Notes under the pieces: generated by a model
The model's input: only the letters and a program-made list of their open reading frames with translations
Told to the model about the DNA's origin: nothing
Database searches by the model: none
Position numbers and translations under genes: made by a program
Part shown: one piece after another, positions 1-64,000 of the stretch
How the letters are laid out: every line of letters starts with the position of its first letter
How positions within the stretch are numbered: the first letter of the stretch is position 1
Assembly (NCBI GenBank): GCA_043803815.1
Contig: JAZDJR010000029.1
Span: forward strand, 11,632 to 75,631
Source of the DNA: Candidatus Micrarchaeota archaeon
Lineage (GTDB): Archaea > Iainarchaeota > Iainarchaeia > Iainarchaeales > JAGVWC01
DNA length: 64,000 nt
Direction of reading: 5' to 3'

Positions 1-15
1 TTTTGTCCCGGTTCT

Positions 16-1842
16 TCACGTTTTCGCTTCCAGAATCGCCTTGATTCTTCGGATTCCCGCGGCCGAGTTTTCTTCTTTTAAGATTTTGAAATGCCCGAGT
101 TCTTTGGTATTGGAAACGTGGGGGCCTCCGCAGATTTCCCGCGAAAACACTTCCTTGGTTTTCGGATTCCATACGCTGTACACCTTTACGGTATCGCCGT
201 ATTTTTCTCCGAACTCCGCCATGGCGCCAAGTTCTTTTGCTTTTTCAATCGGCAAAATTTCCATTTTGACTTCAAGGCCGTCCGCGATTTTTTTGTTCAC
301 CAAATCTTCAACCGCTTTGACCTGCTCGAGGGTCATTTTGGACGGATTGGGAAAATCAAATCGCAATCTTTCTTTGGTAATATTGCTTCCCCTTTGGTGT
401 ACGTGTTCTCCCAAAACTTTTCGCAAAGCCGCGTTCAAGAGATGCGTTGCGGTGTGCAGGCGGGTAACTTCGATGGAATGGTCCGCAAGTCCGCCGGAAA
501 ACCGCTGTTCCGCGCCTTTTTGCGAAAGCTTCTGATGTTTCTGTAACCGTTTTTCAAAGTCCTGCGAATCCACTGATAGTCCCTGTTCTTCCGCGATTTC
601 GACGGTCATTTCAAGCGGAAAGCCAAAGGACTGGTACAGGTCAAAAACGATTTTCGAATCCAATCGCTTCAAATTATTTTTTTTGTGCAGTTCAATCTGC
701 TGGTTCAGCAAAGCAGTCCCTTTTTCGAGCGTTTGCCGAAAGCGCGTTTCCTCTTTTTCGAGTTCTTCCAAAACGCGGCCTGAATTCTTTTTAAGTTCGG
801 GATAAATTTTTGCAAAGCGTTTAAGAACGGTTTTGGCTATTGGACAGCAAAAATTGTTTTCGATTCCAAGCATCTTTCCGTGGCGAACCGCGCGGCGGAT
901 TAACCTTCGGAGAACGTATCCCTGGTCGGTGTTCGAGGGCAAAACCGCGTGCTCGTCCCCCAAAATGAACACCACGGAGCGGATGTGGTCTGTTACGATT
1001 CTTTGCGAGCGCAAGGCGGCGGAACCTTTGGTTTTGGAAATTTTTTGCACCATTTCAAAAGTCGGTTTCAAAAGGTCGGTTTCGTACACGGAATCCTTTT
1101 TCTCCAGAATCGCAACCGTGCGTTCCAGTCCCATTCCCGTGTCCACGTTTTTTTGCTTCAACAATTCATACTGTCCACCCGCGTTTTTGTTGTACTGCAT
1201 GAACACGTCGTTCCAGATTTCAACCATTCTTTCCTTGGCGCAAGCGTCCAAAAATTTTTCAGTTGGGGACTTTCCTTTCAATTCTCCAACGTTTTTTCCA
1301 GAATCGTAGAACATTTCCGAATCCGGTCCGCAGGGACCGGTGTGGCCCGCGGGTCCCCACCAGTTGTCGGCCTTGGGCAAAAAATGAATCCGTTCTTTTG
1401 GGATTCCGACCGTTTCCCAAACCTTGGCGCTTTCCAAATCGCGCGGCGCGTCCGAATCCCCCGTAAAACAGGTCACGTGAATCCGGTTCTTGTCAAGGCC
1501 AAGCCATTTTTTGCCAGTCAAAAATTCAAAGCTCATTTCCACGGCTTCTTTTTTGAAATAATCCCCCAAACTCCAGTTCCCCAGCATTTCAAAAAAAGTC
1601 AGGTGCCATTGGTCGCCGACCGACTCGATATCTCCCGTGCGGATGCATTTTTGGAAATTCGCCAGGCACTTTCCGGCCGGATGCGTTTCCCCCATCAGAA
1701 AAGGAATTAACGGATGCATGCCCGCGGTCGTGAACAAAACCGTAGGGTCGTTTTCCGGAATCAAAGACGCGCTTGGAATAATCGCGTGTTTTTTTTCGCG
1801 GAAAAAATCCAGGTATTTTTGCCGCAAATCGTTTGATTGCAT
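16..1842 (-). CDS. alaS: Alanine--tRNA ligase (short form: aminoacylation + editing domains, no C-Ala domain)
   Basis: LFTTAGM, QKCIR, FFEMLGNWS, EIWNDVFMQY, DTGMGLER motifs; editing motifs HTATH and CGGPHV; 608 aa. Confidence 0.97.
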   Translation of the reverse strand: MQSNDLRQKYLDFFREKKHAIIPSASLIPENDPTVLFTTAGMHPLIPFLMGETHPAGKCLANFQKCIRTGDIESVGDQWHLTFFEMLGNWSLGDYFKKEAVEMSFEFLTGKKWLGLDKNRIHVTCFTGDSDAPRDLESAKVWETVGIPKERIHFLPKADNWWGPAGHTGPCGPDSEMFYDSGKNVGELKGKSPTEKFLDACAKERMVEIWNDVFMQYNKNAGGQYELLKQKNVDTGMGLERTVAILEKKDSVYETDLLKPTFEMVQKISKTKGSAALRSQRIVTDHIRSVVFILGDEHAVLPSNTDQGYVLRRLIRRAVRHGKMLGIENNFCCPIAKTVLKRFAKIYPELKKNSGRVLEELEKEETRFRQTLEKGTALLNQQIELHKKNNLKRLDSKIVFDLYQSFGFPLEMTVEIAEEQGLSVDSQDFEKRLQKHQKLSQKGAEQRFSGGLADHSIEVTRLHTATHLLNAALRKVLGEHVHQRGSNITKERLRFDFPNPSKMTLEQVKAVEDLVNKKIADGLEVKMEILPIEKAKELGAMAEFGEKYGDTVKVYSVWNPKTKEVFSREICGGPHVSNTKELGHFKILKEENSAAGIRRIKAILEAKT

Positions 1843-1880
1843 AGGAAAAAAACCTTGAAAATGCCTTAAAAACAGGGGGG

Positions 1881-3566
1881 TTAGTTTTTCTGGATCTCGA
1901 TTTTTTGGACACCGTCAATCTGATTTAAACGGTCCACCAGCTTTTGGATTTTTTGGTTAGAATACGCGGGAATGTTGAACTGCAAAAGGCCCGTCCGGTG
2001 ATTGGAAGGATTGCTTAAAAACGCCGCAAGATTGATTTTTTCTTTGGAAAACGCGCTTGTAGTCTGAAGCAGGCTTCCGATGCGGTCCGAAATCCATACT
2101 TTGACATCCACGCTGCGCTGCTTTTGAAACCGTTTTTTGCTCAAGACCGCCTCGATGTGCTTTTTGGTTGCGATTGTTTTGGCGAGGGAAAGCCATTGAT
2201 GGTTGGCCTGCACGATTTTGGAGGGAACAATTTCGACGATATCGCCCGACGACAAGAGGTGGTGCAATGGAACAAAATGGCCGTTGACTTTGGCGCGCCA
2301 GGTGTGCCTTCCCAAAATGGGGTTGATTTTAAACGCAAAATCAATCGGCGTCGAGCCATACTGCAATTCGATGATGTCTCCTTTCGGAGTGAACACAAAC
2401 ACATTGATGGGCAAAACATCCAATGTCAAAAGCTCCATAAATTCGTCTGTTTCGGAAACAAACTCGGGCAATTTGAACAGCTTGTTCAGTTTTTTGAGCT
2501 GCTTGTTAAAACCGCCGTATGATTTTTTTTCCGAGTCTGTTATCGCGACAAATCCTTTTCTGTTGACTTCGCACATTTTGCGGGTGGCAATATACACTTT
2601 AATTGGCCTGCCGTTTTCGCCAAGAACCGTGGTGTGCAATGCGCGATACAGGTTCATGTTAGGCATGGCAATGTAATCCTTGAACTTGTTGGGAACCGGC
2701 GGATACGCCAGATGAATGTCCCCCAGCATGTCGTAGCATTCGCGGTTGGTATTCACTTCAACGTTTAAAACTGCGCAATCGTACAACTCCGAAATTGGCT
2801 TTCCCGTTCGCTTAAGCTTTGAATAAACCGAAAAAATGCTTTTTTTGTAAACAAAAAAATCGGCCTTGATTTTGGATTTGGAACGCAGGCGACGGATAAC
2901 CTGTTCAATCGAACGAATCACGGGTTTTCGATGCTCTTCGATTTTTTGCCTGAGTTTGGAAAACTTTTTGGGGTCCACAAACCGAAACGCCAAATCCTCC
3001 AGTTCGTGCATGACATCGTGCATGCCGAGCTTGTGCGCCAAAGGAACATATACCTGCAATGTTTCCGCGGCGATTCGAATCCGCTTTTCTTTTGGAAGAT
3101 GCTGCAAGGTGCGCAAATTATGCAGTTTGTCCGCAAGCTTAATCACCATGACGCGCAAATCGTAGGAAGCCGCAAGCATCATTCGCTGAATGTTTTTGGC
3201 ATGCTTAAAACTCTCGTGGCCTTTTCGGCTGACAATATCCAATTTTGTTACCCCCAAAACCAAATCGGTTATGGTCGGCCCGAATTCTTTTTTCAAATCG
3301 CTTTCCGTCACGTTCGTATCTTCAATCACGTCATGCAATAAAGCCGCGGCCACGCAATCCGGGTCTGCGCCCATTTCCGCCAAAATAAAAGCCACATTCG
3401 CGGGATGAATCCAATACGGCTCATCGGATGCGCGTTTTTGATTTCCATGAGCCTTGATTCCAAAAGCAAGCGCTTTGGACACCTTTTCAATGCGGGCTTT
3501 CGGGTGCTTTTTTTTAAGCAATAAAACAAGCTTTTTTTTGAAAAACGACGGCGATGCCTTGGACAT
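1881..3566 (-). CDS. Long RelA/SpoT homologue (HD hydrolase + degenerate synthetase + TGS + ACT-like)
   Basis: HGNQKRASDEPYWIHP, LLHDVIEDT, IKLADKLHNLRTL; KDYIA..YRALHTTV; TGS motif VFTPKGD..TPIDFAF. Confidence 0.92.
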   Translation of the reverse strand: MSKASPSFFKKKLVLLLKKKHPKARIEKVSKALAFGIKAHGNQKRASDEPYWIHPANVAFILAEMGADPDCVAAALLHDVIEDTNVTESDLKKEFGPTITDLVLGVTKLDIVSRKGHESFKHAKNIQRMMLAASYDLRVMVIKLADKLHNLRTLQHLPKEKRIRIAAETLQVYVPLAHKLGMHDVMHELEDLAFRFVDPKKFSKLRQKIEEHRKPVIRSIEQVIRRLRSKSKIKADFFVYKKSIFSVYSKLKRTGKPISELYDCAVLNVEVNTNRECYDMLGDIHLAYPPVPNKFKDYIAMPNMNLYRALHTTVLGENGRPIKVYIATRKMCEVNRKGFVAITDSEKKSYGGFNKQLKKLNKLFKLPEFVSETDEFMELLTLDVLPINVFVFTPKGDIIELQYGSTPIDFAFKINPILGRHTWRAKVNGHFVPLHHLLSSGDIVEIVPSKIVQANHQWLSLAKTIATKKHIEAVLSKKRFQKQRSVDVKVWISDRIGSLLQTTSAFSKEKINLAAFLSNPSNHRTGLLQFNIPAYSNQKIQKLVDRLNQIDGVQKIEIQKN

Positions 3567-3637
3567 TATTATTTCATTGTCGGAATCTGTATTTATTCAT
3601 TTGCCAAAAAACGCGGTTTAATCGTGCGAATCGGGTT

Positions 3638-3664
3638 TTACATTTCTTCCAAAACCAAAAAATC
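3638..3664 (-). repeat. Displaced copy of the argS 3' end (reads DFLVLEEM*)
   Basis: ttacatttcttccaaaac at 3638-3655 is identical to 6335-6352, the last codons and stop of argS. Confidence 0.85.
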
Positions 3665-3693
3665 CGGTTGCCAAACGGTCTAAACCGCGCTAA

Positions 3694-3757
3694 AATTATA
3701 CCCGATTCAGCCCGCGAAGCTCCGTGGTGAGGGAACCGGCGGGAGTAGCGGACGGTT
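3694..3757. repeat. GC-rich imperfect repeat, copy 1 (copy 2 at 4905-4950)
   Basis: aattatac..cagcccg..ggcgggagtagcggacggtt versus aattatac..cagcccg..ggcggaagtacggacggtt. Confidence 0.7.
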
Positions 3758-3767
3758 CCTATTTTTT

Positions 3768-4421
3768 TTATTCCGATAATTTTGCGTTTTGGTCTCCGAC
3801 AACGACTTGGTTAATTTTGTTCCAATAAAGCAAGGGCAAAATATATTCCGCTTCGGGGGGTGCCGCGCTTCCCAAAAACTTTTTGATTTCCTCGTCAAAA
3901 ACCGCTTTTGAACGCTGGTTCGCTTCCAAAGCAGTATTCCCGCTTAACAAGGAATGAATCACCTGGTTGGATGCCTTAAAAAACGGCCTTGCAAACTTGT
4001 CATTTAACGGAATCGCACTATTGGCGTGGTCAATCCAAAACGCAAAATCGTCCTCATAACCGATAAAAGCGCGACATCCGTTTTGAACGGCGCTCGGCCC
4101 AAGACCGTCCGCGGACCGGCACGAACGCGAAAAAACAATTTTGTTTTTTAATAATCCGTCGTTTCGGTCTTTTTCAACCAACACTTCATTATTATGCCCA
4201 AAAACCGCGTTTTCGCTTCCGTGACCATTGAACAGCACCAGTTCGGGCAAATGGTTTTTCAGCATAGCTTCAACGGTTTTAGCGCTGGCTTTTTCGCGAT
4301 GGCAATCTAATACTTGAAACCCTTTTTGTACGGCTTTGTCCAGCAGTTCTTTGGACCAAACCGACAAATAAAAAACCGTATCCTCGTGTTCGGGACGCGA
4401 AACCAAAAAATGCATAATCAC
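3768..4421 (-). CDS. Hypothetical protein, putative clan CD (caspase/CHAT/gingipain-like) cysteine protease fold
   Basis: 217 aa; LVLFNGHG and IVFSRSC resemble the His-Gly / Ser-Cys catalytic strands. Confidence 0.55.
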   Translation of the reverse strand: MIMHFLVSRPEHEDTVFYLSVWSKELLDKAVQKGFQVLDCHREKASAKTVEAMLKNHLPELVLFNGHGSENAVFGHNNEVLVEKDRNDGLLKNKIVFSRSCRSADGLGPSAVQNGCRAFIGYEDDFAFWIDHANSAIPLNDKFARPFFKASNQVIHSLLSGNTALEANQRSKAVFDEEIKKFLGSAAPPEAEYILPLLYWNKINQVVVGDQNAKLSE

Positions 4422-4618
4422 GAATACTCTTTTGCCAAATTCCGAAGGTACGCCATTTGAATCTCGACAAACTTTTCGCCTAACGCGCTTCCTTTTTTTA
4501 TTCCATCCAGTAACTCTTCCTTTGAAACCGCGCCGCGGCTTCCCAGCGACAATTTCATGTTGGAAGGCATGGTTTGCAATCGCGCCAGCACCAGTTTTTT
4601 TTCCTCTTCACTGCTCAT
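4418..4618 (-). CDS. Small hypothetical protein
   Basis: 66 aa; ORF overlaps the downstream ORF by 4 bp. Confidence 0.75.
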   Translation of the reverse strand: MSSEEEKKLVLARLQTMPSNMKLSLGSRGAVSKEELLDGIKKGSALGEKFVEIQMAYLRNLAKEYS

Positions 4619-4627
4619 AACTTTTAC

Positions 4628-4813
4628 CTACAGAATTTTGAGTTCTTCCAATTTTTTCAAAATTTCGCCGCCTTTTTTTGTCCCAGCATTGATTTCCAAA
4701 AACGCGACATTCCACGAAACCGGCTCGTTTCCCAAAACCAAAATAACCTCTTTTCGAATATTAAGCGGCAAATTCGCATACAACCCCAAAAAACGCGCCT
4801 TCAAATCAACCAT
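4628..4813 (-). CDS. Small hypothetical protein
   Basis: 61 aa; first gene of a tight three-gene unit. Confidence 0.75.
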   Translation of the reverse strand: MVDLKARFLGLYANLPLNIRKEVILVLGNEPVSWNVAFLEINAGTKKGGEILKKLEELKIL

Positions 4814-4904
4814 ACCAATCTTAATGCAAAATCCAATATTTTAAACTATTCAAACCCGAAAAACCTTAAAAACCGGTTCAGGCCCGATTGCCGGTGAAAA
4901 AACC

Positions 4905-4950
4905 AATTATACGAAAAACAGCCCGTGTTGCGGCGGAAGTACGGACGGTT
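4905..4950. repeat. GC-rich imperfect repeat, copy 2
   Basis: Matches 3694-3757. Confidence 0.7.
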
Positions 4951-4989
4951 GATTAACCGAAAAAAATCGGAAACCAAACTGCTGTTGAA

Positions 4990-6177
4990 TCAGTTTTCTT
5001 TTTCGCCGAGCAATAGTTTTCTTCCCCATTCGGGTAATGATTGGTTTGAGTCGTGTTCATTCAGGAGTCTCTGACCGAGTGGTGTTAGTTTGGCTACTGT
5101 GGTGTCGCGTGCGCCGCCGTGGCGTTTTGTCATTCCGCTGATTCTTTCTGTATGGATTTGCAGCAGGCCCTTTTCTTGCAGTTCCTTAAATGCGGGGTCA
5201 AGTGTTTTATGGTCATAGTGGGATTCGGGGTTTCCTGAATGATAACTTTTTCCACCCTTTTTAACAGTGAATTGTTTGTATAGTTGAGCGGCATGTTTTT
5301 CGCCGGTTCTTAAATTTGTCAGAATATACCATGCCGCGTTTGGGTAGTCCATGCGGGGATTTTTGTGTGCGGCGTGAGTCCAAACGCTGATAGCTCCGCC
5401 TTTTGGCCCGATAGATAGAGGCATTTTTTTTACTAAACCTGCAGTTTCCAATAATTGCAATGTCACATTAATGACGTTTTTGTGTTTTACATCTTCCCAG
5501 TTTAACCCAAGTTTTTTTACTAACTGCAAGCTGGTCATGGAAAATGGCACAAAGTGGTCTGTTTCCGGTTCCCAAACGGCGGATTCGAATAGCGTTCTTT
5601 CTAATTCGGGTAACAATAACTGCTTGTTGGGTAAGCGGAATTTGATTGCTTTGTAGACATCGGTTGGGTGACCAATAAGGGACATGATTCTTTTGGAATA
5701 ATGATTTTGGAGCAGTATCCTGCTGTATTGCCGCAGTTTTTCAGAACTCAATCCAGCTTCGAGAAGAATGGGGGCGAGTACATGGAATACGTGGGGGTCC
5801 CGTCCGCCTAATGCCTTTCTCAGGGTAATGCTAGTTTGTAGAACCTCTGCCTTAGCTTCCAAGCGTTGCAATTTTTTAGGCGAAGCGCGGGCACCTGAAC
5901 TCATTTCAGCCAAGACTTTTTCTAATGCCCGTTCTTCCAATGGCGTTTCCGGAACGCTGCCGACTTGGTGCAATCTAATTCGGGGTCCAAAACGAGTTCG
6001 TCTCGTAACAATTTTTGCCAAGCGCTCTTCAGGACCCGCTAACCGGACAAAATCAGGTCTTACTGAACCCTTGCCTTTCCGCCAGTCTCTTACTTGCCAG
6101 TGTTCAGCCTGTGATAAGGGGCGGGTTGGAACCCATTTTCGTTTGACTTTGCCCACAATCGGTCTTGTCGAAACCAT
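4990..6177 (-). CDS. Hypothetical basic protein, possibly with winged-helix repeats
   Basis: 395 aa ORF; wHTH-like endings LQLLETAGLVKK and FKELQEKGLLQI..AKLTPLG. Confidence 0.7.
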   Translation of the reverse strand: MVSTRPIVGKVKRKWVPTRPLSQAEHWQVRDWRKGKGSVRPDFVRLAGPEERLAKIVTRRTRFGPRIRLHQVGSVPETPLEERALEKVLAEMSSGARASPKKLQRLEAKAEVLQTSITLRKALGGRDPHVFHVLAPILLEAGLSSEKLRQYSRILLQNHYSKRIMSLIGHPTDVYKAIKFRLPNKQLLLPELERTLFESAVWEPETDHFVPFSMTSLQLVKKLGLNWEDVKHKNVINVTLQLLETAGLVKKMPLSIGPKGGAISVWTHAAHKNPRMDYPNAAWYILTNLRTGEKHAAQLYKQFTVKKGGKSYHSGNPESHYDHKTLDPAFKELQEKGLLQIHTERISGMTKRHGGARDTTVAKLTPLGQRLLNEHDSNQSLPEWGRKLLLGEKEN

Positions 6178-6260
6178 ACAAATAGAAGTAGCGCCTTTCC
6201 GGTTATTTTACCCTTTGCTTTTCCAAATTCCACCAAAAAAATAGAGTAATCCATGAGCCA

Positions 6261-6287
6261 AACTATCCGTCTCGTCGGCCTGCGGCG
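6261..6287. repeat. Dispersed 27-bp repeat, copy 1 (copy 2 at 13940-13966)
   Basis: aactatccgtctcgtcggcctgcggcg versus aaccattcgtctcgtcggcctgcggcg, 25/27 identical. Confidence 0.85.
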
Positions 6288-6334
6288 GCTGCTTTTGGTA
6301 TAACTTGTCAGCAATTGGGCTTCAAAAATTCGGC

Positions 6335-8062
6335 TTACATTTCTTCCAAAACGGCAATATCCAATAGTTCCAGTCCGTTGCAAAGCGCGATTCCGACGCT
6401 TTCCACCAAAGCCAGACGGCTCGCCGATAAGGCGGGATTTTTCTCGTCCAACACGGCCAATTCGTGATAAAACGAATTAAACGCTCCGGACAACTCAAGC
6501 AAAAACTGGCACAAAGAATGCGGGGACAGGCTTTTTCCGACCTGCTGAACGACCAAAGGAAAACGGCCCACCAAGGAAACCAATCTCTTTTCCGTTTCGG
6601 TTGAAAGCAATCCAAAATCGGGCTTGGCTTTTAATTTTCCCGCTTTTCTCAAAATGCTTTTGGAACGCGCGTACGCGTACAAAATGTACGGCCCGGTTTC
6701 GCCTTCAAAAGAAATGCTTTCTTCAGGATTAAACGTGAACTCTTTTTTGGCGTCCACTTTCAGCATAAAAAACTTGATGGCCGCCAAGGCAATCGAATTT
6801 GCGCGCTTTTCCACTTCCGCTTCGGATAATTTGTCGTACCGCTTTTCGATTTCTTTTTTTGCCACGGCTTTTACTTCGCTTAGCAAATCGTCCGCATCCA
6901 CAACGGTTCCTTCGCGGCTCTTCATGCGGCCCGAAGGCAACTGCACCAATCCATAGCTCACGTGGCGGCATTTTCCGGACCAAGGTGCTTGCAGCAATTC
7001 GAAAATCTTGAACAATTGCCGGAAATAAAGGTCTTGTTCGGACGCGACCACCCACAACGCTTCGTCGAAATGAAAATCCCTGTACTTTTGCTTGGTCAAG
7101 GCCAAATCCTGCGTCACATAAATGCTCGTTCCGTCCTGGCGGATTACGGTTTTGTTCGGCAAGCCGTATTCTTCAAGCAGGGCAAATACCGAACCGTCGT
7201 CGCGTTTTTCAAAAACCCCTTTTTTCAGGCCCAGTTCGACCAAAGCATCGGCCTTGTCGTAAATTTCGGATTCCAGATACCACTTTTCAAATTCGATTCC
7301 GTACGCTTCGTACGTTTGCTTCATTCCTTCAATCGCCCAGGCGTTCATTTTTTTCCAGAGTTCGCGGACTTTTTTGTCGCCTTTTTCCCACTGCAAAAGC
7401 ATTTCCTGCACTTCTTTTTCCAATTCCGGATTCGTCTTGGCCTCGTTCGCAAACTGAACATATAAATCCCCCAAAAAATGGTCGGATTTTTGGCCAAGCG
7501 CTTTTGGGGTTTTGTTTTCTCCCCATTTTTGGTAAGCCAGCATGGTTTTGCAGATATGCACGCCGCGGTCGTTCAACAAATTCGCGGGAATTACTTTGGA
7601 GCCGTTGGCCCGTAAAACCGCGGTCAAGCTCATGCCCAGACTGTTGTTGCGCACATGGCCGATGTGCAAGGGCTTGTTCGTGTTCGGAGCCGAAAACTCG
7701 ATTAGGATTTTTTTGTTTTTCTGCGAATCGTTTTTCCCGAACGATTTTTTTTGCTTTAACACTTCGGCCAGCACGGATTCCGCCAGGTTTTTTTTTGCGA
7801 TAAAAAAATTCAAATATCCGCCGGCGGCCTCGATTTTTTCAAACTCCAACAACTTTTTTTTATTCAAGGCTGTTACCAAGTCGCCTGCAATTTGGTTCGG
7901 GTTCTTTTTCAAGGTTTTGGCGAGGCGAAAACACGGCAAGGACCAGTCCCCCATTTCGGGTTTTGGGGGCCGCTCCAAAAACAAAGACAATTCGTTCAAG
8001 GATACTCCCTGCGTTTTGAGTTCAGAAAAAAGAATTTCCGCGGCTTTTTGCTTGAAATCCAT
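6335..8062 (-). CDS. argS: Arginine--tRNA ligase
   Basis: EFSAPNTNKPLHIGHVRN (HIGH), RMKSREG (KMSKS-like), GETGPYILYAYAR. Confidence 0.97.
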   Translation of the reverse strand: MDFKQKAAEILFSELKTQGVSLNELSLFLERPPKPEMGDWSLPCFRLAKTLKKNPNQIAGDLVTALNKKKLLEFEKIEAAGGYLNFFIAKKNLAESVLAEVLKQKKSFGKNDSQKNKKILIEFSAPNTNKPLHIGHVRNNSLGMSLTAVLRANGSKVIPANLLNDRGVHICKTMLAYQKWGENKTPKALGQKSDHFLGDLYVQFANEAKTNPELEKEVQEMLLQWEKGDKKVRELWKKMNAWAIEGMKQTYEAYGIEFEKWYLESEIYDKADALVELGLKKGVFEKRDDGSVFALLEEYGLPNKTVIRQDGTSIYVTQDLALTKQKYRDFHFDEALWVVASEQDLYFRQLFKIFELLQAPWSGKCRHVSYGLVQLPSGRMKSREGTVVDADDLLSEVKAVAKKEIEKRYDKLSEAEVEKRANSIALAAIKFFMLKVDAKKEFTFNPEESISFEGETGPYILYAYARSKSILRKAGKLKAKPDFGLLSTETEKRLVSLVGRFPLVVQQVGKSLSPHSLCQFLLELSGAFNSFYHELAVLDEKNPALSASRLALVESVGIALCNGLELLDIAVLEEM

Positions 8063-8123
8063 GCTTTATTTACGATATAACTGCTTAAAAAATCTGTTTT
8101 GTTCCAATTGATTATGCAACCAA

Positions 8124-8252
8124 GGACCTGTAGCCTAGCCTGGATAGGGCACCTGCCTTCTAAGGCTTTTTCTTCAAAAGAAAAACCCTGGAAAAAGAAC
8201 AGGGAACGTCAAGGCGAGCAGGGGGTCGTGGGTTCAAATCCCACCAGGTCCG
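8124..8252 (+). tRNA. tRNA-Arg(TCT) with 54-nt intron at 37/38 (8163-8216)
   Basis: Acceptor stem ggacctg/caggtcc, anticodon stem cctgc/gcagg, anticodon TCT at 8159-8161, T-arm GGTTCAAATCC. Confidence 0.93.
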
Positions 8253-8313
8253 CTTTATTTTTCCACTAGTGCTGGTGAGCTGGCTGATTAAATTAGGAAA
8301 GCTTTGAAAAAAT

Positions 8314-8358
8314 AAAAAAAGGGGAAACCGTTTTTTGGTTTCCCCCCTCCTTTTTTTT
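8314..8358. terminator. Possible bidirectional hairpin terminator between convergent tRNA-Arg and ORF 8372-9538
   Basis: 9-bp stem ggggaaacc/ggtttcccc flanked by an A-run and a T-run. Confidence 0.6.
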
Positions 8359-8371
8359 GTTGGAGTTTTTT

Positions 8372-9538
8372 TTAGGAGGATTGGTTTTCTATATACAGCG
8401 AATCTATGAGAGTCAAGGGCTGCGAAGCCGAAGAGGAGGTTTCGAGCTCCGCTTGGGTTACCGTTCCCTCGACCGTGCTGGTTGGAGTGAACCAGTTTAG
8501 GATGGGTGTCTTGTTGGGAACCTGGTATTTCACGGTGTAACCCACGCTTCCGTCCGCGTTCACCTTGGGATTGATTTCAAGTTCGTTTCCAAGATTGGAC
8601 TTGGTGGCCCAGTCGATTCCCTGGTTTTTTACCATCTTATTGAAAACCGCGTCCCGGATTTTTTCCACGGGAACGAATGATTTTTCCTGGGTACTCGTGT
8701 TTTTGACCATGGGCAATCCATTTTCAACCCCGATTTCGGTGTTGGTTGTGAATGGCTGGACCATGATTCTGGCCTGGTTCGTGACCACGGTGTCCGCTGA
8801 AACCGATTGGATGGCAATATTGCTTCCGCCGGTTACGGTTGGAGGGATTACTCCTGGGTTGCTCGGGGTTGTTGAAATACCTTGGCTTGAGGTCGTTGGA
8901 ATTGGCATTGGAAGCGCTTGGGGCGTTAATGCCAAGAGTTTTTCAAGGCGGCTAACCCGGTTTTCCAGAAAATTGGTTCGCTGTTCCAAATAATCTAGGC
9001 GCTCCACGAGTTTCGTGACGAGCTGCCTTAACCCCTCGCTATCGAGGTTCATGTTGCTGGGAATTTTTCGGAGAACCGCGGCTGTAGAGGTCGTGGATTG
9101 GACCTGTTCGGTTGTTGCGGAATTTCCGGCCTGGCATTCGTTGTATACTTTGATGGATGCCAGGTGATTGCCTCCGCATTCCTTGCTTCCGGTTGGGTTT
9201 TGCGCGCAGAAATTGCTGCAGGCTTCTTCGCCGTACTGTTTCCACAATTTCGTGGGCTTGCACGAGGATTCACTGCCGTCTTTTATAGCATCGCCGCTAG
9301 CGCAAATGTAATAGGCATAGCGGAAATTGCCGGGCAGGATTTGTTCGGTACCGGCGCCGTCGGTTTGCCCGCTTCCCGTTGCAATGGGGACGGCTATTCC
9401 GCCTCCCCCGCCTTGGGCGGTTTCGGGTGCATTATTGCCGGCCGCGCTGTTTGCGTTAGGACTGTCGGCAAAGGCAGCGATTCCAAGAGCTACCAGGCAA
9501 ACAAGGATTGCCAGTGCTCCAAAAAGGTTTTTTTTCAT
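8372..9538 (-). CDS. Secreted/surface hypothetical protein
   Basis: N-terminal signal peptide, Cys-rich domain, coiled coil, Thr/Ser/Pro linker; ggaggtg RBS. Confidence 0.8.
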   Translation of the reverse strand: MKKNLFGALAILVCLVALGIAAFADSPNANSAAGNNAPETAQGGGGGIAVPIATGSGQTDGAGTEQILPGNFRYAYYICASGDAIKDGSESSCKPTKLWKQYGEEACSNFCAQNPTGSKECGGNHLASIKVYNECQAGNSATTEQVQSTTSTAAVLRKIPSNMNLDSEGLRQLVTKLVERLDYLEQRTNFLENRVSRLEKLLALTPQALPMPIPTTSSQGISTTPSNPGVIPPTVTGGSNIAIQSVSADTVVTNQARIMVQPFTTNTEIGVENGLPMVKNTSTQEKSFVPVEKIRDAVFNKMVKNQGIDWATKSNLGNELEINPKVNADGSVGYTVKYQVPNKTPILNWFTPTSTVEGTVTQAELETSSSASQPLTLIDSLYIENQSS

Positions 9539-9644
9539 AGGCGGTTCACCTCCAAGTGAACAAAAGAATTTGTTAGGGATTGCGTTGGAACGCTTTAAAA
9601 GGATTGGCTGGAACCAAATGAAACCAAACGAAAAAGAAGCCGAT

Positions 9645-10517
9645 TCACTTGTTCTTGAACCATTCCGTCAAAAAAACCTTGTTGGAATAGCCGTCCTGCA
9701 CCAGGCGGAGCAATTGCTTTTGCTCCAGGTTTTTTAGGGTGCGCGACAAGGTGGCCTTGCTGTAACCTGTTTTCTGGTTCAATTGCTTTTGGGTCAAGCC
9801 GTCGGTTTCCAGCACAAGTTCCATTATTTTTTTTTCCTTTTCGCACAAGGTGCGGCAAATTTCGGTCTTGGCGTCCGAAACCGGTGTTGCTGAAGCCTGA
9901 ACTTGGACGGTTTTTGGCGGAATTTTTTTCGCGCGCATCCAAAAAAAGCCCGCTGCCAAAACAAGTACAATGGCTACAGCTAAAAGCCAGGAAAAGTCAA
10001 TCGCGGGTTTTTGAGGCAAAAGTTCGTATTCCAAAAGGACATGGCGGCTGGATAATGCGAATTGGTCCCATTCCGCCAAAAGGCCCTGGTTTTGGAGAGA
10101 AACATTGGCCAACGGTTCAAAACGCGTTATTTTGGATTCTCGCGGCAATGCGACTTCGATTCTGGAAACAGTCGGAGAAATATTGGATAGGTCCAGTGTC
10201 CATTTTTCGCGGTTTTTTCCGGTCAAAGAAGGGGATAAATATCGAAGAAGAATTTCGGACGCGTTGTTTGGGTTTGCAATCGAAACCTCCTCGCCGTTTG
10301 TTTCAAACAAAATCGCCTGGCCGTCGGCCAGAATCGAAATTTCCGCGGCCTTGGAATCCAAAAGCGTTACGCGGATTTCTTCACCGCTTTGCGGCAGAAT
10401 TTGGTGTTCCACCTGCGCAAAACCTGCGGAACTAATTTGGATATGAATTTCCTGTGAAAAAGCCAAGGCGTTTGCCGCCAAAAAAAGAACCCCAAACGCA
10501 AAAAAGGCTTTTTTCAT
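9645..10517 (-). CDS. Membrane protein with extracellular domain and C-terminal winged HTH
   Basis: Signal peptide MKKAFFAFG, one TM helix, GLTQKQL..YSKATLSRTLKNLEQK HTH; start placed at ATG 10517. Confidence 0.8.
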   Translation of the reverse strand: MKKAFFAFGVLFLAANALAFSQEIHIQISSAGFAQVEHQILPQSGEEIRVTLLDSKAAEISILADGQAILFETNGEEVSIANPNNASEILLRYLSPSLTGKNREKWTLDLSNISPTVSRIEVALPRESKITRFEPLANVSLQNQGLLAEWDQFALSSRHVLLEYELLPQKPAIDFSWLLAVAIVLVLAAGFFWMRAKKIPPKTVQVQASATPVSDAKTEICRTLCEKEKKIMELVLETDGLTQKQLNQKTGYSKATLSRTLKNLEQKQLLRLVQDGYSNKVFLTEWFKNK

Positions 10518-10685
10518 GGTAGCAAAGTGGTTGCTTTTTCTTAAAAGCGTTGGCATTTGCAAAGGCTCTCGCTTGGCTGCCCAAGGCCAAAGAAAATATT
10601 TTTTCTTCGTGTTGCGGATTTCGGAAAAATCGCCTTTGGCCAATCGCCTGGGTTTCGGGGTTCAAGAGTTGGACATTTAATTTTT

Positions 10686-11399
10686 TCAGCGGTTTCTCGG
10701 AGCCATGCGATTGATTCTTCGGGTTTTTTTTGGGGCGACACGGATTTGAGAATTGGCAAATGCCCGGAGCCGTTTCCACGCATTCAACACGGCCAAAGAC
10801 GGAACTTTTTTGTAGACATCGGGAAAAGAAACCAGCGGCATTTTTCGAAACGCATGCAAAGCGGGCCGAAACCGTGGCGAAAGGCGATTTTTTCCAATGG
10901 TTTTTTTTTCAAGCGATTTTAAGAATTCTTCCTGCTTAAGCGACTCCGGAAACGGCAAAGCCGCGCTTTTTTGGTGCTGATTTCCGCTTTGCATTCTTCG
11001 AATCGCGTCCTCCAAAAAAAATCCTTTTTCCCGAATCAAATAGCCCGCAAGCATGGCTCCGACTCTGCCGTTCCCGTTGGTGCAATGCACCAAAACCCGC
11101 TGATTTTTTTGTTCCAATCGATTTAAAATCCCGCAAAAAAGCTCGAATTCTTTTTTAGTCGGAACCCCGTGGTCGGCCACGGGAATTTGAAACCAGGCAA
11201 GCCCGTTTTTTTTCATTTCATTGCGGAACCCGCGGGCGCCAATGTCGACGTTTTCCAATTCGTCGTCGGTCAAAAGCGTAATCACCGTTGAAATTTTGCG
11301 TTTTTTGATTTCGCGGATTTGTTCCGGAAAAAAAGGAATCGCGGAAGCGGCCACCAGGTTTCCCAGTTCGGGAATGAGCCTAAAATTGTTCAGTTCCAT
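10686..11399 (-). CDS. Dual-specificity/tyrosine protein phosphatase family protein with basic tail
   Basis: VLVHCTNGNGR (CX5R) and IPVADHGVP. Confidence 0.88.
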   Translation of the reverse strand: MELNNFRLIPELGNLVAASAIPFFPEQIREIKKRKISTVITLLTDDELENVDIGARGFRNEMKKNGLAWFQIPVADHGVPTKKEFELFCGILNRLEQKNQRVLVHCTNGNGRVGAMLAGYLIREKGFFLEDAIRRMQSGNQHQKSAALPFPESLKQEEFLKSLEKKTIGKNRLSPRFRPALHAFRKMPLVSFPDVYKKVPSLAVLNAWKRLRAFANSQIRVAPKKTRRINRMAPRNR

Positions 11400-11508
11400 A
11401 CTCTACTTTTAGGCCAAAAGGTAAAAAAATGGTTGGCTGGCCCGGCGGGTTTGGTTTTCGAACTCCGAATTCTTAAAAGCCGCCGAACCGTTTTGATGAT
11501 TGATGACT

Positions 11509-11733
11509 ATGCAAGAACCCCTGTTAAAAGACTCGTTAAAAGAAATGGTGAACCGCCAAAACGACGTTAACCACTCGATGCGGCGCGTCGCGTTCCAGCT
11601 CGACCAGTTCCACATTCTGATGGAACACGCGCACAAGCACCTCGCGGTTCGCGGAGAAGGCGCGGAAATCCGAATCAAAGGAAGAACCTTCAAACGCCAG
11701 CAAAACAGCGTTCACCGCGTCAAAAACAACTGA
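11509..11733 (+). CDS. Small hypothetical protein
   Basis: 74 aa ORF fills the gap between opposite-strand genes. Confidence 0.55.
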   Translation: MQEPLLKDSLKEMVNRQNDVNHSMRRVAFQLDQFHILMEHAHKHLAVRGEGAEIRIKGRTFKRQQNSVHRVKNN

Positions 11734-11744
11734 TTTTCCTTATT

Positions 11745-12398
11745 TTATTTTCTTTTCCGCAATTTCGTAACACTTTTGGCGACTAATCTGGCCTTTCTTT
11801 TCAAAAAATTCGGATTGAAAAGCTCGAGCGGAATCCGGCTTTGGCCAAGCTTTCTTTTCCGACCCGCCAACTGCATTCCAATCGTGCGAACCAGCCCGGC
11901 TTTTTTAAAAGCGTCGATGACTTTTTGCTCGTTGTTTTTGAATTCCTGATGCCGCGACTGAACGGCTTCTTTTGTTTCCGGCCTTCCCTCGCGCTGTTTT
12001 TGCCTTCTATCCGCAACCCAAATCGGAATTTTAAATTCCAATAATCCGCCAACCCGAAAGCCCCGTGCATCGACAAATTGCCGAAATTTTTCCAAGTCCT
12101 CCTTTTTTCTTGGAAAACCGTCGATAATAAAGCCGTTTTGGAAACGCTGCGGATTTTCGGCAATGGCTTTTTCCATGAACTGAAAACTATACTCGGCGGG
12201 AAAATAAACTCCCTTGGCCATCCAGTTGGAAACCACGTTTTCGGCAACCGGGTCTTTTTTTTTGGCTTGTTCGCGGATGTATTGCCCAAGTTCAATGACC
12301 GGCAAACCCGTCAATTTGCTGACCAAAGGACCGGTTTCGGTTTTGCCGGCTCCGCCGCGACCTAAAAAAACAAAAACAGGCGGCTTTTTAGGATTCAT
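11745..12398 (-). CDS. Adenylate kinase-family nucleoside monophosphate kinase
   Basis: P-loop GRGGAGKT and GFIIDGFPR; basic C-terminal extension. Confidence 0.85.
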   Translation of the reverse strand: MNPKKPPVFVFLGRGGAGKTETGPLVSKLTGLPVIELGQYIREQAKKKDPVAENVVSNWMAKGVYFPAEYSFQFMEKAIAENPQRFQNGFIIDGFPRKKEDLEKFRQFVDARGFRVGGLLEFKIPIWVADRRQKQREGRPETKEAVQSRHQEFKNNEQKVIDAFKKAGLVRTIGMQLAGRKRKLGQSRIPLELFNPNFLKRKARLVAKSVTKLRKRK

Positions 12399-12429
12399 AC
12401 TCAAATCTTGTTTCAACAAAACTTAAAAC

Positions 12430-12478
12430 AATAGGCCGTTTGCTTTGCATCGGCCAAAAACCGCAAATGCGGCCTATT
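12430..12478. repeat. Intergenic inverted repeat
   Basis: 9-bp stem aataggccg/cggcctatt. Confidence 0.55.
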
Positions 12479-12482
12479 TTCG

Positions 12483-13043
12483 TTAAATCCTTTTGAACGT
12501 TGTTTTGGGCAATGTTTTTTTGAGGCTGGTTTGAAACTTTTTGAGCACTGCGGAAGAGCCCTGCACAATCATCATGTTTGAAAACGGGTCCATAATGTCA
12601 ATCAGCAATCGCTTGGACGAAAACTGGATATTGCAGAAAAAAACGTCAAACAGCAGGTTATAATCCTCCAAAACCGCGGAAACGTTTTTGGAATTAACCG
12701 TTCCATGAGCCGAGGTCTTTTGCTTTTTGTCATACGCCGAAGAATACGATTTTAATCCGTGGCTCTTGCAAAACTGCCGAAAAATCGAATCCAAGACTTT
12801 TGGCGCAACGCTCAAATTGGAATACACCAGATTCAGCGGCTCTAACCGCTCCAGCACAACAGCCATGCGAAACTCGCCGGTCTTTTCCAGAACCGGTTTA
12901 AAATCCTGCAGCAAAAAATCGTACAACTGCGGCGTCGCATCCTTGGAAACCCCGAAATTAACCGCCAAAAAAGATTTTTCGGATTTTGGCGCAGCTTTTG
13001 GTTTTAAGCGTTTTATTCGGCGTTTTGTCCCCTTGTTTTTCAT
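12483..13043 (-). CDS. Hypothetical protein
   Basis: 186 aa ORF with ATG start. Confidence 0.7.
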   Translation of the reverse strand: MKNKGTKRRIKRLKPKAAPKSEKSFLAVNFGVSKDATPQLYDFLLQDFKPVLEKTGEFRMAVVLERLEPLNLVYSNLSVAPKVLDSIFRQFCKSHGLKSYSSAYDKKQKTSAHGTVNSKNVSAVLEDYNLLFDVFFCNIQFSSKRLLIDIMDPFSNMMIVQGSSAVLKKFQTSLKKTLPKTTFKRI

Positions 13044-13076
13044 ACGAAAGTATTTATTTTACGACTTAATATTAGT

Positions 13077-13841
13077 TTGGGTAAAACTTTGGCAAACGAA
13101 AAACCGGCAAATGAAAAGCCGGCAAAAGATTCCACGCACTTATTCTTGGCCGCGGTACTGGGCCTTGCCGGACTCGGGCTGATAGTCTCTTTTTTACTCT
13201 GGCAAAACGATTATGGCTGGGGACTTTTTCCCGGACTCGCCTTAGTTATCGGCGCCGCCGTTCTTTGGTTCCAAACCCAAAAACCCGCACTTGACGGATT
13301 ATTATCCGAACGCCGAAAACTATTATCCCAAATCGAAGAAGCCGAAAAACGCTTTTTGAACCGCCAATTAACCGACGACTCGTTCCAAAAATTCAAGGCC
13401 CAAAAACAAAAAGAACTCGTTGAAACCGAATCCAAAATCGCGGTTTTGACCAAACCCCAAGCCGAACCGTCTTCCGCTGACACCGCGGACGTCGCAAGCC
13501 GCGACAAGCACAAACTCAAGGAACTATTGGAAAAAAAACAGTTAATCAACCAGACTTTTGCGATTGCCGAGCAAAAATACTTAAAACGCGAACTATCCGA
13601 AGCGGAATTTTCAGAACTGCAGGAAAAAACCAACACCGACCTGCTCGAAACCGATTCCGAAATCAAGGCACTGACCCAAAACCCGCAAATCAAGCACGTG
13701 CAAGCCGAGCTTGAACGCGAATTAAAGCGCGCCAAATTCGAAAAACACGCCAAGCGAAAACGCCGCGTATGGGCCGAAGGCGAAGTTCAGGACACGGACG
13801 AAATCGCCGAAGAACTATTCGACCAAAAAGCGGAAGATTAA
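13077..13841 (+). CDS. Membrane-anchored coiled-coil hypothetical protein
   Basis: Two N-terminal TM helices; internal repeat AEKRFLNRQL / AEQKYLKREL. Confidence 0.8.
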   Translation: MGKTLANEKPANEKPAKDSTHLFLAAVLGLAGLGLIVSFLLWQNDYGWGLFPGLALVIGAAVLWFQTQKPALDGLLSERRKLLSQIEEAEKRFLNRQLTDDSFQKFKAQKQKELVETESKIAVLTKPQAEPSSADTADVASRDKHKLKELLEKKQLINQTFAIAEQKYLKRELSEAEFSELQEKTNTDLLETDSEIKALTQNPQIKHVQAELERELKRAKFEKHAKRKRRVWAEGEVQDTDEIAEELFDQKAED

Positions 13842-13939
13842 GCCGCTTGCGATCGCAACAAAAACCGCTGTTTTTGTGCGCATAAAATTCGCGGATTTTA
13901 TTGCGGCTGCCCCGCGGACTTTGGGATTTCGCTTTTTCG

Positions 13940-13966
13940 AACCATTCGTCTCGTCGGCCTGCGGCG
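13940..13966. repeat. Dispersed 27-bp repeat, copy 2
   Basis: Matches 6261-6287. Confidence 0.85.
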
Positions 13967-13978
13967 CTGATTCTCGAT

Positions 13979-14476
13979 TTACTTTTGCAGCGCGGTTGCG
14001 GTGAACGTCTTGATTTGTTCGAGTTGCGGAGCCGTAATATTGAGCAGGTAGGGCAGGACCAGGGTGTCTACGATGGTGACGTTGCGGGTTTGGAGCACGC
14101 TTTCCATTTTTTTGGCAACCGTTCCGGCAACGCCGAACGCGGGCAAAAACAAGGCGGCTTTTTTTCCTTCGATTCCTTTGCATTCGCGCAGATACGTCAG
14201 CATTTCGTCCGGGATTTTGCGCTTTGGCGACATTCCTTCAATCGTCGAGCCGAAAAAAACAAAGTCGAATCCCGACAAGTCGGTTTTGGTGGAAACCAGG
14301 GAAATTTTTTCCTGCGGATTCAAGTCCAAAAAACCTTTTTTTTGCTTTTCTTTGAGCGCTTTAATCGAAATAAGCTCTTTTTCGCTTGGCAAAGACGGAA
14401 TCGCGGAAAAAAGCGTATTGGCCGCCAAAACCGTGTTTTTTTTGCTTCGGGAAAAAAAGACTACTGCAATTTGCAT
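13979..14476 (-). CDS. Flavodoxin-like fold protein
   Basis: IAVVFFSRSKKNT..A; DLSGFDFVFFGS; GKKAALF. Confidence 0.7.
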   Translation of the reverse strand: MQIAVVFFSRSKKNTVLAANTLFSAIPSLPSEKELISIKALKEKQKKGFLDLNPQEKISLVSTKTDLSGFDFVFFGSTIEGMSPKRKIPDEMLTYLRECKGIEGKKAALFLPAFGVAGTVAKKMESVLQTRNVTIVDTLVLPYLLNITAPQLEQIKTFTATALQK

Positions 14477-14610
14477 AATATTATCGAATATTTCAAGGGG
14501 GTTGAATGGCTAAAAATGTTTCGATTACCGGTTAACGCTAAAAAGCCGTGTTTAAAAATTACAATACAAAAAATACCGTAAACTTGAAAAAAAATCAAAA
14601 ATAGGGCGGT

Positions 14611-15000
14611 TTAGCGGCTGAAAGTTACAAAACCGTCTTTTTGAAACGATTCTTTGGGCAAGCCGCGGACGGTTAAGCCGACGAGCATGCCTTTTTTGGC
14701 AATGCGGTTGCCCAGTTTGGATTCGAGTTCCACGATTTGAATCGAACGACCGTTAATCGAGCCTTTCATATCGCTGGAAACCACGCCTGAAACGATTTCG
14801 GCAACCAAATAAACATCGGACAAGCCCAAAAACTGGCAGGATTTTTTGATTTTAACCCTGTTTTCTTCGTTCGGAATCTCCTGAATTAGGTCCTGCGGAG
14901 CCACAATTGGAACTTCAGATTCAGCCATAAAACTGCTTTTTTGACTGGTATGGCCTCCAAAAGTCAATGTTATCAAACTCATTTCTTCACCATTTTTCAT
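14611..15000 (-). CDS. Small protein resembling the EF-Tu domain II beta-barrel
   Basis: VAEIVSGVV..IVELE..AKKGMLVGLTVRG pattern. Confidence 0.55.
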   Translation of the reverse strand: MKNGEEMSLITLTFGGHTSQKSSFMAESEVPIVAPQDLIQEIPNEENRVKIKKSCQFLGLSDVYLVAEIVSGVVSSDMKGSINGRSIQIVELESKLGNRIAKKGMLVGLTVRGLPKESFQKDGFVTFSR

Positions 15001-15546
15001 TTTTTTAATGCAACTATCAAATAAATACTGTTGCTTTTTTACTTATTGGTTAAGAAAAACAAACCAAAAAGAATGAAAAAAAACAAAAACCAAACCTTTT
15101 GGTGGTTTTTTCGAACCGGTTTGGGGTTTTTTTACCATAATTTTTGACTTGGAACTTAACTCTATTAAAAACACCAAGGTAATATTTAAACCTATCGCCG
15201 TAGTTTGGGGTTTGTTCGTAAAAAAACCCCTTGCCCTGCCTTCAAACTCCTTTTCTCTTGTTCACCGCCTTTGAAGGTTAAGACGGCTTAATTTTTGGCA
15301 GTTGTTTTGGTCCAAAACCGTTTAATCCGCTAAAAATTGGGCTTTGGAAGGAATTAACACTGTTTTTTCCAAAACCGGCTTGTTTTTGGAGTGGGAATTG
15401 CTCCCGCCGAAAAGGTTTCCTTTTTGGAAAAACCCAAACTTTTGGGCAATTAAGCCGGTTTTAGTTCTGTTAAGTTATGTAGTAGTTCAGGCGGATTGGA
15501 TTGATGACAACCTAAAAAACAAATACTATGAGCTGAAAAGAAAAGG

Positions 15547-15669
15547 ATTGTAGGCGGGCGAATTCCCCCAAATAGTTCGAATCAGTTCCCTGTTTTTGGC
15601 TGGCGTTTTCTGCTGAAAAAGTATTACGCATAAAGTGGTATAAAGCGATTTCGATGGGGTTCCTTAAAC
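15547..15669. repeat. Degenerate att site plus element-end arm (copy of 17771-17893)
   Basis: attgtaggcgggcgaatt matches the tRNA-Leu att at 15/18 and is followed by ~100 bp similar to 17789-17893. Confidence 0.88.
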
Positions 15670-15675
15670 GGGCTA

Positions 15676-16692
15676 TTAAACCGTCAAATATTTCATTAAC
15701 TGACGGTTGGATGCCAGCTGTACTAAACCCTTCGAAAGAAGCTGTTGGGTTTCTTCCTCGCTCAATCCAATGGAATGGGCAATATTGGCAACCGAGTTTT
15801 CTTCTAAAATGCGCTCCGATAAAACCCGTCGAATCAACGGGTTTTCCAATTGGGAAATAGCCCTCTTGGTTAGTTCGATTCGTTCCTTTTCCAGCACATA
15901 ACCAGCAGGATCCGCGCGGGTAGTGGAAAGGTCAAATTTTTCTCCGGTTCTCTTGCGTGAATCTACGTCTCGATGCAGACCGCGGTTCCCAAATTCCCGA
16001 ATCAGGCCCGAATAGATTTTTTCCCAATACCTTCTATTTGCCTCGGAGATTTTTCTTCTGGTTGCAGCAGATTGTCGTCGTTTTCTTCCGGCAGCCGCTA
16101 TTTTGGCACGTGTCGCGTCCGAAAGCGTTTTGCCTGTTAGTGTAGCCGATATCTTGTCAATCGTCGATTGGGGCAATTTTCGCCCTCGCTGCCAAGCCCC
16201 CATCTTGGCTCGCGTTTCTGCACTCTTCTTTTTCCCCTTTCGAGCCAAAGACCACCTCCGTTTGGTCTCTTCGGAACGGAGTTTGCCTTTATTGCTTTCT
16301 CCAATCTTTCGTCTGGTTTCTGCGGAAAGCGGTTTGCCTTTTTTGCCGGCCCCGATTTTTCGTCTGGTTTCCGCTGAAACACTCTTTCCCGTTGCCGATT
16401 GGCTCATCCGCGCACGAACCCCTCCGGTTTTGGCCAACCATACGGCATATGCGAGTTTGACTTGTTCGGGTTCTTTGCCTTCAAAAAGATTTTGAAAACC
16501 CGGTTTAAGCCCCGTCGGCCGACCAAATAGATACCGTTCCATTTCCTGCCGAGTTGAAATGCGAAATTGCGACCCGTATTTTTCCAAAAAATAATCCAAA
16601 ACCTGCTGCCGGGTGGCCCCTCTTCGGAACAATGCCGCTGCCCGACCAACAGACCACTTGCCGAACCGTAATTGACGCCTTGCCATACCCAT
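15676..16692 (-). CDS. NUMOD3-repeat DNA-binding protein with C-terminal sigma-region-4-like HTH
   Basis: Seven 17-aa repeats (GKPLSAETRRKIG type); C-terminal AISQL..RRVL..SVANIAHSIGLSEE. Confidence 0.8.
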   Translation of the reverse strand: MGMARRQLRFGKWSVGRAAALFRRGATRQQVLDYFLEKYGSQFRISTRQEMERYLFGRPTGLKPGFQNLFEGKEPEQVKLAYAVWLAKTGGVRARMSQSATGKSVSAETRRKIGAGKKGKPLSAETRRKIGESNKGKLRSEETKRRWSLARKGKKKSAETRAKMGAWQRGRKLPQSTIDKISATLTGKTLSDATRAKIAAAGRKRRQSAATRRKISEANRRYWEKIYSGLIREFGNRGLHRDVDSRKRTGEKFDLSTTRADPAGYVLEKERIELTKRAISQLENPLIRRVLSERILEENSVANIAHSIGLSEEETQQLLSKGLVQLASNRQLMKYLTV

Positions 16693-16700
16693 ACACTGGT

Positions 16701-17165
16701 TCACGAGCCTTTTTGTTTCGGTTTTTCCCCTTTTTTGATTATTTCCCGCACGCGGTCCAAAAAACCGGATACTTGGTCGAAAATTTCGTTCAAATCCTCT
16801 TCGAGTTCGGGGGTCTCCAGCGAGTACTGGATGTCGTTTCGTTTGGAGCGCAAGGAATCCAAAATAACCGCGTGCTGCATGGTAACCAGTTCCTGCATTT
16901 GGTATTTTTCCTCGATATATTTGCAGACGCAGTAATGGCTTCGTTCCTTGATGCCGTCGCGGAACAGCAAGGCCCGTGCGGCGTGAAAAGAAGCGTTGTA
17001 AAGCGCGATAAAAGTCATGTCCTTGATGTTGGAATTGATGAGGGTTTCGGCTTCGTCCAAAAAGTGCTCGGCTTGTTTCATGCTTTGCTCGGCAAAATTC
17101 AGGTTTGGCCGGATTTTCTTGAGGAGCCCCTCTTCAAAACAGCAATCAACTTTGCTTTTCGTCAA
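16701..17165 (-). CDS. HEPN-domain toxin
   Basis: LYNASFHAARALLFRDGIKERSH and KRNDIQY; overlaps the MNT gene. Confidence 0.88.
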   Translation of the reverse strand: MTKSKVDCCFEEGLLKKIRPNLNFAEQSMKQAEHFLDEAETLINSNIKDMTFIALYNASFHAARALLFRDGIKERSHYCVCKYIEEKYQMQELVTMQHAVILDSLRSKRNDIQYSLETPELEEDLNEIFDQVSGFLDRVREIIKKGEKPKQKGS

Positions 17166-17716
17166 AACCCTTCACCATGCAGTATTTTTGACTTATATTC
17201 GAGTTCATTGTAAAAAATAGTATCGTTTTTTTTGAACTGTTCAATGTCTTCCTTGGTGAAAAACTTAATGCTGACTTCGCGCCCCAGTTCATTGGTGAAC
17301 TGCTGTTTAATCTTTCCCGCTTCAACCAAACCGGGCTTTTTGTCGGACAGAGCCCACAAGTCAATGTCGCTTTGTTTGTCCACGGTTCCATCGACAACGC
17401 TTCCGTAAACACCGATGGAGTCCGAAAGCTTTTGGATGATTGAAAATGTTTTTGAGTTCAGGATTTTGGTTGTGAAAACCAGGGCAATCATTTCGCGGAC
17501 AAGCGGGTTTTTTTTGTTGAGCCCAATCACTTTTCGGTTCTTGTCATTTGAAACCGTCACAAGCCTGTTTTTCGAATAGGGCACAAGGAACTGCGTTACC
17601 TTGGCTGGGGAACAATTGGCTTTTTTGGCCAAGTCCCGCACGGAAGTGTTTTCCTCGATAAGCAGCTCGAACAATTGGAGATTAAACGGCCCGAGCAGTT
17701 TTGAAAGTTCAATCAT
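17162..17716 (-). CDS. HTH + minimal nucleotidyltransferase (MntA-like) antitoxin
   Basis: GVYGS..SDIDL motif; N-terminal HTH SVRDLAKKANCSP. Confidence 0.9.
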   Translation of the reverse strand: MIELSKLLGPFNLQLFELLIEENTSVRDLAKKANCSPAKVTQFLVPYSKNRLVTVSNDKNRKVIGLNKKNPLVREMIALVFTTKILNSKTFSIIQKLSDSIGVYGSVVDGTVDKQSDIDLWALSDKKPGLVEAGKIKQQFTNELGREVSIKFFTKEDIEQFKKNDTIFYNELEYKSKILHGEGF

Positions 17717-17730
17717 GCAACAAATTAGAG

Positions 17731-17771
17731 TGTTTACAATTTATAAACATAATGTTTACAAAAAGTAAACA
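17731..17771. promoter_or_regulatory. Two tandem palindromic operators upstream of the MNT-HEPN operon
   Basis: TGTTTAcaatttaTAAACA (17731-17749) and TGTTTACaaaaaGTAAACA (17753-17771). Confidence 0.75.
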
Positions 17772-17926
17772 TTGCAGGCGGGCAGATTTACCCCAATAGT
17801 TTGAATCAGTTTCCGGTTTTGGTTGACTTTTTCTGCTGAAACACCATTATGCATAAAGTAGTATAAAGCGTTTTCGATGGTGTTCCCTAAAACTATTTTT
17901 GCCCGTGATCCGGTTCTCTGTTTTTT

Positions 17927-18463
17927 TTAGTGGGCAAGGATTTTTGTTTGTCCGTATTCGGTTTTTTTGGTTGGGGCGTCTGCCGCGAGTTCGTCAATGA
18001 GCTGTTTTAGTGGCAGGATTTCTTCCCTGAATTTTAGCTCTTTTTTTGTGATGGAGTGGATTAGTTTTGTTTGTTCTCCCTGACCGATTTTGATGATTAT
18101 GGAGTCGGTTTTGGGGGTGTCTTCCTCAATGAGATTGGCCAGTTCTTTTTTGCTGTTTTCGACCTCTTTGCTGCGTTTTCGTTGTATGGTGTCGAGTGTT
18201 TTAAGGGGGTCTTGGGTGTAGTAAACCGTGGGTGTGGTGTTGTTGGCTTGGATTAGTTCCCAGGCCAGTAGTTCGCGTAGGACGGTGTAGGTGGTGGCTT
18301 GGTTTACGCCTGTTTCGACAATTAGGTCGCTTGCGGTTTTGGTGTCGCTGGTTAGCAAGGCGTTGTATATTCGTGCGTGGTTGATGCCAAAGCCGGGAAC
18401 GAGGTCCGTGAAAATGGCTTTTAGCTTCAAGGCGCTTTCAGGTGTCTGTATGGTTTCGAGCAT
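17927..18463 (-). CDS. TrmB-family HTH transcriptional regulator
   Basis: FGINHARIYNALL..TASDLIVETGVNQATTYTVLREL..PTVYY..DP. Confidence 0.8.
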   Translation of the reverse strand: MLETIQTPESALKLKAIFTDLVPGFGINHARIYNALLTSDTKTASDLIVETGVNQATTYTVLRELLAWELIQANNTTPTVYYTQDPLKTLDTIQRKRSKEVENSKKELANLIEEDTPKTDSIIIKIGQGEQTKLIHSITKKELKFREEILPLKQLIDELAADAPTKKTEYGQTKILAH

Positions 18464-18583
18464 ACATATTGCCTCTCTAGGAGCCTAATATGGCTGCGGT
18501 TTAAATTTGTTCAACCTGCTGGTTGATTGGCGATTGTCGTAAAATTTGTGTATTATTAGGGTTTTCGGGCTCCAAAAAACACC

Positions 18584-18844
18584 ATGTTTCAACCATCCGA
18601 TTTCTGGGACCAAACAACCGTGGGACAGATTATTGTCCTGCTCAAACAAAAGCCCGGTCTGTACTCGAAAGAAGTTTTTTTAGCACTTGCCGAAAAAGGA
18701 AATAAGTCGAGCATGCAAAATGTCCACAAAATGCTTAAGCGGCTTGTAAAAAAATCCGTTGTAACAAAAAAGGACTTGAAATATTCCCTCTCGCCCGAAT
18801 GGATAAAACAGTTCAACCAGTTTGCCGATTTTTTGCAAAAATAA
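18584..18844 (+). CDS. Small winged-HTH protein
   Basis: SMQNVHKMLKRLVKKSVV..KYSLSPEW. Confidence 0.75.
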   Translation: MFQPSDFWDQTTVGQIIVLLKQKPGLYSKEVFLALAEKGNKSSMQNVHKMLKRLVKKSVVTKKDLKYSLSPEWIKQFNQFADFLQK

Positions 18845-18876
18845 TCTTATATATACAAAAAACACTAGCAGTTGCT

Positions 18877-19311
18877 ATGGTCAGTATGGATGCGATTTTA
18901 CGTTCTAGCGAACCTTCACAAGAATTCAAGCATTTAGATGAACGGTTTCAAAAAAATGATATTGAACATCGAGTCCGATATTCTGTGCTCATTGGACACC
19001 TTTATTTAGAAAATAGAATTAATATTTTACTAGAAAAAATCGCTGCGAAAAACAGCAATCATGCACTTGGCTGGGCAACTGATTTGAGCTTTTACAATAA
19101 AAGTACTCTTTTACTTTTCAATGGTTTAATAAAACCGAACTTGCACGCAGAATTAAAGAAAATTAACGATGCACGGAATGCGTTTGTTCATAAACTTTGG
19201 CCGGCTGAAGCGAAATTTGACGAAATAAGTTTGTTAGAGGAAAGCGGAATAGAAAAAATAAGAGTTGCGATTATAGCCGCCAACGAAGAACTTAAGAATA
19301 TCCGCATTTGA
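18877..19311 (+). CDS. HEPN-like (MtlR-like) protein
   Basis: HLYLE and RNAFVH (RxxxxH) motifs. Confidence 0.6.
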   Translation: MVSMDAILRSSEPSQEFKHLDERFQKNDIEHRVRYSVLIGHLYLENRINILLEKIAAKNSNHALGWATDLSFYNKSTLLLFNGLIKPNLHAELKKINDARNAFVHKLWPAEAKFDEISLLEESGIEKIRVAIIAANEELKNIRI

Positions 19312-19342
19312 TGTCAAATTGGCTAAGCGCGCTAACAATATA

Positions 19343-21559
19343 TTAAGCGCTAAATAATTCCTCTATTTTTTGTTTTGCTTCGAATCTGCCGAGTGTGGGG
19401 CCGTGTTGTTTGTAGGCGTTTCTTAGGCTGTTTTGGGTTACGATGAAGTACCATTCTTTGTATTTTTTGAGTCGTTCGATTTTTTCCTGTAATTCTTGGG
19501 GGTTGTGGAAACTGTTTCCGGTTTCGATTTCAAAGGCAATTGTTTTTTCTTTGGCGACAAAGACGAGGTCGGCCTGTTGGACTGCGTTTCGCGCTACTTT
19601 GTCCGTGTGTTTTTGGATTTCTTCGTATAGTAATTGGGCTAGGAATTTGTGGTCAATGGATTCGTTTTCTGGGTGGGGGTTTATCAGGTATGCTCTGGGT
19701 CCGCCTTGTTCCAAGCCCATTTGCTTTGTTTCCAGGTATCCTGCGCTTTTGAGGAATTCGATTTGTTTGTCGTTTAATTCCGAAACGGGGTAGTGCTTTT
19801 TGCTTAGCGTGTAGACTTCTTCGCTTAGGTCCTCATTTTCCAATAGTTTTTCGCGTAGGATTTCTCTTTTTCGTAGTTCTTCTGGGTTTGTGGTGATGAT
19901 GTCGTATTCTTTTTCCGATGCAAGGACTTTGATGGGCAATCGGTCGTTCATGGCGAATAATAGTCCTTCTCCTTTTTCTGCGGTCAGGATGAAGTTTTTT
20001 TCTTCTTTGTTTAATCCGAATTTTTCGGTTATTTCGATTGAAACCGCTGGGTCCTGCCGGAGTAACAGTTTCCATGCTGTGTTGGCGAGAATTGTGTTTC
20101 CGGCGGGGCTGTTGAGCAGGTCGTTTACTTCTTGGGTGATGATGACGAGGCCTGCGCCGAATTTTCGGGCTGTTTTGCATATTTTGAATAGGTATTCGGC
20201 GTGTTCTCCGTGTCGCAGTAATTGCCATGCTTCGTCCACGACGATGATTTTTCTTTCGCGGTCTTTTTGGGTTTTTTCATAAATAAAATCCAAAACCAAA
20301 AACATTAATGCCGGTTTTACCTGGTTAGGCATTTCCTTGATGTTAAAAGAAATCAGTTTCTTTTCCAGATTCAGGCTGGTTTGCTTGTTCATGAACGAGA
20401 AGCTGCCGTGTGCGTAAATTTGCAAGCGATTGAGCAGGGCGTCGTAGGTCATTTTTTCGATTTGGCTGGCTTTTCGCGCGTTTTGCTCTAATACTTCGAA
20501 TAGGTCGCTTAGGACGGGTGGTTTTTGTTTCCATGTTTCCGGGCTATTGGGGTGAATTCCCTTGTTTTTGTAGGTTTGAATCAGAGCCTTGTCTAATGTG
20601 TTTTTTTGTACTTCGGTCAGTTCGCCGAACATTATCCGGAACAAATCCATAAGGGACAACAGTTTGTCGCCGAAGTCGCGTCCCATCAAGTCCAATGGAT
20701 TGATGATTGTGTCGGAATCGCGGGAAATATTTACGAGTTGGCCGTCATATTTTTGGCACAAGTCGGAATATTCGCCTTGCGGGTCGATGATGTAACTTTG
20801 CGTGTTTTTCAACAAGTTCCGGATTAGGTATAGTTTGACAAAAAAGCTTTTTCCGCCGCCGCTTGAACCAAGGACTAACCCGTTGTAGTTGGCGAAGTCG
20901 TATTGGTTCAAAATGATTGGGATATTGTTGTTGATGTTTACGCCGAACATTACGCCGTCTTCTTTCAAATCCAAAAATGAGGAAGTAAACGGAAAACAGG
21001 CCGCCAATGGACTGCTTGGAATGTTTCTTTGGATGCGGAGCTTGTCCTGTGCGATTGGAATAATGGATTGCAAGGCCTGTTGCATGCGAAAATAGGGTGT
21101 TTTTGGGATTATCATCATCGAGTTTAATTCGGATTCGATTTTTCGGGTTGCCAAATCCAATTCCGGCTTGTCAAAGGCGCGCGCGTTAACGTAAAAACTC
21201 AAATTGAACAGTTTTTCCTCGCCGGTCTGCAGGGATTGCAGGGTTTTGTAGGTGTCGTCATACTGGACCTTCAAGGAAGGATTGACGATTCCGCGGGTTT
21301 CCGAGGCTAATATGTCTGATTTTTGCTTGACAAGCTCTTGGTTCAGTTTTCCCAAAATCAATTCGATTGATGCGGGTTCCACGTGCAGGGATAAGTCAAA
21401 GTTTCCTTCGCTTGAAACGATTCGGTCCAGCCATCCTTCTTGTATTGTGCGCGGGTAGCCTACTGCCATGACTATTCGGTTATACGTGTCATTTATCTGA
21501 ATCGAATCCGGCTCGTTGTTGACATAGGACGGTTTCAACAATTTTTCTAAACAGAACAT
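19343..21559 (-). CDS. virB4: VirB4-like type IV secretion ATPase
   Basis: Walker A GSSGGGKS, IIDPQGEY, Walker B IVVDEAW, ARKFG..ITQ; C-terminal extension with AFEIETG. Confidence 0.9.
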   Translation of the reverse strand: MFCLEKLLKPSYVNNEPDSIQINDTYNRIVMAVGYPRTIQEGWLDRIVSSEGNFDLSLHVEPASIELILGKLNQELVKQKSDILASETRGIVNPSLKVQYDDTYKTLQSLQTGEEKLFNLSFYVNARAFDKPELDLATRKIESELNSMMIIPKTPYFRMQQALQSIIPIAQDKLRIQRNIPSSPLAACFPFTSSFLDLKEDGVMFGVNINNNIPIILNQYDFANYNGLVLGSSGGGKSFFVKLYLIRNLLKNTQSYIIDPQGEYSDLCQKYDGQLVNISRDSDTIINPLDLMGRDFGDKLLSLMDLFRIMFGELTEVQKNTLDKALIQTYKNKGIHPNSPETWKQKPPVLSDLFEVLEQNARKASQIEKMTYDALLNRLQIYAHGSFSFMNKQTSLNLEKKLISFNIKEMPNQVKPALMFLVLDFIYEKTQKDRERKIIVVDEAWQLLRHGEHAEYLFKICKTARKFGAGLVIITQEVNDLLNSPAGNTILANTAWKLLLRQDPAVSIEITEKFGLNKEEKNFILTAEKGEGLLFAMNDRLPIKVLASEKEYDIITTNPEELRKREILREKLLENEDLSEEVYTLSKKHYPVSELNDKQIEFLKSAGYLETKQMGLEQGGPRAYLINPHPENESIDHKFLAQLLYEEIQKHTDKVARNAVQQADLVFVAKEKTIAFEIETGNSFHNPQELQEKIERLKKYKEWYFIVTQNSLRNAYKQHGPTLGRFEAKQKIEELFSA

Positions 21560-21623
21560 AAATTGAGTAAAACCAACCGAAAACGCTTAAAAGCAGGCAG
21601 TGAAAGAATTCAGCAGAATGCGA

Positions 21624-21953
21624 TTATTTGCCGCGTGGGAGTTGTTGCGACCAAACCATGCCGGTCTTGGTATCTTTGTTAATTTCGCCCAACCAGCGTC
21701 CGTTCGCGTTGTAAAAATCCTGCCGAACAACTGGCCCATCTTTGGACATAACCGAAATGTTTCCATCATCTAAAACGCTTGCGGTTCGATACTTACTCTT
21801 AAAGGTTCCCGCTTTAATCATTCGGAGCGTTTTCTGCGTTAGCTGCTGTCCGCGTGCAACATTGACTCCGCGCACAGTTGCTTTCCCGGCTCTTAGAAGA
21901 CCTCTTCCAAATGCGTTAATCCCGCGTCGAATTTTTCCAGCTGGCTTTGCCAT
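21624..21953 (-). CDS. Small basic hypothetical protein
   Basis: 109 aa ORF between the prgI-like gene and virB4. Confidence 0.65.
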   Translation of the reverse strand: MAKPAGKIRRGINAFGRGLLRAGKATVRGVNVARGQQLTQKTLRMIKAGTFKSKYRTASVLDDGNISVMSKDGPVVRQDFYNANGRWLGEINKDTKTGMVWSQQLPRGK

Positions 21954-21988
21954 TCAATTACCTAGTTATATTGCGGTTTTTCCCCTTT

Positions 21989-22915
21989 TTATTTCTTTGT
22001 TTTGGCGTTTTGAATAAGCGTCAATTCTCCGAGGTATTGGTTTTTTGTTTCCAAAAATTCGTCAAAAAAAGCCGCCATTAAACTCAGTAATTCGTCGTTT
22101 TCGAGCCGTGCGCTTAGCAAATTGCTTTTTTTGAGTTTTTGCTGGCAGAGCTTGACGCGGATTTCCAATTGCTGTAACGAGTTTTGCTGGTTTATTTCGT
22201 AACTGGTTTTCTTTTTTTGTTTTGAAAAGAGGTTTTGCAATCCGATGATGCAGTCTTGCAGGGCCTTGGTTTTGCTGGTCGGCGAATAGGGGATTACAAC
22301 GTAGAATTGCCTGTTTTTAACTTTTTTTTCGCCGATGTGGTTTTGGACGAATTCTTCAAAAGAGCCGAATTGCTCCAAAATCTTGGGGTCTTTGGTTTCC
22401 AATGCCTGCAATTCAAGTTTTTTCAAATAGTCCGACAGATTCAGGTTGATGGTTCGCATGACTATTTGGACGGAAAAGTCCAGGGAGTTCAAAAATTCCT
22501 TGTAGGCTTGGATGATTGCTTCCTGTTCGGTCTTGGATAGCATGTGGAAATTCAATGGCATTATTTGCAGGATTGCCCGGATTGAACCTTCTTTCAGGTA
22601 GACCACGTTTTTTTCGATTTTTTTGATTCCAACCAATTGCTCAAGTTTTGGGTCAAAGTAGCCTGCTCTTTTGATGCTTTTGTGAAAAACCCAAATCTCT
22701 TTCACACGGTCAAATAACCCAAAGAACGCGAATCCTGTTCCAATGCCCATGAATGGCAGGGCAATCAGGAAGCGGACGGTCAAATCGAATGGTGCGCGGA
22801 TAAGGATAATCGCGCTGATGATTCCAAACACGCCAATCCACAGTAATTGTTCAAACGTCAGGTTGAACATGATTTTTTCCTTATACTGCAAGTTGGACGG
22901 GATTTCGTAGGCCAT
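21989..22915 (-). CDS. PrgI-family (VirB3-like) conjugation membrane protein
   Basis: MAYEIP..KEKIMFNLTFEQ, two TM helices, FLNSLDFSVQI, RQFYVVIP. Confidence 0.8.
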   Translation of the reverse strand: MAYEIPSNLQYKEKIMFNLTFEQLLWIGVFGIISAIILIRAPFDLTVRFLIALPFMGIGTGFAFFGLFDRVKEIWVFHKSIKRAGYFDPKLEQLVGIKKIEKNVVYLKEGSIRAILQIMPLNFHMLSKTEQEAIIQAYKEFLNSLDFSVQIVMRTINLNLSDYLKKLELQALETKDPKILEQFGSFEEFVQNHIGEKKVKNRQFYVVIPYSPTSKTKALQDCIIGLQNLFSKQKKKTSYEINQQNSLQQLEIRVKLCQQKLKKSNLLSARLENDELLSLMAAFFDEFLETKNQYLGELTLIQNAKTKK

Positions 22916-22965
22916 TGTTTTTCCTCCTTTTCATTGGTCGATAGGGTAAACTGCACATTTTGTTT

Positions 22966-23793
22966 TCACGCTGCCAGGGCCATTGCTGATTTTGCAACGG
23001 TTGCCAAGTCAATTTTTAATCCAACGGAATGCATTGCTTTTTCGATGGCAATTTTCAAGCACAAAACATTGGCGATGAAGATTAGCAGGAAGGCTGTGGC
23101 TGGCGCCAAGGTGCTCATCAAGACCATGCCGGCAAATTCTCCTTCGAAAGCCTGAACCGCGATTAAAATAATTACGTCCAAGACCTGCATGAAAATTGTG
23201 ATGCCCAAAATGTTGAGAATGATTTTTCCGTACGATTCTAGTGGCGGGATAAAGTACAGGAACAGGCCGACGGGGAACAGCATTATACCGATTATCAAAA
23301 TTATTTGCCGCAGTATCAGGGTAATCGTGGTTAGTGCGATGAACAGGCTTAGTATTCCGGTCCAGATGAAGTCCAGTCCTGCGAATCCGGGGCTGAACAG
23401 GGTTTCGAACTGGGTGTCCCATAAATAAGTTGTCATTCCGCTTGAAGCCTGCAAAATCAACGAATAAATCAACAGGCTCGCGTTTACGACCACGAGCATG
23501 AAAACCGCTTTTTTCAGCCATTGCTTTGACTGTTCCCGTTCAACCGCGTCAATGCTGCCGACAATGAACTTTAACCCGATTCCCATGAACAAAAGTAAGT
23601 AGAACGCGTTGATGATGGCAATGAAAACAAGCCATAAACTCTCGAAGTGCATGGGTTCGATATTGCTGGTTATGAGTGTCTTTGCAACGTCCAGCATGGG
23701 CTGGCTAAAACCGAAAAATGACTGTTTCAATGATTCAAATAAGGCCCCAGAAATAGCTTGGGGCAGGTTTCCCATTATTTCCCACAAACCCAT
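22966..23793 (-). CDS. VirB6-like polytopic membrane protein
   Basis: Several TM helices; position within the T4SS cluster. Confidence 0.65.
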   Translation of the reverse strand: MGLWEIMGNLPQAISGALFESLKQSFFGFSQPMLDVAKTLITSNIEPMHFESLWLVFIAIINAFYLLLFMGIGLKFIVGSIDAVEREQSKQWLKKAVFMLVVVNASLLIYSLILQASSGMTTYLWDTQFETLFSPGFAGLDFIWTGILSLFIALTTITLILRQIILIIGIMLFPVGLFLYFIPPLESYGKIILNILGITIFMQVLDVIILIAVQAFEGEFAGMVLMSTLAPATAFLLIFIANVLCLKIAIEKAMHSVGLKIDLATVAKSAMALAA

Positions 23794-25245
23794 TCAGATT
23801 GCCCCCGCTTTTTTCTTTGCAAACAAAAAAAGACCGTAGTAGGCCCCGAAGAAAAGCAATACAGATAATCCTGTTTGCTGGGTTTCGCCGTTAAAAATCG
23901 GGAACCGTTCAATTTGCGAGCTGGACGCGAACTCGTTGTCCCCTTGGAAAACGGCTTGAATGTTTCCCTTGGTTTCACTCGCGGGAACGCTTGCCTCGGC
24001 GATGCCGTTTTGGTTCGTTTCAAGCTCGATTTGCCGGATGGGTGTTTGCAAGAAAACGGTTTTGCTTGCTAACGGTTCTTGGTTTTCGTCCGTCAGTTTT
24101 AGGGTTGCTTGGATGTTTTCGTTTTGGTCAAAACTGTTCTTGTCCAGGGATAAATCCAAGAAAACCGGTTTTAGTTCAATTAATCCGCAGTCTTGGGTTT
24201 TTTCGTCAAAATCCGAGGTAATCATCAAAGTGCAGGGCGCAAGCTCTTGGACCGCAAAAATAAACTTTTTGGTTGAACCGTTTTGGTCGAACCCAATCCA
24301 ATCGAGGCCCGCGGTGCGATTAATATCCTTTTGTGTCCGGGTAATGCTGATTATTCCGTTTGGTTCCGCGTTCAGGTCAAAGGCGGTTTGCGAATATTCA
24401 AACGTCCCGCCCCCAATTTCGATTTTTAAGCGGTTGATGGGTTGATTGGAATCGGTCTGGAAGAACGCTTGATAGTAGCCGTTTTTTGGCTCAAACTTGG
24501 CGTTCACAACAAGGTCTGGAACGATTGTTTTGGCTTGCAGGGTATCTTGGGCGAGTACCTGGTCTTCTTGGTTGTCCGTGTGATGGTAATCGCAGGTGTT
24601 CCAGCAATGCCAGTAACCGTCATAGTAAACGCAGTGCTGCTGAGTTTGAAAATGGTCGATTTGCAAGCGCGTGTGGACGCGCAGCTCGGCCTTGAACTCT
24701 GCGGTTAAGTCGTCCTCGTTTGGCAGGGAATAGGTTGTTTCGGGTTGGCTTCCGAGCGAGTTTTCGTTCAAGAGGATTCTTTTTTGGTTTTCAAGAATTG
24801 TGTAGGAGTAATTGGTTTGGCAGTCCTCTGGCATTGTTCCGCTTGGGATTTGCAGGGAATAATTGCTTTGGAATAAGACTTTTCCAACGGGTGCGACGAA
24901 CCATTGGTTGGTTTCTTGGTCGTAGAATCCTTTTTCGAATCCCGTTATTTTGGCCCAAGCGTTTTGAATGATTCCTTGGGATTGGGTTTGCGTGGGCGGG
25001 TTTGTGAATTGCAGGTTTTTGTTCCAGTTGTAAGCAAAATTGAATGAAGCCAATTCGGACTGGTTTTCCAACAGGTTCAGGTACAAATCTTCTTTTTGCT
25101 GAACCGTCAAACTCGAATCCGTCAAAATGTTTTGGCAGTCTTGTAATTGGTCGCCTTGGAAAGCGTTGCAGTTTGTTGGGAGTATGCTGGCGCTTATTCC
25201 TGTAAAAAAGAAAAAGGAAGCGAGAACAAGGAGGGTTGTTTTCAT
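23794..25245 (-). CDS. Secreted surface protein with Ig-like region and C-terminal membrane anchor
   Basis: Signal peptide, Cys pairs, ETNQNGIA Ig-like motif, C-terminal TM followed by KKK. Confidence 0.75.
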   Translation of the reverse strand: MKTTLLVLASFFFFTGISASILPTNCNAFQGDQLQDCQNILTDSSLTVQQKEDLYLNLLENQSELASFNFAYNWNKNLQFTNPPTQTQSQGIIQNAWAKITGFEKGFYDQETNQWFVAPVGKVLFQSNYSLQIPSGTMPEDCQTNYSYTILENQKRILLNENSLGSQPETTYSLPNEDDLTAEFKAELRVHTRLQIDHFQTQQHCVYYDGYWHCWNTCDYHHTDNQEDQVLAQDTLQAKTIVPDLVVNAKFEPKNGYYQAFFQTDSNQPINRLKIEIGGGTFEYSQTAFDLNAEPNGIISITRTQKDINRTAGLDWIGFDQNGSTKKFIFAVQELAPCTLMITSDFDEKTQDCGLIELKPVFLDLSLDKNSFDQNENIQATLKLTDENQEPLASKTVFLQTPIRQIELETNQNGIAEASVPASETKGNIQAVFQGDNEFASSSQIERFPIFNGETQQTGLSVLLFFGAYYGLFLFAKKKAGAI

Positions 25246-25254
25246 GTTCTCGCC

Positions 25255-25554
25255 TCACGGTGCCGCCGGTGTCAAGAAGCTGACAACGAGGGGGGCTACC
25301 CAGACCATGACGAGCCCTGCGATACAGTAGGTTATCATGGATTTGGCTCCTTCGCGGGCCTGGATGTTGTCGCCTGATGTTGCCAAGCGGCCACCAGCAT
25401 ACGTCAAAGCAATCAATGCCACAAGGGTTACGATTGCCTTGATTAGGTCATAGATTTTGTTCAATGGCTCGGTTATCTCTTCCACGCCGGTTGCAAAAGC
25501 AAACGGGGAAACAGTCGCCAATGCCACGAGCAAAGCAAGGATTTTTTGTTTCAA
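25255..25554 (-). CDS. TrbC/VirB2-like pilin
   Basis: Signal peptide, two TM helices linked by YAGGRLATSGD..REGAK; TTG start after ggaggtgg. Confidence 0.8.
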   Translation of the reverse strand: MKQKILALLVALATVSPFAFATGVEEITEPLNKIYDLIKAIVTLVALIALTYAGGRLATSGDNIQAREGAKSMITYCIAGLVMVWVAPLVVSFLTPAAP

Positions 25555-25738
25555 AATTGAACCACCTCCAAAAAAGTAGTTATAATTCGCCAATCGCAGT
25601 CCTTTAAAGCCGGCCAGTGAAAACATTAAGCAGAAACAAAAACAAACCCCAAACTAACCATTGATTGGTTAGAAAAGACCGAAAATAACCCCAAACAGGC
25701 AAAAGGAGGGCGCTGTACTAACCAAGGCTCCCAAGGAA

Positions 25739-26302
25739 CTATAGTGTCTTTTCTGTGTCCTTGTTAGCTGGTTGTGCGTTTTTTATTTTTTTATAGAGTG
25801 TTTTGAATTCGTTGTAGTATTTGGGATTGGTTTTTTCTTCTTCGGTGGCATGTTTTAGAAATATTCCTTCATACCAATCAATTATTGCATCGTTGAAAAA
25901 CTCCGTGTATTCTTCGTGAAGGTGTCCTCGGTTGATAAGGAATGCAAAGAATTCAATGCGGTTAAATAATCTCGAATCAAGTCGTCTGGCTTTTAATTGG
26001 GTTTTTCCATCAGCAGCGCCATTTGCTTCAAGGTCAAAGAGTTGCTGGCTTAGGTTGTCGATGTCGTCGGAGAATTTTGATATTGCTTGAATTTCGCTTA
26101 TTTTTGCGTTTTGTTTTAGTTCGTATCCGCTAAAAAGGAGTGCAATAATTGCGATGAAAATACTTATTTCAGTTAGTCCAAGCGTTAATCCGGTCAATCC
26201 GGGAATCATTCCGGTGTGTATTGCTGCAAGTATAGCGAGAATTAGGATAATGGATAGTATCGGCCAGTTTTCTCTTATTTTTCTGCGTAACTGGAGTTTC
26301 AT
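25739..26302 (-). CDS. Membrane-anchored hypothetical protein
   Basis: Two TM helices followed by a helical domain (LFNRIEFFAFLIN). Confidence 0.7.
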   Translation of the reverse strand: MKLQLRRKIRENWPILSIILILAILAAIHTGMIPGLTGLTLGLTEISIFIAIIALLFSGYELKQNAKISEIQAISKFSDDIDNLSQQLFDLEANGAADGKTQLKARRLDSRLFNRIEFFAFLINRGHLHEEYTEFFNDAIIDWYEGIFLKHATEEEKTNPKYYNEFKTLYKKIKNAQPANKDTEKTL

Positions 26303-26529
26303 TGTTTTTTCTCCAAATTAGCGGGCGGGGTTTCGATTGTTTTTTGGTTTTCAGCAATCGCTTGCCGGGACCGAAGCAATCCTTGACCGTTAAAGTTTTT
26401 GAGTTCAATTCCTTGTCGTGATGCTACTTGGGGTGCCGCGTTATGCGAATCGCCTATTGCCTCCCTGACATCGACGAATGGTTTTGCCACATATGCTTTT
26501 CCTACCTCTACTCTTTTTTCACCAGTCAT
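26299..26529 (-). CDS. Small hypothetical protein
   Basis: 76 aa; ATGA overlap with the next gene. Confidence 0.55.
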   Translation of the reverse strand: MTGEKRVEVGKAYVAKPFVDVREAIGDSHNAAPQVASRQGIELKNFNGQGLLRSRQAIAENQKTIETPPANLEKKQ

Positions 26530-26605
26530 TTTTCTTCCTCCTATTACTTTGCCTGCATAAACATCGTTTTTCTCTGTTTAACCCTTTTTGGAGGTTCATT
26601 TCCGC

Positions 26606-26710
26606 TTAAAACTCATTTAATCCACCGCTTTTCTCGTTTTTTCTTTATTCGGCTGCGGCGTTTTGTCCATTTAAACCCTTCCCCCTTTCGGGGGTCGGCT
26701 GGCGCTTAAA
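26606..26710. repeat. ~100-bp imperfect direct repeat, copy 1 (copy 2 at ~28393-28489)
   Basis: Shared ctcgtttttcttt, tttaaaccctt and gggtcggct..gc.taaa blocks in the same order. Confidence 0.75.
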
Positions 26711-27135
26711 ATGGCTCCTTTAATGAACTCATCCGTGTTTTCAATTTTGAATCCTCGCATTTTTTCTTTAATGCATCCACAAAAGATTAGCGCTTGTTTG
26801 TGAATAATTTCGATTGGTATGCGGTGAGGGGATTCCCGGTTAAACTGGTGTTGTTGCTTTTTGAATTCTTTATCTGACTTTCCGTTGTCAACGAATCGGT
26901 CCACATCAACACACTCAAATTTGAACCGGTTTGCCCATTCTAATCTAAGCACAAACTTTTCTTTGGTTTTTTTTGATTTGATTTCAGCAATCGCAAACCA
27001 ACCCGTTTTGTTATATTTTGTTTTTCCATTTTTTCCTTTCAGGTCAATAAAGAAATAGTTTGGGTTAATACAAAAAATTTCATATTCTAGCCACAGGCTG
27101 GAAATTTGGGTTGGTATTTTTTCAGGGTCGTCCAT
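26671..27135 (-). CDS. Hypothetical protein
   Basis: 154 aa ORF ending inside repeat copy 1. Confidence 0.65.
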   Translation of the reverse strand: MDDPEKIPTQISSLWLEYEIFCINPNYFFIDLKGKNGKTKYNKTGWFAIAEIKSKKTKEKFVLRLEWANRFKFECVDVDRFVDNGKSDKEFKKQQHQFNRESPHRIPIEIIHKQALIFCGCIKEKMRGFKIENTDEFIKGAILSASRPPKGGRV

Positions 27136-27273
27136 AAGTGCACGAAATTATGCGTTGAAAGTTATTTAGGTTTACCTCTTTTATAAAAAACCGCCAAATA
27201 TGCCCAAAAGATTCTTTAAACCTTTGTAGGCATTTTTTTAATAGATTATTCCGCACAAGGGCGGGGTGGATTT

Positions 27274-27714
27274 ATGGGTAAATGTATTTTGTGTGATGGG
27301 CAAACAAATTGGGCGGGGGTTTGTGCATCCTGTGACTTGAATAATAACTTGACTAAGCGGAAGGGGGATTTTTATGAATTTGTTTTCTCGGATAGGTCAA
27401 ATAAAATTCCTGTTGAAGATAACCTTTCTATCGGAGAATTCATTCATAAAAAAGGAAGAGAAAAAATTTTGGAGCTAATTAATGAGACTGCCATGGAAGA
27501 AAGTGGGTACTACAAGGGAGAAATGTGTCCTTTTACCCAGGTTGAAGTTGGTGGAACTCGGGCAGCAACTTTGGCTTTCACGGGGGCTTCACTGAATGAA
27601 TTTGTTTGGACACATTCGAAATGCATGCAAGAATACTGCGCAATATGGGACAATGAAAATAAACAGTGCTCCATAAAAACAATTGCCCAACGGTTCATGA
27701 GTAAAGAAAAATAA
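27274..27714 (+). CDS. Cys-rich putative zinc-binding protein
   Basis: CILC..CASC, then CP..C..YCAIWD..QC. Confidence 0.7.
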   Translation: MGKCILCDGQTNWAGVCASCDLNNNLTKRKGDFYEFVFSDRSNKIPVEDNLSIGEFIHKKGREKILELINETAMEESGYYKGEMCPFTQVEVGGTRAATLAFTGASLNEFVWTHSKCMQEYCAIWDNENKQCSIKTIAQRFMSKEK

Positions 27715-27744
27715 CCCAGCCGTGGTTTGTAGTTTCACAAGAAC

Positions 27745-28365
27745 CTAGTTTTTTTCCATTTCGCTTTCAACGAAGTGATAAAGTTCTTCCATAGTTTCGG
27801 GGATGGCATGCATCCAACCTTCTTCGGACGGTGTTTCTATTTCATACATTGTGTCGGGGAAGAGTTCGAATGAATGAACCGCAGTGTTCCTATTTTCATG
27901 TATTCTATCTAAAATATCTTTCTCTAATGGGGGGGTTATTCCCAATAAATCGACTTTTCTGATTAGTTTTTGGAGACTGATAGTTTTTCTTTTATTCAAA
28001 ATGGCTTTTTCGTTGAGGTCTGCCACTTTTTTTATCTCAATGTCTTTTTCCCCAGCAACCTGAAATATGTTAAATTCTTTCAGTAGAAATGCTGACTTTA
28101 GCAGATATTCCAATGCGATTCCAGCAGCAATTTTGTATTTTTTTGATTGGGCTATCATTTCTGCTTCAAATTCATCAGCAGAATATTTATATTGCCAATC
28201 CAACCACTTTCCTTCTTCATCTTCTAATTCTTGTTTGGCGTTTAAAAAGTCATCAAAAAAAATTTTAGCTTGGTTAAAAAATCTTCGCGCATATTCTTGG
28301 TGTAGTTCCTTTAATTCAGCAACAGTAACCGTCAAAAATTCTTCCGGTAATCGAATTTCAGGCAT
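27745..28365 (-). CDS. HEPN-like protein
   Basis: GIALEYLLKS and RNTAVH (RxxxxH) motifs. Confidence 0.65.
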   Translation of the reverse strand: MPEIRLPEEFLTVTVAELKELHQEYARRFFNQAKIFFDDFLNAKQELEDEEGKWLDWQYKYSADEFEAEMIAQSKKYKIAAGIALEYLLKSAFLLKEFNIFQVAGEKDIEIKKVADLNEKAILNKRKTISLQKLIRKVDLLGITPPLEKDILDRIHENRNTAVHSFELFPDTMYEIETPSEEGWMHAIPETMEELYHFVESEMEKN

Positions 28366-28392
28366 AATACAATTTTTTGTTGCCGCACATTT

Positions 28393-28489
28393 TTTAACCC
28401 ATTTCAACCTCCAGCGCTGACTCGTTTTTTCTTTCTGGCTCGGGTCTTGCCCGTTTAAACCCTTTCCCGTGGGTCGGCTTGTGCCTAAA
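28393..28489. repeat. ~100-bp imperfect direct repeat, copy 2
   Basis: Matches 26606-26710. Confidence 0.75.
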
Positions 28490-28562
28490 GGGATTTAATA
28501 CGTTCAAGCCCCGCGAGACGCCTTCAGAAAAAACTCGTTTTTCGCGCTGGAGGTGATTAAAA

Positions 28563-28667
28563 ATGAGTTTCGAATTAATTGAACGTAAACGGGAGAACCC
28601 GTTTGGCGATGGTTTTACCTTCGACCAACTTCTTTCAAACATGAAAAAACAGGACGGTGGTCGCTAA
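28563..28667 (+). CDS. 34-aa microprotein (not in ORF track)
   Basis: ggaggtga RBS; MSFELIERKRENPFGDGFTFDQLLSNMKKQDGGR; TAATG coupling to the next ORF. Confidence 0.55.
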   Translation: MSFELIERKRENPFGDGFTFDQLLSNMKKQDGGR

Positions 28668-28777
28668 TGATCTACTTTTCCGACAAACAAGTGGCTCGTG
28701 CCCTTGGAAAGGTCGTGACGGGCAAACGCCTAACCAGCTTAGACCAGGCTATTTTGGATTGGGAAGTGGAACAATGA
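28667..28777 (+). CDS. 36-aa microprotein (not in ORF track)
   Basis: MIYFSDKQVARALGKVVTGKRLTSLDQAILDWEVEQ; ATGA overlap with ardC. Confidence 0.55.
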   Translation: MIYFSDKQVARALGKVVTGKRLTSLDQAILDWEVEQ

Positions 28778-29637
28778 CCGCTACCCAAACCATTCAACAA
28801 TACAAACCGGTAACGGCTGTTGACCTTGAAAAAAAGGTCGAAGAATACATCAAACAGTTAGCCGAAGAAACCGGCGCGGTCCAGCAATCCGCATGGTTCA
28901 AAGAATACCTCGATACTATGGCGAAATTTTGGCGCTACTCCCTGAACAACCAAATCCTTATCCACATCCAAAAACGCGATGCTACCCGCGTGGCCGGATT
29001 CCGAACCTGGAACGAAACAGGCCGTCGAATTAAGGCCGGTCAAAAAGCAATCAAAATCCTCGCGCCATTTACCAAAAAAGTGGTTCAAAAAGACGTGCAA
29101 ACCGGCGAAGAAAAAGAGGTTGAATTCACTTACTTTTGTCCGGTAAGCGTTTTTGACGTTTCCCAAACCGAAGGGCGCGACCTGCCGCGCCTCGACATTG
29201 ATATTGAGGGGAACAGCCACCAAGCCTTGTTGGAGAAACTCGTCGAATTCTGCAAAACCCGCCAAATCGAAGTCGAGTTCAAACCGCTTGGCATAAACGG
29301 TCTGTACGGTTACAGTCAAGGCGGCAAAATCGTGGTTGGAACCAACCAAAGCCCCAACATGCAGGTTAATACTCTCGTTCACGAAATCGCGCATGAATTA
29401 ATGCACTCCGAATCAACTGGTCAGCAGTTTACTAAGAACGAACAAGAGATTCAGGCCGAAAGCGTGGCTTATGTAGTATGTAAAGTTTTTGGGCTGGAGA
29501 CAAAAAGCTCGATGTATATAACTCTTTACGAAAATGATTCTGATAAAATTCAAGAACAACTAAAAGAAATCGCAGAAGTCACAAAAGTTATCCTTAAACA
29601 TCTGGTTAATAGTAAAGAAAGCAATTTAAGCGCTTAA
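28774..29637 (+). CDS. ardC: ArdC-like ssDNA-binding antirestriction protein with zincin metallopeptidase-like domain
   Basis: YSLNNQILI..ATRVAGFRTW..GR, VFDVSQTEG, HEIAHELMH, EIQAESVAY. Confidence 0.88.
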   Translation: MTATQTIQQYKPVTAVDLEKKVEEYIKQLAEETGAVQQSAWFKEYLDTMAKFWRYSLNNQILIHIQKRDATRVAGFRTWNETGRRIKAGQKAIKILAPFTKKVVQKDVQTGEEKEVEFTYFCPVSVFDVSQTEGRDLPRLDIDIEGNSHQALLEKLVEFCKTRQIEVEFKPLGINGLYGYSQGGKIVVGTNQSPNMQVNTLVHEIAHELMHSESTGQQFTKNEQEIQAESVAYVVCKVFGLETKSSMYITLYENDSDKIQEQLKEIAEVTKVILKHLVNSKESNLSA

Positions 29638-29651
29638 GCTATCCTTTTATC

Positions 29652-32390
29652 ATGGTTTTAAGTCCAAATGAAGTTAGAAGAAGAGCAATTGCGTTTGTTC
29701 ATGAATGGAAAGATGAAACGCGGGAAAGGGCAGAAGCTCAGACTTTTTGGAATGAATTTTTTGATATTTTTGGAATTACCCGAAGAAGAGTTGCAACTTT
29801 TGAAAAACCAAGCGTTTCAATGCAGGGTGGAAAGGGTTTTATTGACCTGTTTTGGAAGGGTAAACTAGTTGTAGAACATAAATCGGCGGGACAAAATTTA
29901 GACAAAGCTTATTCGCAAGCGTTGGGTTATTTTAGCTCTCTTGAAGAATCAGAGTTGCCGGAGTTTGTCATTGTAACGGACTTTAAAAAAATTCGACTTT
30001 ATGATTTGGATGAGGATTCCCATGTTGAGTTTGAATTAGGTGATTTACCTAAAAAAATTAACTTATTTGATTTTATACCTGAAAATCGGCGAGTTATTTA
30101 TACGGTTGAGGACCCAGTCAACATAAAAGCCGCGGAATTAATGGGTCGACTGCATGATTCTTTAAAGAAAAATGGTTATCAAGGGCATGATTTGGAAATA
30201 TTGTTAGTCCGATTAGTCTTTTGCCTTTTTGCGGATGATACTGGGATTTTTGAAAAAGATAAATTTCATTTTTTAATTGATAAGAAAACAAATCCTGATG
30301 GAAGCGATACTGGCTCAAAGATTATTGAATTGTTTGACATTTTAAACACGTCCGAACTAGAAAGACAACAATCACTTGATGAAGATTTAGGGGTCTTTCC
30401 ATACATTGATGGGAGTCTGTTTGAAGAACGCATTAAAATCCCATCATTCAATAATGAAACAAGGAAAATACTGTTAGACTGTTGCTCATTCAATTGGGAG
30501 CTGGTTTCTCCTGCTATATTCGGGTCAATGTTTCAGTCAGTAATGGACCAAGAAGAAAGACACAGTCTTGGGGCACATTATACTTCCGAAAAAAATATTT
30601 TGAAAACCATTAATGGTCTATTTTTAGAGAATTTGACCAAAGAATTTGAAAATCACAAAAAAAATAAGCAATATCTAAAGGAAATGCTTATACGAGTCGG
30701 TAAAATAAAAGTTTTAGACTCCGCCTGTGGGTGTGGAAACTTCCTGATAATTGCATATCGCGAGCTAAGAAGACTTCAAATAAAAATTAGAAAACAACTT
30801 GTAAAACTTGAAGGGCGAGAAGGCCAGCAATTAATGAATATTAGCTTTGACGAAGACTTAAATGTTGATTCAATGTATGGCATTGAATTATTAGAATTTC
30901 CGGCAAGAATTGCACAGGTTGGTCTGTGGTTAATGGACCATTTAATCAATATGGAACTCTCAAAAGAATTTGGTCTTTATTACAAAAGACTTCCTTTAAG
31001 AAAGACAGCCAATGTTAAGATTGGAAATGCATTAAGATTGGATTGGCAAGACTTTGTCCGAAAAGAAGAACTCTCATACATTATTGGCAATCCCCCCTTC
31101 GTTTCAAAGCAGGACCGAGACACACCCCAACAGGAAGATATGGACCTAGTCTGCAAAAATATCGACAATTATGGGCTTTTGGATTATGTTTGCTGTTGGT
31201 ATATAAAAGCCGCGGAATATATTCAAGGAACAAACATCGGTGTTGCACTCGTTTCAACCAATTCAATAGCTCAAGGGGAACAAGCGGGCATCATTTGGTT
31301 TTATTTACTAAAACAAAAACAGATTAAAATAAATTTTGCACATCGGACATTCAGATGGCATAATGATGCAAGAGGAAAAGCTCAAGTATTTGTAGTCATA
31401 ATCGGATTTTCACTAAACGATGCTGAAGAAAAATTCTTATTCGAATATGAAACTCCAAACTCTGAGCCAATACCCATCAAAGCTAAACACATAAATTCAC
31501 AACTAATTGACTTTGACGACGTTTTCATTTTTAACAGAAATGAACCCCTTTGCAGTGTTCCAAAAATATCCTTCGGAAGTATGCCAAACGATGATGGAAA
31601 CCTCTTATTTACTGCTGAAGAAATGAAAGAATTTATCAAGAAGGAACCTGACGCAAAGAAGTTCATTAAGCCATTAATCAGTGCAAAGGAATTCTTGCAT
31701 GGTGAACAACGATGGTGTTTGTGGCTAAAAGATGCCTCGCCATCGGAACTAAACAGATTAACCTTCGTAAAAGAAAGAATTGAAAAAGTCAAGCAATATA
31801 GAAAGTCAAGTAAAAGAGAGGCAACGATAAAATTGGCCGAACAACCCGCCTTATTCGGTGAAATAAGACAACCCAATAGTGATTATATTTTTATTCCGTT
31901 GACGACGAGCGAAGGAAGGCACTACATTCCAATGGCATTTTTAACGAAAAACTACATAGTAAACAACACCTGCAGCATAATACCAAATGCAGAATTGTAT
32001 CATTTTGGGATTTTAATGTCATCAATGCACATGGCCTGGGTTAGTGCTGTTTGTGGACGAATGAAAGGAGATTATCGTTATTCTAATAACTTAGTTTACA
32101 ACAATTTTCCTTGGCCAAAGGAAATTACAACTGCACAAAAGCTACTAATTTCTAGGCGCGCAAAAGAAGTTTTAACGGCAAGAGAAAGCTTCAAAGGTTC
32201 GACTCTTGCAGATCTTTACAATCCCTTGGCTATGCCAAAAAAACTTTTAGTGGCCCATAAAAAATTAGATTTAGCGGTCGAAAAATTGTATTCGAAAAAA
32301 AAGCTTAAGACTCAATTGGAAAAATTGACTGTTATTTTTGGCAAGTATTTGGAATATGAAAAACCTCAGACAAAACTGACTATTTATTAA
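29652..32390 (+). CDS. MmeI-like type IIL restriction-modification enzyme (fused nuclease/N6-adenine MTase/TRD)
   Basis: N-terminal FIDLFW..VEHKS, GAHYTS, motif I DSACGCGNF, motif IV GNPPF, C-terminal LADLY.P..MP..L..AH. Confidence 0.92.
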   Translation: MVLSPNEVRRRAIAFVHEWKDETRERAEAQTFWNEFFDIFGITRRRVATFEKPSVSMQGGKGFIDLFWKGKLVVEHKSAGQNLDKAYSQALGYFSSLEESELPEFVIVTDFKKIRLYDLDEDSHVEFELGDLPKKINLFDFIPENRRVIYTVEDPVNIKAAELMGRLHDSLKKNGYQGHDLEILLVRLVFCLFADDTGIFEKDKFHFLIDKKTNPDGSDTGSKIIELFDILNTSELERQQSLDEDLGVFPYIDGSLFEERIKIPSFNNETRKILLDCCSFNWELVSPAIFGSMFQSVMDQEERHSLGAHYTSEKNILKTINGLFLENLTKEFENHKKNKQYLKEMLIRVGKIKVLDSACGCGNFLIIAYRELRRLQIKIRKQLVKLEGREGQQLMNISFDEDLNVDSMYGIELLEFPARIAQVGLWLMDHLINMELSKEFGLYYKRLPLRKTANVKIGNALRLDWQDFVRKEELSYIIGNPPFVSKQDRDTPQQEDMDLVCKNIDNYGLLDYVCCWYIKAAEYIQGTNIGVALVSTNSIAQGEQAGIIWFYLLKQKQIKINFAHRTFRWHNDARGKAQVFVVIIGFSLNDAEEKFLFEYETPNSEPIPIKAKHINSQLIDFDDVFIFNRNEPLCSVPKISFGSMPNDDGNLLFTAEEMKEFIKKEPDAKKFIKPLISAKEFLHGEQRWCLWLKDASPSELNRLTFVKERIEKVKQYRKSSKREATIKLAEQPALFGEIRQPNSDYIFIPLTTSEGRHYIPMAFLTKNYIVNNTCSIIPNAELYHFGILMSSMHMAWVSAVCGRMKGDYRYSNNLVYNNFPWPKEITTAQKLLISRRAKEVLTARESFKGSTLADLYNPLAMPKKLLVAHKKLDLAVEKLYSKKKLKTQLEKLTVIFGKYLEYEKPQTKLTIY

Positions 32391-32465
32391 AATTTTTAAA
32401 ATAGTGCCGGTTTGGTGTTATCCGGTTCGCTTAACCTGGTTCAACTATTTTTTTATTTCTTTAAT

Positions 32466-34184
32466 TTAAACCTGAATGACATTGTCTGCGTATTTTGCAT
32501 ATTTTTCGTCGTGGGACACGAGAATTATTTGCTGCTTTTTTGATATTTGTTTTAGTAAATTCATCGTGTTTTCGAGCCGGTCTTTGTCAAAAGAGTGAAA
32601 CGGGTCGTCGAATATGAGTGGAATTGGCTTCCCGGCAAGTTCTTTTGCCACAATTATCCTGATAGCAATATAAATCTGGTCTTTGGTTCCTTGGCTTAAC
32701 TGGCTTATTGGGATTGAATTTTTTGTTTTTGGGTCAATTATTTGAATATCGGTAATATCATTGTAGCTTACTTGGGTATACTTGTTTGAAGTAATTTGCT
32801 GGAGCAACTCGCCTATTTCTTTGTTTATTTTTGGGGTAAGCTGACTTTGAAGTTCAGTATACGCTGCTTGGAGGTATTCTGTTGCGGTTTCATACGCCTG
32901 GATTTTTGTATTTAAGTCGTTAAGCTGGGCGTCAAATTGTTCTTGCTTTTCTTTTAATTCAACGGGGTCAGCGTTCATTTCGGCGATGGTTTCGACTTGG
33001 CCGCATAGTTTGGAATATTTTTTTTCGAGTGAGGGGATTTCGGTGTTAAGGGTTTCGAGTTCGTAGAAATGCTCGTCATTGAATGGCTTTGCCGAAAATT
33101 GTTCGTTTTGAGTTTTGGCTATTGCGAACTCGTTTCGCGCGTTCGTCTCTTCCGCGTTGAGTTCTATTATCTTGTTTTTTTTATTTTGAATAAACTGTGT
33201 CGGGACGTTCGTTTGGTTAGGTTGGGGTTTTTTGTGTTTTCTGTATAAATGAATCGCAAGGGGTATCGCGACTATTAACCCGATTATGGTAACCGCGAGT
33301 ATTAGCGCAAGGATTGCCAGTAAAATATCCATATTGGAAAATTTGGCTTTTTGCTGGATTATTGGCTGGCTTTCTAATTCTTTTATTTCTTTTTCGAGTT
33401 CTTCCTTCTGAGTGGTGATTCCTTTGTATTTTTTTTCAAGCTCTTGCGCTTTTTCTTCGAGCGCTTTTTTTGTTTTATTTTCTTCGAATGCCGCTTGTAG
33501 TTGTTTCTGGCGGGGCTTTTTTTCATTGAGTTGTTTGTCTAAGTATTCAAGCTCAGCTTGGTGGCCTTTTTTCTTTTCGTGATATTGCTCTACTTGGGGG
33601 ATTTTTTCGTTTAAGTCATCGAGTTTTTCTTCCAATTCTTGTTTTTCTTGTTCAAAGCTCTTTGTTTTTTTTGCTATCTTTCGGTCTATTTTTGAAAAAG
33701 ACTCTTCTTCGGTCGGGGTTTGGTTTAGAAATGCATCGTAAAATTTTGTTTGCGTATTTTGGTCGTCGATAATTCCGATTTGGTTTTGGGCCACAAAGGT
33801 GGTATTTTTGAAGACTTTTTCATCGACTATTCCAAAATGCTTTGCGACCATTTGATTTATTTGGTCTTTTTTTTGGGTTACTTTTTTTGTCTTTAATTCA
33901 GTAAGTTTATCCGCTTGACTGATATAATCGCGCTCTATGGAAAACTGTTTTCCATCTAGCAAATATGTCAGTTTGGTTTCACAGGTGGTTTCTTGACCCC
34001 AGGATATTAGCGGTTCTATAACTGGGGTTCTTCTGTGAAATACTGCTGATAACAATGCTTCTAACGTGGTTGATTTTCCGGCTTCGTTTTTTCCAATTAT
34101 CACATTAAAGCCCGGTTTGAGCAAAATGGTTTTTTTCTTGTCAAATTGCCGAAAACCTTGGAATTCAAGTTTTTGAAACTGCAT
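32466..34184 (-). CDS. Rad50/SbcC-like (YhaN-type) SMC ATPase with central hydrophobic segment
   Basis: Walker A GKNEAGKST, signature LSQG, Walker B IFDDP, SH loop. Confidence 0.9.
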   Translation of the reverse strand: MQFQKLEFQGFRQFDKKKTILLKPGFNVIIGKNEAGKSTTLEALLSAVFHRRTPVIEPLISWGQETTCETKLTYLLDGKQFSIERDYISQADKLTELKTKKVTQKKDQINQMVAKHFGIVDEKVFKNTTFVAQNQIGIIDDQNTQTKFYDAFLNQTPTEEESFSKIDRKIAKKTKSFEQEKQELEEKLDDLNEKIPQVEQYHEKKKGHQAELEYLDKQLNEKKPRQKQLQAAFEENKTKKALEEKAQELEKKYKGITTQKEELEKEIKELESQPIIQQKAKFSNMDILLAILALILAVTIIGLIVAIPLAIHLYRKHKKPQPNQTNVPTQFIQNKKNKIIELNAEETNARNEFAIAKTQNEQFSAKPFNDEHFYELETLNTEIPSLEKKYSKLCGQVETIAEMNADPVELKEKQEQFDAQLNDLNTKIQAYETATEYLQAAYTELQSQLTPKINKEIGELLQQITSNKYTQVSYNDITDIQIIDPKTKNSIPISQLSQGTKDQIYIAIRIIVAKELAGKPIPLIFDDPFHSFDKDRLENTMNLLKQISKKQQIILVSHDEKYAKYADNVIQV

Positions 34185-34192
34185 TTTGTCAC

Positions 34193-35278
34193 CTATAGTT
34201 TTCCGTCTAGTGCACGTAATCCGATTCGATAGGCCAGTTCTTTAACTTTCATTTCTTGGCCATTTTTTTCATTTTTTATTGATTCTTGCATTAATCGAAT
34301 AAATCTGCCGCGAAGGCTTGCGTCCGGAATTTCGTTCATTGGAATGTGGGTTTGGTCGTTAATTTCCAGGTAAAAATAGTCGTCTTGAAAGTGTTCTACA
34401 AGTGAGTCTGCATCAATTTCGGTTGGATTGGCTGGGGTTCCTTTGAGGGTGAGCCGTAAACTTGTGTTTATGTCCGCATTTTGTTTTAAAATTTCAAATG
34501 CGCGGTTTTGATTTTGGGTCAGGTCAATTTCTTCTAGTTTGTACGTCGTTTCGTTTGTTTTTTGTTTTTGAACTTTTACCGTCTCTTCGGTAGTTTCAAC
34601 TAGTAAAATATTTGATTCGCCGGCTTGTGAAAAACTTAATGGTTCGGGAGTGCCGGCGTACCATGCGGGTATTTTTGTGTCTAATTGGCTTGTTTTGTGG
34701 AAATGTCCCAATGCGAGGTATGTGAGTCCGCTGTTTTCAATGTCTTTTTTGTCTATTGGCGCATAGGCTTTTTCTTCTTCTTCAGCCCAGTTAAATTTTG
34801 TGTAAGAGCCGTGAACTATCCCGACATTTATTTTTTCCGGTTTTTTTACTTCAAAAGCTTTCAGTGGATCCGCATCCGGATTTTGATAATTAAATGCACA
34901 GCCATGAATAATCCATTCGCCTAAATCGAAACTTTCCATTTTGCTGTTGGTAAAAATTTTAACATTGGATGGAAACAAAGAGCAGTCGTATGGATTTTTA
35001 TCCCCAAAATCGTGATTTCCTGGAACAATAAAGACTGGGATATTCTCTTTGCGCAATTTATTGAATTCGCTAATTACTGTGTCTATTGTGACTGGGTTTG
35101 GAAAACAGGAATCAAATAAATCTCCGCAAATTAACAATGCATCTGCATTTTCCTTAATTGAAAAATTTATAATCGTAGAAAAAGTTGTCAATAGTCGTTT
35201 TCGTTGTTTATTTGCTTTATTGCCAAGTTTGGAAAATCTGGCGCCTAAATGCAAATCTCCCGTTTGTACAAAACGCAT
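34193..35278 (-). CDS. Mre11/SbcD-like metallophosphoesterase nuclease
   Basis: GDLHLG, GDLFD, PGNHD, VHG, LGHFH, YAGTPE. Confidence 0.93.
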   Translation of the reverse strand: MRFVQTGDLHLGARFSKLGNKANKQRKRLLTTFSTIINFSIKENADALLICGDLFDSCFPNPVTIDTVISEFNKLRKENIPVFIVPGNHDFGDKNPYDCSLFPSNVKIFTNSKMESFDLGEWIIHGCAFNYQNPDADPLKAFEVKKPEKINVGIVHGSYTKFNWAEEEEKAYAPIDKKDIENSGLTYLALGHFHKTSQLDTKIPAWYAGTPEPLSFSQAGESNILLVETTEETVKVQKQKTNETTYKLEEIDLTQNQNRAFEILKQNADINTSLRLTLKGTPANPTEIDADSLVEHFQDDYFYLEINDQTHIPMNEIPDASLRGRFIRLMQESIKNEKNGQEMKVKELAYRIGLRALDGKL

Positions 35279-35371
35279 ATCGGTCTACCTTCACAGTATA
35301 CTCCATTTAGAATATCTTAAAAACCAACAAAACTACTCTTCATCGTTTTCACATTGATTGTATGCCGCTTT

Positions 35372-38300
35372 TTAGTCTCCTTTTGGGCAGTATAATTTGT
35401 AGCCGCATTTTTCGCATGTTTTGTCGTCTTGGCTGGGTTCAAAATGGCTTTTTTGATAGTCTTGGCTGGCTTTTTGGGCGATTTCAAGCAATTCGGCTTG
35501 TATTTCTTGGAGCTTTGCAGGGTCTGTGCGGCCGCCGATTTCGGTCATGTCGCCTTCAGGGCTTAGGTTATACGTGCGGGGTTTTTCCTGTTCCAGTAGC
35601 TCATAGGTTAGGTGTTTGACGGTGTATCCTTTGGCTTTTAGGGTTTGGTCGTTTTGGACTGCTAGTGCATAGAGCAAGAGTTGGCGTGCGCGCTTTGTTT
35701 TGTCGGGTTCTTGGCCGGTTTTGTAGTCGATGATTTCAATTTCATTGGTTTGCGGGTTTAATTTGTCAATGCGGTCGATTTTTCCTTTGAAGTAATAACC
35801 GTCGAGTTTGAATTGGAATCCTTGTTCGACTGAAATGTTATTTTGTAATCTGTCGGCTTGTCGGGCCCAGAATGTATCAAATATAAGTTTGGCCCGTGCG
35901 TGGTCGATGCGTGAGTAGTCTGGGTGTTGGGCGGTTTGGTGGGCAATTGTTTGGAGTTGTTCGCGGCTGGTTATTTTTTGTTGGACTGCAATTTCTAGTG
36001 CGCGGTGGATATATTCGCCGAATTTGAGGGCACCGTCTCCTTGGTTGTCGTTTTGGCGGGTTGGCATTCGTAGGATGTGGGCGAGTTCGTATTTTTTGGG
36101 ACATTCATCGTAGGTGGATAATGCGGTGAAAGAGAAGGGCGTGTCGGCGGGGTTAAAGGTTTGGCTGTTAGTGTTTTCATTTTTGGTTTTTTCGAGGATT
36201 TGCTGGGCTTCTTGGTTGGCTTTTTGGATTTGGTCTGAATTGGGGTTGATGGGCTTGCCGGTCAGGGTTGTGTAGGTTAATAAGTGGTGGAATGCTTGGT
36301 CTGGGTCAGTGTCGATGTTGGCAATTAAGAGTTTTTTGATTTGGGCTTTTTGGCGTTCGAGGTCGGTGTCTTTGAGGATGTCGCGGGCTTTGACCTCATT
36401 GTCGGTTATGAGTTCAAGGTCGGCGTGGGTTTCGGTTAGACCGTAGCCGGCTTCGCGTAGGAAAATGGATGGTTCGCGCTCATTATCGGAGTAGGTTTTA
36501 GCAAAGCACAGGTTAAGATTTTTTTTCGCGCGCGTGCAGGCAACGTAAGCTAATCGTCTTTCTTCTTTTTGTTTTTCAGTTTTTTTGAGTTCTTTGATTT
36601 CCTCTTTGGCTTCTTTTGGTGATTTCTCTTTGAGAATGGGCGCATAGCGTTCGTCCAGGGCGTCTGGAATAAGGGGTTCTCGACCACCTCTGGTGAGTGG
36701 GAATTTATCTTTTACAAGGTCAAGGATGAATACATGATCGAATTCGAGGCCTTTGGCGGCGTGACAGGACAAAAGGATGATTCCTTCGTCAGTCGCGAGC
36801 TGTTGTGCTTCAAGTTCTTCGCCCATTTCGCCGAGGGTTTCCAAATATTCAATGAATTCGAATAATTCTGAGCCGTGAATGTCTTGGAATTTAATAGTCA
36901 AGTCGTGTAAGTATCGTAGGTTGAGCAAGGATTGTCGGTTTTCATGAGTGGATTCGTACGAGAACCAACGTGATAGTCCTGTGCTTTCATAAATATCAAG
37001 CAAGAGATTGGAAATGGTTTTGTTTTTGTTTTTTCGTAGCTCCTCAATTTTGGCGCTTAAGCGGGCGAGCTTTTCTTGGCCGTCGGAGGATAGTCCAGTT
37101 GGGGGTTTGCTGAACAAAACATGTTGAATGCTGTCGTATTTAGCTGCGTGGGCTAGTATATGGGAGTCAGCATTGCTCAAGCCATATTTGTAGTGCAGTA
37201 ACTTCCACCAGGCAGGGTCTGCTGCAAAGGTGGGTTTTTCCATATTAGCAATGACGTAAAGATACGCGAGGCTTGTTCGGATTTCTGGGCATCGAAAAAA
37301 GCTGGTGCCGCCTATACTTTGGTATGGGATTCCACGTCGATCTAACGTATTTTGGATTTCTTGGGCAGATGAATATGAGCGGAATAATATGGCAATTTCA
37401 TTATATGGCGTGCTGTTCGAATGTACTGTTTCGATTTCCTCGAGAACCCGGCGGGCCTGTTCTTTGGGGTCAATCGTTTGCAATAATTTGACTTTGGTGC
37501 CTTCGGTTTGAAATGCGGATTCAAGTTGTATGGCTCTGGTCGGGTCCGAATAATTGTTTTGTACGAGTCGGTGGGCGGTCCGTAGAATTGTGTTCGTCGA
37601 GCGATAATTTTGCTTTAAAGCTAGTGTTTGGGCATTGAACTCTTTTTCAAATGCCTCCAAATTATTGGCATACGCTCCGCGAAATGCGTAAATTGCCTGA
37701 TTAGGGTCGCCGACAACCGTGATTTTTTTTTGTTCGCCACACAATACTTTCAACAAATCGAATTGTTGTCGGTTCGTGTCCTGGAATTCGTCCACAATCA
37801 CATAATCAAACATTTTGGCCAGTTCTTCTTCGCCGCCTTCGGCTGCCCAATCAAGTACGCGCTTGTTGAGGTCCGCATAATCCAACAAATTCTTCTCCTC
37901 TTTGATTTGTTCATAGGCCGTCCATGCATTCAAAAAATTCGAATAATCTTCATATTCCGCAAATAAGTCCAAAAAGTCCCGGAGTTCCTTCTTTTCCAGT
38001 TTAGTTTCTCCAGTCGCCCGCTCTAAATGTAATGTTTGAAGCCGAAGTCTCGCTCTATGAACATATTCTGCCAAATCCGAACCATCTGTCAACTCGTCCA
38101 CTTGTCTTTTTAAGTCTGTTAAAAACGATTCATACTGTGCGGGCGTCAAATTCAGGTCTTTGGCTTTTTCTATGCTTGACACATAAAACTTGGCATTGTA
38201 AGCGGGAATCCCAAGCCTTCGATGCAACAGAATGGCGGCATCAATTTCATCCACAATCTGGGCTCCTTCAGTCACGCCCGTTTGCGTTGAATGTGAAACT

Positions 38301-38605
38301 AGTAAATCGTAACAAAATGCATGAAATGTGCTAGCTGTACTCTCCTGTGCTGAAGGTAAAACCTTCTCGACATCTTCCTTCATTTTGCGCGCAGCCTCGC
38401 GAGAAAAAGTAAGCATTAATAAACGTCCAGGTATAATCCCTTTTTCCTTTATCAAAAATGCAGCCTTGGCAGTAATCATCATCGTCTTACCCGTGCCTGC
38501 GCCAGCAATGACTAAAACAGAGCCGTTAGTCGATTCAACAGCTTGGCATTGTTCGGGATTTAGCTGTTTGCCGGTTTCCGTTTGGAACCATTCAAAAAAA
38601 GTCAT
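35372..38605 (-). CDS. UvrD/PcrA-type SF1 helicase fused to C-terminal RecB-like PD-(D/E)XK nuclease
   Basis: AGAGTGKT, VDEFQDTN, GDPNQAIY, NYRS, HAAKGLEF, YVACTRAK; C-terminal CPKKY, GKIDRID..IDYKTG, CEKCGYKLYC. Confidence 0.93.
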   Translation of the reverse strand: MTFFEWFQTETGKQLNPEQCQAVESTNGSVLVIAGAGTGKTMMITAKAAFLIKEKGIIPGRLLMLTFSREAARKMKEDVEKVLPSAQESTASTFHAFCYDLLVSHSTQTGVTEGAQIVDEIDAAILLHRRLGIPAYNAKFYVSSIEKAKDLNLTPAQYESFLTDLKRQVDELTDGSDLAEYVHRARLRLQTLHLERATGETKLEKKELRDFLDLFAEYEDYSNFLNAWTAYEQIKEEKNLLDYADLNKRVLDWAAEGGEEELAKMFDYVIVDEFQDTNRQQFDLLKVLCGEQKKITVVGDPNQAIYAFRGAYANNLEAFEKEFNAQTLALKQNYRSTNTILRTAHRLVQNNYSDPTRAIQLESAFQTEGTKVKLLQTIDPKEQARRVLEEIETVHSNSTPYNEIAILFRSYSSAQEIQNTLDRRGIPYQSIGGTSFFRCPEIRTSLAYLYVIANMEKPTFAADPAWWKLLHYKYGLSNADSHILAHAAKYDSIQHVLFSKPPTGLSSDGQEKLARLSAKIEELRKNKNKTISNLLLDIYESTGLSRWFSYESTHENRQSLLNLRYLHDLTIKFQDIHGSELFEFIEYLETLGEMGEELEAQQLATDEGIILLSCHAAKGLEFDHVFILDLVKDKFPLTRGGREPLIPDALDERYAPILKEKSPKEAKEEIKELKKTEKQKEERRLAYVACTRAKKNLNLCFAKTYSDNEREPSIFLREAGYGLTETHADLELITDNEVKARDILKDTDLERQKAQIKKLLIANIDTDPDQAFHHLLTYTTLTGKPINPNSDQIQKANQEAQQILEKTKNENTNSQTFNPADTPFSFTALSTYDECPKKYELAHILRMPTRQNDNQGDGALKFGEYIHRALEIAVQQKITSREQLQTIAHQTAQHPDYSRIDHARAKLIFDTFWARQADRLQNNISVEQGFQFKLDGYYFKGKIDRIDKLNPQTNEIEIIDYKTGQEPDKTKRARQLLLYALAVQNDQTLKAKGYTVKHLTYELLEQEKPRTYNLSPEGDMTEIGGRTDPAKLQEIQAELLEIAQKASQDYQKSHFEPSQDDKTCEKCGYKLYCPKGD

Positions 38606-39336
38606 ACGGTCCCTCTAAAATAATTTTCTAACTTTTTAATTGTTCCATATTTTTTGTAGTTATTATTGAACCAAATATCTGAATCTTTGATACTTTTCGC
38701 GTAGTCCCATTTTTTCGTGTGAGTTTGCTGGATTATTTTTGCTTCTTTTGGAAATTCAAAAAAAGATATACCTCTTTTGACGTTTGTAAATCGTTTATAG
38801 ATTTTTTTATTTAATCTCAAGACCGATGCTGGAACCCAAAAAATACGCTTTATTTTCCAGCTCGACTTTTTAAACTCGGGATAATCTTCTCTTCCATGAA
38901 GAGTAATCAAAGCGGCAAAATCAAATTTTTCATCCCCTTTTTTATTTTTTGTACCAAACCTCCAACCCCATTGATAAATTCTGCGTTTGAATTTCCACTT
39001 TTTATTTCTCTTGATATGCATAAAGTCCTGGTTTGGATAGACTCCCTCATTTTTCAAAGTTGAAGTTTTTACTTCAATTCTGACTTCCTTTCCTTGGAAC
39101 TGCAATAGTAAGTCATATCTGTGATGGCCACTTTTGTAATACACTTTGGCTTTTGGAAATTCACGCAAAAGGAGCTGTGCCACTTGGAATTCCCCATATG
39201 TGCCGATAATCGAATTGGCAATTTTTAGACCGGTTTTATCAGAATAATTCCTGATTTGGCTAATCAATTTGAGCCCTTTTTTAATTATCTGTTTATTCAG
39301 CGGTTTGGGTGCTTCCTTTCTGTTCTTTCTACGCAT
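38602..39336 (-). CDS. Putative PD-(D/E)XK endonuclease
   Basis: GTYGE..YDLL..RIEVKTS; very basic; ATGA overlap with the helicase. Confidence 0.7.
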   Translation of the reverse strand: MRRKNRKEAPKPLNKQIIKKGLKLISQIRNYSDKTGLKIANSIIGTYGEFQVAQLLLREFPKAKVYYKSGHHRYDLLLQFQGKEVRIEVKTSTLKNEGVYPNQDFMHIKRNKKWKFKRRIYQWGWRFGTKNKKGDEKFDFAALITLHGREDYPEFKKSSWKIKRIFWVPASVLRLNKKIYKRFTNVKRGISFFEFPKEAKIIQQTHTKKWDYAKSIKDSDIWFNNNYKKYGTIKKLENYFRGTV

Positions 39337-39409
39337 CGCTGTTTTCCCACCTGTAATTTATCAAGTTCAGTATCATTTTTCTTCATTCGTTGGTATTTTT
39401 TTCACTTTG

Positions 39410-40795
39410 TTACATCTCAAGTGTTTGTAAAGCTATTTTTCCAATTATTTCTGTTAAAGCGTCTTCGAATTCCCGTGATACATCGGATGTCCCGCTTGTG
39501 GCGTGGGTTGCTTCGTGCAATAGCACGCCCGCGTATGTTTGCAGGTCTTTTAGTTGGTCGCGTTGGATTATTATGTTTGGGTAGTCCCATAGTCCGGCTG
39601 GTTGGAATCCGTTTGCTTCCAGCCGCATGGTTTCGGTTATTAGGATTTTTTTTACGCTAGCGGGTTTTCCGCCGATTAGGTCAAGTAATTGCTTCGTTTT
39701 TGAAAATATTTCTTGTTCTTTTTGGTTAAGTTGTTTTTCGTCGATGAATTTGAATTCGAAGCTTTCGTTGAAGTTTTGGACATATTGGCCCAGATCAATC
39801 ATTGGGTTGCCTTGGATGTCCTTGACTCCTTGAATTTTTTCTTTAACATTGTCCGGTATCACAATTACCTTGTAACCGTCTTTTTTTGCTTGGTCGATTA
39901 GTTCTTTTTTTTCAATGAGTTCGAACGAGGTTGCGAATACAACTTTTTCAAAGCTGTTAAGCAGTTTGCAGGCGTGGACGGAAACTTCAACTCTGCTTAC
40001 TTCATCGTGCATTTCCCCTGCTCCGAACTGTTGGAGGTCTTTGACCAACTGTTCCGCGACGGGCTTGGTTTGGGATTGTAGCAGTATTTCCATGATGCGG
40101 TCGGAATAAGCGGTGCGGCCTACGTTTGAGCGTTCTCGGTTTAATGCTTTTCGCAATTTTGCAGTCATTGATGTAATATTGTATGAAAAAAGGTAATTTT
40201 CTTCAGTCGCTACTTTGAGGCCCGTAATGTAAATGATTGCTTGTTTGTCTGTTTTTTCGTAAATTTCGCCTAGTTTTGTTTTTTCGAGGATTTTGGATTG
40301 GGAAAATTTGAGAAAATTGCTTTTGGCAGCATCCATGTCTTTTTTACTGCAGCCTTTTAGGATGATTTCTGTTCCTTGAAAGTTTTTGTCAGCGCTGGAT
40401 TCGTCGATGATAGCATGGAGTGTTTTGACGTCTTTAAACCCGTGTTTTTCGAATTTTTGCGTTGTGATGCTTCCATGGCGGGAAATGATTTTGATTTGGA
40501 TTCCATAGCGGTCAAATGTTGCAAATGCATCTTTGAGGCCGACTCCGAATTTACCGATGACTTTTTCCGGGTTATTTAGCTTTTCTTGGTTTTCGTTTTG
40601 GGTTAAGTGTTTGTAATGAACGCCGCGTCCATAGTCTCGGATATGCCAACCGTCTTTGTTTTCAAAGATGTCGATTTCTTTAGTATTGGATAGTATTTGT
40701 TCATCCATAGCGTTGGAAATGACTTCTCGTATTCCGTCAGCTACGGTCCAGTTTTCAAGGACCTTTTCAATGTTTAAATCGAATTTATTTTCCAT
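39410..40795 (-). CDS. GHKL-family ATPase with C-terminal HExxH domain
   Basis: REVISNAMD, IRDYGRG, IGKFGVGLK, GT boxes; LLHEATHA. Confidence 0.85.
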   Translation of the reverse strand: MENKFDLNIEKVLENWTVADGIREVISNAMDEQILSNTKEIDIFENKDGWHIRDYGRGVHYKHLTQNENQEKLNNPEKVIGKFGVGLKDAFATFDRYGIQIKIISRHGSITTQKFEKHGFKDVKTLHAIIDESSADKNFQGTEIILKGCSKKDMDAAKSNFLKFSQSKILEKTKLGEIYEKTDKQAIIYITGLKVATEENYLFSYNITSMTAKLRKALNRERSNVGRTAYSDRIMEILLQSQTKPVAEQLVKDLQQFGAGEMHDEVSRVEVSVHACKLLNSFEKVVFATSFELIEKKELIDQAKKDGYKVIVIPDNVKEKIQGVKDIQGNPMIDLGQYVQNFNESFEFKFIDEKQLNQKEQEIFSKTKQLLDLIGGKPASVKKILITETMRLEANGFQPAGLWDYPNIIIQRDQLKDLQTYAGVLLHEATHATSGTSDVSREFEDALTEIIGKIALQTLEM

Positions 40796-40806
40796 GGGGT
40801 GTCTCG

Positions 40807-41400
40807 CTATAATCGTGCTATTTTTCCGGCATCGGTTAATTTGTGTCCGTTTTCGGTTTCCTCGATGAATCCTTTGTCTTTGAGTTCTTTGATTGCGCGG
40901 TAGACCATGGCGGGGCTCAATTTAGTCTCGTCTGCGAGTTTGGCGATTTGGGTGGAATCTTCGATTCGTTCCAATACCTTTTGTTGGCTGTCGGTCAAGT
41001 CGAATGATAATATGGGGATTGTAATTATTTCATTTTTTTCTTCGGTCACGTATATTATTTTTTTTATTTTTGTACTTCGTTGATAGCCGGCAAAAAGGAC
41101 TCCAAAGCTTTGAGTGCGGCGACCGGTTGATACATTTAGGTAAATTTCGTCCCCGTTCGGAACCATATCAATCATATCTGTTACCGCGTGTGCAACGGAA
41201 ACGATTTCGTATACGGGTACTTTTTTTTCTTTTATTTCGATTATTTTTTCATAGTGTTCTTTAATTGTTTTTATTGCGGCTTGCTGTTTGTCGTCGGTTT
41301 CAGTGCTTGAGAGCAGGTAAACCCGATCAATGGAAAAGCGATTGATGGCCAAAACAATTGAATCAGTCCGGTATACGGGAGTAATTAGCACTCTTGCCAT
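40807..41400 (-). CDS. CARF (Csa3-like) + winged-HTH transcriptional regulator
   Basis: IDRVYLL, IYLNVSTGRR CARF motifs; KLADETKLSPAMVYRAIKELKDKG..LTDAGK. Confidence 0.8.
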   Translation of the reverse strand: MARVLITPVYRTDSIVLAINRFSIDRVYLLSSTETDDKQQAAIKTIKEHYEKIIEIKEKKVPVYEIVSVAHAVTDMIDMVPNGDEIYLNVSTGRRTQSFGVLFAGYQRSTKIKKIIYVTEEKNEIITIPILSFDLTDSQQKVLERIEDSTQIAKLADETKLSPAMVYRAIKELKDKGFIEETENGHKLTDAGKIARL

Positions 41401-41444
41401 GATGAACTAGTAACTGTAACCGTTTATAAATATTTGGAATTGTA

Positions 41445-41475
41445 TACTGAAAAAGAGGTTTTCTACTGAAAAAGA
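41445..41475. promoter_or_regulatory. 12-bp direct repeat in the divergent promoter region (candidate operator)
   Basis: tactgaaaaaga at 41445-41456 and 41464-41475. Confidence 0.5.
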
Positions 41476-41529
41476 TACTTTTTTAATGATTTTGATACTC
41501 CTTCTTGCTAAAATCAAGGGGTTGAATGG

Positions 41530-41805
41530 ATGAGCACCTATAGTAGAGGTATTGCAGCGGAAAATAAAATCAAAGCAAAGCTTCAGAATAAAGGCTGGCT
41601 GGTGCGCCAATCGCCTGGGAGCAGGGGTCCGTTTGACCTTTATGCCTTGAAAGGTGGACGTAAAATGCTGGTCCAGGTTAAGTCTGGGACAGCCCATTTG
41701 ACTACTCAAGGTCGTTCGGATTTACGTTGGGTAGCCAAAAGAAAAGGGGCCACGGCGGTAAGCATGCACGTGCGGGGTCGACAAATCCGTTCAAGGTTTG
41801 TTTAA
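41530..41805 (+). CDS. Hjc-like small PD-(D/E)XK nuclease
   Basis: RGIAAE..L..GWLV.QSPGS.GPFDLYA..LVQVKS. Confidence 0.8.
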   Translation: MSTYSRGIAAENKIKAKLQNKGWLVRQSPGSRGPFDLYALKGGRKMLVQVKSGTAHLTTQGRSDLRWVAKRKGATAVSMHVRGRQIRSRFV

Positions 41806-41818
41806 GTGGTGATATTAA

Positions 41819-42202
41819 ATGCCAAATCGAAATGAGCATATTGTCCTTGGTTGCCTTCTTGCTGGCGGCGCTTATTTGCTATTTAAACGAGTTGTTAATG
41901 AAAAACCGACTTGGGGCGGATTGATAACCTCGGTGGCTGCCGGTGGTGCAATTGGACTTCTTCCAGACTTATTAGAGCCTGCTACTAACCCAACTCACAG
42001 AAATTTTTTTCATAGCGCTCTTGCTCTTGGAACCGGGACGTATGGCACTTATAAAGTTCTTCAAAACCCGCTCTTAAATCAAAATCAAAAGCAGTTTCTC
42101 TTGGCATTGTTTGCGGGATATGCCAGTCATTTACTAGCTGATGCAACAACCGCGCGCAGTATTCCACTCCTTGGAGTTGGTGAAGGATATGGGGAATACT
42201 AG
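41819..42202 (+). CDS. YdjM-like membrane metal-dependent hydrolase
   Basis: H..LPD..HRNFFHS..SHLLAD..IPL motifs with TM helices. Confidence 0.85.
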   Translation: MPNRNEHIVLGCLLAGGAYLLFKRVVNEKPTWGGLITSVAAGGAIGLLPDLLEPATNPTHRNFFHSALALGTGTYGTYKVLQNPLLNQNQKQFLLALFAGYASHLLADATTARSIPLLGVGEGYGEY

Positions 42203-42665
42203 TCGCGGAGAGTCCCGAAGCGGGAGTTCGTATAGTCGAACAAGTGGCTTTGGCTTGTCAGGACAAACAATTGCCATTACTCGAAGAACACTTAAAAATG
42301 AAACGCCTACCGAAGCGGGGACTTTTGTTGCAGGCGTAATTCTCCAGGGAACCGGAATTGACCTTCTTTTATCAGTTTATCAGGCCGTGGTTTATTCTTA
42401 TGATAAATACCAAAAGTTCGAAAATCGGTCCTGGGTAGTTGGGGAAGAACAAGCGCTTCAAGAGATTTCAGTCGAAGTTGGAAAAGATGCCTTAAAAAGC
42501 ACAGTAAAAAAAATGGCTTCTCAAGCTATCGTTAATGCGGTTGTAACTGAGTTGGAGGAAAAAAAGATTATTCCGCCTGAATTGAAAAACCGGACAGAAG
42601 AAATAGTCGATGACCTCATTGATTTGGGCATTGATAAATTGGAGAAACAATTTTTAGAGGAGTGA
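42189..42665 (+). CDS. Hypothetical protein with Gly/Ser-rich N-terminus (possible QatB-like partner)
   Basis: Likely start MGNTSRGESRSGSS after ggtgaagga; overlaps the upstream stop. Confidence 0.65.
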   Translation: MGNTSRGESRSGSSYSRTSGFGLSGQTIAITRRTLKNETPTEAGTFVAGVILQGTGIDLLLSVYQAVVYSYDKYQKFENRSWVVGEEQALQEISVEVGKDALKSTVKKMASQAIVNAVVTELEEKKIIPPELKNRTEEIVDDLIDLGIDKLEKQFLEE

Positions 42666-42669
42666 AAAA

Positions 42670-42954
42670 ATGGGTCAAATAAACACGGATGATTTATTGT
42701 TCAAGGCCACGTATGCCACTCTTATCAAACAAGCGCAGCATATGTTGAACACTAAAGAGTTTGCTGAACGATTCAAGCTAAAAACCCGTGAAGAAAAAAT
42801 TGAAATAAAAAAGAAAATGCTTGAAAAGCTAAAAGGGTACGCCGTTGAAATCGTGCAACAGTTGCCTGAAAATGTTGAAGGGGGCCAGGATATCCAAAAG
42901 CTGAAGCCAAAGCTGATAAAAATAATGCAAGGGTGTCTTGATGGCCAAGCTTGA
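42670..42954 (+). CDS. Small helical hypothetical protein
   Basis: 94 aa starting MGQ after gaggag; overlaps the QueC-like start. Confidence 0.7.
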   Translation: MGQINTDDLLFKATYATLIKQAQHMLNTKEFAERFKLKTREEKIEIKKKMLEKLKGYAVEIVQQLPENVEGGQDIQKLKPKLIKIMQGCLDGQA

Positions 42955-44155
42955 ACACTATTTTACCCGTTTTTCGGAGATAAGCAAGTTTTACAAAGAA
43001 AGGAAAGGAAAATACGCGGCTGAAAAAGTTATTCCGCCGAGGCAACGGGACCTCACTAAATTTGTAGAAAGGGTAAACTTTCTGGAAAGGGACGATTTTC
43101 AAAATGAAATGGAATTTGAGTGTATTGATTATGATTTTTGGGAAAAACAAAAACCATTACTAAAGAGCTTAATTGAAGATATTGTTGAACGGCCCGTCGA
43201 GTTAAACCTTAAAAAAATCCAAGATCCTTTTAAAAAATCAAAATGGGGCGTCCAACCTGCCGGAAAAGCACCCCTCGTTCTTTTTTCCGGCGGACTGGAC
43301 AGCTTTCTTTCAGCGTATGAAAATCCAAACGCAGTCCTGGTGCATGTAAATATTGCCAAGGGAATGCACCCGTATGCAAAAAAATCAAGAGAATTTTTAC
43401 CTTTAACCCAACCCTACTTTGAGATATCATTTACAGCTTACAAGCCGCCAGCAAAGGCGGGCGGTGTGTCCAGTTGTCGCGGTCTAACCTTCATCTGCCT
43501 AACTTCACTGCTAATTCCTGCATTTAATGCCGACCGAATAATAATCGGGGAAAATGGAATCCTAATCCATAACCCGCCGTTATTCGAAGGCGCCAAAATG
43601 ACACGAGGGCTGCGTCCAACAATTACCTCAAAAATTGAACAACTGCTTTGCCAAGTCTATGAAAAAAAGATTAATTTGGAGTTTCCTAATAACAGCCTCA
43701 CAAAAACCCAAGTAATCGAAAAAATCATGAAAACCCCCCCTTGGCCAGAAATACTGCCAAAAACAAGCTCCTGCTTTCATCAGCAACCGCATAGGGGAAT
43801 AAAGAAAAAAATTCCCATGTGTGGCGTATGTTACGCCTGTATTGTTCGTCAACTCGGAACCCTTGCGCTCGGAGTAGACGAGTCAAAAAACTATTTAAAA
43901 AATCCTTTCAAAGAATGGGATTCAAAAGGAAACGGGCTAATGTTTGTGATTGACTTATGCCGCCTAATTAAACTCTACAAAAAAGGGCTGCTTTCAGTAA
44001 ACCAAGCCAATATCATCCTGCAGAACAAGGCTCTTTTTGAGCGCTATTTTGACGAAGTCCTTAAGGGTCTCAAGGAGGCACAAGCGCGAAAACTAACAGG
44101 AGACTTCGTTGATAATGAAATTGCAGAACTTGCGAAGCTTAGTCCTTTCTGCTGA
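42941..44155 (+). CDS. QueC-like PP-loop enzyme (QatC/Cap9-like)
   Basis: LFSGGLDS, IGENG, TK, TSSC..CGVCYAC zinc site; ~400 aa, longer than canonical QueC. Confidence 0.85.
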   Translation: MAKLEHYFTRFSEISKFYKERKGKYAAEKVIPPRQRDLTKFVERVNFLERDDFQNEMEFECIDYDFWEKQKPLLKSLIEDIVERPVELNLKKIQDPFKKSKWGVQPAGKAPLVLFSGGLDSFLSAYENPNAVLVHVNIAKGMHPYAKKSREFLPLTQPYFEISFTAYKPPAKAGGVSSCRGLTFICLTSLLIPAFNADRIIIGENGILIHNPPLFEGAKMTRGLRPTITSKIEQLLCQVYEKKINLEFPNNSLTKTQVIEKIMKTPPWPEILPKTSSCFHQQPHRGIKKKIPMCGVCYACIVRQLGTLALGVDESKNYLKNPFKEWDSKGNGLMFVIDLCRLIKLYKKGLLSVNQANIILQNKALFERYFDEVLKGLKEAQARKLTGDFVDNEIAELAKLSPFC

Positions 44156-44203
44156 ATTTTTTCACTGTTTTGGTTTAAAGCCTATTTTTGGGGTTTGTTT
44201 TGT

Positions 44204-44422
44204 ATGCAGACTGTTTTGCAGTGGGGAAAGAAGCGTTCTTTGGATTCTCGTCAGGCCGAGGTAGTGGTTCCTTTTTCGTATTATTTGGAGCAGTTTGGCG
44301 AGTGGAAGGAGCTGCGCGGGGACCCGGGGCGGAATGCGGAGCGGTTGAAGCATTTTGAGTCCTTGCACGGAAAGGCGTTTATTGAATCTTTGTTTTTGTT
44401 TGAGAAAGTGGTGGGTGACTAA
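44204..44422 (+). CDS. Small hypothetical protein
   Basis: 72 aa; 1-bp gap to the next ORF. Confidence 0.5.
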   Translation: MQTVLQWGKKRSLDSRQAEVVVPFSYYLEQFGEWKELRGDPGRNAERLKHFESLHGKAFIESLFLFEKVVGD

Positions 44423-44423
44423 A

Positions 44424-44579
44424 ATGCGGGATTTGGATAAAGTGGGTTTTAATTCGAATTCGCCGCTGCGGAACTACATTAAGCTGTCCGAGCGGATTGA
44501 TGAATTGAATGATAAGATTCGGGAATTGGAGCAGTTGACGTTGGATGCTGTTGTCCGATTGAATGAGCGTAAACAGTGA
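44424..44579 (+). CDS. Small coiled-coil protein
   Basis: 51 aa after ggtga RBS. Confidence 0.5.
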   Translation: MRDLDKVGFNSNSPLRNYIKLSERIDELNDKIRELEQLTLDAVVRLNERKQ

Positions 44580-44761
44580 ATAAAGCCGTTTTTGTCCTAT
44601 TTAATAGGGGTCTTTTTGGCTTGTTGGGCCTGTCGTTAACGGTTGACGCGTTAACGCGCTATTTGGGAAAGTTTTAAATCGGTGCGTAGGAATAGTATGT
44701 TAGAACCTTTTCTGACCCATAGGGACTGGTTTGCTGTGGCGAAAGCCCAGAAGTAGTATTT

Positions 44762-46120
44762 TTATTTTTTATTTTTTTGTTTGATTGTTTTTTTGGGCGG
44801 GGTTTTCCAGTAGCCGCCTTTGTCTGGGCCAATTCTTTTGAGACTGCCTTGTTTTTTTAGGTTATTGATTTGCCATTCTATTCCTTTGGGGCTTATTCCT
44901 GTTTTTTTTGCCAGTTCATCGGTCGTTATTCTTGGCTGTTCGATTATTAGGTCCACTATTTTCTCCCTAGTTTTCTCCCTAGTTTTCTCCCTAGTTTTCT
45001 CTTTGGGGTTTTCTTTGATTTTTGGTCTTTGAAAGGTCACGGTAAAAAATGTGGTGAATTCGAATTTTGGTTCTGGCAGTCCCGCTTCTTGCATTGCTTT
45101 TCGTATTCGGGCGATGCCGGAGCCGGCGTGTTCGACTAGATTGCTTTGTTGCAATAGTCCGAATAGGAGCGGGTTTCGGGATAGGCTTCTTTTTCCGAAG
45201 TCGCTTTGTTTGATGATGAGGCCGCCGGGATTTGATATTTCGACGCGGTTGTCGAAAACGTCTATTTGGGTTACGGCTCCTTTTTCGCTGTAGTCGCGGT
45301 GGCAGAGCGCGTTGATAATGGCTTCTTTGAGGGCTTCTTCGGGAATTTCGAGTATTTCTTTTCGGGGTCCAAATCCCTTTATTTCGTAGCGAAGTTTTAG
45401 GGTTCGGTACAAAAACTTGGATGTTTCGTTGTAATTGGAAACCGTGTCGTTTTTGAAGTCTTTTTTGTCAATGATGAGTGCTTTGTCGGTTCCTTTGTAG
45501 GTAATGCAGGTGATGATGCTTTGGGGGATGAACTTGGAAGGGTTTTTTCCAAAGAAAAGGATGGCTGCGTTTTTGAATTGGTTTTTTTGGTTTGTCAAAC
45601 CCAAATTGTAGAATAGGTCTTTTTTTGGAATGGTTTTGGATATGCCAGCTTTTTTTAAAAACTCGTTGAATCGCTTTGTGTCAAAATCCTTCAAGGCAAA
45701 ATCGGGGTTTATCATTTCTTCATACAGTATTTTTCCCTGTCGGTTAAAAAGTTCCCGTATTTCTTCGACTTCAAGTTTTTGGGAAGTGGAACCAATTCGC
45801 AAATAGAATCCTTGCGTGCAACGGTGCGGTTTTCGGTCGCTTTCCGGGACTGTGATAATAAGGACTTTTTTGAATTCTGAAATCTTGATGGAAATTGGCG
45901 GGTCGCAACTTCGAGCAATACTGTGGGCATCGGCCTTCAACCGGTTGGTAATATTGATTCCTTTGATTTTGTTGTCATCACTTACTCCGACCAGAATATC
46001 GCCGCCTTCGGCATTGGCAAAAGCCACGAGGTCTTTTTCAATTCCGTTCAGGTTTTCCTTGAACTCGCTTCGATAATCCTCGCCCTTTTTCAGGATAAAA
46101 TCAAAGGTCTTTTTTTCCAT
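44762..46120 (-). CDS. AlbA_2/Schlafen-like domain + RecG-C-like ATPase domain + HTH protein
   Basis: GE..EFK..LVAFANAEGG.I.VGV.D, EAIINALCHRDYS, RNP, GSGI.R, C-terminal RIGPDKGGYW. Confidence 0.88.
   Translation of the reverse strand: MEKKTFDFILKKGEDYRSEFKENLNGIEKDLVAFANAEGGDILVGVSDDNKIKGINITNRLKADAHSIARSCDPPISIKISEFKKVLIITVPESDRKPHRCTQGFYLRIGSTSQKLEVEEIRELFNRQGKILYEEMINPDFALKDFDTKRFNEFLKKAGISKTIPKKDLFYNLGLTNQKNQFKNAAILFFGKNPSKFIPQSIITCITYKGTDKALIIDKKDFKNDTVSNYNETSKFLYRTLKLRYEIKGFGPRKEILEIPEEALKEAIINALCHRDYSEKGAVTQIDVFDNRVEISNPGGLIIKQSDFGKRSLSRNPLLFGLLQQSNLVEHAGSGIARIRKAMQEAGLPEPKFEFTTFFTVTFQRPKIKENPKEKTREKTREKTREKIVDLIIEQPRITTDELAKKTGISPKGIEWQINNLKKQGSLKRIGPDKGGYWKTPPKKTIKQKNKK
44959..45001. 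repeat. In-frame 12-bp tandem repeat (EKTR x3.6)
   Basis: ttttctccctag three times plus a partial copy. Confidence 0.9.
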
Positions 46121-46160
46121 ACAAAATCAACTGTCCAAAAACCATTATGCCCGCTTGGCT

Positions 46161-46286
46161 TTAAAAACGCTTTTCCAGCAACACCTTGATTTCTGCCAAT
46201 AGCTTGTTTTGCTGGGCAAGCAGGCGGTTGGTTTCTGCTACCTCGTTTTTTGTTTTGACGAGTTGGATTACTTCTCCGAAACCCAT
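46161..46286 (-). CDS. 41-aa coiled-coil microprotein directly after the integrase (not in ORF track)
   Basis: gaggtgg RBS in the integrase tail; MGFGEVIQLVKTKNEVAETNRLLAQQNKLLAEIKVLLEKRF. Confidence 0.55.
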   Translation of the reverse strand: MGFGEVIQLVKTKNEVAETNRLLAQQNKLLAEIKVLLEKRF

Positions 46287-46287
46287 T

Positions 46288-47487
46288 TCAAACCACCTCT
46301 TTTTTCAGTTGCGTGGCTTGGGTAATGGCTTCTTGGATGATGTTGGGGTTGGTTTTAGCCATTTCAAGCAATTTCATTACTGCGACCATGGCTTCTTGGT
46401 CTTTTTGGCGCGTCATTTCCACTGAATTGATAGCCTGGGGGGTCAACGGTAGCCAGCATTGTTTACAGTATTGGCTGTTTACGTCGTTGGGTGTTTTGCA
46501 GCGGGGACAGTTTTGTTGTAGTAAAATGATTTCTTTTTTTTCGGGTTTTTTTAAACCGTTTAGCTCCAAAATTGCGTTGTCGACTTGTTTTCCGGACAGG
46601 TGGACGTAGCGTGAGGCCATGTCGCTTCCTTGGGTCCAGCCGAAGTATTCTTTCATTTGGGCTTCAGTCAGGAATTGCGCCATGTAGGTTGCGCGTGAGT
46701 GTCGGAAGTGGTGGGGGTTGACTGGTTTTTTTATTCCCGCGCGTTTGGCGGCGCCGCGGATTACTTTGATGATGTAGGCGTAGACGACTTGCTGGGTTTT
46801 TTTTCGGGTAAGCGTTACCCACAAGGGCGCGTTGGGGTCGTGGTTTTGGGGGTGCTCATTTATCCATTCCAATAAATAGGGTGCGCTGGATACTAGTCGG
46901 ATGCGGCGCATTCCGGTTTTGCCGTCGACCATTACTTGACACCCGAATTCGTCGAATTGCACGTTTTTGAGTTGTAGGCCTCCAATCTCTCCTATTCGGG
47001 CCCCGGATTCCCAGATGCACGAGATAAGTGCTTTGTCGCGTTTGGTGTGTGTGTTTTGGAGCAGGGTTTTTACTTCTTCTTGGTTTAATAGGTCGTCCGG
47101 CAGTCGTTTGTATTTGGATTTGGAACCGCTTTTTATCCAGGCCACGCATTCGGGGTAGGTTCCTTTGTTGAACCACTTGTAAAACACTTTTAGGGTGGCT
47201 CGAAAAGTGGCAATGGATTCTTCGGCATAGTCGCTGGTTTTCATCCAGACCAAGAAGGTTTCCACGTCTTTGGCGGTAATCGTGTCAAAGGGTTTGGGGA
47301 TTTTTTGGCTGAAAAGGCGCAAACAGGATGCTATGCGTAGGATTCGGGGGGTTGAAATGCCGTTTACGGTTTCAAAGTTGTGGAAATCCGTCATCCATTG
47401 CTTGTTTTGGCTTGGAATGTCGGCTTTTTCAATTCGTTCCTGTTCCTTGACTAGGTAGTGGTCGTAGTCGTGTAGGTATTTTCTCAT
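46288..47487 (-). CDS. Tyrosine recombinase/integrase with C-terminal zinc ribbon
   Basis: SGARIGE, GKTG.R, HHFRHSRAT, FGW..SRYVH, CPRC..CKQC; start placed at ATG 47487. Confidence 0.95.
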   Translation of the reverse strand: MRKYLHDYDHYLVKEQERIEKADIPSQNKQWMTDFHNFETVNGISTPRILRIASCLRLFSQKIPKPFDTITAKDVETFLVWMKTSDYAEESIATFRATLKVFYKWFNKGTYPECVAWIKSGSKSKYKRLPDDLLNQEEVKTLLQNTHTKRDKALISCIWESGARIGEIGGLQLKNVQFDEFGCQVMVDGKTGMRRIRLVSSAPYLLEWINEHPQNHDPNAPLWVTLTRKKTQQVVYAYIIKVIRGAAKRAGIKKPVNPHHFRHSRATYMAQFLTEAQMKEYFGWTQGSDMASRYVHLSGKQVDNAILELNGLKKPEKKEIILLQQNCPRCKTPNDVNSQYCKQCWLPLTPQAINSVEMTRQKDQEAMVAVMKLLEMAKTNPNIIQEAITQATQLKKEVV

Positions 47488-47554
47488 CAAATCACGTCTC
47501 CTTTTACCCAACCGAAAACCAATTAAAAGAGACGGATTCAAACAATTTGGTAAT

Positions 47555-47658
47555 TGCAGGCGGGCAGATTCGAACTGCCGAAAGCCACTAAGGCACAAGC
47601 CCATTGACCGTTGATACGGGCCTCAAGCTTGCGAAATTGACCGCTATTCGACGCCTGC
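47555..47658 (-). tRNA. tRNA-Leu(GAG) with 19-nt intron (47602-47620); integration target
   Basis: Acceptor gcaggcg/cgcctgc, anticodon stem caagc/gcttg, long variable arm, canonical BHB (TTGA/TCAA central helix). Confidence 0.93.
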
Positions 47659-47763
47659 ACTATTGTAAAAGGGTTCAATAGTCCTTTTAAAATCTGTTCT
47701 CCCTGCTTGCCGATTCTTGCCGAATTTAATAGTACTGCTTGCGCACTAAAAAAAATAATGATA

Positions 47764-48597
47764 TTAATTGGGCTCATTTTTCAGGCTGGCGTTGAAGCAG
47801 ACATGGTTAAATGTGACATTATCCGTGGTCACTTCGATTTCAAGCTGTTGAACATCAATTGCAATTTCGGCGGACTGCTTGTCCGCGCTTAGAACAACGG
47901 TTTGGTTCCCGTTAATCCGAAAAGCCGGCTTTCCGGCGGGGTTTTGGCTTGCGGCGTCGTCCAAAAAACCGAAGAACAAGGTTCCTTTCACGGGTTTGGA
48001 ATATTTTAGCACTAAGGTTTTGTCCGAGAACGGGTGGGAAAAAACGCACAGCATTTTTTTGTATTCAATCGGACTGTAAACGGTTGTTATTTTTTCCCAA
48101 TAATTGGATCCGCAGATGAATGCATTGCCAAAAAAAGGACACGTTTTTTTTTCTTTGTTTTGCAGGGTAAACACTTCAAACTCTTTCAAATGTTCGCTTA
48201 GCAAAAAAACCTTTTTTTTGAACTGCAAAAAAGACGTTCGATAGGCGCAAATCGTTCCGACTTTGATTTCTTGGCTGCTCGAAAAAACGGTTCCGCAAAA
48301 CGCCACTTTCCAATACGTTTCATACAATGATTCATCCGGATTGGCATTTGGTCGCGCGTCAAAACTCGTGAACCGGCCCATATGCGCGTCCAATGCAAAA
48401 AACCGCAGGTAATCGGGCTCAAAAACAATCTGCTGGCCAATCATTCCCTGTTTTTCCAAGGCCGCGTTCAGATTGTCCCATGCGCTTCCCAGCGGAATTT
48501 CGGAGTAAACCACGCTTCCCCATAACGCGATAAATGCCCACATTAAAAAAATTGCGAGCCGAATCCGCTTTGCTTTTTTTTCGGTTTTTGTATCCAT
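47764..48597 (-). CDS. Membrane-anchored hypothetical protein
   Basis: 277 aa with N-terminal TM helix. Confidence 0.7.
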   Translation of the reverse strand: MDTKTEKKAKRIRLAIFLMWAFIALWGSVVYSEIPLGSAWDNLNAALEKQGMIGQQIVFEPDYLRFFALDAHMGRFTSFDARPNANPDESLYETYWKVAFCGTVFSSSQEIKVGTICAYRTSFLQFKKKVFLLSEHLKEFEVFTLQNKEKKTCPFFGNAFICGSNYWEKITTVYSPIEYKKMLCVFSHPFSDKTLVLKYSKPVKGTLFFGFLDDAASQNPAGKPAFRINGNQTVVLSADKQSAEIAIDVQQLEIEVTTDNVTFNHVCFNASLKNEPN

Positions 48598-48606
48598 TTT
48601 TTTTCC

Positions 48607-49737
48607 TCACATTGACAAAAGATAGATTGCTCCAAGAGCGACGGGAACCAGTTTAAAGAAAATGTTTGGCCGGTCAAAATAATGGGCAATAATTGCAAAG
48701 CAGCCGATGCTAAGAACATAGGTATAGCGAATGGTTTCGGGCAACGGGCGCAGGTTCACCGCAACTGCCATAATGCCGATGCAAACAATCCAAAAAACCC
48801 AAAATTTGGGCATTTTTTGTTTTTCCAAGGCCAGAACGGCAAGACCCAGCAAAAAAACCGCGAAAATAAGAATTGCCTTGAATAAAAAATCCGAAACCAG
48901 AAACGGCCAAAAAATTTCCTTTATAAAGTCCCCCAAACGGAAAAAAACAACCGGCGTCAATGGAAGGCCGCCATTAAAGCGCGCAATGAGGCTTTCCCCG
49001 AACCGGACCGCATTTAGCAGGAAGAAAAAAATGCCCGCGAGTACAAACGGGACATATTTTTTCAGGTTTTTCCAGTCCGGTTTTTTGGATTCGCTGTTTT
49101 CTTTGAAAATCCAAAATTCGTACACCATAAGAATTACAAACAAGTAAAACGCCTCGATAAAAAGCGAGCCCAAAACAAAAAGCAAAAATGTCAGCAGGTA
49201 ATAGCGCAGTTTTTTTTTGGACAGGAAATTCAGGAAAAAAAACAAGGTAAGCAATAAAAAAATAGCCGCCAATGGATGCCTTGTGCCTGACGCGATCCAA
49301 TTAAGGGTGTTGATGTGCAATGGAAAAATAAAAAACAGCACCGAACCGACGTAGGCTGCCCATCGGCCGTACTCCATTTTTCGCAAGACAAAAAACAAGA
49401 GTACTGCCGCGGCAATATGAAACAAAAAAATGACGACGTGATATCCAAAGGCACCCGTGCCGAAAAATCTTGCAAACAACCCCCATTCCATGATGTCTAA
49501 TGGCATGTAATGGGTCTGAGTATGAATCGTGGCTTGCTTAAAAAACGGGTCAAAGATTTTTTCAAGGCTGTTCCGCGTCTGGGCTTCGTTGTACATGGCC
49601 AAGTCATCTCCCCCTGAAATCGCGCCGTCCCACGAAAGCCTGGAAAACCCCGCCAAAAAAACCAGTATTGCAATCAGGGTAAATGAAATAATGGCAACTT
49701 TTTCGCCTTCAGAAGAAAACGTCCAATTTAGCTTCAT
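48607..49737 (-). CDS. GT-C-like polytopic membrane glycosyltransferase
   Basis: GGDD, HYMPL, GYH...H, FPLH....WI motifs; many TM helices. Confidence 0.7.
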   Translation of the reverse strand: MKLNWTFSSEGEKVAIISFTLIAILVFLAGFSRLSWDGAISGGDDLAMYNEAQTRNSLEKIFDPFFKQATIHTQTHYMPLDIMEWGLFARFFGTGAFGYHVVIFLFHIAAAVLLFFVLRKMEYGRWAAYVGSVLFFIFPLHINTLNWIASGTRHPLAAIFLLLTLFFFLNFLSKKKLRYYLLTFLLFVLGSLFIEAFYLFVILMVYEFWIFKENSESKKPDWKNLKKYVPFVLAGIFFFLLNAVRFGESLIARFNGGLPLTPVVFFRLGDFIKEIFWPFLVSDFLFKAILIFAVFLLGLAVLALEKQKMPKFWVFWIVCIGIMAVAVNLRPLPETIRYTYVLSIGCFAIIAHYFDRPNIFFKLVPVALGAIYLLSM

Positions 49738-49825
49738 CCGATTGGTAAAATTACCAAAAATCAGTTAAAACGACCATTTTTGGTAACCGCATCGGTTTTT
49801 TAACTTTGAAAGCAAACTATGTAAC

Positions 49826-50617
49826 ATGATTTCAAAACAAGGAATCCTGACTTTGGTCCTTTTATTGCTGGTTGCGACTTCCTGCCAGGCGGTCACGATC
49901 CAGGCATCCGACAAAATCGTAACCGGTTCGAACTGGAGCTTTTCCGTAAAGCTAGATTCAACAGACTTGTATTACACCTTAAACGTTTTACTCGACAGCC
50001 AAAAAATCGGTTCATTGTATTCCACAAACCCGCCGACGTTTGTTCCCGACCCGTTTAACGGCTCAATGATTAATTCTTCCCGCTTTGCAAACCAGACTCT
50101 TTTTGTTTCCCTGACCGGACTTTCCGCGGGAAACCATGAACTCCGCGTGGAAACCTTTAATCAGGAAAATGTGTCCCTGCAAAGCCAAACCAAGCCTTTT
50201 TTGGCAATCGAACCCGTGGACACGCAAATCCAAACCTCGATGAATCAAAGCGTTTTGACCCTTCAAACCCAAAACACCGCGCTTGTCCAGTCGATTGAAG
50301 AATTAAAGCAGACCAATGCGGGACTCAACAACCGTTTGGAACAGCAAAACGAATTGCTTGCAGAGTTCCAGCAAAAAATAAAAAACCTCACGAGTTCCTT
50401 GCAGTCATTACAGGACAACCAGTCTGCGGACAAGACCGTTATTCAAAACCTGCAAACCCAATTGGAATCGGTTCTGGCGGAGCAGCAATCCGCAAAAGCA
50501 AATACTGTAACGGGATTTGTTGGACTCAGAAACGCGACGCTCCTCGGAATCGGAGTTTTGGTTGTGATTGCCGTCGGATTTTTTGTTTACCGGCAACGCA
50601 AAAAAAGCGCGTATTAG
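49826..50617 (+). CDS. Secreted coiled-coil protein with C-terminal membrane anchor
   Basis: Signal peptide, coiled coil, TGF + TM + basic tail. Confidence 0.8.
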   Translation: MISKQGILTLVLLLLVATSCQAVTIQASDKIVTGSNWSFSVKLDSTDLYYTLNVLLDSQKIGSLYSTNPPTFVPDPFNGSMINSSRFANQTLFVSLTGLSAGNHELRVETFNQENVSLQSQTKPFLAIEPVDTQIQTSMNQSVLTLQTQNTALVQSIEELKQTNAGLNNRLEQQNELLAEFQQKIKNLTSSLQSLQDNQSADKTVIQNLQTQLESVLAEQQSAKANTVTGFVGLRNATLLGIGVLVVIAVGFFVYRQRKKSAY

Positions 50618-50745
50618 GACTGCAAAAAACACCGCTAATTTTTTGTTCTTTCAAAGAATGACTGCTCCCCGTTCTAAATAGGGAAATATCCGAAGCTTGA
50701 CCTGGAAAATACCTTAAAAAACCGATTCAACCCAATTCTTGCATT

Positions 50746-50798
50746 GCGGAGATGGCTAAACCTCAGCTTTTTGCTTTGGGCAAAAACCTGGGAAAAAG
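50746..50798 (+). repeat. Duplicated tRNA-Ser 5' end fused to a hairpin-repeat copy
   Basis: gcggagatggctaaacct matches 50818-50835 at 17/18, then cagctttttgctttgggcaaaaacctgggaaaaag resembles the tRNA intron. Confidence 0.85.
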
Positions 50799-50817
50799 CA
50801 GCTCTGAAAAATTTGAT

Positions 50818-50956
50818 GCGGAGATGGCTGAACCTGGTTAAGGCGCACGCCTGGAAACTCAGCTTTTTTGCTTTCAGCAAAAAACCTGGGAAAAAATTGT
50901 TTAGCCCGTGAGCGTGTGGGCGAAAGCCCTTGTGGGTTCAAATCCCACTCTCCGCG
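50818..50956 (+). tRNA. tRNA-Ser(GGA) with 54-nt intron (50857-50910)
   Basis: Acceptor gcggaga/tctccgc, anticodon stem cacgc/gcgtg, variable arm gggcgaaagccc, GGTTCAAATCC. Confidence 0.93.
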
Positions 50957-50998
50957 CTTTCCTCAAAATAGTCTTAAAAAAAAGCATTGGTGTTTTGA

Positions 50999-51130
50999 AT
51001 GAATCCCGACTGCCCCTGCCCCAAAACAACCTGCCCAAACCACGGCAACTGCGACAAATGCAAGGCGTATCACCTCAAGGTGGGCGGGTTGTCGTACTGC
51101 AAGAGAAACCCGCAAAGAACGGGTTTGTGA
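50999..51130 (+). CDS. 43-aa Cys/His-rich metal-binding microprotein (not in ORF track)
   Basis: MNPDCPCPKTTCPNHGNCDKCKAYH..YC. Confidence 0.7.
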   Translation: MNPDCPCPKTTCPNHGNCDKCKAYHLKVGGLSYCKRNPQRTGL

Positions 51131-51167
51131 ACAGGCGAATCCTTAAAATGAGAAACCCCCTGTTGAA

Positions 51168-51482
51168 TTGGAAACGCATTTTTGGATGATGATTATGAGT
51201 ACTTTGGATTGGGTTTGCGACCGCGCCCTGGACGTGGACAGTTTTTTGCTCGGACTGGCTATTTTTGACAAAGTGTTCAGGATGGATTTGTCCGCGCCGA
51301 CGATTGAGGGGCGCATGGTGGCGGCTTTCGAGTTCGCGGTCATTATCCTGTTCGTGCAATGGGTCGTTAAAAAATACATTCAAAGCCATGTTCATTACAA
51401 GCGAAAGCTCTGGCAACTCGTAGCTCTCCTCATTTTGGGGGTTGGGCTTTCTTTTCTTACTGTTCTCGAATTTCACGCGTAA
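51168..51482 (+). CDS. Small membrane protein
   Basis: Hydrophobic helices; start codon uncertain. Confidence 0.55.
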   Translation: METHFWMMIMSTLDWVCDRALDVDSFLLGLAIFDKVFRMDLSAPTIEGRMVAAFEFAVIILFVQWVVKKYIQSHVHYKRKLWQLVALLILGVGLSFLTVLEFHA

Positions 51483-51610
51483 ACCAAAGCGTTTTTCCGG
51501 TTTTTTTGGATTGGTGAATTTTTCCTCTTCCGCACCAAAATCATTTTAAAGCTTTAAATGCACGTTTTTAAGACATTTGAAGCACTTTTCATTCGTAAAA
51601 TGGGGTCTTT

Positions 51611-53056
51611 ATGCGCGTTTTAATGCTTAATCCGCCTTTTTTCAAGGGGTTTTCTCGCTCCAGCCGCAGCCCGGGCGTTTCCAAAGGCGGGTGCGTATAT
51701 TACCCGTTATGGCTGGGCGCAGCAACAGGCTGGCTTGAAAAACACGGCCACGAAGTCAAATTATTAGACTGTCCTGTTGAAGAAATTACGACTGAAGATG
51801 TCGCCAAAATTTTGGACGAATGGAAACCCGAACTGGTGGTGTTTGATTCGGTTACCGCGTCCGCGACAAACGATTTTGAAGTGGCCAGGCAATTGCGCTC
51901 CCATTCCAAGGCAAAATTCGTGTTTGTCGGAACCAGCCCCAGCGCTTTGCCAGAAAAAACTCTCAAAGAGTGCGATGCAATCGATTTGGTTACGCAGGCG
52001 GAATACGACAAGCAATTGCTGAACCTGGCCAACAATGTTCCGCTTGAAAAAATAAAAGGAATCAGCTATCGGCTAAAAGACGGCAGCATCAGGCATAATC
52101 CGTCCGAAGAATTATTGACCGGAAAAGAACTCGACGAGTTTCCGTTCATGTCCGAGGTTTTTGCGCGCCACTTAAAAATCAAAAATTATTTTTATCCGTC
52201 GGTTTTGTATCCCGAGACAACCATTGTGACGGGAAGAGGCTGCCCGTTTCACTGCACGTTTTGCGTCTTGCCGCAGGTCATGAACGACCACCAGTACCGC
52301 GCGCGCTCTCCCGAAAGCGTTTTTGCGGAAATGAAATGGATTCACGACAATTTGCCAGAAGTAAAAGACGTCATGATTGAAGACGATACGTTTACCGCGG
52401 ACCGCGAACGCGTTAAAAACGTCTGCCGCCTGATTATCGAAAACGGGTTAAAAATCGCATGGACGGTAAATGCGCGCGCGGATGTCGATTTGGAAACTTT
52501 GCAACTGATGAAGCAAGCCGGCTGCCGGCTCTTGTGCGTGGGATTTGAAAGCGCGGACCAGACCATTTTGAATAATATCAAAAAAGGAACCACTATTCCA
52601 AAAATTGAGCAATTCATGAAAGACACCAAAACCGCGGGTTTGTTGGTTCACGGCTGCTTTATGATTGGAAACAAAGGCGAAACCCGCGAAACCATCCGCA
52701 AAACACTGGATATGGCTATCCGCTTGGAACCCGACACCGTCCAATTTTTTCCCATTATGGTTTATCCCGGAACCGAAGCGTACGAATACGCGGCCAAGCA
52801 AGGCCATTTGACCACCAACAATTTTTCGCATTGGCTGCTGCCCGACGGCACGCACAATTCCATCATTTCAACCCCTGATTTAAGCGCTCAGGATTTGGTG
52901 CGGGAATGCGACCGCAGCCGCGTCAAATTTTACGGCAGGCCCAAATTCATGCTTAAAAAATTCTGGCAGGTTTTGCAGCACCCGTCCGATTTGCCGCGCA
53001 CCATCAAAAGCGGAATCACTTTTTCAAAATATTTTATCAAAGAATTCCGCGGCTGA
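51611..53056 (+). CDS. B12-binding-domain radical SAM enzyme (HpnJ-like)
   Basis: GRGCPFHCTFC (CxxxCxxC), EDDTF, VGFES, YPGT. Confidence 0.92.
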   Translation: MRVLMLNPPFFKGFSRSSRSPGVSKGGCVYYPLWLGAATGWLEKHGHEVKLLDCPVEEITTEDVAKILDEWKPELVVFDSVTASATNDFEVARQLRSHSKAKFVFVGTSPSALPEKTLKECDAIDLVTQAEYDKQLLNLANNVPLEKIKGISYRLKDGSIRHNPSEELLTGKELDEFPFMSEVFARHLKIKNYFYPSVLYPETTIVTGRGCPFHCTFCVLPQVMNDHQYRARSPESVFAEMKWIHDNLPEVKDVMIEDDTFTADRERVKNVCRLIIENGLKIAWTVNARADVDLETLQLMKQAGCRLLCVGFESADQTILNNIKKGTTIPKIEQFMKDTKTAGLLVHGCFMIGNKGETRETIRKTLDMAIRLEPDTVQFFPIMVYPGTEAYEYAAKQGHLTTNNFSHWLLPDGTHNSIISTPDLSAQDLVRECDRSRVKFYGRPKFMLKKFWQVLQHPSDLPRTIKSGITFSKYFIKEFRG

Positions 53057-53097
53057 ACAGCTGAAAACTTTTTTTAGGCCGCTTTAACCGGTTCGAT

Positions 53098-54087
53098 TCA
53101 GGAAGCCGTATGGCAAATGTCATTTCGGCATTCCAGCGGCACAAAACAGTAAGGCAGGTATCCGGCTTTTTGGCAGCAGGGGCCGTTTTGGAATCCGCAA
53201 TCCGCGCGTTTGATGAGTACCTGCGTCATAATCAGGTAATCGTTGACTTCGCTTATTCCGGTTCCCGCTTCGTCGTATTCCCCGTTCAAAATGTTTTGCC
53301 TGTGGCTTGGAGAATTCATCCATTGGCTGACGCATCCTTGCACGATTTGGCCGGTCGTTTCCCAGTCCACTTTTTTCCAGGCGGTTTTGGGAACGGTTTG
53401 GATGCGTTCCTGTTTTTGGTTTAAATATTGGCGAAGATTTTGCAGGGTTTGAGTTTGCGATTCATCCGGCAGAGTCGGCGGCAGTTCGATGATGGGCGGT
53501 TCGACGGCAGGTTCCAGACCTGGATAGGTTTTGTCCTTGGAAAACGGGTGAGCCAGAATGTTTTCCGCGCTGGCCGAAAAATAGTAAATGTTCATCGAAT
53601 GGAGGCGGTCGGAGTGATGAAAGCCGAACGAAAATCCCTCATGTGAAATATACGGATCGGGAAAAACCAGGTTAAAATCTGTAAGGTCCGTGTTTTCCAA
53701 GGCCAAATCGTTGGAATGGCGCCTGGCGACATTGGCAAGGCCCGAATTCCATTTAAGCAGGGATAATTGATTTTGAATGCGTTCCCGGTTAATGGCGTCA
53801 TGCATTAAAAATTCGAGTTCGCTTAGGTTCAAATCTGGTTTTGCAAAAACATTGAAATCGGAAGAATTCAATGTCTGGCTTGGAACCGCCGGAACCGTGT
53901 TCGGCAAGGCATACGTTCCGGATGAAGGGTTTGTTTCGGATGGGTTGGAATATTGATTCGGGTTAGTTGAAAAATTATTAAAAAATTCGGGGCGATATTG
54001 GATTTCAAATGCCAGCAGTCCGACGGCACCGATAAAAGCCAGGATGCCGATGATTCCAAACCAATTCAGATTTTTCATGCGCATCAA
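53098..54087 (-). CDS. Membrane-anchored CAP (SCP) domain protein
   Basis: INRER..L..VARRHS, AENI, WMNSPSHRQNIL. Confidence 0.85.
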   Translation of the reverse strand: MMRMKNLNWFGIIGILAFIGAVGLLAFEIQYRPEFFNNFSTNPNQYSNPSETNPSSGTYALPNTVPAVPSQTLNSSDFNVFAKPDLNLSELEFLMHDAINRERIQNQLSLLKWNSGLANVARRHSNDLALENTDLTDFNLVFPDPYISHEGFSFGFHHSDRLHSMNIYYFSASAENILAHPFSKDKTYPGLEPAVEPPIIELPPTLPDESQTQTLQNLRQYLNQKQERIQTVPKTAWKKVDWETTGQIVQGCVSQWMNSPSHRQNILNGEYDEAGTGISEVNDYLIMTQVLIKRADCGFQNGPCCQKAGYLPYCFVPLECRNDICHTAS

Positions 54088-54160
54088 TCAATCAGTAATG
54101 TGCTATCCTGCTTTTTTATCGTTAACCAACTTTTTATTCAATAACCAAAAAAATCCAAAA

Positions 54161-54610
54161 TTAATCTTCGGCTTTATATTGCCCGCCCGGCGGATAATAC
54201 TCGTTGTATTTTCGAATCGTGGCAAACGCCTCTTCCAATAAGTCATTGCCATGCAGGGCTTTCCAGACGGCATCAAACGCATTTTGGCCCGCAAAAGCCT
54301 GCTTTTTGGCCAAGCCCATTTCATCGGCTATCCGTTCAGAAGTCCAGTTTTCGATTTCATTTAATGGCTTTCCTTCCAGTTCCGAACAAAGAAACGACAG
54401 GCAGGCAATGGTTTGGGGGGACGCGCCGGATACGAATTGGATGAACAGGACCAGATTTTTTTCGGTTTGGCAATACACTTCGATTTTGGCTTCTTTTCCG
54501 TTTTCAATCGGATTAAGTTCCGCATAATGCGTCGGATTTTTAAGCGGCCCCTGATGCATGGGCTGTTTTAGGTGTTTTTCAAAAGCCGAATTGGACTGGT
54601 TTTTGGGCAT
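54161..54610 (-). CDS. IscU/NifU-N-like protein lacking canonical cysteines
   Basis: FEKHLKQPMHQG, IACLSFLCSELEGK, ERIADEMG pattern. Confidence 0.65.
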   Translation of the reverse strand: MPKNQSNSAFEKHLKQPMHQGPLKNPTHYAELNPIENGKEAKIEVYCQTEKNLVLFIQFVSGASPQTIACLSFLCSELEGKPLNEIENWTSERIADEMGLAKKQAFAGQNAFDAVWKALHGNDLLEEAFATIRKYNEYYPPGGQYKAED

Positions 54611-54663
54611 GAATGGAGAAAACTGCGAACGCTTTAAAAAAAGGGGTTTTCTTTGTTGATTAC

Positions 54664-55623
54664 ATGGCTAAAAAATGGAGGTCGGAACTGGACTATATCG
54701 GCAATACCCCGCTCCAAAACGTGGATGGCATTTTGGTCAAACTGGAATACCTGAATCCGTCGGGTTCCATCAAGGACCGCATCGCCAAATATATCGTTGA
54801 AAAAGCGGAACAAAAAAAAGAGCTTAAAAAAGGATATTCGATTGTAGAAGCGACTTCCGGAAATACGGGAATCGCGTTTTCCATGGTTGCCGCGGCCAAA
54901 GGATACAATTGCACGATTGTCCTGCCCAAAGGCCTAAGCGTCGAGCGCCAAGAGCTGATTTTGGCGTACGGCTCCAAAATAATTTTTGTCCGCAAAAACT
55001 GCGTCAAATGCGCGGTTGAAAAAACCCGCGAAATCGCCCGAAAAAACAAAAATGTTTTTTTGCCAAAACAGTTTGAAAACCCGTGGAACGCCGAAGAAAA
55101 CGAAAAAATACTCGGAAAAGAAATTTTAAGGCAATTTGCGGAACAATTCCAAAAAAATAAAAAAAAATCCAGTGAATCGATTGATGCCGTTGTGGCGGGA
55201 GTCGGGACCGGCGGAACCCTAATCGGCGTCGGAAAAGCGGTTCGAAAAAAATTTCCCCGCGTCCAAATTATCGCGGTCGAGCCCGCGGAATGCCCGCTGC
55301 TTAGTGAAAACCGGTACGGCCGTCACCGCATTTTCGGCCTGCACAAGGGCTACACCTGCAAAGCGCACGGAATCGAAGGAATCGGGGACGGGTTCATTCC
55401 CAAAATCGTGCAGGAAAACCGGAACCTAATCGACGAAGTGATTGCGGTTAAAACAGCGGACGCGGTCCAAACCGCCCGGCTGCTTGCCAAAAAAGGATTT
55501 TTTGTCGGCCCGAGCTCGGGAGCCAACTTTTGGGCCGCCCAAAAAGCAAGAAAGAAATTCCAAAACGTGCTGACTTTTTTTTGCGACCGGGGAGAACGCT
55601 ACCTGAGCGAAAAACTGTTTTGA
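54664..55623 (+). CDS. Cysteine synthase-family PLP enzyme
   Basis: IGNTPL, NPSGSIKDR, EATSGNTG, GVGTGGT, IEGIG, GPSSGAN, DRGERYLS. Confidence 0.92.
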   Translation: MAKKWRSELDYIGNTPLQNVDGILVKLEYLNPSGSIKDRIAKYIVEKAEQKKELKKGYSIVEATSGNTGIAFSMVAAAKGYNCTIVLPKGLSVERQELILAYGSKIIFVRKNCVKCAVEKTREIARKNKNVFLPKQFENPWNAEENEKILGKEILRQFAEQFQKNKKKSSESIDAVVAGVGTGGTLIGVGKAVRKKFPRVQIIAVEPAECPLLSENRYGRHRIFGLHKGYTCKAHGIEGIGDGFIPKIVQENRNLIDEVIAVKTADAVQTARLLAKKGFFVGPSSGANFWAAQKARKKFQNVLTFFCDRGERYLSEKLF

Positions 55624-55678
55624 CCCGATTCGCTTGTCCGCGCCAAAAATGCCAAAACCGATTTTGTTTTCAAAGCGG

Positions 55679-55924
55679 TTAAACCAGTTTTTTTCCTGTG
55701 GCGTCGACCAGATGAATGACGTTAACCGGGCAGCTTTTGGCGGCTTCCACATTCTTGGGTTTTTGGCTGTCGGAAATGCCGCGTTCTTCGCTTCCATCGG
55801 GGTTTTCCTTGGAATCCTTGACGTGGCTTTTGTCGCCTTGCATTTCCCAAAATTCGGGGGCAACCGCAGCGCAGGCTCCGCAGCCGATGCAATTGGGCTT
55901 GTCAAACTTTATTTTATATGGCAT
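55679..55924 (-). CDS. Ferredoxin
   Basis: CIGCGAC..AP and AAKSCPVNVI. Confidence 0.9.
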   Translation of the reverse strand: MPYKIKFDKPNCIGCGACAAVAPEFWEMQGDKSHVKDSKENPDGSEERGISDSQKPKNVEAAKSCPVNVIHLVDATGKKLV

Positions 55925-55961
55925 ATTTTTTTCCTTTTTTCCTGAAAAAGATTCCTTTTTC

Positions 55962-56876
55962 TTATTTATCGCTTTTTTGGTTCGCCGGACTTGCAGCCGG
56001 AATTGTTTTTTGCCGCAACCGCTCGTAATTCTCGTCGGCCTTTTTTTGGATTTGGATTATCATTTCCGGCGTCAAATGCGAAAAGCGCTTTTGGCCGTTT
56101 AAATAATCCGAAACCGGCTGTCCGCTTTTCGGGTCAAAGTTCAGTTTGAAATTTCCGTTTTCGATTTCAAACAAAAACCACATGCGCGACTGAACCGCGG
56201 CTTTGGCGATTTGCATCGAGCGGCTTCCGTCAAAGCCCGCTCCGAGGCAGCACGGCGCATGAATCACAATAAAGCGGGCTCCTGTCATAGCTTGGGCTTT
56301 TTTTAATTTGAAACGCAAATCCGCAGGATACGCGACCGAAGCGCTTGCCGAGTATGCAATGTTGTGTGCGGCGGCAATTTCCGCAATCGGCTTGCGCTGT
56401 TTTTCGTTTCCATTATGAACAGAACCTGCTTGGGACGTGGTGGTAACCGCCCCAAATGGGGTTGCGCCGCTTTTTTGGACTCCGGTATTCGCGTATTGCT
56501 CGTTGTCATAGCAAATGTACAGGACATCGTCGTTGCGGTCAAACATTCCAGATAACGCCGCAAAACCGATGTCATAGGTCGAACCGTCTCCCGCAATGCA
56601 GACCACGGTCGTGTGGTCGTTTCCCTTGGCTCGCAAGGCGGTACTGACTCCGCTTGCAACCGCGGGAACGTTTTCAAACAAAGTGTGAATATACGGAACG
56701 CGCCAGGCGCTTTGGGGAAACTGCGTGGACGTGATTTCCATGCAACCTGTGGCATTCACGATGATAATGTCGTTTCCCAAAGCATCCAGAATCTGGATTA
56801 ACGCGTTGGACGGCGCGCAACCGGGACAGCCCGCGTGGCCGGGAGCATATAAGTGCATGTCGCTTTGCTGGCTCAT
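55962..56876 (-). CDS. porB: Pyruvate:ferredoxin oxidoreductase beta subunit
   Basis: GHAGCPGC, ATGCMEI, AGDGSTYDIG, DNEQYANTG. Confidence 0.93.
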   Translation of the reverse strand: MSQQSDMHLYAPGHAGCPGCAPSNALIQILDALGNDIIIVNATGCMEITSTQFPQSAWRVPYIHTLFENVPAVASGVSTALRAKGNDHTTVVCIAGDGSTYDIGFAALSGMFDRNDDVLYICYDNEQYANTGVQKSGATPFGAVTTTSQAGSVHNGNEKQRKPIAEIAAAHNIAYSASASVAYPADLRFKLKKAQAMTGARFIVIHAPCCLGAGFDGSRSMQIAKAAVQSRMWFLFEIENGNFKLNFDPKSGQPVSDYLNGQKRFSHLTPEMIIQIQKKADENYERLRQKTIPAASPANQKSDK

Positions 56877-58021
56877 TTTTTTGCCTCGGTTTTCTTGCCA
56901 ATCCATTCGGAGATTGGTTCTTTGGTTTTGAGTTTGTCAAACAATACTGCAATGTCTTTGCGCTTGAGATTTCTTCCGCCGAGGCAACCATAAAAACTGG
57001 AAACAATTGTCCCTGTGCCTTGCAATGCTTCCGCAACTTCAACGTACAACGGCGCTTGGGCTCCGAGTGATAACGCGCGGTCAATCACTCCGACTTTTTT
57101 TCCTTTCAAAACTCGCGCAAGTTCTTCGCTTGGAAACGGGCGATAGCATCGCAAGTGCAAACACCCGACTTTTTTTCCTTTTTTGCGGAGTTCTTCAACG
57201 GTTGCCTTGGCATTATCCATGGCGCTTCCAAGTCCAATCAAAACGATTTTCGCGTCCTTGACATGGAATTCCTCGAACAATCCGTAGGAACGCTTGAATT
57301 GTTTTCCGAATAGTTTTCCAACTTCGAAAATCGTTTTTTTGGATGCAATCAAATCGTTGTGCAGGTCTTCGCGGAATTCCTGGTAATATTGCGGAGCGGT
57401 ATAGGCTCCCAATGTAATTGGGTTTTCAGGGTCGAGTTTAAAGGCGGGCTTAAACGCCGGCAAAAACGATTGGGTTTCTTTTTGGCTGGGAACATCCACT
57501 TGTCCGACCGCGTGCGTCAAATAATGGCCGTCCAGGCACACCATTACGGGCAGATTGGTTTTTTCCGCGATTTCAAAGGCTTGAATGGTGTTGTCCACGG
57601 CTTCTTGATTGTTTTTGCAGTATAATTGTATCCAGCCGGTGTCTCGCTGGCTGATGGAATCCTGTTCGTCGTTCCAAATGGATAATGGCGCGGAAACCGC
57701 GCGGTTAGCAACCGCCATGACAACGGGCAATCTCAGTCCCGCAACCGCAAACAGCGCTTCGTGCATTAATAAGAGTCCCTGCGAGGAAGTCGCGGTAAAG
57801 CTTCGGGCACCTGCCGCGCTTGCGCCCATGACCGCGCTGATGGCTGAAAATTCGGATTCAACTGCGATAAAATTCTTGATTTCGCCGTTGGCAAAAAACC
57901 GGTCCATTTCTTCCACAATCTGCGTGGCAGGAGTAATGGGATAGCAGGCCACGACTTCGGGCCGGCAGTTTTTCGCGGCTTCGGCAACCGCTTCGTTTCC
58001 ACTAATCGTTTTGACGACCAT
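56873..58021 (-). CDS. porA: Pyruvate:ferredoxin oxidoreductase alpha subunit
   Basis: SGNEAVA, YPITP, ESE, ATSSQG, NRA. Confidence 0.94.
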   Translation of the reverse strand: MVVKTISGNEAVAEAAKNCRPEVVACYPITPATQIVEEMDRFFANGEIKNFIAVESEFSAISAVMGASAAGARSFTATSSQGLLLMHEALFAVAGLRLPVVMAVANRAVSAPLSIWNDEQDSISQRDTGWIQLYCKNNQEAVDNTIQAFEIAEKTNLPVMVCLDGHYLTHAVGQVDVPSQKETQSFLPAFKPAFKLDPENPITLGAYTAPQYYQEFREDLHNDLIASKKTIFEVGKLFGKQFKRSYGLFEEFHVKDAKIVLIGLGSAMDNAKATVEELRKKGKKVGCLHLRCYRPFPSEELARVLKGKKVGVIDRALSLGAQAPLYVEVAEALQGTGTIVSSFYGCLGGRNLKRKDIAVLFDKLKTKEPISEWIGKKTEAKK

Positions 58022-58023
58022 TT

Positions 58024-58236
58024 TCAGTTCCCCTTTTTTGCAACCAGCGAACCGAGCAGGTAGCCAAATAACGCAAAAAGTGCAAAAGAAATAACTAAAA
58101 TAGATAATGCCTTTAGCGCGTAATCGGAAGGCGGTCCTAATAGCATTAACAATTCGTTCAATATTCCAAATATTCCTCCGACAACCAGTCCGTATAACGC
58201 GAATTTTTTATTAGTTTCATTAAGTTTGAAATTCAT
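58024..58236 (-). CDS. Small two-TM membrane protein inside the por operon
   Basis: 70 aa; 2- and 4-bp gaps to neighbours. Confidence 0.7.
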   Translation of the reverse strand: MNFKLNETNKKFALYGLVVGGIFGILNELLMLLGPPSDYALKALSILVISFALFALFGYLLGSLVAKKGN

Positions 58237-58240
58237 CTTT

Positions 58241-58495
58241 TCACCTTTTTTCTGCTTCTCGTTCCATCTTGATGCATTTTACGGGGCATTCGACCGCGCA
58301 AATCCCGCAGCCCTTGCAATAATCCAAATCAATAACCGGAATTTCTTTTGGGGTTCCCATGATTCCTTCGGGGCAAAAATTTTGGCAGATTCCGCATTTA
58401 ATGCATTCTTTAGCATCCACTTTAGGCTTGTCAACACTCCATTTTCCGGTCTTGTTGACAACGGTTGTTCCCGGCTTTGCAATCGCGAATTTCAT
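58241..58495 (-). CDS. porD: Pyruvate:ferredoxin oxidoreductase delta subunit
   Basis: KTGKW..KP, CIKCGICQNFCP, DLDYCKGCGICAVECP. Confidence 0.93.
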   Translation of the reverse strand: MKFAIAKPGTTVVNKTGKWSVDKPKVDAKECIKCGICQNFCPEGIMGTPKEIPVIDLDYCKGCGICAVECPVKCIKMEREAEKR

Positions 58496-59037
58496 TTTTT
58501 TTCACCGCTTGTTTTTTCAAAGCATTCCTGAACGGCTAAAATGTTTTGGGACGCGATTGTTGAGGGAAAGCGGCTTGAAATCGCTTTTTTAATGCTCTCG
58601 ATTTTTACGATTCCGGTTATTTTGCACAACGCCCCGAGCATTACGGTGTTGGTAATCGGTTTTTTTAGATATTTAACCGCGATTTGAGTTCCATCCACGA
58701 TGAAAACAAAATTGCTCTGCAGATTCAATTCTTTTTTAGGCTGATTTGAGTTCACAATCAGTTTTCCGGTTTTTTTCAGCCCAGCTTCGACTGAAACTTC
58801 CTGCAAAACCGACGGCTCGGCAACTACTATGATATCCGGCTCGTTTATTTCCTCATGAATCGCAATCGGCTTGGAATCGATTCGGCAATAACTGGTAACC
58901 GGCGGCCCGCGTTTTTCCGAGCCGAAAAAAGGCATGGCCTGGCTAAATTTTCCTTCCAAAGCCGCGGCTTCGGCCAAAAGTTCGGCAGCGGTAACGATTC
59001 CCTGTCCCGCCCGTCCATGAAAACGAATTTCAATCAT
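58492..59037 (-). CDS. porC: Pyruvate:ferredoxin oxidoreductase gamma subunit
   Basis: MIEIRFHGRAGQG, FGSEKRG.PV, NTVMLGA; start at ATG 59037. Confidence 0.93.
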   Translation of the reverse strand: MIEIRFHGRAGQGIVTAAELLAEAAALEGKFSQAMPFFGSEKRGPPVTSYCRIDSKPIAIHEEINEPDIIVVAEPSVLQEVSVEAGLKKTGKLIVNSNQPKKELNLQSNFVFIVDGTQIAVKYLKKPITNTVMLGALCKITGIVKIESIKKAISSRFPSTIASQNILAVQECFEKTSGEKK

Positions 59038-59058
59038 TGCATTTCCTCTTGGAACTTT

Positions 59059-59170
59059 CTTTTTCTCGAGCTTTTTTGCACGACGCAAAAAAGGCTGCTG
59101 GAAGCATTTTTTTTCCCAGGCTTTTTTCCGCAGAAAAAAGGCTGCGGCCATGAAAACGAATTTCTAGCAT
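59059..59170 (-). repeat. Two hairpin-repeat copies preceded by a duplicated porC 5' end
   Basis: 59144-59170 reads MLEIRFHGR, 23/27 nt identical to 59011-59037; repeats at 59107-59144 and 59059-59097. Confidence 0.85.
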
Positions 59171-59252
59171 AATTTTATTTAATCTTAAAAATTTTACAGT
59201 GCAATTCTCACTGCAATTCTATGACCATTGCCAAAAGCACTATTTAAACATA

Positions 59253-59266
59253 TTGACAATTGTCAA
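59253..59266. promoter_or_regulatory. Perfect 14-bp palindrome upstream of the por operon
   Basis: TTGACAATTGTCAA next to a TTTAAATA TATA-like box on the minus strand. Confidence 0.55.
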
Positions 59267-59303
59267 AGGAAATGACGGCGATTAACGTAAACCTGTTTTT
59301 GGG

Positions 59304-60503
59304 TTAATTTCCGAACCGGATGGCGTCTACGGGGTCCAATTCGGCTGCGGTTTTGGCGGGCAAAATGCCGGACAATAATCCGACCAGCATGGAAAAGCCG
59401 ACGGCAAATAAAATCGTGGCCAAAGATACCGTGACGGGCAATTCGAATCCTGCCAAAGTTGCTATGATAGATGCCAATTTTGCCAATCCGATTCCAAGAA
59501 CGGTTCCGATGACTCCGCCGACTAATCCCAAAAGGATTGCTTCGGTAATGAAAATGGAAAGAATTCTGGAATCGGTTGCGCCAATCGCTTTCATGATTCC
59601 GATTTCTTTGGTGCGCTCCGACACCGACATAAACATGGTGTTCATGATTCCTACCGCGCCGACCAAAAGCGAAATCAGGGCAATGCCGACCAAAACGACC
59701 TGAACAAGGCCGATGACGCTTCCCGCGGTTTCGCCGACCTGCTTTGCGCTTAACACCTGAAAATCTTCCTTGCTATGGCTGCGTTTTAAAATGCGCGAAA
59801 TGCGGTCTTTGGCGTCATCCAATCCGACGCCGGGAAATAATTTGACAAAAACCCGGTTGGGCAATACTTTTTGGCCGGTAACGGTTTCCAATGTTCCGAT
59901 GTTCATGATAACCGCTTCATCAAACATGCCGCCGACAAACGTGTTCGCGGATTCTTTGGTGGTTCCGACCACCTTGAGTTTTTTTCCGTTGACTCCAAGC
60001 GAACTGGTCACATGAATAGGCCGCTTGAATTTTTCTTCGGAAAGTTTCGGTCCGATCATAATGCCGGTTTTATCCTGACTGTTCAAATAGCGCCCTTCTC
60101 CGAGAGAAACGATTCCCGAACCGCCCAGTTTGAGCATCTTGTCGGCATCCAGACCGATAGCCATAATGGTTTTTTTTTCGCCCTTAAATTCCACAAAAAC
60201 CGTTTGGATAGCCAGTTCCGCGGCAAAGTCGACTCCGCGGACGCTTTGAATCGTTGCAACATCGCCGCTTTGAAGCTTGACAAAAGCGGAATCCGTAAAG
60301 TTTTTTCCCGGCAAAACAATCAAGGTGTCGGTTCCGAGCGATTCAAACTGGCTTTGCACCGAACTGGTCAATCCTTCGCCAAGCGAAATCAGCGCAATGA
60401 TGGCGGTAATTCCCAAAACAATTCCCAACACCGTCAGGTTGCTGCGAAATCCCTGCCCCCGAAGATTTCGAACCGCGGTTTTGATGGTTTCCAAATCAAA
60501 CAT
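59304..60503 (-). CDS. MacB/FtsX-family ABC transporter permease
   Basis: RSNLTVLGIVLG, GIMNTMFMSVSERTKEIGIMKAIGA, LDPVDAIR. Confidence 0.92.
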   Translation of the reverse strand: MFDLETIKTAVRNLRGQGFRSNLTVLGIVLGITAIIALISLGEGLTSSVQSQFESLGTDTLIVLPGKNFTDSAFVKLQSGDVATIQSVRGVDFAAELAIQTVFVEFKGEKKTIMAIGLDADKMLKLGGSGIVSLGEGRYLNSQDKTGIMIGPKLSEEKFKRPIHVTSSLGVNGKKLKVVGTTKESANTFVGGMFDEAVIMNIGTLETVTGQKVLPNRVFVKLFPGVGLDDAKDRISRILKRSHSKEDFQVLSAKQVGETAGSVIGLVQVVLVGIALISLLVGAVGIMNTMFMSVSERTKEIGIMKAIGATDSRILSIFITEAILLGLVGGVIGTVLGIGLAKLASIIATLAGFELPVTVSLATILFAVGFSMLVGLLSGILPAKTAAELDPVDAIRFGN

Positions 60504-60507
60504 ACAA

Positions 60508-61773
60508 TCACTCGTACCGAATCGCTTCAACGGGGTCCAATCCGATTGCTTTTTCCGCGGGAGCAACTCCCGACACGACCCCTAAAATAAACGAAAACAA
60601 CACCGCTCCTATCAATAAAACCGGATTAAGGACAAACGCCAGTTCAAATCCCGCATTGGCCGCCAATCGGGTTACAATCCAGGCCAAAATAACGCCGAAC
60701 CCCGTTCCAATCGCCCCTCCAATGGCTCCGACAATGCCGGCTTCCGCCAAAAAAATGCTGCGAATCAATTCGTCGGTCGCGCCGATGGCTTTCATCGTCC
60801 CGATTTCGCGGGTCCTTTCGGTAACCGCCATAAACATGGTATTCATGATGCCGATTCCGCCCACCAAAAGCGCAATCGCCGTAATCGCGACCACAAAAAT
60901 CTGAATCACGCCCAAGACCTGCACCGCGCTGGTCAGAAGGCCTTCCGTGGTAAAAACCGTAAAATTCTTTTCGCCGTGATCGCGTTCCAAATCCTGCTCG
61001 ATTTTTCTGGCAACCTCGCTTACATGCTCTTTTCCCGTCACTTTAACCGCAAATTCCGCCGGGTCTTTTTCACCCAAAAAATCCTTGACGACATTCTGGC
61101 TGGTGTAACCCATATTGAAAAAACCGAACGTGCCAAAACCCATGTCGGATTGCTTGGAAATGCCCACAATCTTGAATTTTTTCCCGTTGATTTCAACGCT
61201 TTGCCGCAATTTTAAATCGCTTGAAAATGCGTCCGTCAAAAAATTGTCATACACCACAAGCGCGTACTGGTCGTTGTCCGTCAAAAATCGCCCCTGGGAC
61301 AGGTCCAAAAACCCGATTTCTTCCATGTACTCGAAATCCTCGGGCAGTAACCCCATAACCATCAGGCTTATTTCCTCGTTTCCTTTTTTGGCAATCACGC
61401 TGGTTTCATAAAAAGGAATGACTTTTTCAACAAACGGAATGCGTTCGATGATTTTCTGGTCGTTTTCGGAAAGCTTGGAAAACATGGTTGCCGACATGGT
61501 TCCGCCGGGCTCGACAAAAATATTGTTCAGTCCGAGCCCCTCAAAGGATTGCTGTATCGAGGCATTCAATCCTTCACCCACCATAAATAAAGTGACAATC
61601 GCCGCAATGCCGATGACGATTCCTAACAAGGTCAGATTGCGGCGCAAGGCCTGGTTTTCAAGGTTTCGAAAAGCAACCGCCGCGATTTCCGGATTGGTAA
61701 TCACATGGAAAAAAGTCCGCAACACCAAAAAAATCAGGCGAAACGGATATGACACCTTGGAAACCAAAGACAC
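60508..61773 (-). CDS. MacB/FtsX-family ABC transporter permease (tandem paralogue)
   Basis: LTLLGIVIG, GIMNTMFMAVTERTREIG, LDPVEAIRYE; start uncertain. Confidence 0.92.
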   Translation of the reverse strand: MSLVSKVSYPFRLIFLVLRTFFHVITNPEIAAVAFRNLENQALRRNLTLLGIVIGIAAIVTLFMVGEGLNASIQQSFEGLGLNNIFVEPGGTMSATMFSKLSENDQKIIERIPFVEKVIPFYETSVIAKKGNEEISLMVMGLLPEDFEYMEEIGFLDLSQGRFLTDNDQYALVVYDNFLTDAFSSDLKLRQSVEINGKKFKIVGISKQSDMGFGTFGFFNMGYTSQNVVKDFLGEKDPAEFAVKVTGKEHVSEVARKIEQDLERDHGEKNFTVFTTEGLLTSAVQVLGVIQIFVVAITAIALLVGGIGIMNTMFMAVTERTREIGTMKAIGATDELIRSIFLAEAGIVGAIGGAIGTGFGVILAWIVTRLAANAGFELAFVLNPVLLIGAVLFSFILGVVSGVAPAEKAIGLDPVEAIRYE

Positions 61774-62076
61774 GAATTATCCCTCTGTTGCTTGAAAATA
61801 ACACCGCAAACTATTAAGGAATAGCGTTTCATTGGCAACCATATTTTTATGGAAAAAAACGCGGATAAAAAGCAAAGCAAAAAATTTCACCACTGTTTCA
61901 AATCTGGACTGAAAAGGCTTCAGAATAACCGTCCAAAAACGGATAACCGAACAGTTTTTCGGACAATCCCAGCCCCCTTTACCCGGCAAAGGCCAGCACT
62001 CCAGAATATAGGTGTTACGATTTTTGTATCGCTTTTGGCATAAAGTTATACTGTTTTAGTATCACTTTAGAAAGGT

Positions 62077-62146
62077 TTATTTGCTTTCCAAGAAAACTTT
62101 GTTTCGCGGCTTTTTGCATTACGGCAAAAACCCGGGAAAAACTTCG
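62077..62146. repeat. Recoded duplicate of the aminopeptidase 3' end plus hairpin repeat
   Basis: 62077-62100 encodes KVFLESK* on the minus strand, as does 62147-62170; repeat cggctttttgcattacggcaaaaacccgggaaaaac at 62107-62142. Confidence 0.85.
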
Positions 62147-63568
62147 CTATTTACTCTCCAAAAAAACCTTATATGCTTTTTTGGCCTGGTACAAATCGAC
62201 TTTGGAAACGAGTTCGAACGGCGAATGCATGGCCAGTACGGGCGGCCCGATGTCCACGATTTCGCAGCCGTATTTGGCAAAGTATTTGGCGACCGTTCCG
62301 CCCCCGCCTTCGTCGACTTTTCCAAGTTCGCCGGTTTGCCAGACCACATTATTGTCGTTGAACAGTTTTCGGATAAAAGCCATGAACTCCGCATTGGCGT
62401 CGGAGCCGTCGTATTTTCCCCCGACACCCGTGGATTTGGAAACCGAAACGCCAAAACCCGTCACGTTGGAATTTTGGATGTCGAAAAATTCCAGGTATTT
62501 GGGGTCAATGGAAGCGTCCACGTCCGCGGAAATCGCGTATGATTCCGCCAGTACATCCATCGCCGATTTGGAGCATTTGGTTTTTTTTGCGAGTTCTTCG
62601 ATTACGCGCTCCAAAAAAAACGATTCCGAACCCGTGGCACCCGTGCTTCCAACTTCTTCCTTGTCCATCCAAAGAACCATAATCGTGTGTTCGGGAATTC
62701 CCTTGACATCCAAAATCGCGGATAACGCGGCAAACGAACCGGCACGGTCATCGTGGCCATACGCGCCGATCAGCCCCTCGTCAAAGCCCACGTCGCGCGC
62801 CTTGACGGACGGAACCAATTGCAGTTCCGCGGAAAAAAAATCTTCTTCAATCATGCCGTATTTTTCGTTCAATAATTTGAGCAGGTTCAGCTTGATTTTT
62901 TCCGTCGCGTCTTTTTCCGCAAACGGAATGGACGCGGCTACGGCGTCCAATTGTTCGCCGGTCACGGCATCCGCTATTTTTTTTTCGGCAAAAACCTTGT
63001 AGCCCACGTGCGGCAACAGGTCCGGAATGCAAAAAACGGGTTCCCCGCTTTTTTCGCCCAGATTGATTTCGAGTTTTTTTCCGTTTTTCAAAAATACGAC
63101 GCCGTGCAAAGCCAAAGGCTCGTTGACCCAATGATATTTTTTGATTCCGCCGTAATAATGCGTATTAAGCATGACCAATCCGCTGTTTTCGTACAGCGGA
63201 TTGATTTTGAGGTCCAAATGGCACGCATCAACGTGGCTAATCACCAGGCGCATCCCGTTTTCCAAGGCGTGCTTTCCCAGTACGATAAAACCGATGTTTT
63301 TGCCTTTGTTTTGCACCCAAAAATTCGAGCCGGCTTTTAGATTCGACTGTTCCATTCCAATAAATCCTTTTTTTTCGGCTTGGCGTTTTCCGAATTCCAC
63401 GATTTCGCGTTCGGTTTTGTAATTCGACAAAAATTCCTTGTATTCGCCGGCGAATTCAAAAACGCGGTCGTGTTCGCCTTTTTCAAGTTTTTCCCACGCG
63501 CTTTCGCTTTTTAACGCGAGTTTTTCCTTTAAGATTTCGGATTCTTTTTTTTCTTTTTTTTCAGCCAA
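62147..63568 (-). CDS. M18-family aminopeptidase
   Basis: SHVD, HYYGGIK, HDDR, DKEEVGS, SADV, MHSPFE; TTG start at 63568 is inferred. Confidence 0.92.
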   Translation of the reverse strand: MAEKKEKKESEILKEKLALKSESAWEKLEKGEHDRVFEFAGEYKEFLSNYKTEREIVEFGKRQAEKKGFIGMEQSNLKAGSNFWVQNKGKNIGFIVLGKHALENGMRLVISHVDACHLDLKINPLYENSGLVMLNTHYYGGIKKYHWVNEPLALHGVVFLKNGKKLEINLGEKSGEPVFCIPDLLPHVGYKVFAEKKIADAVTGEQLDAVAASIPFAEKDATEKIKLNLLKLLNEKYGMIEEDFFSAELQLVPSVKARDVGFDEGLIGAYGHDDRAGSFAALSAILDVKGIPEHTIMVLWMDKEEVGSTGATGSESFFLERVIEELAKKTKCSKSAMDVLAESYAISADVDASIDPKYLEFFDIQNSNVTGFGVSVSKSTGVGGKYDGSDANAEFMAFIRKLFNDNNVVWQTGELGKVDEGGGGTVAKYFAKYGCEIVDIGPPVLAMHSPFELVSKVDLYQAKKAYKVFLESK

Positions 63569-63913
63569 ACCAACCAACCCCAAAAAACGCCTTTTTTGAA
63601 CAATCAAAAACCACCGGTTTTTGACGTAGCGAATTCCCAATTATTCATCTTTCAAAACAGGGGATTCGCTTGATTAAAAAGACCAAAGCTTTTTTAAAAA
63701 CCAAACCCCTATTTTAAGCGAAAAACAGGTGAAAAAATGCGTTTTAGCGCCGAAAAAAAGGATTGGAGCCAGTTCAAAGGCAATGCCTTCCCAAAGGCGC
63801 AAGCGGAATCGGAGTGCGATTATCGGTTGAATATTTAAAATCGATTTAGGGATAAAAATTGCTGTGTTGCATGATTCTGAAGTTTTTCGGGTTTTCTGAA
63901 AAACCCGGTGCAG

Positions 63914-64000
63914 TTATGCGTTTTCTCCGTATCTTTTGACTTTTTGGTACGCCCAGAACTTGATGGCTGCCTCTTGCGTCATGCCTAACTCACTAGTGGC
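63914..64000 (-). CDS. Possible C-terminal fragment of a gene running off the window
   Basis: Open frame ..ATSELGMTQEAAIKFWAYQKVKRYGENA*. Confidence 0.4.
   Translation of the reverse strand, partial: ATSELGMTQEAAIKFWAYQKVKRYGENA

Follow-up and report, generated by a model that had tools for sequence, protein, structure and literature searches.

A DNA repeat of about 40 letters that forms a hairpin, here termed E, occurs as an order-wide family in DPANN archaea of the Iainarchaeum/AR10 group. E is inserted DNA, and it probably represents a very small non-autonomous hairpin insertion element which has partly been domesticated around tRNA genes. The family is wider, and more closely tied to tRNAs, than an earlier note on this DNA had recognized.

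For the detection of E a covariance model (R1) was established from 37 copies. In the window, i.e., the whole analyzed stretch of 64,000 nucleotides (its coordinates are those of contig C29 minus 11631), R1 matched exactly six E copies and no others, which are the six described in the earlier note. The copies and their host genes are:

8124..8252, plus strand: tRNA-Arg(UCU), interrupted at the canonical position by a 54-nt intron (Rfam RF00005, 54.3 bits; anticodon read from the sequence)
8161..8204, plus strand: E, 5' part of the tRNA-Arg intron, clamp beginning directly after position 37 (R1, C29:19792-19835, 50.5 bits)
50745..50763, plus strand: shortened second copy of the 5' end of tRNA-Ser, adjoining the following E on its CAGC side (score 17, p 0.0025 in the control)
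50762..50805, plus strand: E upstream of tRNA-Ser (R1, C29:62393-62436, 49.3 bits)
50818..50956, plus strand: tRNA-Ser(GGA) with a 54-nt intron (Rfam, 42 bits; ARAGORN intron (40,54))
50858..50903, plus strand: E, 5' end of the tRNA-Ser intron (R1, 56.1 bits)
58492..59037, minus strand: porC-like gene (pyruvate:ferredoxin oxidoreductase gamma), real start ATG at 59035-59037 (Pfam POR, 2e-40)
59052..59099, minus strand: E nearer to the real porC start, hexamer CTCGAG (R1, 44.9 bits)
59102..59146, minus strand: E, distal at porC, CAGC side abutting the displaced porC start (R1, 57.2 bits)
59145..59170, minus strand: displaced duplicate of the porC start, 23/26 identical to 59012-59037
62078..62100, minus strand: second, displaced copy of the terminal codons of the aminopeptidase gene
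62105..62149, plus strand: E in antisense orientation relative to the aminopeptidase gene and 5 nt beyond the stop codon of that gene (R1, 48.4 bits)
62147..63640, minus strand: M18 aminopeptidase gene, real 3' end at 62147-62170 (Pfam Peptidase_M18, 1.2e-89)

Position 37/38 was confirmed for both tRNA introns of the window (Rfam, ARAGORN). Their length of 54 nt, already given in the earlier note, follows from the 56 nt between two Rfam consensus positions in each tRNA; ARAGORN with introns allowed likewise reported 54 nt for tRNA-Ser(gga), and in default mode it detected no tRNA in the window. The E hairpin of the tRNA-Arg intron is visible in the predicted fold, and in that of the tRNA-Ser intron the clamp CUCAG/CUGGG is predicted to pair beside a 3-nt bulge. 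The four copies outside of introns stand between duplicated termini, as had been claimed: the tRNA-Ser 5' end (50745-50763 versus 50817-50835, 18/19 identical), the porC start (23/26) and the aminopeptidase end (62078-62100 versus 62148-62170, 19/23). The displaced porC start is located behind a promoter-like region common to relatives and opens a 46-codon frame, which crosses both E copies and stops 5 nt inside porC. The displaced aminopeptidase end encodes the same residues followed by a stop; it differs from the real one by 5 synonymous changes only, and a relative of about 90% identity carries the version of the displaced copy.

E is an imperfect, strand-specific palindrome. It consists of a CAG/CTG clamp whose C-C mismatch is constant, T-run and A-run arms and a variable inner stem, followed by GG-A5-GAAAAC; the A-rich tail lies outside the palindrome and is likewise strand-specific. 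In some families E is joined to a second hairpin, the two forming a composite of 80-95 nt headed by E. The pairing is under strong covariation. Within the alignment 98% of 395 cells are paired, and both sides have changed in 53 cells compared with 12.8 +/- 3.9 in shuffles (0/500 shuffles reach 53), which bears out the earlier statement that the stems differ and stay paired. The clamp changed jointly from CAGC/CCTGGG to CGGC/CCCGGG in seven rows, and the first A-run has the length of the T-run in 41/47 copies. No two copies in this genome have the same inner stem; none was therefore copied recently from another. On a tentative reading, the palindrome may have been rewritten repeatedly, both arms together, which might point to arm-to-arm templating instead of stepwise mutation.

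That E is inserted DNA is seen from filled and empty sites. The porC start is uninterrupted in all 20 relatives' loci where it was found. The L1|L10 junction is compact in three sister genera and is interrupted and duplicated in this genome and one other family. Two presence/absence insertions were detected within a single genus (g60): one element is found in genome G115 only (locus L113, ~1842-1933), between a TAA stop and a T-run, and another (locus L115) is present in G115 and absent from G127 and G144, the site not being recovered in G102. The neighboring genes are intact in filled and empty genomes alike, and no target duplication was found at these two filled/empty pairs. The dispersed repeat of the earlier note thus behaves as inserted DNA, and the empty sites it had proposed to look for exist at porC, at L1|L10 and at both g60 insertions.

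The distribution of E is strongly biased toward tRNA genes, since 15 of the 24 curated copies are located inside or no more than 100 nt from such a gene, compared with 0.23 expected. Six curated copies reside in canonical tRNA introns and begin at the 5' splice site, and all intron copies examined in this genome and in relatives' loci are at the canonical position. E forms a part of these introns, not the whole: their 3' part is specific to each tRNA, and in tRNA-Arg(UCU) of a sister genus (L025) the short intron at this position lacks E. Taken together, these three observations indicate that E occupies existing introns; the idea that it could be a source of archaeal tRNA introns was not supported. 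The predicted folds suggest that the clamp of an intron copy would supply the helix beside the bulge at the 5' splice site. In the tRNA-Ser(UGA) intron the place of E is common to two or more genera, probably to three. Retention at one intron place across genera would be explained equally well by a host function. None of the 15 strict copies was found within a long reading frame, in line with the suggested survival at harmless places only; E sits where an interruption is tolerated or useful.

The placement bears directly on an alternative in which E is a host signal, such as a terminator or an RNA-end or processing hairpin, that was spread passively by local duplication or recombination and is not selfish. 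The T-run of E starts 4-7 nt past tRNA 3' ends in this genome and, in 7/20 sampled copies of genus g60, 2-9 nt beyond the TAA that ends a long open frame, positions that would fit an archaeal oligo-T terminator. A signal would also account for a hairpin preserved by covariation in nearly all copies, for the intron position shared between genera and for an order-wide family without a transposase tracking it. On the other hand, genus-mates with filled and empty sites have intact neighbors either way, and 96/151 genomes of the order lack detectable E in the same covariance-model scan that found the others. Moreover, E occurs inside tRNA genes in both orientations (antisense in two tRNA-Ser introns) and, in one operon, in the gap from L1 to L10, a place at which termination would be harmful; these copies argue against strong termination. 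Further copies are located upstream of gene starts and flanked by duplicated starts. We regard this alternative as rather unlikely.

Duplicated termini are a frequent companion of E. With a threshold set at the 99th percentile of 2000 random placements (flanking local-alignment score >= 13), a flanking duplication was detected at 21/55 scored copies (~40%) versus ~2% of random placements. Both associations for which the earlier note had proposed a check, with tRNA introns and with gene termini, were found. The duplications are imperfect, comprise 16-62 bp of a gene or tRNA terminus, vary in length and are absent at other copies; targets include porC, adenylate kinase, a lipoyl protein, L1|L10 and several tRNAs. 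In 16/16 loci with one truncated copy, the truncated duplicate abuts the CAGC side of E. Between duplicated coding termini 18/27 differences fall on codon position 3, and 15 codons differ synonymously versus seven non-synonymously. This pattern is not what would be expected if a fresh duplicate simply decayed (p ~0.025 against 0.46). "Rebuilt gene end", the expression of the earlier note, is apt as a description of these termini. Given the clean filled/empty pairs without duplication, the long duplications may arise by a separate process.

The termini could also be read as attL/attR-like repeats left by larger, integrase-driven elements, with E as the remnant. Repeats of 16-62 bp at tRNA 5' and 3' ends and at gene ends have the size of att cores, and they are mismatched; according to PMC3293823, mismatches of this kind are inherited from attP and attB. 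The bias toward codon position 3 and the match of the displaced copy to the relative's version would fit an imported foreign terminus as well. This reading is nevertheless improbable: only ~40-100 nt, namely E and a short tail, separate the repeats, with no integrase gene among them, the targets are too diverse for a site-specific integrase, the same short remnant would be required every time, and clean insertions without a repeat exist.

No transposase family was found that tracks E or is common to all E-rich genomes, which are 78-93% complete, so that absence is not proven. In the five E-rich genomes studied first, each of DDE_Tnp_1, Y1_Tnp, RVT_1 and Cas1 is lacking in two or more, TnpB is present in 2/14 high-copy genomes, and no IS4-family gene tracks E. 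Y1_Tnp occurs in 24/55 E-positive and 19/96 E-negative genomes, a weak link confounded by kinship; genomes G003 and G011 contain many E copies and no Y1 match. Among eight Y1 loci in high-copy genomes one has an E ~500 nt away and the others none within 2 kb. E is absent from the ends of IS200/IS605 elements, and its hairpins are unlike those of the resident IS200/IS605 copies.

An RNA route, by which an excised, E-headed tRNA intron is ligated into transcripts and copied back to DNA, is very improbable. In sense intron copies E does start 0-1 nt past the 5' splice site (read by eye), and several duplications begin near expected transcript starts. However, a reverse transcriptase was found in only 1/5 E-rich genomes, the copies at 3' termini and in the two tRNA-Ser introns mentioned are antisense to the transcript, and no convincing bulge-helix-bulge was detected at non-tRNA copies by a motif scanner that recovered known splice sites poorly.

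The scan with a covariance model, proposed in the earlier note, yielded 25 copies in this 1.08-Mb genome (Iainarchaeum/AR10-like) and E in 55/151 genomes of the order (E-value <= 1e-4, 41 candidates scored per genome). In relatives the copy number reaches at least 37 matches among these 41 candidates. Near-identical copies occur in G011 and G003, and likewise in G115 and G127. A 16-mer core of E was found in 10/61 genomes, and the reversed-pattern control was 0 in all. The comparison with 60 shuffles preserving homopolymer runs, also suggested previously, came out differently for two motifs: the strict motif is clearly enriched (n=15 versus a mean of 0.60, maximum 3), whereas the generic form of the earlier note occurs 52 times versus 24.4 +/- 5.6, about twofold, about half of these loose matches being noise in a genome with ~7,000 runs of T5 or more. 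Although the loose count alone would be compatible with chance in a genome full of T- and A-runs, such an origin is ruled out, to near certainty, by the strict motif, by the 16-mer core (12 versus 0 for the reversed control), by the strong covariation of the arms and by the concentration at tRNA genes.

If E is an insertion element, as we consider probable, it would be copied in as single-stranded hairpin DNA and not by a classical cut-and-paste transposase, the likeliest process being template switching or another hairpin-dependent replicative step. The replication step may enter E at the GC-rich CAGC end and exit at the A-rich end. Copying of this type would result in variable or no target duplication, and entry at the CAGC end would place the truncated copy always on that side. 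Selection would then retain only insertions leaving both neighbors functional; at termini two copies of the piece of 16-62 bp are present, which leaves the gene intact. Some copies, in tRNA introns and trailers, may be old and kept. A more far-reaching version is tentative and possible at best: palindromes without a transposase of their own might copy themselves via the hairpin, with tRNA introns and trailers as safe harbors, and arrivals at gene ends might bring along a second, sometimes foreign, terminus. If so, E at gene termini would mark one-sided recombination junctions between diverged lineages.

Several consequences arise from these results. Duplicated termini may represent insertions rescued by target duplication and, if the third-position bias holds, would mark recombination between diverged DPANN lineages. 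A selfish hairpin may be recruited as part of a splicing substrate. For annotation, E gives rise to spurious starts upstream, causes default finders to miss tRNAs and breaks assemblies.

Among known systems, E resembles miniature inverted-repeat elements (MITEs) in being short, non-coding, multi-copy (25 here, up to at least 37 in relatives), lineage-restricted, hairpin-forming and mostly outside genes, with bursts of near-identical copies. It differs in its length of ~40 nt, far below the usual size, in having no target duplication of fixed length (none at the two clean sites, 16-62 bp or absent elsewhere), in its strand-specific tail outside the palindrome and in that genomes 78-93% complete yielded neither an autonomous relative nor a matching transposase. 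For palindromes derived from IS200/IS605, insertion without target duplication and a hairpin near each end would be expected. E has no duplication at the clean sites, and the g60 composite contains two hairpins; these hairpins are unlike those of resident IS copies. REP elements with RAYT in bacteria are imperfect palindromes of 20-40 nt behind genes, with a conserved short 5' word and a structure that is kept, and E is alike in palindrome, position, 5' word and kept structure. In contrast to REP, the 5' word of E belongs to the stem, E occurs in tRNA introns and in archaea, and no single-copy Y1 gene is flanked by it (eight Y1 loci, one with a copy within ~600 nt). Rickettsia palindromic elements are palindromic repeats tolerated at delicate places, yet E does not occur as an in-frame part of proteins. 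Insertions of the IS1634 type generate direct repeats of very variable length, but no IS4-family gene tracks E.

In Sugahara et al. (2012; PMC3293823), truncated tRNA 5' fragments upstream of full tRNAs are described as mismatched direct repeats linked with intron content, and integration is proposed for tRNA-Thr of Caldiarchaeum, with 1.8 kb and a recombinase gene between the repeats. Compared with the elements described there, E loci have ~40-100 nt between the repeats, and starts and ends of protein genes are also targeted. The route by which archaeal tRNA introns arrive is still presented as open in a 2026 preprint on Asgard tRNAs. For Thermoproteales, transposition of tRNA introns is reported (Fujishima et al., 2010, as cited in PMC4033280); there, as with E, introns of different tRNAs within one order contain similar sequences. 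What the introns have in common in the case of E is a defined hairpin module, and this module is also present away from tRNAs, downstream of genes and flanked by duplicated termini; the intron copies examined are all at the canonical position. With its filled and empty sites in ~50 genomes, E is one recognizable module whose entry into and exit from tRNA introns, the flanks of tRNAs and the ends of genes can be traced, and it suggests that intron content can be mobile while intron position stays fixed.

All six copies of a hairpin repeat of about 40 nt, here called E, which an earlier note had claimed for the window, are present in the sequence as it had described them:

8161-8204, plus strand, E in the tRNA-Arg intron
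50762-50805, plus strand, E upstream of tRNA-Ser
50858-50903, plus strand, E in the tRNA-Ser intron
59052-59099, minus strand, E before porC
59102-59146, minus strand, E before porC
62105-62149, plus strand, E after the aminopeptidase gene

The 54-nt introns assigned to both window tRNAs agree with Rfam, which places the tRNA genes at 8124-8252 and 50818-50956, each with an insertion in the anticodon loop. ARAGORN reported the 54-nt intron of tRNA-Ser(gga) when introns were allowed and detected neither window tRNA in default mode. The window corresponds to C29:11632-75631 of the assembly G000, which comprises 1.08 Mb in 36 contigs with 46.6% G+C, 85.6% completeness and 1.3% contamination.

For the anatomy of E an alignment of 37 copies from five genomes was established. 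After 2-3 variable bases come CAG, C and a run of 4-8 T (the T-run), then an inner stem-loop whose sequence is free, and after this an A-run, C, CTG, GG and A5+, the tail often continuing with GAAAA(C). CTG is the partner of CAG across a constant C-C mismatch, and the hexamer of the earlier note is thus the 3' half of an outer clamp. The stems are under structural constraint: 98% of 395 alignment cells are paired, and changes on both sides of a stem occur in 53 cells compared with 12.8 +/- 3.9 in shuffles, none of the 500 shuffles reaching 53. In seven rows CAGC/CCTGGG is jointly changed to CGGC/CCCGGG. The 47 regex-defined copies comprise 37 different inner segments, which form on average 2.57 consecutive pairs, compared with 0.82 after an exchange of arms among copies (at most 1.40 in 2000 trials); in 41 of the 47 the T-run and the first A-run are of equal length. 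All six frames are free of stop codons in 29 of 53 copies, compared with 15% of length-matched random segments.

T5+ and A5+ runs are very common in G000 (about 7,000 each), and matches to the generic form of the earlier note are therefore weak evidence: in 60 shuffles that kept every homopolymer run, 24.4 +/- 5.6 such matches arose compared with 52 in the genome. The strict motif, with the GC prefix and a CCYGGG-type hexamer, stood up to the same control (15 matches vs 0.60, shuffle maximum 3). A 16-mer core of E occurs 12 times in G000; its reversed control pattern was absent from all 61 genomes searched. A covariance model (R1) found at least 25 copies in G000 at an E-value of 0.01 or below, with 150 of about 4,000 first-look candidates scored. 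Within the same order, at least 55 of 151 sampled genomes carried an R1 match at an E-value of 1e-4 or below, with up to at least 37 matches per genome, and 96 yielded no match, 41 candidates being scored per genome. The E-rich families are f20, f23, f30 and f24. The element of g60, a genus of f20, is composite and 80-95 nt long: E is followed by GAG, another hairpin and either of two tails. E also forms tandem arrays with a 69-bp period, for example L001 (G011:C4:9300-9600), which contains a masked N run, and lies at contig ends (L006/L008), so that copy numbers from draft genomes are underestimates.

Copies of E cluster at tRNA genes. Among 24 curated copies in G000, six lie inside tRNA genes and nine more within 100 nt, i.e., 15 of 24, where random placement gives 0.23. 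The introns concerned are those of tRNA-Arg(UCU), Ser(GGA), Ser(UGA), Leu(UAA), Glu(UUC) and Glu(CUC). In sense intron copies of G000 and its relatives the clamp, read by eye, starts 0-1 nt past position 37. Predicted folds of the two window tRNAs would set the helix of the clamp beside a 3-nt bulge at the 5' splice site and pair the 3' part of each intron with its own anticodon loop; a bulge-helix-bulge scan around E was too permissive and missed known tRNA sites. The Ser(UGA) copy is antisense to the tRNA in G000 and recurs at the same place in G002 (tRNA by Rfam) and G003 (by eye only). Three copies in G000 begin 4-7 nt past a tRNA 3' end, and none of the 15 strict copies lies inside a long reading frame. 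Seven of 20 sampled g60 copies lie 2-9 nt past the TAA of a frame open to the locus edge, four occupy tRNA introns and one follows a tRNA. In two relatives a copy follows the end of porA (L050:4165-4202 and L059:4158-4193), a place that is free of E in the window.

The link to duplicated termini was measured as the best local alignment between the left flank (80 nt) and the right flank (100 nt) of each copy, with a threshold of 13, the 99th percentile of 2000 random placements. This score is reached at 10 of 24 regex-defined copies of G000 and at 11 of 31 scored copies of relatives, two of which (L007 and L020) are matches between neighbouring repeats and not gene termini. The flanking repeats measure 16-62 bp. 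Duplicated starts, comprising the first codons and the ribosome-binding site, belong to porC, a lipoyl-domain protein gene, adenylate kinase and an unnamed ORF with no match in Pfam; the last codons of the M18 aminopeptidase represent a duplicated end, and at tRNAs three 5' ends and two 3' ends are doubled. In all 16 loci with one truncated copy, the truncated duplicate adjoins the CAGC side of E. The intact gene lies beyond the A-rich tail at a distance of 0-27 nt, or further where other repeats intervene. Displaced gene starts were found at five places:

window 59030-59170, minus strand, displaced gene start
G000:C14 ~22160-22245, displaced gene start
G000:C24 ~19600-19680, displaced gene start
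L022, locus of a relative, displaced gene start
L016, locus of a relative, displaced gene start

In all five the frame from the displaced start crosses E and ends close to the first base of the real start, from 8 nt upstream to 5 nt downstream of it; read-through is partly expected, since E is without stop codons. These frames have 23-46 codons, end twice as an ATGA overlap and could permit translational coupling.

E might be read as a pure host signal; our reading is instead that of a non-autonomous insertion element with a hairpin, which has been partly domesticated at tRNA genes. Its insertion, its placement and the constraint on its structure are shown by the data, and the way in which it is copied is inferred. 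Empty orthologous sites, called for by the earlier note, do exist. In 20 of 20 loci of relatives with a findable porC start nothing interrupts the passage from a promoter-like region to this start (seven further loci had no recognisable start), and in G002 porC stands directly after the aminopeptidase gene. The DNA run X1 (contigs only) represents a relative about 90% identical and contains 7% of the sampled words; one of its contigs connects the end of the aminopeptidase gene with sequence upstream of the porC promoter and skips 59300-62156, the joint being weak with a 23-nt side. In the window aminopeptidase and porC are separated by two FtsX/MacB-type permease genes (59304-60566 and 60508-61773, minus strand). 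The pair is missing at this place in G002, and the X1 contig also appears to be without it. Inverted copies of E bracket this permease block (window 59300-62156), with the displaced gene termini on the inner sides.

The junction between the genes of the ribosomal proteins L1 and L10 is compact in three sister genera: the two genes overlap by ATGA in G003, stand 1 nt apart in G002 and are also compactly arranged in G001. At this junction E is inserted in G000 (G000:C36:9633-9720), where 16 bp are doubled, and in G011 of another family (L133, G011:C112), where 25 bp are doubled, in the same orientation; both repeat copies of the split junction are in use. Within g60 a site in L113 (~1842-1933), between a gene's TAA and a T-run, is filled in G115 and empty in G127, G144 and G102; a site in L115 is filled in G115 and empty in G127 and G144, the G102 site not being recovered. 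Neither of these two sites has a target duplication. At a further candidate, L113:~4725-4864, the alignment is too diverged for border placement. Another g60 site (L116/L128; G115:C1, G127:C6) is filled in both genomes with flanks 88% identical, and the inner stems are different yet perfectly paired (T5/A5 vs T4/A4). The three Ser(UGA) copies (G000:C8:31331-31379, L013, L021) likewise have different paired stems with matching T- and A-run lengths. Such differences at the same place suggest that the palindrome was rewritten whole, by replacement or arm-to-arm templating, and not by stepwise mutation.

Seven duplicated coding termini with 54 codons could be compared. Between the two copies there are 27 base differences, of which 18 fall on codon position 3, and the changed codons comprise 15 synonymous and seven non-synonymous ones. 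The position-3 share exceeds 1/3 (p = 0.0004) and is less clear against 0.46, our own estimate for one free and one constrained copy (p = 0.025). At the aminopeptidase end all five differences are synonymous, TAG vs TAA included. The corresponding end in the X1 relative (GAA AGC AAG TAA) differs from the displaced copy (GAA AGC AAA TAA) by one base and from the working copy (GAG AGT AAA TAG) by four, which suggests, for one locus and one short joint, that the working terminus was the incoming one and arrived with E from a diverged lineage.

None of the enzyme families searched (DDE_Tnp_1, Y1_Tnp, RVT_1, Cas1, TnpB) tracks E in these genomes, all of which are incomplete. In the first five E-rich genomes DDE_Tnp_1 was present in three, Y1_Tnp in two, RVT_1 in one and Cas1 in none. 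Across the 151 genomes Y1_Tnp occurs in 24 of 55 E-positive and 19 of 96 E-negative ones (hand tally), a link inflated by kinship; it is present in 8 of 14 genomes with at least 10 matches, and TnpB, by its zinc-ribbon domain, in 2 of these 14. None of five IS200/IS605 copies of G001 has E at its ends, and one of eight Y1 loci in high-copy genomes has E about 500 nt away, roughly as expected from copy density. A 4.8-kb contig of G000 carries a solo Y1 (IS200-like) transposase gene (G000:C21:1362-1838) and, 2.2 kb from it, three E-like units alternating with other small hairpins (G000:C21:4028-4169). This protein was rejected as mobiliser: in the 151-genome search its close relatives are multi-copy in G028, which is without E.

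Concerning the mode of copying, we favour that E would be copied in by a hairpin-dependent step such as template switching, because no enzyme was found, because target duplication is absent or of variable length, and because the truncated gene-internal copy is invariably next to the GC-rich end, and AT-rich sequence outside next to the A-rich end. Rival explanations would regard the sites as scars of integrase-driven integration, as described in PMC3293823, or E as mobile at the RNA level.

The earlier note had also proposed E as a possible source of tRNA introns, and here the outcome was negative: no E was found creating an intron at a new position. The tRNA-Arg(UCU) gene of G003 (L025) measures 96 nt; its intron at 37/38 is short and free of E. 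Upstream of this gene lie a 15-nt fragment of the tRNA 5' end and a copy of E, whose loop contains a copy of the intron's small hairpin. Introns of other G000 tRNAs contain other hairpin modules that are present in tRNA flanks too. Two further hairpin families, a second (stems of the type TACGTCGTCC...GGAC..CGGTA) and a third (AACC-T4-loop-A4-GGTT), occur both in tRNA introns and in tRNA flanks, so that module sharing is not limited to E. They are found at:

G000:C14:53737-53893, second/third hairpin families
G000:C23:13278-13425, second/third hairpin families
G000:C4 ~56540-56610, second/third hairpin families
G000:C29 ~7270-7350, second/third hairpin families

From the G003 intron, the hairpin copy in the E upstream of it and the shared modules it follows that E occupies canonical introns and exchanges with the flanks of tRNAs. 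A putative tRNA-Phe with an 866-nt intron was reported by ARAGORN at G000:C30:9017-9968.

A literature search on Iainarchaeum tRNA introns and on DPANN or archaeal miniature inverted-repeats, with supplements outside its scope, returned nothing on E or on Iainarchaeia repeats. Among known systems, intron sequences common to different tRNAs are described for the Thermoproteales in PMC4033280, and mobile elements are invoked for split tRNAs in PMC3218864.

Follow-up and report, generated by a model that had tools for sequence, protein, structure and literature searches.

A three-gene cassette pairing a QatC-like enzyme with a conserved Met-Gly protein, most likely a slimmed-down cousin of Qat

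The window (the whole 64,000-nucleotide stretch of contig JAZDJR010000029.1 that was analyzed) contains five open reading frames on one strand (herein g1, g2, and genes A, B and C), consecutive members of which lie 13 nt apart, overlap by 14 nt, lie 4 nt apart and again overlap by 14 nt, with a regulator gene lying divergently upstream. A preliminary description of this DNA, made from its letters, had read the five as tightly coupled, and this arrangement is borne out. Promoter- and terminator-like signals inside the operon are not distinguishable from those of shuffled sequences (7 vs. 4.2 ± 2.3 and 7 vs. 3.8 ± 1.8). The features are as follows:

40807 to 41400, minus strand: CARF-wHTH (Csa3-like) divergent regulator, possibly of the operon (PADLOC, NCBIfam, Pfam)
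41440 to 41498, no strand assigned: three direct repeats of ~20 nt, spaced 19–20 nt; candidate operator
41530 to 41805, plus strand: g1, a 91-aa truncated Hjc-like PD-(D/E)XK protein (Pfam, PDB sequence match)
41819 to 42202, plus strand: g2, a 127-aa YdjM-family membrane protein (Pfam)
42189 to 42665, plus strand: gene A, a 158-aa partner protein with an MGNTSR N-terminus, the proposed Gly2-modified substrate
42670 to 42954, plus strand: gene B, a 94-aa predicted helical protein, always found between gene A and the enzyme gene
42941 to 44155, plus strand: gene C, a 404-aa QatC-like PP-loop ATP pyrophosphatase (NCBIfam, PADLOC, PDB, Foldseek)

Gene C encodes an enzyme of the QatC type that is distinct from housekeeping QueC. 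The SGGLDS loop (residues 116–121) and the four-cysteine zinc site (C278, C294, C297 and C300, invariant in a four-sequence alignment) on which the preliminary description based its QueC-like assignment are both present, and the protein bears N- and C-terminal extensions. Translation could begin at TTG 42938 (405 aa) or ATG 42941 (404 aa), the latter being more likely because the gene call in the sequence collection (P0001) is 404 aa long. QatC is the best family for gene C in both NCBIfam (71 bits, model positions 46–394 of 398) and PADLOC (E = 2.8e-13), and the only PDB sequence matches are the QatC entries 9vlk and 9zee (QatC structures being 9vlk/9vll and 9zee/9zef, and the QatB–QatC complex 9y01/9y02, with QatB as chain A of 9y01). 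Foldseek agrees, albeit with a low-confidence model (pLDDT 63): the top matches are QatC chains 9y01_B and 9y02_B over 418–420 columns, and QueC and Cap9 rank lower (E = 1e-7 for QatC vs. 4.2e-3 for Cap9). Canonical QueC (3bl5; E. coli b0444) shares the Rossmann-like PP-loop core and the zinc-cysteine cluster; however, its model TIGR00364, with a cut-off of 150.3 bits, scores gene C at 12.5, and BLASTP matches the E. coli protein to gene C over two short motifs only, at E > 1. Searches of PHROGs returned unnamed families and a weak QueC-like match only.

Gene C is nonetheless not a QatC of the annotated kind. At 71 bits it falls well under the equivalog cut-off of the NCBIfam QatC model (NF041925, 280 bits), which annotated-type QatCs clear with 294–467 bits (P0024, P0036 and P0064). 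A FastTree phylogeny of 148 sequences excludes it from the clade of annotated QatCs (n = 28, support 0.844) and places it in a separate 14-member clade (support 1.0). Identity to the conserved columns of the QatC clade is 34/59 overall and 2/11 in the N-terminal extension that precedes the PP-loop. The PP-loop itself, the ENG..N..P stretch, P(x)4TK and the four zinc cysteines are kept, as are R180 and F184, the Arg and Phe positions that bind adenine in QatC. The first residue of the invariant Thr pair of QatC is also retained (T221); the second is G223 in gene C and Thr in half of its 14-member clade, and the HP motif of QatC has become RP.

The conserved unit is three genes, not five. All 11 related loci retrieved carry this rare unit: in the order A–B–C, a protein of ~150 aa, a helical protein of ~95 aa and a QatC-like enzyme, and these loci cover two enzyme clades (support 1.0 and 0.999; joint support 1.0) together with a more distant Bathyarchaeia-type locus. 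The carriers are the host genome, methanogen MAGs and one Bathyarchaeia MAG. In 40 genomes related to that of the host the enzyme did not occur; a search of the genome contig collection with the single enzyme sequence, and a search of the viral contig collection with the enzyme alignment, returned no related loci. The cassette lies within an integrated mobile element of ~30 kb bounded by 18-nt repeats, and the island in the window includes an MmeI-type RM system, UvrD, an SMC-like ATPase with a phosphoesterase, a Schlafen/AlbA_2 protein and an integrase. Elsewhere, Gabija GajA/GajB lies directly downstream of the cassette (L006) and a type I RM system forms part of the neighborhood (L003). Defense or restriction genes occur in five of the six distinct contexts with visible flanks, locus L011 having no recognizable defense neighbors. 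The family is not in PADLOC v2 as a system, and current defense finders would therefore miss it.

The product of gene A opens with Met-Gly throughout its family. Its reading frame is open from ATG 42141 and the 158 aa are counted from the MGNTS start at 42189; GGTGAAGGA sits immediately 5' of the gene A ATG. Homologues immediately precede gene B and the enzyme gene in 11/11 related loci, M1, G2 and R6 are invariant in 22/22 sequences, and for the majority of homologues no start codon lies between an in-frame stop and the MG codon. The family consensus is MGSQxR, compared with MGNTSR in the window; 13 of 14 family proteins begin MGSQ, the exception being P0171, the truncated gene call of the window itself. 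This conserved N-terminus fixes the start of ORF 42189 at its MG codon, where the preliminary description had placed it. A tail reaching to about residue 24 is predicted to be disordered; after it come a body of helices and, at the C-terminus, an acidic helix whose last residues are FLEE. In the AF2 model, which is of low confidence (pLDDT 59), residues 6–24 have pLDDT <50 and secondary structure starts only from residue 25; a Foldseek search of the PDB with this poor model gave no match at E <= 0.001. Complex prediction with the enzyme and gene A alignments scored 0.00 in a run made without controls, a value that weighs neither for nor against the pair.

Gene B is likewise present in 11/11 related loci, with only M1 and I46 invariant among nine aligned sequences, and no family was assigned to it in Pfam, NCBIfam or PADLOC. 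ESM Atlas searches with genes A and B gave sub-threshold feature matches (<= 0.83) and generic helical matches only. The preliminary description had counted the 94-aa protein, which does begin MGQ, as a second Gly2 protein; this does not extend to the family, as Gly2 occurs in the window protein alone (1/9) and is probably there by chance. The idea that its C-terminal Gly serves as a ubiquitin-like acyl donor was dropped because the codons concerned share sequence with the ribosome-binding region and the start of gene C, and because a helical structure is predicted for the protein.

The first two genes of the operon, g1 and g2, are local additions, as judged from the 11 related loci, which carry no counterpart of either (best E = 0.84 and 0.18, respectively). 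g1 matches positions 1–57 of 138 of Pfam PDDEXK_5 at 26.5 bits (cut-off 26.1), and Pfam Hjc under its cut-off (16.6 bits). Against the Hjc-type structure 2eo0 (E = 0.0058), its E11, D36 and K51 align with acidic and lysine positions and Q49 aligns with the catalytic Glu. g2 matches positions 1–116 of 176 of Pfam YdjM (43.3 bits, E = 3.7e-11) and has no PDB sequence match. Their tight coupling in the window is real, and a local accessory role is therefore possible. The divergent CARF-wHTH protein (PADLOC CARF3, 202 bits; NCBIfam Csa3, 85 bits vs. a cut-off of 60.2; Pfam HFX_2341_N) would bind the three repeats, which occupy the 129-nt divergent intergenic region; a related CARF-wHTH gene lies divergently upstream in L003.

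The host genome (1.08 Mb, 85.6% complete) was classed in the analysis as that of a small bacterium. The preliminary description had remarked that queD, queE, folE and tgt are missing from the window, which agrees with the whole-genome searches: in the 85.6% complete genome there was no match to PTPS/QueD or to GTP cyclohydrolases I and IB, neither QueC nor QueE was found, and the sole TGT, of the bacterial Tgt kind, lies on contig C17. One QueE-like match on another contig proved to be NrdG. The preQ0 partners of canonical QueC (queD, queE and folE) were thus not found in the genome searched, and endogenous CDG is for this reason unlikely to be the acyl donor.

Recent structural work provides the closest comparison. 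Three 2026 structural studies, none of which identified the attached group or achieved reconstitution of the reaction, agree that QatC modifies the N-terminal glycine of QatB; they report that the G2D change in QatB abolishes defense and that QatB plus QatC suffice for protection from some phages (PMC13279940, PMC13376578, PMC13639016). Two of them report neither a CDG-dependent activity nor a reconstituted reaction for QatC (PMC13279940, PMC13376578). Our QatC alignment search returned 17 loci, from eight of which QatB sequences were taken (a search of the viral contig collection with the single QatC P0064 returned none); the QatBs of 14 Qat loci all start MGTS and are 234–296 aa long. The cassette has in common with QatBC an enlarged PP-loop enzyme of the QueC fold, extended at both termini, with SGGxDS intact and a Cys4 zinc site, the lack of the Tyr/Asp residues with which QueC and Cap9 recognize CDG, a helical protein encoded immediately upstream whose unstructured tail starts Met-Gly-(Ser/Thr/Asn), and a defense island setting. 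It differs in that the enzyme lies below the QatC cut-off and outside the annotated clade and has largely lost the motifs of the N-terminal extension, the partner is ~150 aa with an N-terminus of MGSQxR/MGNTSR rather than MGTS and a body for which homology to QatB is not demonstrable, and an extra gene of ~95 aa stands between partner and enzyme. As the preliminary description had inferred, the five operon proteins include no QatA, QatD or cyclase (Pfam, PADLOC); neither these nor the scanned neighbors match the KAP NTPase of QatA or the TatD nuclease of QatD in Pfam, PADLOC or NCBIfam. In type IV CBASS (Cap9–CdnD, 9nto), a QueC-family enzyme is reported, as a proposal or as a demonstrated reaction, to attach an acyl group to the Gly2 amine of its partner once the Met has been removed (10.1101/2025.04.06.647259; PMC13279940). 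However, Cap9 is ~185 aa, compared with 404 aa for gene C, retains the motifs by which QueC binds CDG, and is partnered by a CD-NTase that works with Cap10 (PMC13329287), whereas Pfam detects no CD-NTase or TGT domain in the operon.

We hypothesize that the cassette most likely represents a pared-down and so far undescribed cousin of Qat that tags the first glycine of its partner; the best explanation, with a probability of about 0.55, makes it a three-gene version related to the core pair QatBC, in which Gly2 of the gene A product would be acylated in the service of defense. The gene C enzyme would use ATP to adenylate a carboxylate substrate, the gene A product would lose its initiator Met and bind gene C, its flexible tail placing the Gly2 α-amine in the active site, and this amine would then be acylated. 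The tagged protein, together with the gene B product, may switch on or execute the defense response, and the copy in the mobile element would have gained g1, g2 and the divergent CARF-wHTH regulator as local accessories. The family may already be contained in SSN clusters 7, 8 and 10 of PMC13329287, which are archaeal and methanogen-rich and were left out of the analysis by its authors.

The overall interpretation offered in the preliminary description is supported for the enzyme class, the start of ORF 42189 with its N-terminal glycine, and the lack of QatA, QatD and a cyclase, and is not supported for the five-gene unit, the second Gly2 protein and the proposed effectors. That larger system, in which the glycine-tagged partner would activate the Hjc-like and/or YdjM-like proteins as effectors standing in for QatD and QatA, we regard as unlikely. 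The packing is tight, with g2 running 14 nt into gene A and no internal promoter or terminator signal distinguishable from shuffles, and in L002, the closest relative examined at the DNA level, an upstream ORF likewise ends on the start codon of gene A (TAATG); however, the 11 related loci lack g1 and g2 homologues, g1 is truncated (57/138 PDDEXK_5 positions) with Gln at the catalytic Glu of Hjc, and QatBC alone is reported to suffice against some phages (PMC13279940). It is distinctly improbable, in our view, that genes A and B together constitute a split QatB and that the cassette is a very divergent true QatBC pair. Their combined 158 + 94 aa approach the 234–296 aa of QatB, and a profile of six QatB sequences aligns with them weakly, in roughly collinear fashion (gene A with 133–208, gene B with 220–241). 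With 14 sequences, the aligned spans become 80–238 for gene A and 177–269 for gene B, which overlap; the hhalign score of gene A (23.0) exceeds those of all 20 column-shuffled controls (maximum 15.1). For gene A the hhalign probability is 20% with six QatB sequences and 3.9% with 14, and for gene B 1.9% and 6.3%, respectively; these values are not evidence of homology, and neither gene matches QatB in PADLOC or NCBIfam. Moreover, no fused A–B form occurs among 18 gene A relatives (82–277 aa), no fused or longer protein containing gene B was found (weak evidence), and the poor gene A model, as noted, has no Foldseek match at the threshold used.

Two further readings concern the substrate. We consider it very unlikely that the substrate of the enzyme is a small molecule or nucleic acid rather than protein A, with A and B as unrelated structural or regulatory partners in a function other than defense, such as maintenance of the mobile element. 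For QatC itself, neither CDG-dependent activity nor reconstitution of a reaction is reported (PMC13279940, PMC13376578), other PF06508 clusters carry out metabolic chemistry (PMC13329287), and L011 stands apart from defense genes; yet an invariant Met-Gly followed by a variable, predicted-disordered tail is hard to explain for a bystander, the A–B–C order is strict across distant clades, and five of six visible contexts hold defense or restriction genes. A second reading, which keeps glycine tagging and which we consider rather unlikely, is a distinct immune module of bacteria and archaea whose acyl donor is not a 7-deazaguanine. As QueC, QueD, QueE and FolE were not found in the host, the enzyme would on this account have to adenylate a common cellular or phage-derived carboxylate, and the obligatory gene B protein would be an adaptor or sensor of the kind supplied in Qat by the larger body of QatB. 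If this account is true, a small system in a metabolically poor host could be the easiest route to the first substrate of the QatC branch.

For the QatC family, the three-gene cousin of Qat that we favor represents a much smaller natural variant with which to approach the acyl-group problem, in which the enzyme is accompanied by a partner of ~150 aa and a further protein of ~95 aa. The PP-loop, the zinc site, the first Thr, and Met-Gly with Arg at position 6 have survived deep divergence, whereas the N-terminal motifs of QatC, QatA, QatD and the body of QatB appear not to have. A host in which no CDG pathway was found narrows the range of possible acyl donors.

The operon at 41530–44155 is most likely read, with a probability of roughly 0.55, as carrying a QatBC-like glycine-tagging defence module made up of its last three genes: A (ORF 42189, 158 aa), B (ORF 42670, 94 aa) and C, a QatC-like enzyme. 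This reading draws on the family of the enzyme, the gene order, a conserved protein start and the genomic context; under it, the enzyme would bind the gene A product and modify its Gly2 from an acyl donor, and the cassette would confer defence. As the preliminary description had stated, the run holds five ORFs on one strand (successive spacing +13, -14, +4 and -14 nt), gene C carries SGGLDS (residues 116–121) and a cysteine site (C278...C294-G-x-C297-x-x-C300), and ORFs 42189 and 42670 begin MGNTSRGESRSGSS and MGQ, respectively. For the enzyme, the ATG at 42941 is the most likely start codon and gives 404 aa, identical to the database protein P0001.

Gene C most resembles QatC, the enzyme of the QatABCD anti-phage system, and is not a housekeeping QueC. 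The Pfam match was limited to the C-terminal portion of QueC (25.9 bits), and the QueC model TIGR00364 scored 12.5 bits; QatC was the top NCBIfam model (71 bits over positions 46–394 of 398, far under the equivalog cut-off of 280 bits) and the PADLOC assignment (2.8e-13), and a PDB search with a four-sequence gene C profile returned QatC chains only (9vlk, 1.1e-11; 9zee, 6.7e-10). The best fold match of an AF2 model (pLDDT 63) was QatC in the QatB–QatC complex (9y01_B, E 1e-7, 420 columns), followed by QueC (3bl5, 9e-5, 218 columns) and then Cap9 of type IV CBASS (9nto_B, 4e-3). A 28-member clade of annotated QatC defines 59 conserved columns, of which gene C retains 34 and E. coli QueC 17; among the positions retained by gene C are the PP-loop, R180/F184, ENG..N..P, T221-R222, P(x)4TK and the Zn cysteines. 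In contrast, the second QatC threonine is Gly in gene C, and 2 of 11 conserved columns are kept in the N-terminal extension. In a FastTree phylogeny of 148 sequences (22 of 152 listed proteins were excluded by length), gene C lies within a seven-member clade (support 1.0) whose sister is a seven-member Methanoregula-type clade (0.999; joint support 1.0), and neither of the two belongs to the clade of annotated QatC (n=28, support 0.844). The family is rare: among 1.84 billion cluster representatives, the gene C profile found 5 at E <= 1e-30 and 669 at 1e-10.

Conservation of the neighbourhood covers genes A, B and C and does not extend to the two genes before them. All 11 related loci (11/11), comprising one from a genome collection (L001, a Bathyarchaeia MAG) and ten from metagenomes (L002–L011, several of them near-duplicates), encode in the same order a ~150-aa protein, a 92–106-aa protein and a QatC-like enzyme. 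No homologue of g1 (41530–41805, 91 aa) or g2 (41819–42202, 127 aa) was found in these loci by tblastn (best E 0.84 and 0.18). The former aligns to Hjc-type resolvases (2eo0, E 0.0058) with E11, D36 and K51 in place, at positions catalytic in Hjc, and with Gln at the Hjc Glu position; the latter is a YdjM-family membrane protein by Pfam. Judged by these searches, both lie outside the conserved system; they may, with low probability, be local accessories. In L002, an unidentifiable ORF terminates on the start of gene A.

Proteins of the ~150-aa family open with MGSQ[S/N/G/R]R, and M1, G2 and R6 are invariant in 22/22 aligned sequences. The MGSQ start is present in 13 of 14 family proteins retrieved, the exception being the database call from the window itself, 22 residues late at a TTG. 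A true start elsewhere, which the preliminary description had considered, is contradicted by this conservation, by GGTGAAGGA directly preceding the ATG at 42189 and by the position of the alternative in-frame ATG (42141) within g2. Both public calls (P0171 and an ESM Atlas record) use TTG 42255, 22 codons downstream of ATG 42189; they start too late and lose the conserved Met-Gly tail. QatB start sites are said by Gao et al. to have been misannotated in a similar way. Gene B, put forward as a second Gly2 protein, has Gly2 in one of nine sequences, best read as chance.

Gene A clearly shares with QatB, the partner of QatC, its Met-Gly tail and a position adjoining the enzyme. The QatB proteins compared, from six Qat operons on plasmids and eight loci on viral contigs, all start MGTS. 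Homology of the protein bodies is unproven from these alignments, because profile–profile probabilities were 20% (6 QatB sequences) and 3.9% (14 sequences) for gene A and 1.9% and 6.3% for gene B; the 14-sequence gene A score (23.0) was above that of every one of 20 controls with shuffled columns (maximum 15.1). By eye, Methanoregula-type partners (e.g., P0158, residues ~43–72) have a ~30-residue hydrophobic stretch interrupted by SSNP/TNP, resembling a possible helical hairpin; in the window and Bathyarchaeia types this stretch has lower hydrophobicity. Another QatC-like variant, on a Bradyrhizobium plasmid (L022, 1–5685), encodes, in this order, a >1000-aa protein, a 274-aa protein whose N-terminus reads MGSGSFGGG, a QatC-like enzyme of 446 aa and an ASCH-domain protein; the Gly-rich tail of its 274-aa protein is like those of Bathyarchaeia-type partners.

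[quoted passage not shown] Cap9 is described as acylating, or proposed to acylate, Gly2 of its partner once the Met is gone (10.1101/2025.04.06.647259; PMC13279940). The host is a bacterium, with RelA/SpoT, bacterial AlaRS and ArgRS, and Tgt (TIGR00430, 411 bits). The lack of queD, queE and folE noted for the window extends to its genome (1.08 Mb, 85.6% complete), in which no QueD, FolE, FolE2 or QueE was found and gene C is the sole PF06508 match, which makes CDG of the host's own making an unlikely donor. One QueE-like match proved to be NrdG. The enzyme was found in 0 of 40 relatives of the host genome.

The operon sits among the following features.

15547–15564: imperfect copy (83%) of an 18-nt repeat
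17771–17788 and 47553–47570: exact direct copies of this 18-nt repeat, bracketing ~29.8 kb of lower-GC DNA
38602–40795, minus strand: HATPase_c_3/sacsin-like ATPase (461 aa) and weak PD-(D/E)XK protein (244 aa), downstream of a 1077-aa UvrD-type helicase
41440–41498: three direct repeats of ~20 nt, 19–20-nt spacing, between a CARF-wHTH gene and the operon
46288–47604, minus strand: integrase gene, at which the bracketed stretch ends
47553–47657, minus strand: tRNA-like stretch (~104 nt), its 3' end being the repeated 18-mer

Such 18-nt repeats are expected by chance at an estimated ~0.01 per 40 kb, and the exact copies here are probably the att sites of an integrated element, perhaps a conjugative one, that carries the whole defence island. 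The bracketed stretch encodes a TraG-like ATPase, an ArdC/IrrE-like protein and the integrase; an MmeI-type RM, an SMC-like ATPase with a phosphoesterase, UvrD and the PD-(D/E)XK protein; and the HATPase_c_3 protein, a CARF-wHTH regulator, the operon and a Schlafen/AlbA_2 protein. The tRNA-like stretch, with an 8-bp acceptor-type stem, a GGCAG/UUCGAAU/CUGCC T-arm and a fold z-score of -2.2, received no tRNA call from ARAGORN or Rfam and could represent a tRNA, either atypical or disrupted, that serves as integration target. The repeats at 41440–41498 form a putative operator. A search of the host genome for Cas10 (Csm1 or Cmr2) found none, and the CARF regulator is therefore without an obvious cyclic-oligoadenylate source. 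The ATPase and PD-(D/E)XK protein at 38602–40795 may form an uncharacterised defence pair of their own. Elsewhere, the cassette has Gabija directly downstream (L006), a type I RM and CARF-wHTH (L003) or an adjoining phosphoesterase and HATPase_c_3 protein (L004); no recognised defence gene was seen in the L011 neighbourhood.

Among papers listed by literature searches on QatC and QueC-like enzymes in defence and in archaea, no title or abstract describes a three-gene variant. PF06508 clusters 7, 8 and 10 are described in one study as archaeal, methanogen-rich and left unanalysed by its authors (PMC13329287), and its supplements might already include this enzyme family. The three-gene cassette is best read as a variant of the QatBC kind, the core of the known QatABCD system.

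Follow-up and report, generated by a model that had tools for sequence, protein, structure and literature searches.

Integrase-bearing archaeal elements of the SSV/pNOB8 type leave partial duplications of tRNA genes (attL/attR), and these elements are kilobases long and encode their integrase. Rickettsia palindromic elements and MITE-like palindromes insert in frame and add residues to the protein, and folded single-strand sites such as the integron attC and the CTX-phage attP recombine with one fixed partner site. In the case of E. coli icd, PMC13626634 describes that icd extends into prophage e14, that a C-terminal pseudogene, icdC, lies at the far end of the prophage, and that excision of e14 yields a set of synonymous changes in icd. 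As for introns, those of Thermoproteales tRNA genes transpose, which is thought to happen at the DNA level by an unknown mechanism, according to the summary of Fujishima et al. (2010) in PMC4090602. Furthermore, PMC11782384 gives short direct repeats near the borders of 213 of 213 introns examined, 5 of them archaeal-type, and a 2026 preprint on Asgard archaea leaves intron arrival open after several routes had been tested (10.64898/2026.10.13.758758).

Here we describe a window of 64,000 nt, i.e., the whole stretch of DNA that was analysed (G000:C29:11632-75631), from an archaeal genome of 1.08 Mb in a metagenome-type assembly of 36 contigs. In this window, the end of an aminopeptidase gene is present twice, on the two sides of a short hairpin (Table 1). 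Like the att sites of SSV/pNOB8, hairpins of the same family have 17-22 nt of a tRNA end on both sides of the insert; the insert, however, is 40-130 nt long and non-coding. As with Rickettsia palindromic elements, a short palindrome present in many copies is tolerated within or beside genes, whereas here the protein is unchanged and the gene end is duplicated and recoded. The imperfect hairpin with a conserved mismatch beside its stem is in turn reminiscent of attC and attP, and the mismatch next to the T-run is kept across the hairpin copies (alignment A1). No published account of hairpin mini-elements with recoded gene-end duplicates was found in our search, which covered the main text of preprint 10.64898/2026.10.13.758758.

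Table 1. Positions in the window of the features treated in the text
Feature	Position	Strand	Remarks
M18 aminopeptidase gene, intact, 497 aa	62147..63640	minus	ORF, Pfam and orthologue ends
Copy 1, functional gene end (last 7 codons and TAG)	62170..62147	minus	AAGGTTTTTTTGGAGAGTAAATAG
Copy 1, first about 14 nt	62170-62157	minus	apparently resident-like
Copy 1, last 10 nt	62156-62147	minus	putatively insert-borne
Spacer, imperfect hairpin, 46 nt	62146..62101	minus	genome-wide T-run family
Copy 2, non-functional KVFLESK-stop duplicate	62100..62077	minus	AAAGTTTTCTTGGAAAGCAAATAA; out of frame with the gene
Copy 2, first about 14 nt		minus	putatively insert-borne
Copy 2, last 10 nt		minus	putative displaced resident end
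Putative 70-nt insert relative to the single-copy form	62087..62156	minus	register ambiguous within TTGGA
Block behind copy 2	59300..62076	minus	promoter/operator region, then two permease genes; missing from the X1 relative
MacB/FtsX-type permease genes	60508-61773; 59304-60566	minus	Pfam
PORgamma start, first 9 codons twice, 133 nt apart	59011..59170	minus	Pfam POR
PORgamma stub, MLEIRFHGR	59170-59144	minus	
PORgamma real start, MIEIRFHGR	59037-59011	minus	
Two family hairpins between PORgamma stub and start	59107-59148; 59057-59101		
tRNA-Ser(GGA) case overall	50740..50957	plus	
tRNA-Ser(GGA) 5'-end stub, 19 nt	50740-50763	plus	family hairpin 50760-50800
Intact tRNA-Ser	50818-50957	plus	canonical intron with another family hairpin, 50856-50898
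tRNA-Arg(TCT)	8124..8253	plus	canonical 54-nt intron around family hairpin 8159-8199

A gene end present twice with silent differences

The gene product belongs to Peptidase_M18 (Pfam PF02127, E 1.2e-89, profile positions 1-431 of 432). Copy 1 and copy 2 both translate to KVFLESK followed by a stop codon, and they are identical at 19 of 24 bases. All 5 mismatches are silent and lie at codon position 3, so that 5 of the 8 third positions differ and none of the 16 other positions does. On the gene strand, the spacer consists of a T-run, CCCGGG, another T-run, a loop, an A-run and GCCG, and on the plus strand the motif TTCGC brackets the hairpin at 62103-62107 and 62142-62146. The spacer folds into an imperfect hairpin (-30.8 kcal/mol over 126 nt, z -2.4), and 4 of 200 shuffled sequences were as stable. 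No ORF was found in the 46 nt, as examined with the ORF list and by reading of the spacer.

Four orthologues from relatives (50-67% amino acid identity) stop at the same place, with …F[FL]E[STY]K-stop or …FLR-stop, and neither the hairpin nor a second copy was found behind these four gene ends. Because all four end at the same codon, copy 1 is the true gene end. As 46 is not divisible by 3, the spacer shifts copy 2 out of the frame of the gene, and stop-codon read-through cannot reach it; use of copy 2 through read-through or frameshifting was excluded on account of this out-of-frame spacer.

To compare the aminopeptidase with the other genes of the genome, the 24 nt at the end of each of 1020 ORF-called genes were aligned, blind to frame, with the 300 nt downstream of that gene, and the null was obtained by permuting the downstream regions among genes. 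A downstream repeat with at least 19 of 24 identical bases was observed in 3 of the 1020 genes versus 0.25 expected per genome-equivalent. One of the other two is the end of the FttA gene (G000:C18:97413), where third positions account for 5 of 5 mismatches and a stop codon closes each copy; a termination factor of the FttA/aCPSF1 type is encoded in the source genome, as judged by Pfam. The third match, at a gene on contig C36, is a 15-nt identical repeat, with non-silent mismatches outside the repeat, within the hairpin. In the corresponding test of gene starts, 2 matches of at least 22 of 27 bases were obtained among 5049 candidate starts versus 0.3 expected, namely the start of PORgamma (pyruvate-ferredoxin oxidoreductase gamma; 23/27) and a tRNA-Arg 3' duplicate under a spurious ORF. 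The stub and the real start of PORgamma have 4 mismatches, 3 of which are at third positions. Taken over the aminopeptidase, FttA and PORgamma, 13 of 14 mismatches fall at third positions (binomial P 6e-6). The start of the E2 acyltransferase gene (MAVEFRFP versus MADEFKFP) is a weaker fourth case with 3 silent and 2 replacement codons, and once it is added the count becomes 17 of 21. Note that replacements in 2 of the 5 differing codons make the E2 case a point against the integration of a recoded gene end that is considered below.

The duplicated aminopeptidase end is neither a chance resemblance nor an isolated case. That it arose by chance or as an assembly artefact, for example through tandem joining of the gene ends of two strain variants, is in our judgement highly improbable. 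About 200 local 19/24 repeats occur genome-wide and the assembly is of the metagenome type in 36 contigs, both of which speak for such an origin, but repeats at gene ends exceed the expectation (3 versus 0.25), and the repeat keeps the register of the stop codon and differs only silently (P = 0.0013 that 5 random mismatches among 24 sites all strike the 8 third positions). Furthermore, a mis-join of an assembly bubble would not place a family hairpin between the variants. The same hairpin-flanked architecture recurs on contigs C14, C18, C23, C29 and C36 and also in assemblies G001, G003 and G027, which makes a strain-chimeric assembly unlikely.

These results agree with an earlier sequence-only reading of the window. 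It had reported KVFLESK and a stop codon twice around a 46-bp spacer with five silent differences, and had called the spacer a hairpin repeat with TTCGC on both sides; rereading and base comparison confirmed the former, and the fold and the motif positions the latter. It had also taken both copies to have a coding history, which the third-position bias in three genes supports, and had suggested a genome-wide tally of silent against replacement differences and a search among orthologues for the ancestral copy. The tally gave an excess of silent changes, and the orthologues placed the true end at the position of copy 1.

A single-copy relative and a mosaic pattern

Contigs from groundwater run X1 were compared with window positions 50000-64000; among the public runs, one DNA run had a small share (0.08). 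An 837-nt contig of depth 6, from a relative with about 93% identity, aligns to 62157-62950 with 53 differences over 794 nt. Past 62157, the contig continues with 20 other letters (plus strand, GTGTTTTTTGTTACTTGCTT) and then with 23 nt that match up to 59299. Translated on the gene strand, the 20 letters finish the same peptide and add a stop codon, indicating that the relative has a single gene end, without hairpin or second copy. At the five sites where our copies differ, the X1 relative shares the bases of copy 1 at the first two and those of copy 2 at the other three, a pattern read from one depth-6 contig with the bases at sites 1-2 deduced from the extent of the alignment (to 62157). Its seventh codon differs from both copies at the third base. 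By eye, 9 of the first 10 positions of the extra letters match the putatively resident half of copy 2. Over its last 12 nt, copy 1 shows 4 differences from the X1 relative (P = 0.006 at the gene-wide rate of 53 per 794 nt), and copy 2 shows 1.

As the single end of X1 matches the first half of copy 1 and the second half of copy 2, each copy in the present genome appears to be a chimera joined in the shared TTGGA, and neither would be simply the resident or the incoming end. Chimeric copies joined in this way are the signature of a reciprocal (Campbell-type) event. The sequence-only reading had proposed that an incoming, diverged gene end replaced the resident one; the mosaic supports the arrival of such an end and corrects the assignment of whole copies to one origin or the other.

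We consider it an even call whether copy 1 and copy 2 mark the two junctions, left and right, of a non-coding insert of 70 nt that brought a synonymously recoded gene end with it. Directly observed are the duplicate, its bias to silent sites, the hairpin family with its polarity, the empty site and the chimeric pattern. By this route, a 70-nt piece (the hairpin and its flanks) would have entered the last eight codons of the aminopeptidase gene with its own version of them, and a reciprocal exchange would have occurred within the TTGGA shared by gene end and piece. Copy 1 would then carry the resident KVFL codons followed by the insert-borne ESK-stop, which would leave the gene intact, and copy 2, behind the hairpin, would carry the insert-borne KVFL codons followed by the displaced resident ESK-stop. 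The incoming form would be a circular or permuted intermediate, the donor a more diverged lineage and the recombinase one acting in trans, and the hairpin would represent a mobile family that is also the core of canonical tRNA introns and lies at other duplicated ends. The shared core at the exchange is 5 nt (TTGGA) in the aminopeptidase and 17 nt in FttA and PORgamma. A 70-bp double-stranded circle is physically awkward, which is a point against integration of a 70-nt piece, and the 5-nt shared core and the 23 nt on the far side of the X1 joint are further points against it.

A donor of the insert-borne codons was looked for by BLAST of 62060-62200 and was found in none of the 195 other genomes of the order. 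With the source genome included (196 genomes), the search returned hairpin-only matches, the orthologue in G003 and matches to a 21-mer only. Matches to the copy 2 region in G134, G061, G161 and G122 were rejected as chance matches in AT-rich sequence that are not gene ends. Among the 12 metagenome loci listed, there was no useful close relative, the best having 60% amino acid identity.

The joint of the X1 contig (59299->62157) lacks the permease block together with the hairpin and copy 2, and the aminopeptidase is followed by the PORgamma region both in the X1 relative and in G002. These permeases were found next to the aminopeptidase in none of 16 loci of relatives. The block probably entered separately, directly behind the old stop codon. 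A 21-mer at its head (62060-62080) recurs with 100% identity in 8 genomes of other families, there leading a pair of palindromic, operator-like sites, and the stop codon of copy 2 falls inside it. In most of these 8 genomes, an apparent divergent gene start lies to the left of the 21-mer (by eye).

The joint absence in X1 and the position of the copy 2 stop within this conserved 21-mer are what would be expected if copy 2 were the truncated aminopeptidase end of a donor, carried at the front of the 2.8-kb permease block, with the hairpin as a resident terminator. We find such an acquisition very doubtful. None of the 16 aminopeptidase loci has these permeases as neighbours, an aminopeptidase-like end was seen left of the 21-mer in 0 of 8 genomes (by eye), which weakens the case for copy 2 riding in with the block, and the eight other hairpin-flanked duplicates have no block beside them. 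Furthermore, the odd last four codons of copy 1 and the mosaic pattern are left unexplained.

Integration of a 70-nt piece by reciprocal exchange would resemble what prophage e14 and phage 21 do at E. coli icd (PMC13626634): the element, lying in the end of a conserved gene, provides a replacement end, and the native end persists as a stub. Most differences between the two ends are synonymous, and a chimeric gene results from excision. The single-copy end of X1 resembles the e14-type excision or empty-site form. Unlike e14, which is about 15 kb long with its own integrase and the stub at its far end, the present insert is built on a 46-nt gene-free hairpin, and, again unlike e14, one hairpin is found at many different targets, among them 5' ends and tRNA genes, and is akin to tRNA introns. 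Of the traits of a replacement-end element, the synonymous duplicated end and the reciprocal-chimera pattern (the latter on one depth-6 contig) are present, and a site-specific recombinase of its own is absent; neither an integrase nor any other enzyme was linked to the hairpin element. For want of its own recombinase, we do not file it as a member of the e14/icd kind, although by this comparison it appears to work like a gene-end-replacing integrative element, minus the recombinase that defines one.

A hairpin family in tRNA introns and at gene ends

The hairpin family was collected by a fuzzy search and then with covariance model R1 (alignment A1, 16 seed copies), which found 24 copies at E<0.01 in the source genome. 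The aminopeptidase hairpin is matched at G000:C29:73734-73775 (window 62103-62144; E 2.8e-7), and the FttA hairpin is a related, shorter one below the reach of R1. Four copies lie within canonical tRNA introns of the source genome, in isotypes Ser, Arg, Leu and one more; aragorn called introns in 21 of its 36 tRNAs, and in tRNA-Arg(TCT) a bulge-helix-bulge was detected at the aragorn intron boundaries. Eleven hairpins are located at 9 gene or tRNA ends and are flanked by duplicates of that end. The tRNA ends are the 5' ends of tRNA-Trp, tRNA-Ser and tRNA-His and the 3' ends of tRNA-Arg(GCG) and tRNA-Pro(GGG); the protein-gene ends are the aminopeptidase end, the E2 start, the PORgamma start (with two hairpins) and the end of the C36 gene. 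Three hairpins adjoin a tRNA 3' end without a duplicate, and the remainder are intergenic.

The hairpin has one orientation throughout: its T-run/CCCAGG side is turned toward the working end at 9 of 9 duplicated ends (two-sided P 0.004). The stub is on the GCTG side, 0-8 nt away except at the second PORgamma hairpin, where the distance is 46 nt, and on the working side the gap between gene end and hairpin ranges from 1 to 75 nt. Within introns, one splice junction lies 1-4 nt from the GCTG side, and the stretch to the second junction is a variable tail. The duplicates vary between loci from about 11 to 30 nt in length, and those at tRNA ends (17-22 nt) and at C36 (15 nt) are identical. Outside the source genome, a stricter filter detected the hairpin family in 14 of 40 other genomes of the order, among them 3 of 3 of the same taxonomic family, again in tRNA introns (G002, G024) and with flanking duplicates.

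The family matches no Rfam family: a search of 58900-62300 with Rfam 15 gave a single chance-level match, to a microRNA model (E 0.33). The hairpin motif had 0 exact matches in a viral contig collection, and nothing was found at the hairpin in a sigma-70/terminator scan, which is unsuited to archaea. A TTCGC-type short repeat hugging the hairpin was not consistent in other copies (by eye). Two candidates were set aside. The 38-nt 'flanking repeat' at C23:18594 proved to be a 41-nt tandem array predating the insertion and was left out of the gene-end count, and a tRNA-Leu 3' fragment at C25:28034, which lacks a family hairpin and derives from a different tRNA, was not counted.

A multi-copy hairpin with a patchy distribution (15 of 41 genomes, source included) and duplicates whose length varies between loci, as in nick-and-fill mechanisms, could also result from staggered-cut transposition, in which a MITE-like hairpin makes a target duplication of 15-30 nt whose copies are identical at first and diverge later. 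Because the duplicates at tRNA ends (17-22 nt) and at C36 (15 nt) are identical, a plain target duplication fits those loci equally well. Overall, we consider this origin unlikely. The free copy should then decay at all positions, yet the mismatches fall at third positions in 13 of 14 cases, or 17 of 21 with E2, and the X1 end is a mosaic of both copies and does not equal one of them. In addition, each of the 9 duplicated stretches is a gene end, with the same polarity throughout, and the only long non-genic 'duplication' is the pre-existing array at C23:18594. What we found is thus not the fixed-length target duplication, identical when made, that marks a MITE.

The hairpin and the spread of archaeal introns

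Kinship with introns was then considered at the RNA level. The 70 nt could be an archaeal-type intron, or be removed from part of the transcripts, so that the protein would be the same whether the message is spliced or ends unspliced in copy 1, and both copies would stay coding under selection. The same hairpin is the core of four canonical tRNA introns, with matching geometry, and the X1 single-copy end equals the predicted spliced product (left half of copy 1 and right half of copy 2). A repeat-offset scan also gave, for the aminopeptidase and for PORgamma, bulge-helix-bulge candidates that are formally complete; these candidates, however, contain only A-U and G-U pairs in low-complexity sequence, and the minimum-energy fold has no bulge-helix-bulge. 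As a control, the scan detected the full motif in 9 of 21 aragorn introns (14 of 21 when relaxed), showing that it is a blunt tool. Moreover, the direct repeats cannot pair with each other, and the left half of copy 2 is translated in neither form, yet it carries silent changes only. We therefore regard splicing of the 70 nt as quite unlikely.

Returning to DNA-level integration of the hairpin with its flanks, the sequence match through model R1 ties the family to bona fide tRNA introns. As in the transposing introns of Thermoproteales, as far as these are summarized in PMC4090602, near-identical introns occur in tRNAs of different isotypes; unlike in that summary, the module here is also found outside tRNAs, at protein-gene ends with recoded duplicates. 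Tentatively, and as a view to which we grant a small but real chance, the hairpin module could be the mobile form of archaeal tRNA introns, integrating by means of a short copy of the target that it carries. The mobile unit would be minimal and non-coding, possibly moving via a small circular nucleic acid. Landings in anticodon loops would become introns, and landings at gene ends would leave recoded duplicates. As the target copy would be carried along, the host gene would survive with or without splicing.

How archaeal tRNA introns spread is described as an open question in PMC4090602, a review of 2014, and in preprint 10.64898/2026.10.13.758758. The present genome holds the same hairpin module in two settings, namely working introns and the ends of protein and tRNA genes. 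In the gene-end setting, the pattern would be the footprint of a reciprocal integration, with the host gene protected by a recoded replacement end, and the presence of an empty-site relative at one locus makes the DNA-level event directly testable. For annotation, short 'pseudo-ends' or stub ORFs beside gene ends in DPANN genomes would be footprints of such elements and not decayed genes. The insert may bear on how archaeal introns move, and, if true, mobility of the hairpin module as an intron would provide a concrete route for intron gain in Archaea.

Family hairpins at tRNA ends and in longer elements

The family of T-run hairpins, which is present in about 24 copies in this genome (G000), was next to tRNA 3' ends at three sites, one tRNA-His and two tRNA-Ala (Table). 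At these sites, the GCTG side of the hairpin was located 1-3 nt from the tRNA 3' end, and a duplicate of the tRNA end was not found at any of the three. Their polarity is opposite to that at duplicated ends, where the T-run/CCCAGG side faces the working gene, and these three hairpins would place a T-run right behind the tRNA.

On contig C25, a 27-nt 3' fragment from a different tRNA lies directly 3' of tRNA-Leu(CAA), and paired changes preserve the T-arm of this fragment. No family hairpin was present between the tRNA and the fragment, which may be an ordinary integration scar. In addition, a composite element on C8 and C18 is a longer version of the family hairpin, into which a second palindrome, GGGCCCATTC...GAATCGGG, intrudes. 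Behind one of the two copies, 20 nt of a tRNA 3' end are repeated. In the tandem array on C23, a family hairpin sits between units 1 and 2 as an insertion.

Coordinates of the features (contigs are those of G000)
Feature	Location	Detail
Composite element	C8:31100-31190; C18:38405-38497	~90 nt
PORgamma stub and real start region	window 59030-59170	
tRNA-Leu(CAA) and tRNA fragment	C25:27990-28170	
Hairpins abutting tRNA 3' ends	C14:52121-52164; C4:56620-56662; C29:7359-7398	His; Ala; Ala
Tandem array	C23:18526-18720	three 41-nt units
Permease block	window 59300-62076	2.8 kb; two MacB/FtsX-type permease genes and upstream region
21-mer and palindrome region	window 62042-62080	21-mer at 62060-62080

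Stub ORFs at duplicated gene starts

A 46-aa ORF begins at the stub start of PORgamma (pyruvate-ferredoxin oxidoreductase gamma), spans both hairpins and ends two codons inside the real start. A GAGG motif belonging to the real start itself lies 7 nt before it. The stubs in the E2 and C36 cases likewise stop at or adjoining the real start. Such stop positions may point to translational coupling.

The permease block and its conserved 21-mer

The relative of ~93% identity in groundwater sequencing run X1 does not have the permease block; its joint (59299 to 62157) brings the region upstream of PORgamma almost directly against the M18 aminopeptidase gene. The aminopeptidase-PORgamma neighbourhood is likewise present in G002, another genome of the order.

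Eight genomes from other families carry the 21-mer at 100% identity, and in all of them two palindromes of the type AAGTGATAC...GTATCACTT come after it. This arrangement resembles the promoter/operator of a transporter cassette under strong conservation. Because identity of the 21-mer is so high across families, it suggests either transfer of the cassette or a very constrained repressor site.
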